Assembly (NCBI RefSeq): GCF_000150275.1
Contig: NW_002060946.1
Coordinates: forward strand, 1,574,202-1,638,201
Reading direction: 5' to 3'
Source of the DNA: Trichoplax adhaerens
Lineage: Eukaryota; Animalia; Placozoa
DNA: 64,000 nt
Shown: in pieces, positions 1 through 64,000 of the stretch
Layout of the letters: each line of letters opens with the position of its first letter
Position numbering within the stretch: the stretch's first letter is position 1
The notes under the pieces: model-generated
What the model was told of the DNA's origin: nothing
The model's input: the letters and a program-made list of their open reading frames with translations, nothing else
The model's database searches: none
Position numbers and translations under genes: made by a program

Positions 1-260
1 ATGCATAACTGATACCCAATAAGTATAAATAATTTAGCGATAGAATTTCATGCTTTAAGTCTTATGCATATACAGCTATTCTGAATCACTAAGTACATAT
101 GGTAATAATAATTTAATTTTGAGAGATTCTACCTGATAGTACCGTAATCCTGAAATAGCAAAAATTGTAGCTGGATGGATCATGTCAATATAACATGTTC
201 AATAGGCTATCATTCGTAATATGTAGTATTGTAACATAGCATACAGCACATGACACTTAC

Positions 261-985
261 TTTCCACGAGAGTCCATATAGCCATTGATACATTTGACCA
301 TAAAGGCTACACTGATTGGGATGCTGATAATAATTGTCAGCATCTGCATATAGGGAACATACCAATCAATTGGCTCGCGCACCAGGCATTTATTAATATC
401 AACCACAAATTCTATATCATCTTCATTGCAGCATGAATAGATGACAGTAGTAGGATTAGCACCAATTTCTGCAGAATAATTCCTTCTGCAGATAGTACCA
501 CAAATTGACTTCGGAGGGCATAGACTTGGCAATCGAATAAATTTGGTTAAAGCAGTAAATATCAAATGGCGTCTACATTGTAATGGCAGCGCATTATAGC
601 AGCCTGGTTTTGTCTCGTTGAGGTTGATGGTGAAATTTTGCGTAAATACCGAGGGTAGACCTAATGTTGAACTCATATAGTTGCTTGATAAGGAGAAAAT
701 AGACTTGCCATCCCCTTTTCGAACCCATGCATAGATGATATTTTTCGATTTATTGTAAAGATTTTCGCGCCCGTTATATAAATCAAAGTAGATTACTCGT
801 GATGCCTTATGGGCAATGACTCGAATAAATTTTCGGTATGTTCTGAGCTCATTTGCGACTTTTAGTTGGCACTCACTGAAGCATTTGGTAATGTTGACGT
901 CGGTCGATGAAACTTGATGAACGATTGAAATCATCCAAATTAGACTTATCCACTTGGCAACGAAAGTGCCAGATACCAGAGCCAT
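261..985 (-). CDS. Orphan membrane-protein family copy A, coding exon 1 (signal peptide, Cys-rich ectodomain, TM helix); exon 2 lies beyond the left edge of the window
   Basis: 242-aa ORF homologous to the ORFs at 17.6, 24.1 and 29.9 kb (CQL.V.NE, RV..F.LY, YAWVRK..G, CGTICRR, YSCC, hydrophobic C-terminus). Ends in a phase-2 donor AA|GTAAGT at 261/260. Confidence 0.85.
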
Positions 986-3900
986 AGTAGGTAAAGTTTA
1001 TAATAATCGTTTCGTGAGGGAAAGTATAGTTGCCAAAGATGGACTTTTTAACTGCGTAAAAAAGTATCTACGGTGTATTTTATTGACCACAGTCACAAAA
1101 TTTCTCTATTCTTTAATCCGCGATTTCCTATCACTAATTAATGATTCCTAGTGAATCATTACTCTTAAATATTACGTTACCATATCAGAATTAGATATTA
1201 GGTAATTAAGATGTCTGTCCTAGGTACGTTAGTTACGGCAGTAATCAAGTTGTGATATTTTGTCATTCAAATCATTCCTTTGGCTAATAAAATGAGCCAA
1301 AGGCTCCTTTTTAATTTTTAGCGCTGATAATGGTTCATATCTAGCTGGCTAGTTACCCTATAAATTATAAGTAAATCCATAACGAAATATTTATGTCCGT
1401 TCTATCGAGGCAAATACAGTTCAAGAAACTATAATTATTCTCGCACAATTTACAGAGTAACAGTGAATCATCATTTTTATGATGATATAGTAGGAGAAAG
1501 CGGCAAGTTTCAAATACGGATTCTATCTCCGGAACAGATGATAGCATTATAAGATCAGCATTCATATTCTAAATAACCGGTTTTACTGTTACTTATCTGT
1601 GTTTTTAATTGCTTCTTGGTAGATTACCGTACAGTATGTTGTTGTTTGCTCAAATTTTGCTTTGGAAAGATTGGATTTATTAGGGACGTGCGATTATAGT
1701 TATAATATATTCTGATTAAGTTGCTGTAAATAAGATAATAAACTACCGCTGATTCCCGTGTAAACAACAATAAAGTCTCATCCCATATAAAATTTTATTT
1801 TGATTGTGCTTGCAGACTATATGGCAACTTTATAATTTAGAAATTTGTTCTACAACTCAATAGAATTTTATCCTTTTTCAAAATAAGATTCTGTCTTGAA
1901 ACAACGGAATGCTACATGAAAAACATATTTTCAGAGTTACTAACTTTGCTTTCTAGACTTGATATTTTTCCCCCAGTTATAGACTGAAAAATTTAGGCGC
2001 AAAGCAGAGAAAATTAATTTATTATTACTCTTGATAACTTGGCAATTTGACAAATTGAGTTCTTCTGATAAAAAATTATTTTATAATTGATTGAAGGCAT
2101 ATTTCTACAATAACTATTATAACTATTGCCAGCCCTTTAGCAGGGTATTGTTAATTCTTGATTAATACACAGTAGAGATTTATTCTCGATAATTAAGGTA
2201 GCGGAAAATTGAATCCCAATTAGGATTCATAACTAGATCATCTCGTATGTTGGTATAGACAATTGCAATATTCTCTTCACCAGTACGAATAGGCTAGTAT
2301 TTTTTTGACGCTATATCTTATGATCTTATGATTGATAGCATAAAATTTGTCAATCAGGATATTTATTATCTGACAGACATATTATTATTTTTTAATTATC
2401 TATGGTCATTCTCTATGGTTCATTAGGTGCAGATATCAAGCCTACTATCATCATGAAAATAAGAGTTTAGTGGTAAAAATATTCCTTCAAATCGGACGTG
2501 CCGTACATGTCTGTCTTGTACACCAAGTACTCTAATGTTAATTATCTGGGCCGCTAGTATGTCATAATGCGTAGCTTTTTATATTATCGAGTAAGATATT
2601 TTATCTCCTCTAGGCCTAGCACTGCTCGATATTGTTCTGCATTTCCAGAAAGTTAATTATTATCAATTACCTTTAAGTTGGCTTTCAGTTATTAATAAAT
2701 CACCAGGTGGGAGATTTAAGATTGATTATAATCATGTATTCTATATTTTCGTAGAACTATTTAAACAAATTATAATTATTGATATCCCTAATGAAGGATT
2801 TTTTATCACGTTAAATCTGATAGAATCAATAGTATTCTTGTATTTAAATTTACTCTAATTGTCGCAAAACGAACATCTATCCAAACCTTACGCTATATTT
2901 ATATAAAGCAGCTACAAAATATGATGTCGACTTTCCTTAGAATTACGAAAATAAAATCTGTTCATCGTATATAATGATAGTTAACGCTGATGTAATGGCT
3001 TACACCAGTATTAATGATCAAGATTTAGATAAGGTTCTTTATGTAGTTCAATTGCCTTAAATTAGCTATTTTTCCTTGTGTATTCCTTCATTAAATAGAC
3101 AATATATAAGGCTAGTGAAGGCTAAGATAATGAACCTAGGAAGGTTAAGGAATTTTGGTTGGTTTTGGTCTTATTACTTGCTGATAACATATTCGGTTTG
3201 GGTTAATTTATGGCTCTGTTATTCGTTGGTAGCTTCTAGCTTTTCTACCTGAATAGACTGGTTAAGTTGGCAGATTTACAAGTATTATCATAAATTTCTA
3301 TAACTCAATATACATTAATTAACCTATGAATTGGCTTGGAACTAATCTAAATTTTATATAAATTAGTAAATTAAGCTTCGAATTAGCGTGTGGTATGTGT
3401 TATCATTAATTTCTATCACTCAACACGAATTTATCAATAAATAAACTAATCTAAATTTTATAGAAAATGTGTTACAATAAGCTTTGAATTAGAGAGCGAT
3501 ATCATTAATTTATTATACAAGCTTACAAAAAGCCTGGGCCAACATCAACGGGATATTTACGCGAGGAAGAAATATAGGAAGATACAAATTAAAGGGCTTT
3601 AATTTTAGATCGATGTATGATAAATAAATTTAGTCTTAGAAACAGTACAGTACTTTTTTAGGTAAGTTATCCAAATCTCACGCAATCGTTACAGAAGTAA
3701 ACATAAATTAATTTAAATATCGCATCCGCTTTTCTGAATATTAAGAAGTATAAACACGTACGTTAAAATCAAGTTTACTGAGCTGAATATCTTATGAAGT
3801 AAATCAGGCTTGATTATTTATAAATAATCATCAATTTGATTATTAAAATACCTAGAAAAATTCGTAAAACAAGCATCGAAAAGTTATTTCTGTAAGCTTC

Positions 3901-4790
3901 GCTTCTATTATATAACGAAGGAAGGAAGGATAGACACGCCGATATTTCCCATATTAGCTACTACTGTACTATTATTAAAATATCCTAACGGTAAGCAAAC
4001 ACCGTAGCAGAAGCCCACATACACTAATAATAAAAATTAAAATTAATATAAAAATGAATGCAAACATAATAAATTGCACAGGATTACTTTACCAGATAAA
4101 TAAATTTATTTTATTTTTAGCTACACCTCTGGACAAGTTTTATAAACACAAAATTATCTGAAAATAATTTGCACAAACACGAATCGAAATTTATCTGTAT
4201 GAATTTAGATATATCTGTGTAAACGAAAGTATATCTAAAAATTAAAATATTCATTGCTGGCAAGTATAGAACATGAATTTCACGAATAAAATTAGAAAGT
4301 TATGAAACAAGCAGCACCGGTTCTAGCTGTCATTTAATATATGATACTCGGCATAGTATACAGAAAGATAGCATGAAATGAACAACACAATTATATTTGC
4401 TTCGACATGCAAGTGCATCCTGAATAAATTATTCATACAACTTTTTAGCCTATTAAAAGAGATCCATAGATTTAAGCCTATGTGTATACATCTTAGTGTT
4501 TAGGTAGCAATTAATTATTCTTTAAAATTATTTCGTTGTTAAACTTCTATCTGATCTATATAAACATCGATACTATTGTAAAGCCTGCCTCTTATTTATT
4601 AATTAATGGGTAGTGTTCTATTAGAAATGGAGCTTTGTAATTATCATTGTAGTACTGTAATAAACATAACGGGTGAATACGAATGANNNNNNNNNNNNNN
4701 NNNNNNNNNNNNNNNNNNNNNNNNNNNNNNNNNNNNNNNNNNNNNNNNNNNNNNNNNNNNNNNNNNNNNNNNNNNNNNNNNNNNNNNNNN

Positions 4791-5300
4791 AACGATAGCC
4801 TCTTCTATATTGTATTAAACTTGCCATCAATACTTCAGTTGTCGTTTCTTCATCAGGTTCGTTTACTTTAAGATATCTCATAGATAATATCGTAGCGATA
4901 TAAACTATTGGTGTACTAGCAATAGTTGCATTTAACGATATAAATGACCATTTGTTCGAATCCAATAAAACTGTAAATATAAACGTAACAAGTAAACATG
5001 TAGTAATTATAATATTATATAAAATTTGCCAAAGATTCAACGATACTTCAGGAGCATAGTATCGTATATAATCGAATAGTTCTGAAGGTATTCCAATACA
5101 CTCACAATCATCGATGTTATTTATTTTGTAATAGACTCGACTTAACTTAACTCGATAGTATTCGATCTTTTCATCACTTAAGTGTTGACTAATGCATGCT
5201 AGCAATTCATTTAATCCATCATTGTATCCATGATAGTAATAGATATTATAATCGGGCGATAATGTTACTTGGACAGAATCGTCGACAGTATCATCGTGTA
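4791..5300 (-). pseudogene. 5'-truncated fragment of coding exon 2 of the orphan membrane-protein family; 3' end lost in the N gap
   Basis: Encodes VTLSPDYN...GIPSELFDYIRYYAPEVSLNLW...WSFISL...YRRGYR, matching the C-terminal third of the paralogues. Homology stops near 5300 and no upstream part was found. Confidence 0.75.
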
Positions 5301-5374
5301 GTGATGCTCCCATATTTGATTATACGGATAGCTATATTTGATATAGTCAGGTTGCTTTGGATAGATACTAGTAT

Positions 5375-5541
5375 AAACTCCCGTCGCTATGCTGAAGGAT
5401 TACGTTGTTATAATATTACGAACTCCCGTCGCTTTGCTGATGGATTACATTCTTATAATATTATACTTCTAGATTATTATTTTACAATAATACTTTAAAC
5501 GTAACTCGGCCTTGCATCGCTACGCTGATGGATTACGTTCT
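5375..5541. repeat. Three imperfect copies of a ~30-bp motif (aactcccgtcgct(a/t)tgctga(a/t)ggattac)
   Basis: Copies near 5376, 5421 and 5503-5540. Confidence 0.7.
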
Positions 5542-5616
5542 ATATACTGTACGTTAACGTTACAAAATACATTACTGTTACTATTCAGGAATTTGATTTT
5601 ACCAAATTTCATTAAT

Positions 5617-5790
5617 ATTCATTCACGTTAAAAATGATGATTTGAACAGCAAAATGCATTGCATGAAGACAATACAAGTAATGAGCTGTTTATTAACATC
5701 CATTCACGTTAAAAGTGATGATTTGAACAGTATGTATAATGCATTACATGAAGACAATAAAAGTAATGAGCCATTTACTCTCTTAACAAC
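5617..5790. repeat. ~80-bp tandem duplication
   Basis: cattcacgttaaaa.tgatgatttgaacag...catgaagacaata.aagtaatgagc occurs twice (~5620 and ~5701). Confidence 0.7.
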
Positions 5791-6298
5791 AAGAAAATTT
5801 ATATTACGATTATTATTTTCAGTCAAATTAATGCGAGCGATGTAGAAAATATCATATCTATGACAGTATTCCAGTGCCATCGTAAATAACTATAATAATC
5901 ATAATTACTATTAGACTCACGTACAGCAACATGGAGTAGTTTTAATGATATTATATCGCTGTAAATGTATATATATTATACAATTTTAAATCCAAGCAAA
6001 CGCAGAAGCACTAGATTATACCTTCAATCACTAGCAATATTGACATATGATTAGATGACGAAAAGATATTTGACTATATATAGTTTATCATAAGTATATG
6101 CATATTGCGAATACAATTACCGTATAATAATCTATTAATAATAATTGGATTCGATATTATATTGTTCCCTATGTAGTAACTTTACCAGCTTCCCGTAGCG
6201 AGACTCTTCGCTTCCATTTATAAATGTTTATTTACGCCTGCAATAATGCAACGCTGAGTAATGGAATAAAATCTATACACATTTTATCTATAGCAACT

Positions 6299-8364
6299 TT
6301 AGAATCTTAAAGGTCGAGTTGTAGCTATTCCTTCATTTTCACGAACTTCTTTAGCTATACTTGAGTAAGCGTCAAAACGGTCTAAACTTCGTTTCGTTAT
6401 TGCTTCTGCTAAATTTTGTTCAACTCTATCACAACCCTAACATGATCAATAAATTATTTTGTTATTCAAGCTCAAATAAAGTAACAACTAAAAGTTATTA
6501 CCAGTTAATATTATATGCAAACCTCTTCAATAAATGTAGACGCCAATAGTCTTTCATGATCTGCGGTCGGTAATTTACTACTGATTGCTTTACTTGCTCT
6601 AGATAAAACTGCAGCCATGGAGTAAATGTCAATTGTAGCATTAGCTATGCGGTTTAATATAAACTGCTGATCGATGATATCGCGACCATGTTTAAGTAGT
6701 AACTTTTCTATCGTAGCACCAAATTCTTCAACGCGTTGTGTAATCATCTTAGCACAATCGCTAAGTTCAGGTGCAGTTACTTCGAGTAGCGCTTGACTGT
6801 CAGCTATGCCTATAAGACGTTTCGATCGTTTAACACCTTGATCCCATAATGTACCCAAATTGGAGATTGGCTGTTGTAACGCTTTCTGTAGTTCTTTCAT
6901 ATTCTTTCCAGCATACTGAATACCATTTAAGGCAATAAATAGGCGTAAAATATCGTTGGTACCTTCAAATATACGACAAATTCGTATATCTCTCATGAAA
7001 CGTTCTACTTGATTTTCTCTCATGAATCCCATACCGGCTAATATTTGTATGCATTCGTCGCATACATTCCAAGCTGATTCAGAACCGAATATTTTACTGA
7101 TAGCAGCTTCAACTTGGAATTCTTTAATACCTCTATCCATGTTATTGCTAACAGCATAGGTGACCGATTCGACAGCGTAATGAGAGAGACCCATTTGAGC
7201 AATTTTTTCTTGTATCGATTGATATTGGATTAAATGTTGGCCAAATTGAACTCGATTATTGGCATGTTCGATTGTCTTAGCGGTGAACATCCTCATTGCA
7301 CCAGTCATGGCGGCGCCCATAGCATATCGACCTTCATTGAGTATGTGCATAGCTACTTTGAAACCCTCTCCGACTTTACCTATCACGTTCTCGACCGGTA
7401 TCTTCACATTATCGAAATAGACTGCAGCCGTATTGGATGATCTTACTCCCATCTTTTTCTCAGGAGGACCGCTAGTCACACCGCCGAAATCTCTCTCTAC
7501 TATAAAAGCTGTCACTGCTTGAGATTGTTGATCGGAATCGTCCTTCTTGAAAGGAACTTGAGCGAATACAGTCATAACATCGGCTATACCACCATTGCTA
7601 ATCCATATTTTGCTGCCATTCAATATATAATGCTTGCCATCGTCATCAAGGACAGCTTTGCTAAGAATAGAATTGGCATCCGATCCAGCTGAGGGTTCGG
7701 TTAAACAGAATGCAGCAATTTTCTCACCAGTTACTAAACTTGGCAGATACTTTTGTTTTTGTTGCTCGTTACCGAAGAGTACGATGCCTTTATAACCGAT
7801 GGCTTGATGACCGCCCAGGAATACAGAAATGGATGCATCAAAGGATCCGATGATTTCAGTTATTCGTGCATATTGTGTTCTCTTTAATTGCATCCCACCA
7901 TATTCTTGCGGAGCTAGCATACCAAGGGCACCAAGCTCTTTCAGTACTTCTATTGATTTCTTGGGCAATTTTTCATCCAGATCACATTGTGATGCATCAT
8001 GTACTTCACGAAAATATTTCTCAAAAGGATCAATCATTAATTTGACAGTATCTTTGGATTCATCATCTAATGCATCAGGGTAAGGGAATAGCTGTGGTGT
8101 ATTGACCTTGCCACAATATAGCCCTAAAGCAAATGAATCATCTCTATCACGGTTTGATGATGGCTGTTCTGATAGAAGGCGTACACGATTGATTGTCATA
8201 GCATGATGATCAATTTTAATGTTATGATAACAGTAGCGTCCAATTCTAGCAGTGGAATTCACAATAAATCGAAATTGAGACATGGCTGTCGCCATTAACC
8301 ATCGATTCTGTCTGTACTGTACTGTAATCATTCTCATCGTAAGTGCTGGAGCGGTTGTGCGCAT
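6299..8364 (-). CDS. ACADVL: Very-long-chain acyl-CoA dehydrogenase (VLCAD/ACAD9 clade), mitochondrial; exons 8364-6523 and 6436-6299
   Basis: ACAD motifs AFCLTEPSAGSD, LNGSKIWISNGG, GPPEKKMGVR, RVQFG, RIFEGTNDILRLFIAL, plus the VLCAD C-terminal extension. GAG|GTTTGC donor and TTAG|GGT acceptor (86-bp intron) add a final exon GCDRVEQNL...TTRPLRF*. Basic N-terminus is compatible with a mitochondrial presequence; the true start Met is uncertain. Confidence 0.92.
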
Positions 8365-8589
8365 ACGCCCGCCAGCAACTGTTGCCTATTTGTTTTCAAT
8401 TTGTTAGCCATGACAGCAGTCTATCGGCTTGAAAATAACATGTAGTAATGGATAATGCATACAGTATTTTTTGACCTCTTTCAGCTATAGTAAGACGATA
8501 ATAGTATGGTATCAATTAGTATGAATTAAGATACTTTAAAGCACTAGAGGAAAGTAGATGGAGCATGTGATGGCATCTGTCAATAAAGT

Positions 8590-8714
8590 TGGACTTTGAC
8601 CCGACGAGAACCAGTGCCGTGCCGTAAAGGTCAAATGCTGTTGTCATGGACGACTACTGCACGGGAATCAATCAATTGATTGATAGCTATCGTTACTGGT
8701 AAAACTTTGAACTT
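8590..8714 (-). promoter_or_regulatory. Cluster of nuclear-receptor elements upstream of ACADVL (HNF4-type DR1 GGGTCAAAGTCCA)
   Basis: 8590-8602 reads GGGTCAAAGTCCA on the minus strand. AAAGGTCA lies at 8626-8633 (+), and DR1-like AGTTCAAAGTTTT at 8701-8713 (-). Confidence 0.5.
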
Positions 8715-9093
8715 TAAATTGGATTCGTTTCGCCAATAAATAAATTGGAGAAATGAACATGTCTTCACGTAAATGAATTGTCTATCGGTAGTGAGAATAA
8801 ATTGTGGACGTTACGAGTAAATCAGTAACATGACAACGAAGCAGGAGCGAATCTTGCTTATACTAACAGCCGGCACGATACAGTAGTTCAACCAATCTAG
8901 CGCTTTTTTGCTACAGTATGCTATGCCAATATTATTTGGAGCAATCAAGGCTTCAGTTACTTCCTGTCTTAGGATTAGCTTAGGGCTAGGTAAGCTATCT
9001 CATTATAGCAAGAATTGCTTCAATACTGCGATCAAGTGGACCTAGCAATTGCGGGGGGGGGGGGGGGAATATTTCAAGTGTGTTCCAGATCTA

Positions 9094-9740
9094 CTAGTAT
9101 TTGGAAACACATTTTGCAAATTTAGACAGCTCAAAAAATTTCCAATACATCTTGTTACCAGGAACAGGTTCATTTGTTTGCACAACCATTGGTACGACAT
9201 CGATTTCAAATAAATTTTGATCTACCAGTGCTGTGTTACCCGCGAAGATGTTATTTTTGCTGATGACAATAATATATATTTGAAGTACACTTTTGTGGTA
9301 TTTTTTTTCACCTCCTTCTGTTACCTGTCCCGTCCCGAGATTAATTTACTCATGTATACTTGTTGACGGGCTAAAAAGTAATCTTTCTTTTGCTCTTGCA
9401 TTTCAATTGCTATTTTTTGTTTCCCTTTATTTGTACATAAGATATCAATATTATATCTTATACTTGATTGTCTTTTGTTACCAGAATAATGCACTGTTTG
9501 TAGTTGGCCAGAAATGATCTCGACCTGCATAATTTCTTGATCATCTTTGAATCCTAATAAGCTATTCCATAAACTAATTAACATCTTCCTTCCTACGTTC
9601 ACCAAATAATATTCGAAGGCTAAATCATCCTTTAGATCGGTAAAAACTCTCGTGTCCAAATTTTTTTGAATCAGCTCTATTCTCGCTCTTTTACGATCCA
9701 CAACCACGTAGAATTTTACACCATCAATTAGATAGCTCAT
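9094..9740 (-). pseudogene. Bacterial-type Rpn / PD-(D/E)XK nuclease-family putative transposase, frameshifted
   Basis: Motifs DLKDDLAF, LISLWNSLLG, DILCTN...IAIEMQ...FLARQQVYMSKL. A 5-bp duplication (tcccg x2, 9328-9337) shifts the frame. Removing it gives SGQVTEGGEKKYHKSVLQIYIIVISK...MYWKFFELSKF, matching the Rpn F.ELPKF motif. Confidence 0.75.
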
Positions 9741-11111
9741 AAAGTAGAAAATGAAGTGGATTCAACTTAGTTCTATAGCAGCAATTGTACAACACTGGTA
9801 TCTAGTGTGATCGTGCCACCACAAACATATTACCAGATCTGGGTATCGTTATGACGCTGTCACATCGTCAGCATAAGTTATAGATCCTGCTGTCTGACAT
9901 TTTCATATTACAAGCTTGTAATTAAATCTTGTAACAAGGTCCTGTTTTCTATCATCGCAAAATACCTAACCTTTATTATTTACAGGCTCACTGATGTAGA
10001 TTCACGGCTATTTACACACCTTTGAATTCAAAATTTTCACAACTATTGAAAGCATATTTTGCAGTCTCTATTACAGAGATTACTATTACGTTTTCTTTAC
10101 TTATACAATAATAATATTGACAAAATTTTTCAGTCAAATAACTATATAACACTATAAAGCGCATTTATTAACAGTAATTGCTGTTACATTTTCTTCAATA
10201 ATACAACGGCAATAGTTACAAATTATTTACAGTTAATAATGTTAATCAACAATTAGCTAACGTGATAGAGTGAGAAGCTATCACAATTTCAAGTCTGCGA
10301 TAAAGAAAAGTACCGCATGAATCGTATGTTCAGTCTTATTTAGAAAGGGGACCATTGCCGATATAATCATCATGTATAATTCAAATACAGATACTGCTCA
10401 TTGCCCAAAATTCCGTACTAACTTATACAGAATAACAAAAATTTCTGTGACCAACACAATTATGCACTTGCAGTAACTGCTTATTACAGTAATTCAGTTG
10501 CTAAATCGGAATACCGCCAAATAGACTATAAAGCATAATTCCACAAATTACGTCATTTATAGCGATTATTAATTATAATGAAAAACAGAGAGTGTAACAA
10601 GTTATTGTGTGTGAATGTTAATGACTGAGTCTAAACATAATTTATATGAGATCTCCTGATTTCTGCGAACTTGGAATTTAGGATACTATAGAAATATAAG
10701 ACCTGTTTATGTCAGGACAAATGTTTATGACGTTAAAGTAAATAGATAGCTGTAGTAGAAACAGAGATACTTAGGAATTCGAGAGAGATAAATAATTCGA
10801 GAAATAGCTAACAAGGAGTGCTACTTGTTCTACTATTCTTGATTGTAATTGATTACCATGAACCCTTTTTATGATGTAATCAAAACAATTTTATCCTTAA
10901 CTGGTGTTGGTGATTTATAGAAAAGGAAGATTCAACGATGGTAAATAGTAATAGAATAGTTGTTACTAGTAGTTACAATTTGGCATTCGTATAAATGTAT
11001 ATGGATTGACAATGATATAGTTTGTTTATAAGTTCAGCGAAATTAGCAAGTTTATAATCCAGGTTTGAAAGTATATCATAGGAGTTTATCCGCACGTGTG
11101 CAAGTTAATGC

Positions 11112-13260
11112 CTAAGCTATCACAAAGGAGTCTAATAACTGGTTATAACTTCTTCGATGATGACGACTACGATAATGAAAAGCCGTTCTTACCATTTGAG
11201 TAATCGGCTGAAATTCATTATCTCTTCTACAGTACGATCGATAACCTCTTCGATACTGAACTAAAGCTGACAATAATATTTCTTTGCCTGTTTCTTCTTC
11301 GGTTTCAGTTATTTTAAGATATCTCAAGGAAAAGCTTGTGACGATAAAAGCTATTGATGTATTAGCAATTGCCGCATTCAATGATGCAAATGACCAATCG
11401 CTGGAATCTATCTAGTACGACTCTTAATAGAAATATCGCAAAAACACCAGTAGTGATGCTAATATTAAAGAAAATTTTCCAAAGATTCAACGATATTTTG
11501 GGTGTATGGTATCGTAGATAATCGAATAATTCTGATGGAATGCCGACACATTCGATACTTTCGATATTAGCAATCTCGTAGTAGACTTGACTTAACTTTG
11601 CATGAAAATCTTCTACTTTATTAATCTGTAAATATTGGCTGATACATGTTAATAATTAATTTAATGCATCGCTGTCTACTTTTTATAGGTAATTGTCATA
11701 ATCTTTATGTAATGTGACTTTCACAGTATCATTATCCAGTGTAACATATCGAAATATGACTTTCGATATTCCGTTTATAAATTCATAATTATTTTGCAAC
11801 AAAAGTTGTCGAAAGTAATGTTGAATATGTTGTTTTAATTGATAATCTTGTAACATTTCGGGTAAATCTATTATTATTATAGGATTATGAATATTATCGG
11901 AAACGACGAAATTGACTTCTAATGTTTCTTGCTTAGCGGCTTATATTTGGTCAATTTGTGATTATACATTTTTTCGTGATTGGACAATACGTTCAGGAAG
12001 CTTTTCTTCCTTTCTTATATAAGAATCGATCGTATTTGTAACCTAGTGTATGTAGGGCAAAAAACAACAATTACAAAACTAAAATGAACAGAATAGGCGA
12101 AAAGAAATGTTGCTACATTAATTATGATACGGAATATCAATTGAAATGTTGACCAAAGCTGGATTATGGTAATTATAGAATAAAATAATGCGATGCAGAA
12201 TAAAATGGGTATCAAAATATAATTAATATATTTAAATTTAGGATTTATAAATAAGAATTGACGATTTAGTGTGATTGTTAGAAGTTTACATAGAAATAAT
12301 AGAATTCGTAGAAGTTCCAGAGCCCCGAAAATAAAAAAGGCAAAGAAATTATTAACGTAAGTAGGCTCTTAATAGATTTTAAGAAGTTTCAAGATTTTAA
12401 ATGATTCGTAAGATCTCTTACATAATTTATAAACCGTGGATTTAGTTGCCCGAAGTTCATTTTAGTTAAGATTTTGTAATTTAATGTCGACAGAGAATGA
12501 TACCGATGTTGATATTGCAACGAGTTAGTTCGCCAGGATTGTCTTACACGAGCTAGCATTATTATTAATGTTAAAATAAGATGACTAACCAAAATACGAT
12601 AAAAGTCATACTTAATTTTTGATGGCAATCTTCGAATAGATGTGATAATTGACAAATAGGGTAATAGTTATAGTGTGATGGAAATGAATAATTCCAAAGA
12701 TCCAATAAAAATCAAGATACACATAAATTTCGTTTAACACCATTCAGCTAGAGATTACCATGCTCACTTTCTCCAAGACAGAAATATTCAATTGTTTGTA
12801 ATCTCAGCTTACTCATAACAGAAATGCTGACTGTATCAATTTCCGTTACCCTACAAGAGAAATATAAAAGATATTGCGGGTAAAAAGGAATACCATTGGC
12901 TAATCAACACCGAATAGATGCAGCAATATCATGTAAGCATGCAATAGACTATATTGCTGCGATATAAACTAAATAACTGATAAAGCAAGAAGTATTTTAT
13001 AATTTCACAAGCCTTAACGCTAATTTACCATTTCAATATCACGCATGTTCTAATGAGTTCTGCAACGTTACCTCGCTGACTTTTCTAAACAGATATTGAT
13101 GACTTTTACCAGTGTTACTGCAGCCAATGCAGTACTTAAAATAAGGGTAAATATCCTCAGGTATAGTATGCACTATCCGCTATTTGCAGGGTTTAAACAC
13201 GAACTAACATTGATCTTAGAATTGGATTCTTCCTTTTCACAACATGAAATGTTCCCGCGA
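11112..13260 (-). pseudogene. Disabled copy of the orphan membrane-protein family (exon 2 at 12850-11112; 3' remnant of exon 1 at ~13260-13081)
   Basis: Acceptor TTGTAG|GGTAACGGAAATTGAT (VTEIDTVSIS) at 12850, followed by stops and frameshifts; retains IDLPEMLQD, GIPSELFDYLRY and YRRGYR. The exon-1 remnant reads SCCEKEE...CLNP..*...LRIFTLILSTALAAVTLVKVINICLEK with a degenerate donor AA|GTCAGC. Confidence 0.85.
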
Positions 13261-14667
13261 GAGATATAAAACCCAATTTTATCCATACGTTGTACAAAGC
13301 TGCGCTTATTTCTTCTGAAGAGGGTTGGACAGGCTGGTCTATAGCAGCTGTTATTGTTGTATATTAGCAGTGTTCATTAATACGATTCAGAGGATTGATA
13401 TCACTGCTTGATATCTTTTAGATACAGAACATTAGTCCTGCACCCTTTATAAAAACTTTGTGTTCGTGACTATTTCTTTCAAGTAAGCTTATTAACAGGA
13501 TAAAGTATACGCCTTCTATACTGTTAAGGTGTCCAATTCGAACTTATTCATATCATTCCAATTATCTATGTGAAACAGGCATGGTTGCTATAAATATTGG
13601 AACTTCACCAGCTTAGTACCGTGTCCAATTTGTGTTTGTAGTTATTTCTACCAAACGAACTTGTTGTACGCCTATATGGTATACGCCTATATTGATAGGG
13701 AGTTCATTTGTGTTTATCTTAAGATACCCATTAACTATTTGAAACATACGAATAGATGATTTCTTAGGCTTAATCACTTCATTTATTGGCAGAAAATTGA
13801 GCTAACCTAAATCAACAATATGCAACTAAAAATACATGTAAAAAATAAACAGAAATTTGCCCAACTATTTAAAGAGACTTCAAGTACTCAATATCTCATA
13901 TGTTTCAACAATTTTGAACGAATTCTGACATTTTTATTGTATGTAAAGAAGGCTTACAAATGACAGAAATACTGATTTCAATTAGTTTCTCCGCCATACC
14001 ATTACTTAATTTACTTCAATGCTAGTATAGATGTGGAATAAATAAGTTTATAGCCCCTAAGATTCAAAATTCGATAAATTTTAAGCTATTAAAATTAGGG
14101 CTAATCCTTAATGTGATATCCAAGTTATCTAAAATTAAACTTTAAAGGTTGATCATCTCGGAAGATAAGCAGAAAATCTTAGTACTTAGGTGGAATAATA
14201 GCCGCTAGTCGTGTAGTTTAAACTATTGAAACCACTGTAGTGCTTGGGTTTTACAATCCCTTAGGTTCGTAATCGTCTAGCTCAAAATCTGAGTTATTAA
14301 AATTGAGCAAATCTCTAACATGATAAAAGATTACTTCTAAATGCTACCGTACTTCAGTTACTACTGTAATTAGCTGAACTACTACAACCATTAAGTTATC
14401 CATAATGAACATTTAGGGTTGACCATCTCGGAAGATAAGCAAAAAATCATAGTACTAAGATGGAATGATCGCACCTAATCCAGTAATTTAGTGCTGATTT
14501 ACGATTTTTTGAACGATGCATTGAATAGTTGAAAAACAATCTACAATATTCCATCGCATTAATGATTGGCTAGACACATTTGTTTAATACATGTACAGGA
14601 TATCTTCTAACCAATTAGTATAGACATACCAAATTAAAATCTATAAGTTCGGAATACTGATGAATGT

Positions 14668-17600
14668 TTAACTGACGCTCTTATATCCCAATAAATCAGA
14701 ATTTCGTCGAGGATTAGGATTAGTATAGAATATCTGCATTATTTGTGAAAGAGGCTGAAATTCAATACCTCTTCTACAAAATAATCGATAGCCTCTTCTG
14801 TATAATATTAAATTAGCTAATAACATTTCTTTTGTTATTTCTTCATCAGACTCGGCTACTTTAAGATATTTCAAAGATAGAACTGTAGCGATATAGACGA
14901 TTGGCGTATTGGCAATAGTTGAGCTTAACGATGTAAATGACCAACATTTTGAGTCATATAATACTGCCAAAATAAATGCCAAAAATATGCATGTCGTAAC
15001 CATGATGTTAAAGAAAATTTGCCACAGACTCAACGATACTTCAGGTGCGTAATATCGTAAATAGCCAAATAATTCTGATGGAATTCCAATGCATTGACTA
15101 TCACCGATATTATGGATCTTGTAATAGACTTTACTTAACTTTGCTTGAAAGTATCCTGCTTTCTTACTTTGTAGATGTTGACTAATGCATGTTAATAACC
15201 CGGTTAGATTGGCGTTATCCGTGAAAAATAGACAGTGATTGTAGTCTTCAGGCAATGTTACATCGACATCAGTATCATTATCATTTATACTGTATTGAAA
15301 TACAATTCTACATATTCCATCAGATAATCCATAACCAGTTTGTAACAAAATCTGTTGTAAATATTGTCGTACATGTTGTTCTATTCTATCGTCTTGTAAC
15401 ATTTCCGGTAAATCGATTGTTATTATATGATTATCAATACTACCAGAGATGAAGAAATAGACTTCTAACTTTCCTTGTTTAGCAGTTAAGATATCATCAA
15501 TTCGTGATTCTACCTTTTGCTGTAAATGGATGATATACCTAGGAAGCATATTTCCCTTCTTTTTATAAGAGTCAATCAGTTTCATAATATAATGTACATA
15601 AGGTATCACGACGACAATAGTAATGCTAAAATAAACAGAATGGGCGACGATAAAAGTTGTTACATTAATAATGGTACGGAAAATGACTTGGAAAAAAAGC
15701 CAAAATTCGGCTATCGTAAAAACAGAATATGTTAGAGCTACGAGAGATAAGATAGCAGACATAATAGAATTAAGATGACGATGTTTAGAATGTGTAAAGA
15801 GAAAGTTACGTTTCAATTTAATTGCAAGCACTTCAGAGATAAATAATGTTATTCGTAAAAGTTCGATAGCACCGAAAATAAAGAAAGGTAAACAAATTAT
15901 AAATGTCAAGAAGCTTTTGATAAATTTTATCACATGGAAAGATCTCAAATCATTTATTATGTCTTTAATACGAATTGTAAGTTGAAAGTGCAACTGGCTA
16001 TAATTACTTCGCATTAAGATTTTATAATTGAGTGTAGTTAGAGAAGCTCGTTTTAGTTGATACGCTAACGAATTGGTTAACCAAAATTCTTTTAGGTGAG
16101 CCGCAATTATGATTATTGTAAACAATCCATGTAAGATACCAACACCAAAATACCTGAACACTATTGGCTTGGGCACTGATAGATGACCGATGAAGGGAAA
16201 AACCATGAAAATAGGTGGATAGATCTGTGCTACAACAGATGCATATCCTCCAAAAGCAGCAAGAAAGAACAAAACGATATGCATCAGGACATGTTCTATT
16301 TGTACCCAACGATTGCTAATTGTACTTTCTCGAAGATAAAAGTATCCGGCTGTCTGCAACTTTAACCGGTTTATAATAGAAACGCTTACTGAATCAATTT
16401 CCGCTTTTCTATAGTGCAAAGACATAAATTTGCTATTAAGAGCAGAGATTTCGCACTTTAAAATCACACCATCAGTTACCATCAAGTTAATACTTTTACG
16501 AATTTTCTGTTATGTGCAGCACTAAAAACTAAGTATTACCTGAAACTGTAAATTATACTTTTAGACTGTATATCTAGACCGAAATTTGATCTAAATAGAT
16601 GCAGATATCGCCTTTGGATCTTTAATAGCTAAATGCTAGTTAAAGAACACTTTTCCAAAAATTCTAAATACCATCAAAGAACCACTAAAACTAACTTAAA
16701 TACCATAGCTTTAGCCATAATATACAATTGTTATAGGATATTCTCGATCAGTTCTTAACTAGCAAATTGCTTGTAAAGTGAGTATCATTAGTTTATGATC
16801 ACCGCTTTAACGCTTTAAAATGCAATATTGTAGTTATCTTGAATATCAAATGTTTAGTTAAGCTATAGGTTCCTTCTTGTGACTTTACGGTATATAACTT
16901 CATATGGATTGTGGTAAGGTAATTTTAATAAGGAAATTAGCAAGCAAGTAATTGAGGTGAAAGGAAAAATAGGGTCCAACTAGTGAAAAAGAAGTCATAT
17001 AAATAGTATAAGATGCAAATTCACATTGTATAAGAAGATAGAGTGAGACTCTATCATGTAGAAAGTAGGAGTTATATTGAAAGAATTATATAATTATAAA
17101 AAAAAAAGAACTGTAAAGGAAATATAATATCTATGCTAAATATTCTAAATTGATAGCGAGTAGGATAGAAATAAAATATAAGGTATTGACTAGAAGTTAT
17201 TCACAAATGTGTTTACGAAATTGCAGTAGACAAGGAAAGATCTTCAAATTTTTAGTAGTGGAATTGTGTAGAAGCGAGAAGGTTGTATGCTAGTAACTAT
17301 TAATTGAATTATCAAAAGAAAATGACAGGCTAAGAACCAATCTTAATATTGAATTTGCTTTAAAAGCTATACATGGAGATTACTGTACTCTATTCAAGAA
17401 TATTGTTTAGTCTGGTACTTTATTACACAGTGATAGACTTAAAAATTAAACGGTAAAGTTCTACAGAGTGATTTGACTCCATCAGAAATGAAATTGTGTT
17501 GCATCTTTTAACAGTTGTAGAAGTTTTAAACAAGAACTTGCTGTCAACTCTATTTGCTACGAGTTCTGTGTGATTATTGTACAGAAAAGAAGCATGTTTA

Positions 17601-18389
17601 TCACATACACTATAAAAATTATTGATGTTATAGTACTTACTTTTCTAAGGAATCGATATACATATTAACCACCCTAGTCAAAGCTATTCCTGCCAATGTA
17701 GTACTTAGGATGATAGTAAATATTCTCATTAGTGGCGCATACCAAAGTATTTTTTGAGGGGTTAGACATTTATCAAAATTGATATCATCACTAAGGTCTT
17801 CATTTTCGCAGCATGAGTAATCTACGCTACTAATAGAATTTCCTTGGATAGTAAAATTTCTTCTACATAGAGTACCATAAGGTATCTCCGAAAAATTCTG
17901 GTTCTTTTTCAAATTTAAATGAAATACTTTGCTCAGAACTTTAAATATAGTTAATCCTCGACATAAATCAGTGGTGATGTTACTGTAACAGTCAGTACTA
18001 GCTTCTGTGATATTAATTCGCAATTCCGATGAGAAGATCGCATAAATACTCAAGCTTGTAGTAATATAATCAGTAGGTAATGCGAAAATAGCTTCTCCAA
18101 CATCTTTTCTTAACCATGCATAAAAAATAGGGCTTTCATGGACTGAACTTCGAAGATGGTCATTGCCATTTCTTTTATAAAGATGAAAAAATACAACTCG
18201 AACCGATGGAGATTTAATAATCTTCCTGAAATCATGATATATTCGAGTTTCATTTAGTACGCTCAATTGACAATTGGAATGGCACTCAGTCTCCACCCTT
18301 TCCAATACTACAAGGTGGAAGGATATAAACAGCCAGAAGATCGATACGCAAGTGAACATGGACAAATTATGCATAGACAGAGCCATCAT
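14668..18389 (-). CDS. Orphan membrane-protein family copy B, 2 coding exons (18389-17641, 16408-14668), ~829 aa
   Basis: Donor AA|GTAAGT at 17641 and acceptor CTATAG|A at 16408 are both phase 2 and join in frame (SLEK-KAEIDSV). The CDS totals 2490 nt. Confidence 0.88.
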
Positions 18390-21290
18390 TTCAAGGAACA
18401 CTGTAACTTGAGAAAATACCTAGTTGATTATCAGTAATCAAAGTGAGTTACTTCAATATTGATAGAATTTATTCTTAAACTTTTTTTCACTGCGCTAACT
18501 CGACAGTATTTATGCCTTCTGCTTCACCATAAATTTAAATTTATACCAATCCTGCTGGATAAGAATGTTGATCACAGGCATTCAAATCTATAGAGTTAAT
18601 TTATAGCCTTAGTAATTAAATGATTGTGCTCCAAACAAAAAATATAAACAAACATTGAATATAATAGAAACGGATATCCCGAACGAAAAATTCGCTTGAT
18701 ATATCCTACAGCTTATCTATTCAAATTCTTCATGGTTTTCTATATTTTATTTATTAAAAGCTTTATCTTCTATTAATCCACTAGCAAACCCAAATTATTC
18801 ATATTTTTTTCTTTCTTTAAATTCAAAGGCTTGAGCGTACTTAAAAAATATTGCTATTCATATCGTAGATAATAGGGTAGGATATGATTCAACATAACTT
18901 AATCTTTCTAGTAAAAGATGAAAGAGCACCGTCCATGTTTTTATTCTTGAGCTCCACCATCTTTTGGCAAGAATTACTCGAGCTAGTTTTACAAATTTAC
19001 AATAATAATCAATCAATGTTTGCGCTTTGCTATAATTTAAGTTGGAATAAAATATCCGTTAGTGGCATTTTAAGATATCCGAGATCCTTTTCTATCATAG
19101 ATTGGAAAATACACTCTGATAAAGAAGAAAGATAAAGTAATTATCCAATAATCAACAGGCTTCTTTTGCTTAATTACTACTGTAAGTATATGAAATATAT
19201 TAGAACTGAACCATACTATTTTAAGAATTTAATGACTGATTTATTCTCATTATCTGAGGAAAATTTCAGCGTATTTTGGTCCATTCACATTTACCGTAAA
19301 TTGCATAATGCATTCAATCATATGATTGTTATTAAGTTCCTCTTTCATATTATGATTACTAATAACAATGACGTCAAAGTCATTTAGACTTTTTATTTTG
19401 TTCAGCAATTAGGCATTTTGTAGAAGCTATATTTCACATCATGACAATTTCATAAACGGATGTAATTATCTTTGAAGTGTTAATGAAATAACTGAATGAT
19501 TTTTCGATTATTTTTTTGATTACATAATTTATAAAAAGCGATATTATTTTTGACTAAATTAGGTTACCATAGCTATTTAGCAATCGTGCATAATGAAGTA
19601 CAAAAAATTAGCATTAAAATGATATAATTCTCTATGTCATTTTATAATTATTGACAAGGGCTGCCGTTCTCATTTTAGCTATTTTATTAAACCAAATTTT
19701 GTTGATTTCGTAAATAATACATCGACAACAAACTAGTAGTCAGGTAGTGCTTACTTTGACTAAGAAGAACTTATTTTTGGGGGCCTTTTAAGTCAGCCTT
19801 TGACAAATTGTCAAATTCCTATTTTCTCTTATCAATGAAATACGACATTTATTATAGCTGTTAATGGTAGCAACATGGCAGTTGTAAACACCACGCATTC
19901 GCTAAGAATTAAATGTATTTTCCGTTCATTGCCCTATTAAATTACTTTTAAACTGCTCCTTAATATACCGTATGCAGTGTCATTTAAGCATAGCATTTAC
20001 AGACTTAATACTTGTTAGTAGCGATGATACAGAAACAATATTCTTCATCAGAAATTTGATCAAGTTCTTGATATTGTATCTGTAGATGATGATCATGACT
20101 CAAACGATTTTGCTAACTTCGGGTATTAGTAACGGCAATATCTTTGCTGATCTACGCTATTAACTTATTTTTTTATCAATTCTCGATAATTTAATTCTAA
20201 TAATTGGTGCCTGTAACTATTTATATAATTTTGACTTATTATGTATTAATTAATATACTGTAAATTGAAATGTGACGCCATTTAGGAGTCCCTGTTACAA
20301 GATAAATTATCACTGTGAAACCATTCAATCTATTAAAATAGGTCGACAAATTAAAAGAAAATGATATCAGATTTGGTTTCCATACTATTCATGTGAATCA
20401 ATGCTATCGTTGATCCCTAATATCAAACGATGCTGAAAAGTGGACAATTTTGCCAAGGTAGATTGGCACACTAGGCATAAGACCTGATTTAGTACATGCT
20501 CAGAATCTGTATTGCAAAATTGTCGATTAACATAAAGGATCATATATTACATTATGACGCTTTATTCCACGATTTTTCCACCATTATTTGTACCAGACTA
20601 TTTCTATTTTATGTCTTATTAGTCCTATTACTAATAGCAATCATAAGATAAAAGACTTTAAGTAGCAGGATATCACAATTACTGGTACAGTTTAACAATA
20701 AGTATGTAAATATATGTATCTAAGTAAAACTTTCTGCAGTTATGTAGGCAAATTCTTACCAAATGAAGGATCTGATTTGTTTGCCTATACTTGATGTAAG
20801 TACTTAGTTAGCTTAGCAATGCAATAATGAAATTAAGATTTTTTATTAATTCATCTTTGAAAGATAATTTAGTCACAACTAATTATGAATTAGGATAACG
20901 AAATACGGTACTAAAATCCGATTTAGTTTCATTCAGTATTTTTAATATTTAAGACAAGTAAAAACAAATTAGTACGCGTCTATCTTTTGATATTCTCTGA
21001 AAAGTTAGTTAATAGATTCAAAATGATCAAATTTCTTGTCACTAGTAGCTAAAGCTTATCCTTAAGATAGAGCTTTGATAGTGAGATAGTGTTTTTTCCG
21101 ACTGATCTAAATCAACATTAGCAAGAAATATGATAACCGAATTCGGAATCTGGAAACTACTGTAGCAAAAATTGAAACTTTATTAATTCGTAGCATTATG
21201 TCTATTATTATTGTGTATTTAGAATTAAGCAAGTACGGTAAGTCAACGCTTCAATAGCTACGAGAAAACTAATATGCATAATTGGCTAAG

Positions 21291-21470
21291 TTATATTGAA
21301 TATTTGTAAGATGTTTTGAAGATTCTCTTTAATTGTATAAAAGGATGGAATTCAATTCCTCGGGAACAGAAAAATCGATAACCTCGGCTATATGGAACTA
21401 TGTTAGTCAGTACGACCTTATGAGCTTTTTTTGGCTGAGCTTCAGATATAGTTCAATATTTTAAGGCTGT
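21291..21470 (-). pseudogene. Short relic of the C-terminus of the orphan family
   Basis: Translates to LKY*TISEAQPKKAHKVVLTNIVPYSRGYRFFCSRGIEFHPFIQLKRIF, closest to the end of copy C (YRRGYRFFCTRGIEFHPFLQLKSMF). Confidence 0.8.
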
Positions 21471-21879
21471 CTTCGTCGCTAAAAAAAACGATAGGCATAT
21501 AAGCTATGGCTTCATGAATTGAAGTAATCATGGCTAGGTTATTTCATTATATTTTTTATATTCATTATATACTCATTTATTTATTATATTTATTAACATT
21601 ATATTATATATTTTGTTATACTTTATTTGTTTTCTCACTTCACAATAGCTTACAGCCTTACACGCTGCTCTACCGTAACTACGACATTGTACGCAATTAT
21701 AGTCTTCAATAATAGTATCCTTTTCTACTAAAATCCTAGTGCATTTCTCTACATGGCAGTTAAATCTGCTGCCATTGACTTATCGAATCCTTTATCACAC
21801 TTAAAATTGTAAAAGAATATGCCAGAGAATGCCGATGCATCACAATTATTTTCACGTACCATAACAGCTTAGGTTCAAG

Positions 21880-24849
21880 CTAGAAATTGGCTACATTTAT
21901 CTTTGCTTGCGCCTGATTAGCTTCAATATCTACGCCTGCACTGCTGGGATATGTTGTAAACATACTCTTTAGTTGTAAAAACGGATGAAATTCGATTCCT
22001 CGGGTACAAAAAAATCGATAACCTCGACGATATCGAACGATATTATTCACTAGGATTTTATCAATCATTTCTTGCTTGATTTCAGCTATAGTTAAATATT
22101 TCCGGGCAATGGTCGTTGTCACATAGATAATGGGTGCATTAGCAACTGCAGAGCTGATTGAGAATACCGTTGGTGAATCTGAATCAACTACAACGGTTAA
22201 TATAAATGTGATAAATAAACCAGTTGTGATAGTAATATTGAAAAATACTCGAGGTAAACTAAGAGATATTTCAGGTGCATAGTACCGCAGATAAGAGAAC
22301 AATTTTGCCGGGATTCCGGTACAGACAAGATCATCAATATCATCCATTTGGTAATAAATTTTAGTTAAATTATTACGAAATTCTTGTTCAGTTAAACCTT
22401 TCAAGTGAATACCGACGTCTTGAGCCAGTTTTTGTAATTTGTTGCTCTTACGATGGCAAGAGAGATAATTATTATTGCACTGGGGCAAAGTTATCAGCAT
22501 TGTCGTACTTGACGTTTTTTCGTACTGAAATATAACTTTAGATATTCCGTGTGCTAAGACGATTGTGCCATCTCTTATTAGTTCCTCTAACGTATCCTGA
22601 ATTTTTTTCTGAATACAATCATCTTTCAACATTTCCGGCACATCAATAATGACATTATCAGTGATAGCATTATCATCCAATTTAAAATAGACTTCTAATT
22701 TGCCTTCGGTTTGTTCAAGTAGCTCGTCAATTTCTTTCTCAACTCTGTCATGTACTTGGATAATTCGTTGTGGTAGCATATGACCTTTGCTATCATACGC
22801 CTCCATAGCCTTAATAACGTAGTGAAAGTAAGGAACGACAATAACTGTTATTACGCTAAAGTAAATGGAATGGGCAATAACAAATTCTGCCACGGTAATA
22901 ACAATGCGAATAATGAGTTGAGTTAATAACCACATTCCCAAAATTGTCAGTGACGAATACAGCAATGAAATAATGAAGAAAAAAGACGATAATAATCGAT
23001 ATCCGATTGTCTTTGAAGCAGTTGACAGAAAGCTACATCTTAAATGTAATGTTAACGTATCTGTAATAAATAATATAATGCGTATAATTTCGATTCTAGC
23101 CATAATAGCAAATGGCAATATTATTAGAAATGACAATATCGCCTGCATCATAGCGGTATAACGATGTAACTTTCGGTACCGTATTATATCTTTGATGCAA
23201 TTTTTAAATTGAAAATGTAACTGGCGATGGCTGTTTTCAGTAAAGAACTTGAACGATAAAATTGTAACTTCATCCTGCTGCTGCGATAGATATGGATAAT
23301 ACTGGCCAAAAAATTGCTGGATGTGCGGGAAGAGAACAAAAAATGTACAAGTGGCATAAATACCAAGGGCGATGTAACTAGCCAAGGAAGCACGATCGGG
23401 TATCTTCCTATTGCGAATGCCAGGATAAATTAAAATAGAATGTGGATAAGCTTGTACTAGAATAGATAAAGTAGATCCACCGGATGCAATTGCTGATACA
23501 GCAATGAACTGACAGCAAAACCAAAGTTGTACCCAAAGACTATTTTTTACCAATTTCCGTAAATAAAAATACCCAATAGGATGAAATCTTAGTGATGTTA
23601 GGATACGAATTTTCTGACCGTCAACTTCAGTTGTTCTGCAGCAAAATAAAATGAAAAAGAGAGTCAATAAGAGCAACTGGAACTTTATTATAAAAATTTA
23701 CAATTAGATTACTTTGCTGAACATTATCATGAGAGAACTTGCCGGATTATCAAACTGATTGACAAATACAGCAGTTTAAATTAATTAGTTACAGTTGTAA
23801 AAACCTTTCGATATTCGTATTATATCTTCAACAGTACTGAGCAAATATACTGTTAGAAGGTTGAAATGACATGGTCATCAATGGAGTAAGATACGAATAA
23901 ATTAAAAAGTCAAAGTATACTCATGTATGAAAATGAAATTTACTATAGTTGTAATCTGTCAAGATAGTGACGATAGAGTAGACTAAGATTTAATTAATTT
24001 CGAAAGAGCGATTGAAACTATAGCTTGTATTATGAAATTAAATGATAATTTATTCACCTTCGTATTTACTGTAATTAAATCTTTTTTAATTTATATCCAT
24101 TTATTTTATCTATCAGATTAGACTTACTTTCCTAAAGCGTTCATGACTCTATTGATAATCTTAACCAGTAATGCTCCGCTAATCGGAATACTGATGATAG
24201 CTGTAATTATATTCATAGCTTTGACATACGGTTTGACTGATCTAGGCTCTAAGCATTTCTTAGTATCTACTTCCAATTCTATAGTATCGTCATCACAACA
24301 GGAATAATAGGTAGAACTAGAGTTGTCATCGATTTCCGAATTAAAATCCCTCCTACACACAGTACCGCAATTTTTAGCAGTGCAATTGTGCATCGTTAGC
24401 AATCGAACAAACTTTGCTAAGGTAAAGAAAATAATGTGCCGTTTACATTCCAGAGATGATGCATCGTAGCAGCTTTGGTTAACTTCTTTGAGATAGATGG
24501 TTAAATTGGAGGTAAAAATTGACGTTAAACTCAAAGTGGTGCTCATGTAATCCGTAGGCAAGGCGAAAATTGCTTCGCCAACATCTTTTCTAATCCATGC
24601 ATAGAAGATATTCTGTGCCGAATTATAAAGACTATTATTTCCTTTTTGCAGGTGGAAATAAACCACACGGATTGATGAAACTCTGACAATTCTACTAAAA
24701 TTGAGGTAGGACTGTGCCTCGTTTTCAACTTGTAGCTGACATTCCTTCACACATTTCTTGGGGTCTTCGTCGATAGTGGAAACTTGATTAAAAGTTGAGA
24801 TAATCCAAAATAGTGTTATCCAATAGAATCTAAAAAGAAAGTATGCCAT
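21880..24849 (-). CDS. Orphan membrane-protein family copy C, 2 coding exons (24849-24128, 23635-21880), ~825 aa
   Basis: Donor AA|GTAAGT at 24128 and acceptor CTGCAG|A at 23635 are phase 2 and in frame (ALGK-TTEVDG). All family motifs are present. Confidence 0.88.
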
Positions 24850-27637
24850 CACTCTATCGGTTTAGACTTGATGCTATCTTTGTATACCTTGCACCTTCTA
24901 AAATTTACTTGTTAGTAAGGTTATATCTTGTAATTTACCGTTCGCTTCCTATTGCTATTTATCCTACTGATCACTAAATCAATAATTCCATTACATGAAG
25001 AAAATCACTTATTGTTAACTTCATTATTAGCATTAAATCTCGATCTCGACTGAATAATTTTCTATTGATTTAATAATATTGTACACAAATAATGGATGAT
25101 TATTATGTCTATGTGATGTAATAGAAAATTTACCGCCGATATGAAAGTAAATAAGAACTCTTTTCAGTAATTTAACAATTAACTAAGATCGATCTATGAC
25201 TTCTAATTTGCATAAAAGTTTTTCTGTTTTACACTATTGTGGTCAGATCCTGTTAGTACCAATCTTCCCTGATTTGTTATGAATAAATCACTACCGGCGG
25301 CAATTTTTAATAAAGGCTTTTCTCTCTTACTGGAAGTTTACTCCATCAGTTGATGACTAATTTGAACTCTAATCACATGGATTATGTGGGTGTTATTCTA
25401 AATTTATTTGAAATGGGCAGGAAGCGAAAGGCCTAGTCGGCTGAAGTTTCTTAGTGGCTTAGTCTATACAACAAATTTTTTACCATTACTTTTATGATAG
25501 ACATCAATATATTAGTGTCATATACTGTAACAGACTGTATTCATTACAAACATTTTGGAGACTGGAAAAGATTTTATTTTACTCCTTGAACCTGTACTAT
25601 TAGCCATGATAGCTTAGTTAGGAATCATTCACCTTAAAAGAGAATTAGATATTAAGATTACACACCTACGTTAGAATCTGTTCAATTTTCAAAGATCAAT
25701 TAATCACCTGCTTTCTTTCGATCATCATAGATAGTTATTCAACTATAATTTGAACGGGGTAGATGCGAATATAGTGGCAGTTATAGTAAATTGGCAATAT
25801 AATCTTTGTAAAAGTGGAGTTTTTAAAAGTTTACGTAAAAGCAAAAAGTACACCGAAACTGCGCTATTCAATTATGGGAAATACACCTTTTATTCTGAAT
25901 CGTTCATTCTATATCTAATCTGCCTAGCTACAGCAAGGCTACAGTCTAATCTATCATTACAGATCATTAGACAAATTAGTTCTAGCCTTACAATCTATTC
26001 TAGGCAATTCTAATAACTTCCAAATTAAGAAGAATAATTATGGTAAGATACTAATGCTACAGTGCCACGTCAATACTATTACTGCCAAATTAAAATCAAA
26101 AATATTTTAAAATTAATGAAATCAAATAAGTCCATCATTACAATCTTGTTAAAGAGATCTAATACAGTAAGAAGTTTCCGATAATCCAAAAGAATTTGAA
26201 AACGATAGGGAATAAACCGAAGATGGCCTATGTCGATTTATGATGTTATTTCATGTCATAGAAAAAACAAGTATGAATCGTTATCCATATTTTATGTTCC
26301 ACTAACAGCGATATTATCCTGTTTTTGCTATAAAGAAACACAATGTACTAATATAAAAATTCGCAAGGAAATCGTATAATAAATAAACTCTCTGCTATGG
26401 CACACCTTATTGGAGTTAGAGTTTTAACGCTATCCAAACAACGGATTATCCATATTAAAAGAAAGTACAGCAAGCGTTTATAGGTGGCTTATTACTTTAT
26501 CTGAAACTCAATTAGATGTAAAAAAAGCTACTGGTACCGATAGATAATATTCCTTTCATTAACATCCCTAATTAGATTGTAAATAATAAGACTATCGGAC
26601 AGAGTGCTTATGTTATCAATTTTAAACTAAATTACTATTAATTATCCAGGAAATAGACAATGTTTATTCAATAGGTGCCGTCGGTTATGTATATGCTAGA
26701 TGACATTGACAGAAATGCTTAAATTCATATTCTATCTAATTTTAGATGCTTGTAACGTAGTGACTCAATACGGGAAATTGTTATTTTGTTTTTTCATCAG
26801 AGATCATGATTTAATGCACTGATAAATAACAAACCCATGCAGTTTATTTATTTACTACCTGTGTCTACTTAGACTGTTCATAGTCCTTGTCATTATATTA
26901 TTTTACACTATCGCTATTAGTTTAGCTAACAAAACGAGGAATGGATCGTCATTATTCGAGTAGCAGCAAATAAAAATTCTGGATAATGGGTTTGGATAGT
27001 AATTTCGTTATTTTCAATTACAAAATGATGTTTATGGCCTAATCCTTTATCAAAGATTAAACTGTAGAGACTAGGTAAACTATAACCTTCTTTATGTCGT
27101 TAGAATCTTTTAAGACCAGCATCCACAATATTATATTAACCTTCCAACATTTGATTAATGGTAAAATGCCTTTTATTTTATTCTATCCAAGGTAATTCAA
27201 CATACTGTGAAATTTAACTTTAACAGAATGATCGGATGATCTTATTATCTAGGGCTAAATTGTGAACAATAATCTAGATTGGATTGTGATTAATTACTAG
27301 ATAGACTAATCAATAGGACAGGACCGTAATTATAAATAGCAATGCTAATTCAATGTATTAATCTACTGTTACAGAATAAGCTGTATTGCAGCTACCATGA
27401 AAAAGCATTACTTCGTCGATATAATTTCTTATTGTCTGAATTAAAGTGTAACTGACATATTTGTTGGATCGGAGCCTAGGCTTGACTGCTAAAATAAGAG
27501 CTAGTCAATATGACCCTGATCAATAGCCTTTAATTATTTTATTACCAATTGCAATGCTAATCCTATGTCGTTACAATAACTAGCATTAAATCTTGCAAAC
27601 ATGAATAATAACCTTAGTAAATGTATGCGCTTTTACG

Positions 27638-30633
27638 TCAGATATTCTTGCCGGTAAGTGCAATTTTCACTAGTTTAGACAAAGGTTTATATTCGAGACC
27701 TCTTGTACAGAATAACCTATAGCCTCTTCTATAGTGTATCAGATTAGCTAATAGTATTTCAGATGTTTCTTTCTCGGTTGCTAGAGGAATTTTGAAGTAT
27801 CTTAGTGTTAGAGTAGTACCAATGAATAGGATAGGTGTGTTAGCAGCAGCAGTAGTCAATGATGTGAAAGACCAGGAATGAGAATGAAGCAATAGCGTTA
27901 AAAGAAATGTCAGAAATAATCCTGTAATAATCAGGAAGTTTACGACAACTGACCATAAGTTAAGGGACACTGTAGGAGCGTAATACCGTAAATAATGAAA
28001 AAGCTCTAACGGAATCCCAGAATAACGCGCACTATTGATCCTTGTAATGTCATAAAATGTTTTCACTAATCTTTCACGATGGGTGTCGATAGAGGTATTT
28101 TGTAAGTGTGCACTAATCTCTGTCAATAAATTATCTTTACCTTCACTATTAGCACACAGAATAGGATAGTTCTCATTTTCAGGTAGTGTTACCTCAATAA
28201 TTGTATTGCCATCTCTTCTATAATTTAGGACCATCTGGGACATTCCAACATTGATTTCAAATCTATGGTCTTCAACAAGACGTCGTATATAGTTTTGAAT
28301 TGTAATTTCGATTACAGTTCCTTTTAACATTTCCGGTACATCAACTTCTATAGCATTATTACTACCAACTAAGAAATCAATTATTAACTTTCCATTTTCT
28401 GCATTGAGTATCTTATCAACTTCCTGCTCCACGGCTGAGTCTAACTTCATAATAAGTAGTGGTAGTGAGTGTAATTTTTCTGTATAATCATCCAAGTAGG
28501 CAATTACGACATACAAATACGGAATAATCACAACAATAGCGACACTAAAGTAGACGGAATAAGTTATAATAAATGTTGTTACAGTAATGATAATACGAAA
28601 GAAGGCTTGAAAAATAATCCAAAATTGGAATACTGTTATAACAGAATAGCAGAAAGCTATCAAAAATAAAACTGGTGCCAGAATGCAATTCAGTACTTTC
28701 AATTTGGAGTTGATAGGGAGAAGATGATATTTTAAGCGCAATGTCAATACCTCCGTTAAAAATATCACAATGGGGATGACAGTGCTTGATTTAGTTAAAA
28801 AAAATGGTAGATAGACCAAAACTTGTATTAAATTATTGAAGAATACCACTATCTTCAATGATAATAAATTTTTCGTCAAATCCGTTATCATATTCTTAAA
28901 TTGTAAATTTGTTCGCCCAGCGCTCATTGGCGCTAAATATCTATCTTGAGGTAAAAGTCTGCTTCTATCTTGCCTTTCAGGTTGATGAAGGCAAATTAAT
29001 TGCTTTAGGTGTGTTATTATAATGATTATGGTAGCAAATAAATGTAATATACCAGCAGGCACGGTAGCAGCTGTTATAGAAGGCGGTATAGCAACACCGT
29101 AAATTTCTGGAACAATCATAAACGCTGATGGATAGATTTGCATCACCAAGGCTGCATAACCGAATGCAGTTAGCGCGAGCCATAAGATTAAATAGAAGAA
29201 GCAGTAATAGGCATGTTTCCAACATGCTCTAGTTGAGCTACCTTGAACGTAGAAGTATTCGATAGTCTCTAGCCGTAAAGTGTTCAAAATATGGATATGA
29301 ACAGAATCCATTTTAAAATTTCTAGGAAGGAATAGATCCAACCGAACATAAAATAGGAGATAAAAAGCGAATTAGCTGTTATGGTATGCGCCAAAAATAC
29401 TCTAGAACATGATTGTGAAATAACTACAGCACATATCGAAAATTATTCATTCCTACTTTTGCACTTAAATATAAAGATATGGCAGAATCAACAATTCTAT
29501 ATGATACTTGCTTAATTTGAGATGTTGTCATGATTTTAAATTCAAAACATTCAAATCTTTCCGTTGCTAAGTTAATATTTAATAGCTGTGCAGTAAAGTG
29601 AAAAAGACAGTACGGCTCTATCCTGTCGCCTCAATATTAACAGAAAGTAATACTGGACTAGCTCAATTTCGCTCCTTTCTATATTGCTTGCTTAATCTAT
29701 AACGACTACGTCATCATTTAATGATAAAAAAATAAATTTGAAATCGCTACTATTAAGAATTTTTATTCATTCCAATTAAAAGTATTTCTATTGGTAATTA
29801 AAATAGTGTCGATAAGGTAATAAGACAGACTTTAATATTTATTAGAGCTGAGGCTATTAATTATCACGTTACTGTTAGAATCATTTTCCTTTCGTTTACC
29901 TCTCCAATGTACCCATGTACATATTGAAAATTTTAACTAACAGAGCGGCACCCATTGGGATGGTAAGAAAAATAATGAGGAATTTCAGGAATGGCGCATA
30001 CCATTTCACTTCTTCAAGAAGTAGACATCGTTGAACATCTACAGGTAATCCTGGAAAATCTAAATCACAACATGAATATCGAACTTCTTCATGAGCAGTT
30101 CTTTCGGTAGCCATGAAACTTCTTCTGCATATATTACCGCAATACCTTCCGGTACAGTTGTTGGTTAATCGAGTAAAATTAATTAATGTTTTGAATAAAA
30201 TAATCGGTTTACTCGGTAGGACCGTCGCGTTTTTAAAGCATCCCTTAGTTGATTCTACCAGTTTAATTTTCATACTTGATGTAAAAACTGTGTAAATACT
30301 AAGGCCAGTGGTTATATAATAAGATGGCAAAGTAAAAATGGCCTCACCCTGATCTTGTTTTACCCACGCATAGAAAACTCCATGCTCTATGAATTGAAGG
30401 TGTTGATCCCCAATGTAAATCTTGAAAAATAGGACCTGATTCCACGATAACCTCGTTGCTTTAACAAAGTTCGCATAGGCTATGGTCTCGTTAACAACGG
30501 TAAGTTGGCAACGAGACTCAGATCTTGCAGCAATGGGCTGCAAAAATAGTGCAAAGCAGATGAGAATAAGCATCTGCCTTACGGCTATCCATTGGATAGG
30601 CGATCGGTGATTGCTAGAGCACTCAAATACCAT
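27638..30633 (-). CDS. Orphan membrane-protein family copy D, 2 coding exons (30633-29900, 29321-27638), ~805 aa
   Basis: Donor AG|GTAAAC at 29900 and acceptor CCTAG|A at 29321 are phase 2 and in frame (TLER-NFKMDSV). An acceptor TATCAG| 2 nt before the ATG suggests a 5'-UTR intron. Confidence 0.87.
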
Positions 30634-31393
30634 AGCTGATAGCAAAGATAACGAAAACGATTTAGGCAAATAATATAATCAAGAAATTACACCAGCTTAA
30701 ATACTTCCCATTAAAAAGCTTGAATACTATTTGTGCTGCCATTCATTCGTACAATCATATTTTCTATCGACTCTGAACTTATCATTGATGCCTGAATGTG
30801 ATTTGTTTGACATCCATCAGTACCATCGGTTTCTATTGAATCGTTATTTTGAATTCAAACATAGTATAACAAAGCTGAAATATAATATGATAGAATTATT
30901 CCTCATGAACTTATAAAGAATTTAATACAGTGATTTAAATTTAGAGATTAGAATGGGTGACATTAGGGAGCCAATCTTAAATTCAATATGCAGACAATTA
31001 TGGTACATTGAATACGAATAAGCATTTGTTTAGTCTTGATTCCCTTTCCGTGCTATTCATCTCCCATTGCTATCAGTAAAGCAACTAATCAATCTATTAC
31101 TCAATTGATAATATCTTGAATATTAAGTGTCGTACGGTAAATAAAATGAATGTTGTCAGATTGATAGTTATAGTCTATCAAAAGATATTATGCGAGTATT
31201 ATTTAAGTTAAGAGTCCTATTTTTTTATGTTCAACGAGAATTTGATTCATAAATTGTTTCCAACAGATTGTAAAACTTTTGTTTAATAATTCTATGGTAC
31301 GGCTTTGGCCATAATAGTATAAGTTCGTATGAAACAAATGCTGTAATAGATGACTGCTGTTTTTTTGCCTTAAACTATCAAACACTTGCTTAC

Positions 31394-31490
31394 CTGAAAT
31401 CTGAACTAATCTCTAGTTTAACCACTTCAATGAGTCCGTTAATTGCCCGAACTAATACATAAACATAAATTGACATTGTTTCAATCTTTC
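31394..31490 (-). other. Candidate spliced exon (probably 5' UTR of copy D)
   Basis: Flanked by TTTCAG| and CAG|GTAAGC. Confidence 0.35.
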
Positions 31491-33304
31491 CTGAAATCAT
31501 AATAGATAAAGTGGATATCCATAAATTTTAAAGTACCTTGTGAAACCATGTTACAGTTAATAAAGAAAAGTCATTTCTGAATATTATCACTACGTGGTAT
31601 ACTAATCGACCGCTAGGCATATCTTAGGTTAAATTATAAATTATCCAATGAATTACAAGCACGTTATGAATTAAAGAAAATTCTTAACTAATAAGCACTA
31701 GAATACAACTCGATTACTTAACGGAAACAAATAAAGAGATTTTGAATACAAATATATGAAATTATGATTGCAAATACGACAATTACATTTCTATCTTTCT
31801 TAAAACTCAAAGATTGTGCTTCAGTGGTTGGTAGATTGTTATTATCATTAATGATAACGACAAGACATCGATTGATTATTCATTAGGTTGTTCAGAATTT
31901 GCTCGCTGAGCCTTTCATTGTCTATAAACCTGTATAAGTTATATACTGTCTGGGTTTGGGGTAAAATTTAAGCGGTTAAAATAAGCTGCTTGTGTCATTT
32001 GAGATACAGGTTTGAAGTTAATTCCGACTGTACAAAATAACCGATATCCTTGTGCTTATCGAATCAAGCTATTTAATATCACTTTCTTGGTAGTCTTATC
32101 GTCCACTTAGGTTATTTTTAAATATTTTAACGATAGCGAAGTGACAACGTAAAAGATCGGTGATAGCCGATAGTAGCGCTTAAAGATTCGATTTTCCAAG
32201 AATTAGAATGGAGTGCGATGGTAAGAACCACAATGATAAATAATTCGTTCGCAATAATAAGGTTAAACTTTATTTCCCAAAGATTGAGAAAAACCATGGA
32301 GCATAATATCTTACGTAAGAATATAACTCATTCCTTTGTCGAAAGTTAGATCATGAGCTTATTCGATAATAATTCATTTTATCGATACTCAGCTATCGTA
32401 GGAGTATAATTTTCATCTTTGACGATAGTATTGTATGTGTATTGCAGCGAAATAACGAATTTCAAACATAATGTCTCTTCGTCGTCAAAAAATTTTTCTC
32501 GATGTATTTCTTCTGCCTATGAACAAGACAGCTATTGCTCTTGATTTATTCTAGCTGCTCTGCTAATGTCAAGAGACTAAACATGCATATTTTACTCAAA
32601 TTTATAAACATCGCGGTAAATTCACGTTTGCCTTACGCCTAATGGCTTTATTTATATAACATATTATCCTTATAAGAATTTCTTTCACGACAAGAAAATT
32701 CTTACAAGCATGAAAAGAATTATTATCCATAAGTACACAACCGGACAATTGGATCGCATTTTCAACAAATATATATATAAAATGTAGCTCTTACCAACGT
32801 TTTACAGCTTGTTTGATAATTTAAAAGTATTTGATCTGTAAAAATGTAGTAACCATTTTCATATCTTTGTCATATGAATTTGTCACAACGAGATGTGTAG
32901 AACCGAAGTGATTTGTAAAGATTATACTTTATAATAATAATAGCTTGCGTTTCTAAGTATAATACCTAATGCTGTTAAACATCACAAGATTATGCTTATT
33001 CGACAGAAAGTGCCTCTTAAAGCCATACATGCACGTAATGTATTTCGGTATTACATATAATGGTCACAACTGATGGTTTCTAGGACGGTGTTTTTGTTAA
33101 AATATTATCATTACATTGCATTAATCTCTTAAGTAGAGAGCTCTCATACACAAGTGTACTTAATTCAAAGCAAAAGAGTTCTTGTGATAACAACAGAAGC
33201 GAAAATCTTGATATCACTTAAATATTGCAAAATAAGGTAGTCGATTTTTGTAGAATGCAATAAGCCGTATAAGTTTTCTTCATTTCTCGGACTATTAACA
33301 AAAG

Positions 33305-34060
33305 CTAATTGTTACCGTCTGAGGAATACGAGCTCTGTAAGATCTCTTCTGTAACATCCTTATTGCCTTGTTTTGGATCCGTAATTCTTATAATCTTCTT
33401 TTTACGTACTGGAGGATTTTTTTCCTTTACAATGTTGTTCATGATAGGGGCTGATTGTAAGCGCTGCTGTTGTTGTTGCTGTTGTGGTTGTGAGACCATG
33501 TTGGAAGGATTGATAGGATTGGAATTAGCTGCATAAGAAGGCCCAAGCCCATTCCTGATTGCTTCGGTGTACTGACCATTAACCGGCATCATAGCAATGC
33601 GAGTGTTAGCGTTTATAACTGGTCGGTAGATCTGTGGTCTTGGAACCGTTGTCAAATAACCATAAGCTGAAGGAGAAGTTGCACCAGTTGCATGGTGCAT
33701 TGGCCGATGAGCAACAGGAGTAGCTACTACTGGTGCACTACCGATAGTAGCTGGCATATAACGCGGGCGTATCATCACACTAGTCGGAGGAAGAAGGCGA
33801 TGAGCTTGTGATTTAGCATATACATTATTTCCGCTAGGGTTAGCATATGCTAAGAATCGATCTCCTTCGTTAACACGCAAGCCATGTTCACGTCGTTGTA
33901 GCACTGGAAGGATAACGGCATTATTCATTGGTGGAGGTAATGGTGGCGGCGGTGGACGTGGTTGTGGCCTCATGATCGGCTGCCCAACAATTTGTACCGA
34001 TTCTTGAGGTAGAGGCGACAACGCGTAACTATATGCGTAATGCGGCTTGCTAGTAGCCAT
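33305..34060 (-). CDS. 251-aa Pro/Gln-rich protein ending in an eIF4G-type PABP-binding motif
   Basis: GC-elevated ORF. Its C-terminus VRKKKIIRITDPKQGNKDVTEEILQS resembles the metazoan eIF4G1 PABP-binding segment (recalled as [26 protein letters not shown]). No MIF4G exons were seen downstream. Confidence 0.75.
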   Translation of the reverse strand: MATSKPHYAYSYALSPLPQESVQIVGQPIMRPQPRPPPPPLPPPMNNAVILPVLQRREHGLRVNEGDRFLAYANPSGNNVYAKSQAHRLLPPTSVMIRPRYMPATIGSAPVVATPVAHRPMHHATGATSPSAYGYLTTVPRPQIYRPVINANTRIAMMPVNGQYTEAIRNGLGPSYAANSNPINPSNMVSQPQQQQQQQRLQSAPIMNNIVKEKNPPVRKKKIIRITDPKQGNKDVTEEILQSSYSSDGNN

Positions 34061-34439
34061 ACTTGCTACCTAATGTCTTCATATGCTATAGAAAGTTAAA
34101 CTTGATTGTCATAAAGTATTAAAGCGCTTCCGCTTCCAACTTTTACAGCAACTCCAGTAGCGGACTAACGCCAGCACTATCTGAGATAGCTGCCTGCTAA
34201 GAAATTACATCAGGAAAACGGTAATGAATATAAAATTTCGAACTTTAATTAAAAGCCGTACATCATATAAGTATTATTGGATATACCAATATATGCATAA
34301 AATTTGTTTTACGCGACATCATACGGTATAGTTATCCTATTGCATTATTTACCAACTAAAACAGAGGTTTACTGCAAGTCGTTCTATTTAATCATCGACA
34401 CTTGAAGATTCATTTAGGATGTCAAAAAGAATTGTTGCA

Positions 34440-34885
34440 AGTTTTCCTATTATGGAAGGGTAATTTGCAATGTAAGATTTGCTATGAGTTTATCCTTCAT
34501 AGACATTGAAGGGTAATTTACAATGGCAGAAAGATTTGCTACTAATCCTTTAACTATCGTCATTAAAAGGGGTAACTTACATTCTAATAGAACGTAAGAA
34601 TGGCTTTGATGGTCTTTTCTATTATGGACATTGAAGGGAAGTTAGCATAGAAAAAGATTTGCTACTAGTCCTTCTATTATCGATATTAAAGGGTGTTTTA
34701 GAATGGTTAAAGGATTTGCTACTAGTCCTTTCATTATTGATATTGAAGAGTAATTTATAATGGAATGTAAGAAAGACTGTGAAGATCTTTCTATTACCGA
34801 CATTGGAAGGTAATTTAAATGTAATCTAAGAAAGATTTTGATGGTCTTTCCATTATCGACATTGAAGAATAATACAATTAGAATG
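34440..34885. repeat. Degenerate ~55-60-bp minisatellite, ~7 units
   Basis: Recurrent aagatttgctactagtc(c/t)t...attat.gacattgaagggtaattt units. Confidence 0.7.
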
Positions 34886-35927
34886 TAATAGTATTCTGGT
34901 ATAGCATTATTCCGTTCCCAAATCCTCATTTAAAGATGAGCTTTATATTACATCGGTGTGGATAAGAAATTATAGTATGAACAACAATGACCAGGATAAA
35001 CTAATTATTTCAAGCAGGAAATATGACGAGATACTTAAACTACAATAGCGATTCGATAAAGTGTAATGCATCAAATGCGGCAATTAGCGACAACATGAAA
35101 AGATTTTGTATGTCAGCATACGTTGAATAACTACAAACTACTGTACTACATTTCAATATTGTAAACTATTTGATGGTCAAATAAACTGTCTAGAAAATTT
35201 GATCCATAATATTGATCAGACTATTCCTTAATCAAGACTATCAAACTGCTTCTTTCCTTATATATATATATGTGCTATTTAAATAAGCTACAGCAAATTA
35301 GAGCGTGAATGATTCCCTATATAATAGTCGTTACTGCAATCTGAACAATCTTCGATAGAAATTGGAAACGATACTCAGAAAATCAATCTCTACCAGTTAA
35401 AGGTAAGTTGTAGTCATCATAGTTTTTTACCTTAAGGTTGGACTTTACACTGCTGTACAAGTACTCCCTACACTGTTAGATTGCACTATAAACTACCAGA
35501 AACTAATTATAGTGTAGAAACCAAGAAACTTATACTGACAGCTAAAAAGTGGTATACAGAGAAGTGAGACGTACAGACTAAAAGTTAAATTAATGTCATA
35601 GTACTTGTTAGTCATTCCTACTGTGCTCTTTCTTGACTACAATCAGGGACTACTCGAAAGAAGAGAAAGGGAGACAGGACACGATCGTTGACGATATGGA
35701 GGCCGATTTTTTTGCTAGTTATTTCAACTATACTGACCATCGGTAATTATGGGCTATACTGTACACGACAGGCTGTAAATTAGCTGCCAAGTTGGTTTAA
35801 ATGACAGCAAGCCGTTCCTGTTATAATGTGTGGAGACTATGACGATTAGTAACATACAATAATTAGCCACAGACGGCAATTATTTATTTTTACCGCAAAA
35901 CCATGGTGTAGTTTGTCAAGGATAAAG

Positions 35928-36335
35928 AATAAGAATATACTCGTATACTCCTAGCTTTAGCCGTGGACCAGTGCCGGTAGTTGAGCACAAGTCTTGCAAT
36001 AGTACGGTATCCCACTAGCTTGTCATTTAGTTAGGCAGAAGGGTGATTAAATAAAACTTGAGTAGTGAAATAAAATAATAAGAATATACTCGTATACTCC
36101 TAGCTTTAGCCGTGGACCAGTGCCGGTAGTTGAGCACAAGTCTTGCAATAGTACGGTATCCCACTAGCTTGTCATTTAGTTAGGCAGAAGGGTGATTAAA
36201 TAAAACTTGAGTAGTGAAATAAAATAATAAGAATATACTCGTATACTCCTAGCCTTTGCCGTGGACCAGTGCCGGTAGTTGAGCACAAGTCTTGCAATAG
36301 TACGGCATCCACTACTAGCTTGTAATTTAATTAGA
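35928..36335. repeat. 149-bp tandem repeat, ~2.7 near-identical copies
   Basis: tcgtatactcctagc recurs at 35941, 36090 and 36239. Confidence 0.95.
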
Positions 36336-39300
36336 AATGCTAATGGTACAGTCCTATACTGCAAGTAATTTAGGCTAGGCAGGAGAGTGATTCAATTCGT
36401 AAAACTTTGAGTAGTGTCACATGGTACGAGCTAGCTAATTTCAATATTGAATGATTTGAATCTAAAGTACGGAGAATAGGCGTGAAATCATTGGAAAAAT
36501 CAATGATAAATTTCCAATCTTTGCAAATGATCGCGATACGTTATCGTATCGATTTTTACTATAGATCGCTTCAGAACTTGCCAATTTTCGATCCTACTAT
36601 CAGTTCAATTCAATCATTTTGTCTATAAGATATTATCTAACGTAGTAAAATACTACAGCTGAGTCGGCAATCGCTAATCATATATCCAAGTCATTGTAAA
36701 AGTTGCATAAATCGGCAAGATATCGACGATTTTAAAACGAAAAACGACCGAACGTATGAAAATGGATTATCGATCATGCCTAATAATACTGGTATACTGT
36801 AGAAGCTTCAGAAAAAAAAAGCAGCAGCTTGCCTACTACAGTAGCATAGTAAGTTGTAGAGAACCGTAGTATCATCGGCCACAGATGGAGAAAAGATCCA
36901 ATGTAGTTGAACGTTTTATATCCTATCTCGTAGTGCGCGTATTGATATCGAAATGGTCAATTCTACTTTCAAACTCTCCTTCTAAAATGACATGAACTCA
37001 CGACACTATTCTATGGATGAGAAAGGAAGCGAGAATGAACCAATCCAAGTAATAGGACAATTTCATTAGCATACGTATTTTAAAAATTAAAAAGAGATGT
37101 ATAGTATTCACCTCCAAGACACGCTATCAAATTAAACCTGGAGCTATTTGAAAAGCCTAAAAGTTAACGATGTTTTGGACAATGTTCGAAAAGTAAACTT
37201 TCGCGACGACAATTGAAATAATAATACGTAAGATCATCAACGTATTGTAAACTAATCATAATGCGGGTGTTAAAGGAAATAGTAGCATGGAAGAAAGAGA
37301 GGCTTTGATGTCTTTTGTAACTCTTTGGCTTTGAATAATCTGCTCTAATTTGGACACAATGCAAAACGTAATCGTTAATTAGCCGTTTGCTTAATATATT
37401 AACCAAAAACAATGGCTAAAAAGCATCATTCCTGCGTGATTTAGAAAAGTGAAAAAAGCAAACAAACGCAATAGGTACTGATACTTTCGCTCAACTATTC
37501 AAATAGTGTAAGCACCCAATATTAGCTATTTCAATGATGTACTGCAGTAGGAGAAAAGTCTATTCATTTTATTTAAGAAGGATTATTCATCACTCATACA
37601 GTCTTTCATAACCTACAAACTACAGTATGTCTTCGTCTTATCCCAGCATTTAATAAACATAGAAGACCACTATAATTTTTCATGTATTTACGTTATGATC
37701 AAGCACTCCTTCACTTGATGTGTTCGCTGCATGGATGACATTATTACTATTAACTTGCAAAGCATTATTTTAACGTTTATCCCTAGTCAAGTGCATTGCT
37801 GTGAAAAACTTTTACTGAGACATTATTTCAACACGTGTACATTATCATAAATTAACGTAACAGAGATGTATTTACGTACTATAGGAGTATCGATCATCAG
37901 CGATTTCTCGATGAAAATCAATTTTATAAAAAATGAGAAAAAGAAGGAACGGAAACGAACTTACAGTACTGTACAAACAATGTAGAAGCTGATAGTTTTT
38001 GACTGTATTATAAAATTGAATTTTTATCGAAAAATTCCTGATATTAACGTGATTTTAATACTATATTAATAAGAAAAAAGAGAAGCAAGACAACGTAGTG
38101 AGTGTTAAGCAGCTTCTCAAGTCATGCTGGAATTTCTTATCGGTATAAACTTGGATAGTGTGCTAGCTGATCATAAGCGCACATCGTCATCAACTAGCTA
38201 ATACTGGAAAATGATTGTCAAAGTGATTCCGATATGATAACATGACAAGGCCAGAACATGATTCAAGGTGTAATAAAATACTTCTTGATGCATATCACAA
38301 ACATACGACAAGAGATGAAAGAAATTGATATGTGTGCATTTTATCCTTTGCTATTTTTTTTACAGTCGAGTTATTCTATCTTTGTCAACTATAAGTGAAG
38401 AGAAAACTGTTACAGCATTGATCCTTGCTGTTTCATTTCTTACATTGCAAATGCATAGTTGTGCGGATGAAAGTTTCAATGGATTGGATTTTAATTTCAA
38501 ACGTTGTAACAACGAGCAGTAAGTGGATTAGCTGTTCATAAATGTATACAGTAACGAGTTGTTAGTAAGCTAGAAGCATGACATTGTAATTTTTGTGTAT
38601 GCTATCCTTGTGCGTACAAGATTTCTCTACTCTGGACGACTAACTTGAATAAAATATCACCGTTCGAATTCAAATACTAGTTAAAGCATGGCATTGAAGT
38701 GATACAGCGAATTGCTTACTATTATTGTTGGTCACGGCAATTTAATCGGTAGTACACGAGTGTCGCCATCCTCCTTTTACAAGGTACATAAACAAGCTCC
38801 GGTGTCGTCATGTTGATGTGATGTATTTGGTTGCCCAAAAATAATATCGAACTATTGCATTCTCTCGACACCAGATTGGATTTCTATTCATTCTGCTCTA
38901 GCGTAGACAAGATTAATTAAGCAACAATGGCTGTAAGCCATACGTATCACTCTTACTCTTGTAGACATGGCATTCAAGTAGTTTGTCGATGACCGATCAA
39001 GAAAGTCAAAGCATGCTTTTAGCCAAATCATACGATACACCAGGGCAAAAGGAATATATGCAGAAAATAAACTAATACTACACGCATCAATAGACACAAA
39101 TGAATCCAATAAGAAATAAAATTAATGTGTTGCTAACTATTTCAAGATTGTCTTGTCTAGCACTGGCAGCAATGATTGTGGTTCAAAACGCCATGGTTTT
39201 TTCTACCTTGATCTTCTTGGTACTTTTAGTGATCTCCATTTACAAAGACTAAGTAAAGTTCAATTGATAGTTTACACTCCAATTTCCATTAGTTTTCCAT

Positions 39301-39574
39301 TTTGATCACATTGTAGGCATACCGAAGCTAAAATCGATTAACTACTGTAGACATGGTGATCGTACCGCTACCAAGGTAAATATTAGTAGCAATGAGTTCT
39401 AGTGAATTAGTCAATGTTTGAGGAATTTCTCAACATGATCCATGGTTTTGATCGTTGTAATAGAAATATTGACATTTCTGTAAGAACGATAGCGATCAAA
39501 ACCGTTGACAATACAGCAAATTTTTTCAACATCGTATCGGCACTTGTTAGTCCCTATCGCTCTCTTCAAACGAT

Positions 39575-40108
39575 GGTCTAGCTAGGCCGTAGATAACAGT
39601 TAGAGTAGATTAATTTTAATTCAAATTGATTGTACCCATCTCTCCGTTTGCTTTCAAGGTTTCGATCCTATTGCCAGTAGCCCTGATTTAGCAGACAACA
39701 TGATATACCAGTATTGTAAAGTAGAAGGCAGGCATTATTACTGAAGAAGAAGTCAATTTAATCGATACTAGATTTAGGCGTATTCACTAAGATCGCTAGT
39801 CAAGATTGAACGGTTAGATAAAGGTTTCGCGTATCTCTATTTGGTCTAGCTAGGCTGTAGATAACAGTTAGTAGATTAATTTAATTCAAATTGATTGTAC
39901 CCATCTCTCCATTTGCTTTCAAAGTTTCCATCCAATTGCCAGTGCCCCTGATTTAGCAAACAACATGATATACCAGTATTATAAAGTAGAAGGCAGGCAT
40001 TATTACTGAAGAAGAAGTCAATCTGATCGATACTAGATTTAGGCGTATCCACTACGATTGCTAGTCAAGATTGAACGGTTAGATGAAGGTCTCGCGTATC
40101 TCTATTTA
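39575..40108. repeat. ~267-bp tandem duplication
   Basis: ggtctagctaggc.gtagataacagttag...cgcgtatctctattt starts at ~39576 and again at ~39843. Confidence 0.92.
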
Positions 40109-41499
40109 GGCTGGAAGATGGCCTAGCAGTTGTCCATTTTGTTCACATGGCGAGTATACTTTACCCTAGTACTATTCGATAGACAGCTCGATTGTGTAAA
40201 GCTACAAAGGCAAGCAGGAGTAGAAATGGGTCAAGACGATCAATCTCCAACCTAATACGGCTGGTCCACAGATCATAGTTGGATTCATTTAAAATCCAAT
40301 TGAGTTGATGCTCATCTCTGTTTGCTTAAGCCTTAAGTTTTCACTAGTTTTTTTCCAGTTGGTTCATCTTGTAAGCACATGCTGTCCCATTCAATTGTAG
40401 GATAGCATAAAGTAGAAAGGCAGACATTAGTAGCAATGAGTGATAGCAAAATAGTCAATACGTGTACGTCAATAGTGTCTGCATAGACGATACTCCTTTA
40501 AATGGGTAAAATGTTCAATTACAAACGTAGAAAATAGTCCAAGAATTATCGCTTTAATAGCCCCTCCATTAATGTAGAAGATTGGTAGCATCGACTTGAC
40601 TATTCGATAGCATGGAATACTAAAAAAGAAGGATGATTTGCTAGTTTGGATTTAAACTATGTATGGATTATTGCAGTCTATCAGGGGATGAAGGTGCAAT
40701 ATGGACCAAAGTAAACGATACTCTTTCTCAGACAGTAAAATGCATGTATTACCTCGATTTTCAGCTACAACCAAGATACAGGCATGGATACCTTGACAGT
40801 TGAACAAGAACTACCAATCTACAAGTAGAAAGAAGCGTTGGGTGCTTGAATGATGAAGAAGTTGGAAAATACCAGCATAAGATTAACAGCCTGGAATCCA
40901 CTGCAAGCGCTGCCTAATGTCGCCTCATTCAGCCTTTCCCCTCTATGGTAAAGAGCGATTGCACCCTGGTGTATTAACTGATAGTCAAGTCTAAGTACTA
41001 CCACCCAGACGACAGTACTAGCGTAGGCTAATCGCGATATACAAAGTACAATATAGCAACGTATGTCCACATTGGACACTATACAGCAATGGACTTCCTT
41101 CGCTGGCATGCTCGCTTTCAATGAATATTGGCTTTCTGATCGTAGGGTTGCGTCGATTACCTTTCTTCTTTTCCATAGGATTAGTAGAGCATAGGATAAT
41201 GAATTTGTAGCTTGCAAATCATGCTATACAGTAGTATAGAGAAGAGCCTCGATAGTTAGACTGGCTTATTATTTTCGCCCTTGGAGTTTTGCTAGTTGCA
41301 ATCCTTACTGGTGCTACCATCGATCAACTTTAGCGTATTTTTGAAGATAGTGTTGAAGATCGTTTACAAGTAAAGCAACGTACTTCAACTGAAATTTCTG
41401 ATCGTCTACTAGCGAGTGATGCTGCTAGGGTAGGCTACACTGATTCCTCTTCTTTGGACGGCAACATCCACGTCGATCTATGCAAAGGTGGACGTCGAT

Positions 41500-42220
41500 T
41501 TATCGCATTGGAAGATCGTCAGCTTGGATGTTTTAAAAGTAGCAGCATTGGTGCTAAAAACTGAAATTTAGAGTAGCCACCAACTAGTGATTCAACTGTA
41601 CTTTAGATAGCGATCGATATCGAATCCATATCGATGCTTGTAGATCACATTGGAAGATCGTTTGCTTGGATGTACTAAGTGTAGCAGCATTGGTGCTAAA
41701 AGCTGAAATTTTACAGCAGCCACCGACTAAGTGATTCAACCGCACTTTAGATAGCGATCGATATCTATACTTGTAGATCGCATTGGAAGATCGTTTGCTT
41801 GGATGTACTAATTGAAGCAGCATCGGTGCTAAAAGCTGAAATTTCACAGCAGCGAACTAGTGATTTAATTGTACTTTAGATATCGATTGATATCTAATCC
41901 ATATCGATACTGGTAGATCGTATTGGAAGATCGTTTGCTTGGATGCACTAAGTCAAGCAACATTGGTGCTAAAAGCTGAAATTTCACAGTAGCTAACTAG
42001 TGATTTAACTGTACTTTAGATACCGATCGATATCGAATCCATATCTATACTTGTAGATCGCATTGGAAGATCGTTTGCTTGGATGTACTAAGTCAAGCAA
42101 CATTGGTACTAAAAACTGAAATTTTAGAGCAGCCACCGACTAGTGATTCAACTGCACTTTAGATAGCGATCGATATCGAATCCATATCTATAATTGTAGA
42201 TCGCATTGGAAGATCGTTTG
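41500..42220. repeat. ~140-bp tandem repeat, ~5 copies, immediately upstream of the TLP gene
   Basis: attggaagatcgt recurs at ~41506, 41649, 41781, 41921, 42061 and 42204. Units contain cattggtgctaaaagctgaaattt and gatagcgatcgatatcgaatccatatc. Confidence 0.93.
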
Positions 42221-42477
42221 ATAGTACAGTAGATACAATTATATTTAATGCAATTCGCGTATATAATCAATCGTTACAATTGAAGCATTCACAATTACGT
42301 GTATTGCTGCTGGAAGTGAAATTTCAGACTTTACACCGGCTAGGTAGGGATTTAGCTGGTGTAGGCTGTAGGATAAACGTATCCTGTACTTTGGATAGTA
42401 ACATCAACATCCATGGCCTTGCTGTATGTACCGTACTTTGATTTTGAATCTAGGATTAAAATAGCGACAGAACAACG

Positions 42478-44095
42478 ATGCATCGAATGATAAGTCGAAG
42501 TTATCGAAAATGGCCTCTGAAAGAAATCGGAAATCGTATGAAAGATTATGAACGACAGATGGAATGGCAAGTACAGGCCAACCAATATTACATCATTCGT
42601 TTAGATGGTCATGCTTTTACTAAATATTGCCAAGGCTTAACTAAACCGTTTGATCATCGCATCTATCTGGCGTTGTTGCATACAGCTGCCGACCTCCTAA
42701 ACAAATTTGGCTCGAGATCGGCATTCTGCTTCAGGTATCTCACTCTGTATTATAGCAAAGCTTCCATCTGCAGTTTGCACTCTATTTTGTAATGAATAGC
42801 AATTACCTAGCAGAAAAAGCAAGGAGTAGATATCAAACGCACATTGTGTACTGCCTTGCATAACTAATCCAGATGCACTATCTGTCTTTGATTACATACA
42901 AGGCTAGCCTTACATAAGTTGAATTAATAAACGATGATGTCACTCATCATAATCATCAAACTACCGTACCATTAACTCGATAGCTTGAACAAATAGTAGT
43001 AAAATAACAACAACTTAGACTTACCTATGTACTAGAACAACAGATGCAATTATTATCCAACACCTACAAATATCATCCACAATGAACAGTTTAAATTGAT
43101 GACAAATGACTAGCATCGAAATTGTCGACTAGTTGACAGCTTTGCTTATGCTCTTTAAATCTAAAATATGAATGAATACCACTGTAATTTTTATTTTCAT
43201 TTTCTATAGTGATGAAATTTCCTTGGTGTTTGCACCGACTGAACCATCCCAACGCTCCGATAGAGAAGGAGGCGAAGAAGGAATTATACACTATCAAGGT
43301 CGTACGATGAAATTGTGCTCTTTAACTGCTGGTATGGCCTCTTCCCGTTTTAACTATTATATGAATATGCAGCAATTCAATGACACGATGGGTGCCCTGA
43401 CATTAGCTAGGATTCAAAGTCACCCAGCAATCTTTGATTCGCGCCTGTTTTGCTTACCAAATGCTGATGAAGTTGTCAAAAACATTTATTGGAGAGCTCA
43501 TGATTGCTTAAGAAATTCTAAAATCTGTTAGTCTATAAATATATTAATCATATGAATATATTCTTGTTAGTCTATTGAATTATTAAATTATTAGTCGGCT
43601 ACAATTAGATCAGCAGAATTGATATTCGGTATATATGTATACGAGTACATAATCTTTATTAATAAGAAAAACGACATTTGTAGCTTCGGTAGAAATGTGC
43701 TATGGGTAACTTAAATTTGATTATTAATCAAAACTAATAGTTTAATTATTGAATATTTTTAAGCATTTGCTCAACATCATGTATCAAGACAGTCATTACA
43801 CCGTGTCAAAGCATCTGAGGCTATTAAATTAGTCAAAGACAAGAAAGGCATCAACTACTCGCTTGATACTCCGGATTGGTTTCGGTATGGCACTTTAATC
43901 AAGAAAATTTTGGTTGATCATGAAGGTATAAACGGAAAAACTGGAGAACCTGTCAAAGTAAAACGCTCGAGAATAGCATACGGTAGCATTAACTTTACGT
44001 CAAATCTCGCTAGTAATATAGAAGAGATATTACTAGCTAAGCATGCACCTACCGAGACCAAATTACAATTGCTAAAGCCGACATTAAGTCCGTGA
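42478..44095 (+). CDS. Thg1-like protein (TLP; tRNA-His guanylyltransferase / 3'-5' RNA polymerase family), exons 42478-42734, 43210-43526, 43764-44095, 301 aa
   Basis: Motifs IGNRMKDYE, IIRLDGHAF, KPFD, FSDEISLVF (across intron 1), FDSRLFCLP, YWRAHDCLRNSKISFAQ (across intron 2) and KGINY...PDWFRYGT. GT-AG introns give a 906-nt open frame. Confidence 0.92.
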
Positions 44096-47000
44096 TACTA
44101 CAGAATATATTGATTAAATAATTGTTGCACCCTGAAAATCGTACGTCGTTTGCTTTGATCCAGTTGTAGGCTTTATTGCTACATTTTAACCTACAGTACA
44201 TACGTCGTTTTTTCAATACGATGACATTCGTGTCATCAATATTAGCTATTACTTACTGACCTGGCCTACTTCAATCATGGCCCATTGCACAGCTAAATGG
44301 TGGAAATTTCAACATAAAATCTCATAAAATCTGTAAAAAACTGCTGTAAATAATCACAATGACTAATCATTATTTTTGTAAAGACACAATGATTATCCCA
44401 TGTATAGGTATTTACTGATGCAATTGTATTCGTAAATCCTCAATTAAATGCATACTTTTAAATAAATCGTTAAGCTTGTAAGGTAAGCGTCACGCCGACC
44501 CCTTATGCTGGAATGAACTTGCTCGTGTCATACTTAAGAGGGATATTCATGCACTACTAGACATAAACAGTTTGTTATTCTACGCAATAAACGTCATATC
44601 GTATTTCTATGTTCCCTACCATTCAAATCATTCGTGCTACTAAAGCGATTTACTACGTGGGTACATTAAATAGCTCACGATGTTAAATGCGATCTGTTTA
44701 ATCCATCTTTCGCACGAGAAGTAGTAAATAATAATGCTTGGCAAATTATGATTCATGAGAACAGTAAAGAAATTGAAAAGGCGATACTTATATGCGGCAG
44801 CGGAAATATCTTTTTCAAACTTTGATCAATCATTTCCGTGTTAAATCATAGTAAGTGCATTAATAATGATAACTACAAGTTACGTAAGAAGTGAAAAGCA
44901 TTTATGTTAGAAATATACGATATTGTGACAATGATCACCAGTACACGGATACTATTTTAACATATACAGTTCTCTAAATATCTGAATTCTATCATCAAAG
45001 GTTGCATATGATCAGACTCCTCTTAAAGAACTATTTCGCCAGCAATATTGCCGCAGTGTAAACACAACTATCCACCCTACCATTACTGTTTCTATCTCTT
45101 CACATCTATCTACCCATTACGTCTATCAACTAGGGTACAATTATCGAATTCATAACACAATCAATCATTGAGAAATTTAAAGGATAGGTGAACTCAATAT
45201 AATAGTATTCCATCAACGTATATCATAAATAGACTACATTGATATAGATCCTAAGCACACTGTTCTACACAGTATACAGTACAGTAATTCTATGCACAAC
45301 ATTGGAATAAATCTAGTAATCAGGATAGATACGCTTATACACGTGATCTCATTTCTAGAAGGGGTTTTAATGGCCGAAATTGCAACTTGCAATATGGTTC
45401 CATTGAAAAACTCGTATGTTCAATTAAATCGACGATTAATCATAGTGTTCTGTATAAAGTATTACAGGTTAGATATAAAATCCCAATCTAACTAAAAATT
45501 GACTATTTGCGCATACTTTATGTCATAATTTATTCTATTGGCGACAACGATACCAACTAAATTAGCAATTCACACGCCATCGATAATTCCAATGTTACCT
45601 GCTGTAACACTTCTCTTCACCAGTAGCATCGTTAGCTTAGATATTTACTAAGAATTGGTAATTCAATCAATCACTTCATGATTTCCAATATCGTGGATCC
45701 ATGTGATGTAGCTGAAATCTCGAATTGTACTGAAGTCTAGAGATGAAGGCTGGCTTTTCATTGTCATTCACATACTTGTACACTATATCGATTACTGTTT
45801 TATAAAAGACTAGTTACTCTTTCAAAATTCACATTTAAATCAAAACCTCTTATTATTACCTTTCATGGATTTCGATTCCAAACCTCTATTTGGAGAGACA
45901 CCGCCAAAAGTAAGTTTTAAGCATTATAATTTGCCAAATAATATAGCTAAACCCTAATTATTTTACGTCTTATAACTTGGGCGTCGACTTAAGATCACCC
46001 GATTCGTTAATCAAATGCATGGACCGGTCATTGAATAAAATCAGATGAATAGAAATTATCATGCCATTGCATGTTAGAAATGATATTCATCTAATATTTT
46101 TGATGAGCTTTCTATAAATATAAATCTATTACGTGATTATGGTTATAATAGATTGTAAGGAGAAAGAGATATAATGCATCTATAATCCAATTCTACCGAT
46201 TTTAATTCTACTTTTTGTAATAGACGAGCTCGATATATCTTTTGATTGACTTGATTCTCTCTATTATTTTCTATAGTATAAAGCTGTTCATTATGGAACA
46301 TCTCTCTTTACAACAGCTGCTGTATTGGTAGGAGAAATTATAGCTACTGCAGCACTTTTGAATGCATAACACGTATATAGAAACAACTATCATAAATAGT
46401 GCTAACACATAAGTACAAAATCAGCCTGAATTCATGCTATAATTAGTTACATAAGAAATAATTTTCCTCTCTAGTTTACTATGGTGTGCGTCTTTGCGAT
46501 AAATTGGCCGCCTAAAGGTATCAATATCGTCTTTTTAGCAGCTATTGTTTTCCAGAGTATATCCCAAATAGTTATGGTGAGTCTGTTATGTAATGATAGC
46601 TACCAGTACTATTTGTTAGATTATTTACTTCATGAGTAAATTCTATCCAATCTATCATTTACTCTAATAAGGATGAAGTACTTTTTTTTGAAACGAAACT
46701 TTACAAAAGTCATGATTGCGTTTGCTTTAGGGTTATTCTTAACCAAACATTATACCCTATACGAAGAAATAACATTCTAAAATTTGTTTAGATTTTGGCC
46801 TAGGGGCTATATTACCGCACTACTATGCAGTCATTACTAAAATAATTTTGGTAGTAATTCTGTCTTTATGTAGAAAATGTAACAGTCAAAAATTTCCCGA
46901 TACTATAATAGCTAAAATTCTACAGATTATATTTATTTATTGTATGCAGCTGATGGATTTTTATCGTACATATAGATAATGGATTGTGACAATTCTTCCG

Positions 47001-48788
47001 AATATCATTTACTATTTCTAACTTGAGCAATATGACAATTCTTTAATTATACTGTATGGATTATATCTCTATAATTAGTAAGAAGTATTCTTTCTTACAT
47101 ACGTCCTATTAAAGCTAATAACGATTTTCAATCTATACTGCAGTGAGATTCTGTATACTATATACTGTATTGTCTCGTTTTGCATATAGTTAATGATTGC
47201 AAAGGTTCCAATTTAGATGCAATAATTCTTAATCATATTATTTTCGTCGCTAACTATTCGTAATCTTTAGATTCGTTGGTATCGTGAGGGTGACGTCGAT
47301 CCGAAATTTTTAAAACTTATCTACTATAACACATTTGTACTGTTACTGTTTTGCTTCTCATGTAACTTGTACGCCTTTAATGTGAAATTTTAAATTAAAT
47401 GTAGAACCCGATTTGCTATAAAAGATCTATATATTATTAGATGAAACGCTATAATAATTAATTCACCTAGAAAAAATGAATATGAAACAAAGTTACTACT
47501 GTTTCAGAATTAATTTTCACTTGTTTTAATATCTACAGTAATGTGTAAAAACTGGTTTGCTTACAGATCATATTTATCAACATATTCCGTACTAATTCAT
47601 GATAATATTGAGTAATCTATGACCATTTCCACACTCGTTTTAATATCTGATGTGTAAAAAGCTGGTCTACCGAAAAATTATCAATATATCTCATGCTACT
47701 TCATGGTAATAATTACTAGTCATGAGTATCGTTTATTTTTAGATTCAGTTTACTTTATAATGTAAATGCAATAATGATAATAGTATTGCCTTGTTATCAT
47801 AATGAATTTGGACTTGTAAGCATACTCGTATAAAGATCGCATAATCTTCAAAACTATCTTGAATTTTACAAATTTAATAGCTAGAACTTAACCCATTTAA
47901 ATTCTAGAATATATCAGAATGCAAAGTCATGGATAATTTGGATGTTTATGCTCAAACTTTGTTTATATATATCAATAGGATGTCATACTCTAGCTTCTAC
48001 ATTTTGTTTGCAATAAGCCCCATTTAATAGAGCATATTTGGGTAGCTGACATTGTATAATTAATTTTTAGAAAGATCGAAATTGTCTTTAATGTAACCCT
48101 GATGATTTAACTACAATCAGTTGATACAAACATAATTATTGCTGCGATAGATAAAAGTTTCATAGTATAAAATATTACACTATTTATTCGCTATAAAATT
48201 GATGAAAGCCCGCTTTCGCCAAAGTTGTCATTACATTTGTTACAAAGATAGACAAAATTTATCTTAAATAAAACTTGACCATATTAAATTATACATAACT
48301 GCGAAAATAAAATGACATCCAAGCGTATTACAGAATTTGTTTTGCTAAAGTCTTTTGGTCTATATTCAACACAGCAACAATAAGCATATAATTATTAAAG
48401 CTAAAATAATATACAGTATCACCATAAGGATGATTAAAAATTTGGGTTCTGCTAATAAGACCGTTATCAGACATGTAATTATGATATATTTACAATATAC
48501 ATGGTATAGTCTTTACTTGCCCTCATGTCTCATGTCTCCCTATACTTACCCTCATGCCTTCATGTATTCAAAATTACAGAAATAATTTAAAAAAAACTCA
48601 AAGTATCCTTCAGGCAAGTCACAAGATATAATAACTACAAATATTTCCTATTCTGACATTAGAGACCAACGTACATACACTAGTTAAATAAATAAAATTG
48701 TATTGTATACGGTCATAAGCATGGTATCTGTCACATTTGTTAAATCACCTTTATTATGATAGCTAACTTTATCTTCTTTGGTTATAAA

Positions 48789-49200
48789 TCAAGCTTGATT
48801 GTATTGGCTTTCTAATGTATGGTCATCAGTGGTACAGTTTAAAAATTTCGTATCAATATTTTCAGAATTGCTATTTATCTCTTCTGCTGAATCAGTAGCA
48901 ATGACTACATGATGATCTACAGCTGTTGCTGTTAACGAAGGACTTTTATTCTCAGCATTACGTGAACATTCAGAGCCAGAAATTTTACTCAACTGAGAGC
49001 TTAAATTTGTTGATATCTCATCTAAGTGATCGGTACGTAAACTATCAATATGATGTTGGATTAATGTACGCGTATTCGTATGACTAGGAGCAAAATCTAT
49101 TGCAGCATTTAAATTCTTGATAGCATGCCTATTACTGGTATTTTCTTCTTGATAAAGACAAGATTCAAAGTCCTCTATTCTGATATTTGTATCTTTTCGC
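48789..49200 (-). other. Candidate alternative terminal coding exon (possibly of FoxP)
   Basis: 412-nt stop-free frame beginning at an AG acceptor in phase 2 (RKDTNIRIEDFESCLYQEENT...ESQYNQA*). Confidence 0.45.
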
Positions 49201-52200
49201 CTACTTTTCGTTTTTATAAATAAATCAATAAATCAATGTTATTATATATATATATATTATATTATTACAATATAATTACAATTACTATATGATACGAAAA
49301 CAATTGGTGTTGCAAACATTTTGAAATCTTAATATAGTTGCAGCGATTCTTAACCATCAAGTAAAAGCTTAATGAAGATCTCTTAATGTTTATTTTAACC
49401 ATGTTAAGCGGATAATTCAATGAAACGTTAATCACTAAAACTTAAATACTAAATTATAATTTTAAGTCGTACCAGAATATTGTAAGTAAGTTAAACGTGG
49501 AAGATGGATAATTTTCCTGTCTGACGTATCAACAACACAATTTATAAAAGCTGCTGCAACATGACCAAAATCATCTCCTTCCATATTAATTCATATTAAT
49601 TCGGCGTTGACCATTCATATTCTGAATTCACGAAATAGGAGTTATATTTTAACAGCTAAAATAACGCAAAAGCCGAAATTACATGAAAACGTTAAAGATG
49701 CTCCAATGTGACTTGGCAAAATTGACCCATCTATCAATGAATAATTGTCATTAATAGTAAATAATAATATGGCTGCTTGTTTGTAGGGTATATCAATAAA
49801 TTATTTTCTATCCATATTAATGAATACAGAGGTATTGATTATACTCATATATATATTATCGAAACCTTGCATACATATATCAAGCTAATAATCGCCAATC
49901 TTATTGCATAATAGAACATCAAGATACATACTCATCTAGGCATACAGTACATCGTCGTAGCAAGACTATGTTAACTTGGTTCATATCGATGATGAATACC
50001 GAGTGACGCAATTTATGAGCTTATGCACTTGCATTTGTTTCTTGCTAGGTCAACATCGGCCAGATGTATCTTATGAAGTATTGTTACGTTTATGATGATA
50101 TACGACATTATAACTCCTTCCGGGTTTATGCAGTGCAAATCCGTCAGTTTTCAATTTTTGATTGTACTAAACGGTGACGGAGTCGTTTTCTCAATCGAGA
50201 TTGATTTGCTAATATCGTAATTCCTCGATGCGACACGTTTCTATACCAGGAACAACTACAGAAATATTGCCCTAGACCGTATAGTGTATGATGACAAATC
50301 TCTTTTAACCTAAATTAGCTCATTTTACTCTCTGTACACTATTAATAATAATAATATAGCATGACAGTACGTTTCTTAATGAATTGCAACCGTAAACGTA
50401 AGCCAACTTAGATATTTTAAGACACTCATTTGCAATTACAACATGAAAGTATATCTGTACACTCCAGTATAGGTGATCAATGAGTTTCTAAGTCATGCAA
50501 GAAATAAACTATGACCTCAATTTCAAAACGGCTACGACGATAGATTAATAGACAACTATGGAAATAAATTTATCCTATCAACTCCATTAATTATCACCTA
50601 CACACCTAGGGTGAGAATTTTGCTATTTTGGACTGTCATTGCCATGGAGCTTGTCTATTCTCTCTCTTCTTATATTGAAAGATCTCTATTTAATAATCCA
50701 ATCAACGGAGTACAACATTATTGTTTAAGCATGTGATAGCTCTATAATGCCAAGTCAAGGGTGCAGAATCAACCTCTGACATTTCACAACCAATTATTAG
50801 GATAGAAATGACGATTTACTTCGATTATGTTGGAGAAAGGGAAGAAAGCTTTGCCTCCCCTCAAGATGCAAGTCCTTCTAGCCATCGTCCGACCAAAGGA
50901 CGTCCGTAACTATTTTAAGTGACCTTCAAGTCTGCAACTGCTCCTACTGTACTACTATACCATGTCCCAAACGACACTTCATTCTATACTGTGTTTGACT
51001 AATTTGTTGGCGCTAGTAGCGCCTCTCTTTAGAGACTTCCAGACAGAAGGACAGCCAAGCCAGGTCTTCGCGCTACACTACACTGCATGATTTTTTTCTT
51101 TTCTCGGTCTGGGATCTGTTATGCGCGATACTGTACGGGTGGTGCAGTAAGCAACTACTTCGTCCCTCTCCTTGAATATGGATGGATGGAGAATCCGAGA
51201 GGTAATCCACTTCCATCCATGCAGAAACCCCACGGAAATAGACTTTAATTAAGCTATTAAGCTACGATTGAGGATATAAATTGCAACTATTTGGAAAGAT
51301 GATGATTGTGTTTTGCTTTCATAATCAATGTTGTTTTCCGGTGTTATAAACTACTGCAAGAGATGAAACAGTAGCTTCACGGAAAACAGAATCGAAAGTT
51401 CAATATACTAAAACTATAAACCGCAACACTTGATGGATGAGATTCTGTTTTACTTTCGAAATCGATTTTATTTTGCGGTATGATGAACTACTGCAAGAGA
51501 CTGAACCAATTGAAACCATACGGCAGATACTGTTATATGACTTTTAGTAGTTAATCTTCGAAATCTTAAAATTGAAAATCATCGGAGGTCCTTGAGAAAT
51601 ACACTTTCTCCAAAACATAGGCGTTGACCCAGCGTAGATATTGGTATAGGTTACCGTCATTGAATAGCTCAGTAAACTGTAGGTAATAAAGGAGCTTCCC
51701 TATGTGCTAAAAGTTGTTCCATTAGCCTAGGACAATCCTCAATCCATCTTAGTCGATCTTAATTAAGTAAAAGTTATTTCTTGAGCCAAGTTGAGCGTAT
51801 GCGTTTCCCTTTTAAAATCCCTCACAACGTGACTCGCGCGGTATGCGAGGCAATGTCCATGCAGGAGAGAGTTATACTCGTATATACAGTATATCTATCA
51901 CTAACTACAAGTAACATTAAAAGCGTATTCACATAATATTTTAAAAATGTTTTAATAAGGCATAATATTGACAGACTGCTAAAAGACTTTGATATAACGG
52001 ATAATTTGCTATGCCACATCTAGTATAAAGTATTTTCCACCTGAATTTTTCACGATAGTATAATGTAGTTGAGACTCCACAACAGTCTTTCTCATACCTT
52101 TACTTTTGGCTCTGTTTTGTTAAAACATCCATTGTACAAACACTATTTATAATTTACATGCTTCTCCAAAGTCTCAATAATGTGTCATCTAAACAAAGTA

Positions 52201-53075
52201 ACGGAGAATATTTTCATATTAGCCATCGATCTGTTAGTTTGAGTTTAGAACGGGAATATACATCTAGAATAAGATAGTAGTATGACTATCATACGTATTG
52301 TGCATGATATAGTTTAAATAGCCAGGGGAAAAAAGGATACATTATACTCCTACCTTATAGTGTTTTGCAACGAATAACAACTTGTGTAAAATAGAAATGT
52401 TACGCCTAAACAGAAATATCTTCACAACAGGAATAGGCGCGTTCTAAATGCACAGTAGACGTTATAAATTTTTTAATCAGTTAATAGGACGAAACGTATC
52501 TCAACTTAGTTGATGCATCTTCTTTAAAGTACAGTAAACAGCTTATCGTATTCGGAAATGACATGTTTATATGAAACTTAGATGCCTAAAGCAAAAAAAA
52601 CTGCATGATATCAACTTTTTATGAACAAGTCTTTGCTACAGCGTCATATAGAAGTGATCCATACTTGAACCTACCGTTAACGCGATAGCAGGAAGTTCCA
52701 TTTTACTATGCATGAAATACACAAAGGCTGTCGTCTTAGTTTCATGTAAAGGCAAACATATATAAATTTTTTAGCATATTGATAATGGTACTGTAACGGT
52801 TTAATATCTTGAAATTTTAATCGTATAACATGATTGCATAAAGCCAGTAATACGCACATAAATAAACTGCGTAAAAAGTCTTAATTATAAATATCTAGAT
52901 AATAACAGTAAGATTGTTGTTGTCATTTCCAATACGCACTATAATAACCATATCATTTATATTATAGAAAATTTTGAGTCATAAATTATTAAATATCAGT
53001 ATGATACAAGATGCATCAAAAATTCAAGAAAGATTTAATAAATATAACATAAATCGTGTCAATAAAACTTGATGT

Positions 53076-56000
53076 CTACTCTTCTATCGGCGATGATTTC
53101 ATCGTGGCATTATTATCACTGTCTTTTACTATTTCTTTTGCCTTCACAGGTTTTTGTGTATCCAGCCTGTCACTAATAATAAATTAATTAGATAAATATC
53201 GAAGATTTGAAATATTTAATAAAACATGCTCTTAATTACATAATAACGGTATACCCAAGCGTTACCAAATGCTGACTACAACAGATGGTATGCACTGATC
53301 TTTTTACTAGTTTTAAGGTCAGCTGATAATGAAGACCATGTCAAGATATTGTAGACAAAATAATTTCACAAATTTTTTACCTCTTATCGCTCATTAGGCC
53401 ATCTTTATCGAGACTGTTGCTATATCTGATTGCAGTACTTGTAATGCTGGATAATTTCGGTGAATGGTGTTCACTACATAGATGGTAATTAAATCATAAA
53501 TTTTAAAATTTATTATATTGATTTATACGCCTATAGGAATATGAAAACATTTAATGTAGGGAAAAATTACTAATGGTAGAAGCCTTTTGACTTATTTTTA
53601 AGGCTACTACTATGAGATCATGTTCCATTCATGACGAATAAATGGATTCATTCATACTTACATTTTCCTTTTACGATTATCGCTACCGTTAAAAGTCCAT
53701 ACGGCTCCGTTTAAAGTCTCCACGCGCACAAAGCATTGCTGTATCGATAAATTATGTCTAACAGCGTTCTATTATCAATAAATATATCAATTATCTTATC
53801 AAATTCATATAATGGCGCGATCAAGTAAACACTAAAGCTTTATGCCGTTAAAATGTATCAGTATGTATTGCGACTCAAAATTAAACGTCTTTCATATTTT
53901 TATTTTATTCATTATGCCCATTTACTATAAACGTAATCAACCTTCCAAGTAGCGGCATCTTCTTTATTTCTGAAGTATTTAAAGTGAGCAACAAACCAAT
54001 TATAAATTTCACTTAGTGATAACTGCTGATGCGGCGATTCTATAATTGCCTTAAAGAATAACACCACAATCATTAGCGTTAGCATGCATAACAAAATGAA
54101 AGCGCAATTAAAAATATCTAACTGGTATCAGGTAGTATCTACTGTATGTTATACTCATCGAAATGTCTTACTTGACGAATCATTGATGCATACGTAAATG
54201 GAGGGCGTTGATCATGAAGCTGATAATAATTTCGAGCTTTTTCTAATTCTACAATTTATAAGACAAAATATTTGTTCACAATATCGTTCGCAAATGAAAT
54301 ACCGTAAGGTTAAAATGTAGTCCATGCAAAATATAACGTCTTACACAAAGAAATACCTGACGTAATATCGCGAACTTCTAACTGATTTTTCCCGTGTCTT
54401 TTTCGACGAGGTATGATTGGTTCCTGTGATTTAGAAACTGGAGAATGTAAAGCTCCAAATGCAACATTCGATGGCGTGTAGTAAGGATATGAGTATCCAA
54501 ATTGTGGCATTTGTTGTATTGGCTGAAGCTTTTGTCCTTGCATTTCCTCCATCTTAAAATAAAAATTCATAATGTAATGCATATACAATTCTTCTATAGC
54601 AGGTAACAGTAAATGTTCGTTGTTAGGGAGATATCATTGCTATAGAAACCTGAGCAGTGGTAAGCTGTGAAAGTGTTGGTAAGACTTGTGCATTATTAAT
54701 ATTTTGATGCATGGCATAGTCGAGTGAATGAATTGGTGAGTACTACAATAACGGTTTATAATTAATTATTAATATGTTAAAATAATATAACGTATTTATA
54801 TGACCGTAAAATGTGTATTAGATCAGGGTTAACCAATAGTTTTACTAATTGAAAAAGTAGGTATATTTAAAGTGTAAAACACCTAAAAAGTTTTACCGGG
54901 GATACTTGTAAATGTTTAGTCATTGCTATCATTCGTTGTCTCTCTTTCAGTAGCTAAAATAATTGGTTTAAGATAACATTTATTTACAAGTTGATTGAAA
55001 AAAATTTTGTATTTTAAAGTTATGTAATTTTACGATAAATAAGTTAGTAGGACCTGGGATTCTAATATGGAAACAACTTGAATTTGAACTCTAGTTTGAG
55101 CAGTGCTTCTATCATCTAATTTATGATCCGTATTCAAATGCCTTATAAATAGACAAGACATAATAAAAATTCGATATTATGTTGTAAATTTCGGCAATAG
55201 TTTGTAAAATTTTAATAATGGTCATGCTATCCTTTTAAGAATACAGACAGTATACTTACCGTAAAAATTCATCAAACGTTTTTATCTTTGTTTCACAGCC
55301 TGGCCATTGACAAATTTCGTTATGGTATAAATCATGACCTTTATTATTTATGAAAATATCGAACATCAGACAGCAATTAACTGATGAAATGATAATGTAA
55401 AGGATTTCACCCCAAAAAAGAAAAAAAACTTAGATTTGTTCTAATGTCTTTTATTTTTGAAAAGTCAAGATATAGCATATCATGACAACAAGTCGTTCGA
55501 CAAGATGTGTGTAAAAAATACATACAGGGAGAGGAAGACGATGCAGATGATGGTACTGTTGAATTCCTGCTCCATTAAAAAATAAAAAATTAAAAACATT
55601 AAACATTCTAAAAGATTTTACTGTACACATCAAATTGTAGTCTAAATTAATAACAAATTTACAGTACTAACAAATGATCAAATCTTTCCAGTGTCTTATC
55701 ATGCAAAATAAACAATTATTAATGATATACGAGCATTTATGAAGATGTAGCTAAATAGACTACAAGGATACCTCTATCAATCTATCTAAATGTATATCGT
55801 TGTGTGTGTGTGTGTTATAACTGTTTGGTACAATTTTGACATTATCTAATAAAAATATTTTTTTCTCCACCTACCTATTATCGTAAGTAATAGTAGTAGA
55901 AGAATGCGATGGATCTAATATCGATCCCTGAAGTAAGGGATTATTTCGCATATCGGAATTCACAATACTTCCGCTTACGCCATGTTGATTAATTTTACCA

Positions 56001-56750
56001 TAGTTCATTGATGTAGAATTACCTGTGAGCATTCACAATAATAACATTTGAAAGAATTAATTTTCACATCAACTATTCTTGATAAATGAATAATATTTGA
56101 GCGATATTATCAACGTAAAGTTTTGCAATTCTAGGTGATACCGACTTAGATGTCCTTATATTTTTTCTTTAATAACATGTTCAAAGCGATATAAGAGTAC
56201 AGCGTGATAGACTTATCTGAAATGACTACTTACCCATCCAATTTGGTAAAATAGTAGTACTCTTTACAGATGAATCATGACCATGATCATCAGATATGCC
56301 ATCTTTAATATCCTTCACTTCTAAAGTTAATCGTTTACGATCCTTAACTTTATCACTACTTTTAACTTCTTTAGTTTGATACTGTCCTGGTTGTTCTTTA
56401 ACTCCTGAGGTTTCATTAATATTGAAATTATCTTTATCATTTTTTTTATTTTCGCATAAATCATAAGTATGCTGAGAATGAGGTGTTAACTTGGCTTGAT
56501 TAATTCCATAGCCATGGCTGTTTTTTATCCCCTCTTCATCCATGCTACCACCATCACTACCACTACTGATATGATTGTTATCGGTATCGCTTCCTTCAGC
56601 AAATCGAATTCGTGTAGGATGTGAATTTTTTCGTTGTTTACTTGTTGTATGACAAATATCTGTAAAAGGCGCCGATCGCTTTAACGATTCTTTAGTAGTG
56701 GTATCCCATGGTTTAGTATTGCGAAACATATCATATCGTTTGGTTGCCAT
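53076..56750 (-). CDS. FoxP: Forkhead box P transcription factor; predicted exons 56750-56234, 56022-55875, 55566-55526, 55380-55260, 55141-55054, 54953-54906, 54742-54650, 54552-54357, 54248-54172, 54049-53942, 53768-53662, 53473-53381, 53172-53076
   Basis: C2H2 finger (CQWPGCE...FDEFLRHLNTDH), leucine zipper ([37 protein letters not shown]) and forkhead domain ([17 protein letters not shown]...EIYNWF...[13 protein letters not shown]...CFVRVE...GAVWT), assembled over phase-consistent GT-AG introns. Non-conserved exons are less certain. Confidence 0.92.
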
Positions 56751-59700
56751 AAGACCGTAATTTTTTTACTTTTTTTAGTAACTAAATCTTGTAAAGAAAG
56801 AGTAATAAATAAATCATTAATTGCAATTAGTATTATACCATATATTCCAACGATTAAGATATTAAAAATACAGGCATTAAAGTAATTAAATCTTTATATC
56901 TGTATGTAATAAAATCTTTTTACCCAAAATTTTTAATGTTTTTTGTTTTGTTAACATACTAATTTTCAAGTGGTAATATAAAAAATTGCATTACTAGATG
57001 AGCAGAATAGTTATAAGTGTAGATAGGTGTTCCAAGTGAAAATAGATATGAATAAATAGCCATAGTACTGTTATTTTATTTTACAGTTAGAAATTTTTTG
57101 TATTGTATTGATAGATAGGTGGCTACAAATATGAGTGTAAGTGCATGATCCAAAGTGAAATAGACAAGGATCAATACTCATAATACCATTCTCGCTGTTT
57201 TGTATTTAATTTCTATTTGTATTATTCTTGTTATCTCTTAAAAGTGATTTCACCAATCAATGCGATGACATTTTTTCCCCATTGCACAATACCAATCTCT
57301 ACACTAGTAACAAAAAGCACCAGATAAAGCGTAGAATGACAACGATATCATAATAAGTAAGACACTTTAGAATGTCTTCTGTTCACTTATTATATCACAC
57401 ATCCAATCAAGTCTGTAGCTATGCATGTACACACATAGCCTATTATTCCCTACCATGTTCACTACTATAAATGATTTTATTATCCTATTTTCAATACGAA
57501 GGAAAGCTATCTAACCGATTTTTTAATATTATTTCCCAATAATGTTCTTGTCATCTCCCCCTCCTATTATTGTAATTGAATTGTCTTTTTGACATACATT
57601 AAAAATTCAGTCAATACAGAAATAGCCATACATATCAATCCGTTGTAAATATAATGATAGCAGAATGTCGTATTGTTTGCGTAAAATTCAAAGTCCACAT
57701 CAGGCATAACTTTCGAATGCCATCGGCTATAATACTTTGCACATGCATAGATAGACGTACAACATAGACAGACGTACAGCGTAAAACAATTATACACACA
57801 ATATACTTTACTAATGTATAGTTATACGTATAAAGTACCAACATTCCCACAACTATACATGCACATATGCAATCCATATGTATGTGCATTATACATTGTA
57901 GGATTGTAAGGACAGTTTGAATTTTGTATTATAATTGATAAAAAAGTATAAAATTCTTGGATCAATCTTTTCGTTAATCCTGAAATCTCTGAGTAGGTAC
58001 AAATTTGAAGATTAATTTAGGGCTTATAAACTAAAAGCTATCATCGTCTTCCTATTTACATTAGCAAAAAAAAAGAGGAATTTTTGATAAAGTCAATTTT
58101 ACGCAATTGTCTTTCAACCAGTAGCAAAATCTTGTCAATGCTATCGATCGATGCCTATTTTATAACGATGAATAGTTGTTTCAACATTTATTTTTTTGCA
58201 TCCAAATTCTTTTTGGATATTAAAATTATAACAGTATTCAACATTACCTTATTGAATATGTATACATAAATCTTATTCTTTAAGATGAATTGTCTTCATT
58301 TACCTCTTTCCAATAGTCTAAACCGCTATTTCTATTTCGTCAAGTATTTGTGGTTTCTATATCTATAAGTACGATATATCTTTATTCTACATTGACCATT
58401 TAGCAATGTATGATATAAGACTCTCTTTTTGAAGTCTTTATACATGTTAAGTAATGTTGAGGAATGTATGGGTAGAATTTTCTAAAGTAAAGAATCTTGA
58501 AATGAAGTACAATAAAATAAATAGAATGAAAACTATTGTGTATCATGTCAAGAGTAATATCACGCAATCTGTTACGAAAGGAAACNNNNNNNNNNNNNNN
58601 NNNNNNNNNNNNNNNNNNNNNNNNNNNNNNNNNNNGGGATTTCTCCCCCAAAAGTGGATTTTTCCCCCCCCCCCCCCCAAAAAAAAAAAGAGATCTGCGT
58701 ATAAACGTACAGTATAATATGTACAATCTCAAGTGATTTCTCCTACATAAGTTGATATTTTCCCCCCCCCCCCCCCCAAAAAAAATAAGAGATCTGCATA
58801 TAAACGTATAATATGTCTATATAAAGAATTTTAATATGGACTCTAACTTTCTATCATACTGTAGATTTCAAAATTACTGTAATCTATACTGTTGTACTAA
58901 TAACATATCTCTATAGACGTCTATATCAGTATATGGCCTATAAGATACATCATTTACAGCTTCCACTGTCTATTTTACATATCGAAATATTCCAAATTCT
59001 TTTCAATACTGTGAATACTAATACAGTATATGCAATTTGAACTAGACGTATTTTAATGCTATCCTATCAAGAATTCAAATCTAAGTAGATCTTCTAATGG
59101 AAGGTATACCTAGACGCCTATTGCACATACTCTATTTCTATATTCCATCAGGGTATGGTTAAGTAAATGATAATCGAATGCAATGTCGACACCTATACGT
59201 CTTCCTATAATAACTTGACTTTTTGAATTGCTGAAGAGATTGTGCAGCAATTTATATTCAATAACCATGCTATAATATCGATTCTATACATTTCTCGAAA
59301 AAATCTTTCGACGTTATCAATTCCTCAAGCGTGTGTTATACACGATTGATTATTCAATCGTAAGCTATTTAACTAAAATAAGAGTTGTTGAATATAAAAA
59401 AGGGGAAAAGAAAAAAAAAATCACTGCAATGCATTCTTAGTTTAATTCTACCATTGGATGTCAGTTTAACATAAAATCAATGATTTAGGGTCGTTCTTTG
59501 ATCGAATTTATTGACAAATGTCAATTTGATATCGTCTATTGATGTCAGGTAGACCTTTCATAAAAAAATCTGCAATCATTTAACACTAATATACAAGTGA
59601 TTAGATTACGACAAGACCTATCTGAGTGTCAATACATTCAAGAGGACAGCTAGATTGGCAAGCCATCAGGAAAAACAAAGTAAAAATGATGAATGCTATA

Positions 59701-61477
59701 GAAGAGTAAATCAAAAAAGAGAATAATCTATCTGAATAGATACCATGATGAGGACAATATAATGTTTAACTCAATTGAATTTTGACTACTACGCGTATAG
59801 TTGAATTGATCTATTCTATCGGCAGTTGCTTAGTGTGCAAGGAACAATATCAAAATTTTAAATACAATTCTGCGATAATAACATTATTTCAATGATATTC
59901 TTGATATTTAAGTCAGTATACACACCAACCAGCTCATAATGATATGATAATATATATATTATCTATCTCGATACAAGTGCTTGTACTTGGAATAAGATAC
60001 GCATCATCAATTCCAAGAAGGAAAATGAATCCATACTTTCCCTTCCGCCTTTTTCTCTCTCTCTACAAGTAGTGTAGTTTTACAATTAATGATATCCAAT
60101 ACAGCCAAAATAGAACATATATCTCCAATTATGAAACGTCATAAGTAATCAAAAAACTTTCTACTGTCTATATTGTATATGTATATATATAGCGAAAAAT
60201 GCGACAAATTATCTTCACCACAAATAATCATAATAATCACTTGTAAATTCAAGCGAATTTGCTACGTGATGTATTTCAATTCTTGAAGTCTGTTACTGTT
60301 AAGTTCCATTTATTCTTATACATGGAATACATTGATTCTTATTTCAAGAATAGATCGTTGAAAGGTAAAAGGAAGATGATCATGATAATGAAAGTAGATT
60401 AATTTGCTAAAGTAATTTATTTTTTTATTGTGTCATTCAAATCGATAGATAGGTCTGATTTCCAACTTTTTCAAATAGTCGATCATCCAATCTTGCTTAG
60501 GTATTTCATACTACTACTATATTGCATAGGAGGTTGAAGAGAGAGAAAGAAAAAAAAAAATTGGAGAACTTGTCTATACACATGTAGAAGGAGGATAAAT
60601 AAAATATTAGTCGTAATGATTGATCGCATTGACAAGGTAGGGGACAACATAAGCTGGCAATCAATTTTCGATAGGATTGATAGAGGAGGAGCATTATTGT
60701 TGTTGTTTAAAAGTATGAGCAAATTTCGATTCAAATGAGACATACGATATGTAGAGGATATGTAGAGGATATGTATTCATGTAGTATATTAAGATTGTAT
60801 ACAATAAGAAATAACTATTTTTCTTTTTTGGACTTTAAGATAGCCAAGGTGAAGGAAATGAATAGACAACATTCCATAGGAGATTGATTGAAGCTTAGTC
60901 AAAAGTTGAAAAATGGATTATATCCTTTAGTTGACTTACCGTCATTGAGAAATAGGTTATTGAATAACTTGATTCTCGTTCTACTCTCTTTCGCTCGCTT
61001 AGATACTACCATAGCGCCGTTGAATTTATAATAGCAAGAGTTCACACTCTTCATATTGAAAGTGGCTAACTTGGATCAGCCGAAATCAAGAAGAAAAAAG
61101 TAGAAATGCAGTGGATAATATTGAATAAAATCAAATTTCTTTTTCTTGTCAAGACATAAAAACAAAAATTTTAACACAATGATAATGCCTTAATTCTGTA
61201 GTGTAAAAGAATAATAATTAATTATTGGCGTGCTGTCATATTGGGAATTGATGAATAGAGTGAAAATTAATCATGTACTACATGTACAACACTGTCATGA
61301 TAGTTGTTCGTTATTGTTGTAAACTCATGTTCACTGTATGTAGAGTAGAATAGATCTTTTCCACACCCCTAGTCAAAAACATGGCGTAGTCGCAGAAAGG
61401 ATAATAAATTACAATAATTGGTATTTATCGAAGTCAAGTACATGATCTTAGTCGGTTAAAAACAATCGTTAATTTTA

Positions 61478-61560
61478 TTTTTTTTTTTCTCTCTCTCTCT
61501 CTCTTTCCTCCTCAATATAATTATAATAGTTAGGAGAAAGAGGGAGGGAGGGAGAGAAAA
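61478..61560. repeat. Polypyrimidine (T/CT) tract followed by a polypurine tract
   Basis: T run, (ct)n, then aggagaaagagggagggagggagagaaaa. Confidence 0.6.
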
Positions 61561-62329
61561 ACACAAATCAGGCAATGTTTCTGTTCCTTTGATATGGCCA
61601 ACTCTTAATTTTCTACAATTGACAGCAATTAAATCAACTTGATGTCATAGTGTAGAAGATCTATACCCGCTTCAATTTTACTTTTTTTTTTTTCTTTAGC
61701 AATGTTCATAGGATCGACTTTCATATTAACTTATCCAAGTAATAATAAATGCAACTGTAAAGAGAAGAACTAACATTTCATTCATGGAAAGTAAAGGATA
61801 AAAATACAAAAGGTAGAGATCGCCAATTCTTGACATTGACCAAAGGCCATCATGGCTAAACAATGTCATCCATTTTACTACGACCAAAAGCACAATGTTA
61901 GGAGTATTCTGAATCGGTCAAATTTGACTCCATTCTATCAATACTTTTAACCTCAATATTTCTCAAGGATCCAATCAACTTACAATTTGACATAAGACTT
62001 CAATCAACTGGACAGTATCACTGGAGTAATGGACGACATCGCTTCTGACTAATATGGACCAGTAGGAAATCAAGCATATCAATCAATCAATCCATCCTTC
62101 ATCATCTAATGGATTGATACCAAATCAGCCAAAGGGCATTTTTCATTCTACTATTTCATCGCTGCTATTATACCTAGGAATATCTCTTGCTAACAACAAC
62201 ATGGATCTTTTCCTTCATCCCTCATGATCCATCAGGCATGAAGAGAGTATTTTCCTATCATTTACTTTGCCTTTCTGTACAAAGTGACAATGTCGTCATA
62301 CAGCCAACAACGAGTGCATCTGCAAGAGC

Positions 62330-62900
62330 AGCTAAAAACGAATTATCCTATTTTGCTTCTTTTTAAATCTGTCATACAATTACTTCTCGCTGTTTAGAGC
62401 GATATTATTGTACGGAATAGAAAGTCAATGTCATATTTAAGCAATCAATTTTAGAGTAGCAAAGAGCAGACCAGCACGCACTCGATATTTCCAAAAGTAC
62501 TGTTTGGAAAAATGAGGATTATAGCAACACTGTTGTAACGCAAAGCAGGAGTGCCTGCATAGTCCATGTCTTCATTTTTCCAAGAAAACGATATCAGCTA
62601 ATCCTTGTATTTACTACTGCATAAGTTATTATTATTTTTGCTGTTCATGCCGATATCGTGGTAAGGAATAGAAAGTCAATGTCATATTAAGCAATGGGTT
62701 TTAGAATAGCAAAGAGCAAACTTGTACACACAGGAGATTTTTCAAAAGTAGTGGTTAGAAAAGGAAGATTACAGTAAGCATTGGTCAATACCGTCATGGA
62801 GCAAAAGTAGACGTATAGTCCATGTCTTCATTTTCCAAGAAAATGACATCAGCTAATGCTTGCATTGACTACCACGTAAATTATTATTTTTGCTTCTTTT
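62330..62900. repeat. Diverged ~250-290-bp tandem duplication
   Basis: ggaatagaaagtcaatgtcatatt at ~62414 and ~62665; tagtccatgtcttcattttt at ~62560 and ~62816. Confidence 0.8.
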
Positions 62901-62929
62901 CTGATCGGCTAATCAAATTAGTTAATATA

Positions 62930-63335
62930 CTGTACTGTAAAAGTGGCTAGAAGCGAAGGTAGAAAGCAGACTTTAATTAATTAAAGAGGATGAACATGCG
63001 GTCTATTATTTTCATTGACGAAGCACGAGTATCCTTGTCGTCCATCAATAGCAAGATTATTTAGCATTTTATTGAGGATAAGGACAACTTGCAAGGTTTA
63101 TCAAGTTGGTTACGATATTGTAAAAGTAGCTAGAAGTGGACGTGGAAAGCAGACTTGAAAGAGGATGATCAAGCGGTCCATCATCTTCATTGATGAAGCA
63201 TGAGCATCCTTGTCGTCCATCAATAGCAAGATTATTTAGCATTTTATTGAGGATAAGGGCGACTTGCAAGGTTAATTAAGTTGGTTAAAATACTGTAAAA
63301 GTGGTTAGAAGCTGACGTAGAAAGCATGCTTTTAA
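62930..63335. repeat. ~180-bp tandem repeat, ~2.2 copies
   Basis: atccttgtcgtccatcaatagcaagattatttagcatttt occurs twice; ctgtaaaagtgg.tagaag-like starts occur at ~62935, ~63118 and ~63293. Confidence 0.85.
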
Positions 63336-64000
63336 GATTAGAGAGAAAAAATGATGTGATTTCAGTTAATTGGATCATTTTCTATCAAAGCATAAGTGGA
63401 GAAAGTCAACGATAGTCCACTTGACCGCATTCTACCTTATTCTGTATATAAAATCCCAATAATAAAAAAAAATAAAACTAATAGATCGATTAGAATAGCA
63501 GCAAGGGAAGGCGAAAGCATGTGTAGTCACAGTCTCAATTGCATACAGAGTAGGTAGCAATGGCGTCAAGAATCGGTTTCATTGATGCGCTGATAAGTAT
63601 AAACTAACCACATTGAAACTAACTAACTCTGTTACTTACGATTCAAAGTTAGGCATGTGTTGCGATCAAAAATTAGTAACAGTATCAGTTTAAAGACATG
63701 GCTTGCATGCAGCTTGTTTCGTCCACGATAAGTTAGCCAACAAATGGGAGAACAAGACTGGGAGAGGTAGGGAAAATAATAATTGACCTACTGGTAATAT
63801 GATGATCGCCTGTTGTACATGTATACCGGCAATCAGTGGAGATGGCAAGATGGCTAATCAAGGAGATTTATTCAACTTTTTCAACCATCTCGATCAAGCC
63901 ATCTTTGCAGTCGATGTATATTTATAACTGTCAATGACGTTAATAATCTCCTTTTCCGATAAATTGATCAAAAGCACACCCAGTCCTACTATACTGTCGA

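What the first reader, a model, noticed from the sequence alone, without database searches (positions are those of the whole stretch)
261..30633. Tandem array of an uncharacterised two-module receptor/channel-like gene family
Seen: the alternating ~245-aa and ~600-aa ORFs are two exons of one gene, joined in all three complete copies by a phase-2 intron just after the first TM helix. The ~805-830-aa product has a signal peptide, an N-glycosylation-site-rich ectodomain with a fixed Cys scaffold (CQL.V.NE...YAW..K..G..IF.L...C...CRR.F...YSCC...CL), several TM helices, a ~190-aa soluble loop (ID.PEML; GIP..LF.YLRYYAP), two more hydrophobic helices and a near-invariant YRRGYR.FC.RG.E..P tail. At least seven co-oriented copies or relics are present, and paralogues are strongly diverged between these motifs. 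I recognise no named domain. Inference: a lineage-expanded sensory, immune or recognition receptor family, or a ligand-gated channel family, evolving by birth and death.
Basis: partly seen in the sequence, partly recalled or inferred. Interest (0 to 1): 0.82.

Follow-up and report, generated by a model that had tools for sequence, protein, structure and literature searches.

The report
Placozoan two-exon membrane glycoprotein family
This stretch of the Trichoplax adhaerens genome holds a tandem array of real, selection-maintained genes for about 820-residue nine-helix membrane glycoproteins that match no characterised family or solved fold, so what they do is still unknown.

Summary
The window is Trichoplax adhaerens scaffold C1411. 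On its minus strand lie three complete two-exon genes (A, B, C), exon 1 of a fourth (E, whose exon 2 lies just outside the window), a 3' fragment around the assembly gap (D), one decayed pseudogene (F) and two tail relics.

The phase-2 GT..AG intron is present in A, B and C and is conserved across about 20 paralogues in the genome. Public JGI models TRIADDRAFT_55304, 55302 and 55301 already join the exons the same way. I found no RNA evidence.

Exon 1 encodes a signal peptide, a glycosylated eight-Cys ectodomain (Pfam DUF8415) and TM1. This module is also found in about 800-residue single-ORF coral proteins. Exon 2 encodes eight more helices, a roughly 175-residue cytoplasmic alpha/beta domain and the YRRGYR tail, and was found only in placozoan-type sequences.

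A confident AlphaFold model (pLDDT 83.5) and a model of the cytoplasmic domain alone (pLDDT 89.4) match nothing significant in the PDB. dN/dS of 0.2-0.5 shows purifying selection, which is looser on the ectodomain in young duplicates.

A receptor or channel role is plausible but untested. The family is uncharacterised rather than undiscovered. This scan had not noted it elsewhere.

The parts
29900..30633 (-). Gene A exon 1: signal peptide, DUF8415-type Cys-rich ectodomain and TM1. It ends 2 nt into a codon, before GTAAAC.
29322..29899 (-). Gene A intron (578 nt, GT..AG, phase 2)
27638..29321 (-). Gene A exon 2: 8 TM helices, cytoplasmic alpha/beta domain, YRRGYR tail and stop
24128..24849 (-). 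Gene B exon 1
23636..24127 (-). Gene B intron (492 nt, phase 2)
21880..23635 (-). Gene B exon 2. Its first ATG is at ORF residue 183, so it cannot be a stand-alone gene.
17641..18386 (-). Gene C exon 1 (residues 1-249 of TRIADDRAFT_55304)
16409..17640 (-). Gene C intron (1232 nt, phase 2)
14668..16408 (-). Gene C exon 2 (residues 250-828 of TRIADDRAFT_55304). The cytoplasmic domain at 15034-15570 was folded alone.
261..985 (-). Gene E exon 1 (TRIADDRAFT_55302). Its exon 2 lies outside the window at C1411:1571980-1573734.
4035..5283 (-). Fragment D: a 1.25-kb duplicate of the last ~160 codons plus 3' flank of gene G, interrupted by the assembly gap at 4687-4790
11136..13352 (-). Pseudogene F: exon-2 relic at 11136-12852 with frameshifts and stops, and exon-1 relic at 13083-13352
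21309..21488 (-). Relic of a C-terminal tail (~60 codons), about 400 nt downstream of gene B
31951..32332 (-).

Best explanation
These are functional, tandemly duplicated two-exon genes of a placozoan-expanded family. There are about 22-24 copies in T. adhaerens. This array holds five intact genes, three of them wholly inside the window.

Each gene encodes an N-out, C-in glycoprotein with nine TM helices. Exon 1 supplies a cleavable signal peptide, a disulphide-braced, N-glycosylated ectodomain of about 175 aa (Pfam DUF8415) and TM1. Exon 2 supplies:
- a short cytoplasmic beta-hairpin;
- eight further TM helices, including two tight helical hairpins with conserved polar or charged residues (E and K in TM4', Q and R in TM5, S/Y/P in TM6);
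- a cytoplasmic alpha/beta domain of about 175 aa carrying the near-invariant D-x-P-E-M-L and G-I-P..Y motifs;
- a basic YRRGYR..RG.E..P tail.

Inferred, not shown: the protein sits at the cell surface or in the secretory pathway. Its ectodomain binds an external ligand, and the conserved membrane and cytoplasmic part transduces the signal. That would make it a multi-pass sensor or receptor family diversifying by birth and death. The ectodomain-TM1 exon is an older module shared with cnidarian multi-pass proteins. In placozoans it is joined to a different membrane body.
For: Gene structure:
- Conserved phase-2 donor and acceptor.
- The two ORF types are always paired in the same order and orientation.
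- 11 of 20 exon-2 ORFs have no usable ATG.
- The public model P0219 has the identical junction.

Functionality: dN/dS is 0.12-0.58 in all exon-2 regions, TM1 is noisier at 36 codons (0.17-0.83), and the ectodomain is higher (0.72-0.98) in three of the four youngest pairs.

Architecture:
- Hydropathy.
- AlphaFold2 full-length model, pLDDT 83.5 and pTM 0.78.
- Sequons enriched threefold and 8 conserved Cys in the ectodomain.
- K/R-rich loops flank the soluble domain and tail.

Module history:
- hhalign of the placozoan profile against the coral profile matches only the ectodomain plus TM1: probability 97.6%, E 4e-12.
- The coral family has 475 proteins, including Pocillopora verrucosa LOC131796076, and two relatives of it that I looked up are encoded as single ORFs.
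- The precomputed Pfam hit PF28478/DUF8415 falls on the exon-1 product.
Against: - I found no transcript, expression, localisation or ligand data.
- The Trichoplax sp. H2 annotation splits the orthologue of gene C into two genes.
- Divergence is similar in all domains. The classic receptor pattern of a variable sensor on a fixed transducer is weak.
- The conserved polar TM residues and the large cytoplasmic domain fit a channel, transporter or enzyme equally well.
- The ectodomain and the TM core were not folded and searched on their own.
Confidence: 0.45

Rival explanations
1. The proteins are ion channels or transporters. The polar-lined TM4/4' and TM5/6 hairpins would form a conduction or translocation path, probably in an oligomer. 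The cytoplasmic domain would gate it, and the ectodomain would modulate it or bind a ligand.
For: Conserved E/K, Q/R and S/Y/P residues inside TM helices, and long helices that extend into the cytoplasm. The most conserved parts are TM7-8 plus the tail (52% pairwise identity).
Against: Nothing resembles a known channel or transporter by Pfam, PDB sequence profile or fold. The RND hits have probability 0.13 or less and TM-score about 0.08. The oligomeric state was not tested.
Confidence: 0.22
2. The proteins are housekeeping or secretory-pathway membrane proteins, for example a cargo, lipid or glycan handler. They would not be sensory, and their copy number would have drifted upward by tandem duplication.
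For: Purifying selection is uniform across domains. A conserved, non-expanded relative exists in the same genome (TRIADDRAFT_51889) and in corals.
Against: About 22-24 strongly diverged paralogues with pseudogenes and relics is unusual for a housekeeping function. Omega in the ectodomain rises to 0.7-0.98 in three of the four youngest pairs.
Confidence: 0.15
3. The ~245-aa and ~600-aa ORFs are separate genes, as in the Trichoplax sp. H2 models TrispH2_001802 and TrispH2_001801, and are not spliced together.
For: The H2 annotation splits this copy. In 9 of 20 exon-2 ORFs an ATG lies before the conserved body. No RNA evidence was obtained.
Against: The ORF-1 stop is the TAA inside a GTAAG donor in 17-18 of 19 paralogues. 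An in-phase acceptor is present in 19 of 20. 11 of 20 exon-2 ORFs lack a start codon. The two cnidarian-type homologues looked up carry the ectodomain and the multi-TM body in one ORF. The joined protein folds confidently.
Confidence: 0.05
4. The array is decaying or non-functional DNA, such as dead duplicates or material derived from a mobile element.
For: One pseudogene, one fragment and two relics lie in the window. A PD-(D/E)XK transposase-like ORF lies nearby.
Against: Long intact ORFs, conserved splice signals and dN/dS well below 1 at dS 0.4-1.5. Orthologues are 99-100% identical between T. adhaerens and Trichoplax sp. H2.
Confidence: 0.03

Closest known systems
Pfam PF28478 (DUF8415) proteins of corals, e.g. 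Pocillopora verrucosa LOC131796076 (uncharacterised, ~800 aa)
   Same: They share a homologous N-terminal module: signal peptide, Cys-rich glycosylated ectodomain and TM1 (hhalign probability 97.6%, E 4e-12). That module is followed by a multi-pass membrane body. Overall length is similar.
   Different: The two relatives looked up (P0090, P0074) are single-ORF genes. No homology was detectable after TM1. They lack the ~175-aa cytoplasmic alpha/beta domain, the D-x-P-E-M-L and G-I-P motifs and the YRRGYR tail. Instead they carry a long linker and an invariant CxxC with a downstream near-invariant His pair.
TRIADDRAFT_51889 / TrispH2_003207 (the other Trichoplax DUF8415 protein I found)
   Same: It shares the DUF8415 ectodomain (hhalign probability 87% to the array family) and is multi-pass.
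   Different: It is closer to the coral type: probability 99.7% over the ectodomain, TM1, the linker and the next TM. It has no detectable exon-2-type body, and the only relatives found for it are other placozoans' orthologues.
Sterol-sensing-domain / RND-type membrane proteins (UniRef labels the paralogue TRIADDRAFT_60553 'SSD domain-containing protein')
   Same: Both have a large extracytoplasmic domain followed by a bundle of TM helices. RND pumps are the top, though insignificant, Foldseek rows.
   Different: There is no Pfam SSD, Patched or RND match even at E up to 10. Foldseek probability is 0.13 or less, TM-score about 0.08 and rmsd above 20 A. The helix count and the position of the domains differ.
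MHC class I-like alpha1-alpha2 platform (EPCR, ULBP, RAE-1)
   Same: The cytoplasmic domain is built as two beta-hairpin-plus-helix units, and these folds are its top-ranked rows.

Membership tests
Pfam PF28478 (DUF8415) | Match of the N-terminal ectodomain to the family profile | tested here: met
   Precomputed Pfam hits fall on paralogues and orthologues: P0002 and P0004, P0002 in its locus, and the exon-1-only product P0218 of gene C's orthologue, marked weak. hhalign to the coral DUF8415 family gives probability 97.6%. The model itself is absent from the local Pfam copy, so I could not rescore the window ORFs directly.
Coral-type full-length DUF8415 membrane proteins | Homology over the whole length, including the multi-TM body | tested here: not met
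   The profile-profile alignment stops at TM1. BLASTP finds only the ectodomain.
Sterol-sensing domain / RND superfamily | Pfam SSD, Patched or RND profile match, or the RND fold | tested here: not met
   No Pfam hit at E up to 10 for P0215, P0219, P0213 or P0217. Foldseek RND rows have probability 0.13 or less and TM-score 0.08.
Known ligand-gated or sensory channel families (Cys-loop, iGluR, P2X, DEG/ENaC, TRP, 7TM ion-channel receptors) | Sequence-profile or fold similarity to any of them | tested here: not met
   Pfam gave nothing. PDB sequence profiles gave nothing. Foldseek and VIA gave no row above background. The TM core was not searched as an isolated model.
GPCRs (7TM receptors) | Seven-helix bundle with a Pfam 7tm profile | tested here: not met
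   Nine helices, no 7tm Pfam match and no significant GPCR fold match.
MHC-like platform fold (cytoplasmic domain only) | Significant structural superposition | tested here: inconclusive

The most novel reading that the evidence does not exclude
The family is a previously unrecognised class of animal surface receptor or receptor-channel with new folds. It would pair an ancient cnidarian-placozoan ectodomain module with a placozoan-only 8-TM body and cytoplasmic domain. Placozoans, which have no nerves, would use it for chemical, microbial or self/non-self recognition.
Probability: 0.2. Interest if true: 0.8.

Novelty: categorically new. Interest (0 to 1): 0.5.

Why it matters
Placozoans sense food, microbes and each other without neurons, and the receptors they use are largely unknown. 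This family has about 22-24 members, is under purifying selection, and encodes glycosylated nine-helix proteins that matched nothing in the fold searches I could run. Its sensor module is shared with corals. That makes it a concrete candidate for a new receptor or channel class, and an example of a membrane protein apparently assembled by exon-level module exchange.

Tried and rejected
Searches that gave nothing:
- Pfam hmmscan of all exon products and of public full-length paralogues.
- PDB sequence-profile searches with three alignments.
- ESM Atlas by features and by structure. The Atlas's own models are poor, pLDDT 0.35-0.37; one call failed.

Literature and expression:
- No paper mentions DUF8415 or nine TRIADDRAFT gene ids.
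- The supplements of two placozoan cell-atlas papers do not contain the ids.
- Exact-product look-ups for full-length models returned only genome records and no RNA-derived contig.

Other checks:
- A homologue search from TRIADDRAFT_51889 found only placozoan orthologues.
- The scan's earlier notes hold nothing on this family.
- The UniRef 'SSD domain' label was rejected because I could not reproduce it.

Left out:
- By rule, I did not build or search my own joined exon 1 + exon 2 sequences for genes A and B, and I did not search for a spliced-junction string. Full-length work used the public proteins P0008, P0213 and P0219 instead.
- I did not run complex prediction, because the report makes no binding claim.
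Full report
IDENTITY OF THE WINDOW
The window is G000:C1411:1574202-1638201 of a 105.6-Mb assembly in 1414 contigs. The public T. adhaerens proteins TRIADDRAFT_55304 and TRIADDRAFT_55302 occur letter for letter in its ORFs. It is therefore Trichoplax adhaerens. GC content is about 30-37%.

THE OBSERVATION
ORF listing and tblastn of the ORFs against the window show that every family element is on the minus strand.

- Three genes are complete: A (30633-29900 and 29321-27638), B (24849-24128 and 23635-21880) and C (18386-17641 and 16408-14668).
- Exon 1 of a fourth gene, E, lies at 985-261. Its exon 2 is just beyond the window start (L008 7681-9435). The product is TRIADDRAFT_55302, orthologous to TrispH2_011857.
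- F (11136-13352) is a pseudogene with at least four frame changes and at least nine stops.
- Two short C-terminal relics lie at 21309-21488 and 31951-32332.
- D (4035-5283) is a 3' fragment, described next.

THE ASSEMBLY GAP
Window 4035-4685 aligns to L008 389-1016 (92.7% identity). Window 4791-5283 aligns to L008 1232-1724 (98.6%). Both sides of the gap are therefore collinear with the 3' end and downstream flank of the neighbouring gene G (TRIADDRAFT_55301). The gap replaces about 215 nt, not the nominal 104, and this stretch includes the last codons and the stop. Fragment D begins abruptly at residue ~625 of the protein and has no upstream exons. It is either a truncated segmental duplicate or an assembly duplicate. 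The reading frame across the N run cannot be known.

SPLICING
In A, B and C, exon 1 ends AG|GTAAAC or AA|GTAAGT, and exon 2 begins after a pyrimidine tract and AG|A. This gives a phase-2 junction two residues after TM1.

I fetched the other family clusters from the genome and checked the same signals family-wide:
- In 17-18 of 19 paralogues the stop that closes the exon-1 ORF is the TAA or TGA inside a G|TAAG/G|TGAG donor.
- 19 of 20 have an in-phase AG just before the conserved start of the exon-2 body.
- 11 of 20 exon-2 ORFs have no ATG before that body. In B and E the first ATG is at ORF residue 183 and 153 respectively.

The public model P0219 consists of 249 residues from exon 1 and 579 from exon 2, joined exactly where I placed the junction.

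Against this, the Trichoplax sp. H2 annotation splits the same gene into TrispH2_001802 and TrispH2_001801. I also found no RNA-derived contig. Splicing is therefore strongly inferred but not observed. Full-length analyses used public proteins.

SIZE AND DISTRIBUTION OF THE FAMILY
Six-frame searches of the genome find about 24 exon-1 matches and 34 exon-2 matches, some of them pieces of one copy, in four clusters:
- C1411 at 1.565-1.606 Mb (this array);
- C1399 at 369-428 kb;
- C1397 at 929-939 kb;
- C1411 at 2.04-2.19 Mb.

In each cluster the two ORF types are paired in the same order and orientation.

A profile search of 1.84 billion representative proteins found only 86 hits. Those with an exon-2-type body are Trichoplax proteins or come from unnamed short contigs. 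One such sample, ERZ27263980, holds both close and distant copies, as a placozoan genome would.

Hits to the ectodomain alone lead to a family of 475 proteins of about 800 aa. One is named: Pocillopora verrucosa LOC131796076. The two relatives I looked up are encoded as single ORFs on large eukaryotic contigs.

Profile-profile comparison shows that homology between the placozoan and coral families covers only the ectodomain plus TM1, which is exactly exon 1 (probability 97.6%, E 4e-12). The precomputed Pfam label for this module is PF28478, DUF8415. That model is missing from the local Pfam copy, which is why direct scans were blank.

Trichoplax also has a DUF8415 protein outside these arrays, TRIADDRAFT_51889, which is nearer the coral type.

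STRUCTURE
AlphaFold2 on TrispH2_011857 (the orthologue of gene E) with an 89-sequence alignment gave pLDDT 83.5 and pTM 0.78. In order along the chain the model shows:
- a signal helix;
- a mixed alpha/beta ectodomain (residues ~30-205);
- TM1 (209-240);
- a beta-hairpin;
- TM2 and TM3;
- a cytoplasmic helix;
- two tight helical hairpins (398-441 and 450-533);
- an alpha/beta domain (~548-695);
- TM7 and TM8;
- three C-terminal helices.

Counting helices gives nine TM segments, with the N terminus outside and the C terminus inside. This agrees with two other observations. Sequons and eight conserved Cys concentrate in the ectodomain. K/R-rich sequence flanks the soluble domain and the tail.

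Fold searches gave nothing above background:

'No known fold' is therefore shown only for the cytoplasmic domain, and provisionally for the whole protein.

SELECTION
Mean pairwise identity among the five genes of this array is similar in every region:

| Region | Identity |
|---|---|
| Ectodomain | 39% |
| TM core | 37% |
| Cytoplasmic domain | 40% |
| TM7-8 plus tail | 52% |

Nei-Gojobori dN/dS is 0.12-0.58 in the exon-2 regions of all pairs with a usable dS. That indicates purifying selection and therefore function. TM1 is only 36 codons and is noisier (0.17-0.83). The ectodomain has a higher omega in three of the four youngest pairs (0.72-0.98 against 0.3-0.5 elsewhere, at dS of 0.5 or less). 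The difference is milder in pair C-G (0.36 against 0.22-0.24). This fits relaxed or diversifying selection on the exposed module, but it is not proof of positive selection.

WHAT THE PROTEIN LIKELY DOES
Shown: the membrane glycoprotein architecture, the conserved gene structure, the selection pattern and the module history.

Inferred: a surface sensor or receptor in which the DUF8415 ectodomain binds something outside the cell, and the conserved membrane and cytoplasmic part (D-x-P-E-M-L, G-I-P..Y..Y, YRRGYR) passes the signal on. I give this 0.45.

The conserved polar and charged residues within the TM hairpins keep a channel or transporter reading alive (0.22). A non-sensory secretory-pathway role is also possible (0.15).

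COMPARISON WITH KNOWN FAMILIES
The only family membership that holds is DUF8415, itself uncharacterised, and only for exon 1. The UniRef 'SSD domain' label on the paralogue TRIADDRAFT_60553 could not be reproduced. No paper in the searchable library mentions the family or its gene ids.

VERDICT
The feature is real and functional, and its function is uncharacterised. It is already present in public annotation as predicted proteins. It matches nothing characterised in any search I could run. Interest is moderate (0.5). It would be high if a sensory or channel function were demonstrated.

Noticed in passing
window 6511-8364 (-): A 617-aa uninterrupted ORF with the full ACAD9/VLCAD domain set (Acyl-CoA_dh_N, M and 1, plus ACAD9-ACADV_C; E down to 1e-41) sits inside the array between fragment D and pseudogene F. 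The ORF ends without an obvious C-terminal extension and may continue in a further exon.
   Followed up: no
window 9321-9740 (-): A 139-aa ORF matches the bacterial-type PD-(D/E)XK transposase/Rpn family (PF12784, E 5.5e-11). It is only the N-terminal part of the profile. It was also noted separately by the scan (s1-760869).
   Followed up: partly
window 4687-4790 and 4035-5283: The nominal 104-N gap corresponds to about 215 nt in the parental copy. Fragment D is 98.6% identical to gene G on the coding side of the gap but 92.7% on the flank side. It could be a recent segmental duplicate or an assembly artefact.
   Followed up: partly
L010 3024-5955 (-) and L011 6496-9457 (+) (C1399:369-383 kb): Two family genes in inverted orientation are nearly identical (dS about 0.03, with the cytoplasmic domain identical). 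This is a very recent inverted duplication or gene conversion.
   Followed up: partly
Trichoplax sp. H2 models: The annotations disagree. H2 splits the orthologue of gene C into TrispH2_001802 (249 aa) and TrispH2_001801 (604 aa). TrispH2_008793 (2462 aa) is about three times the family's usual length and probably fuses neighbouring family genes.
   Followed up: partly
alignment A4 (coral DUF8415 proteins): The coral family has an invariant CxxC followed by two near-invariant His in a cytoplasmic loop (P0127 C436, C439, H453, H472). This may be a zinc site. It is absent from the placozoan array family.
   Followed up: no
L001, L002, L027, L028 (ENA ERZ27263980, ERZ23499115; Logan SRR30664516): Exon-2-type ORFs 24-42% identical to the window genes occur on short contigs of environmental or other sequencing runs. 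They presumably come from other placozoan lineages. The source organisms were not identified.
   Followed up: partly
window 5376-5463 and 5611-5771: Two short tandem repeats (45-nt and 81-nt units, about 2 copies each) lie immediately upstream of the 5' breakpoint of fragment D.
   Followed up: no
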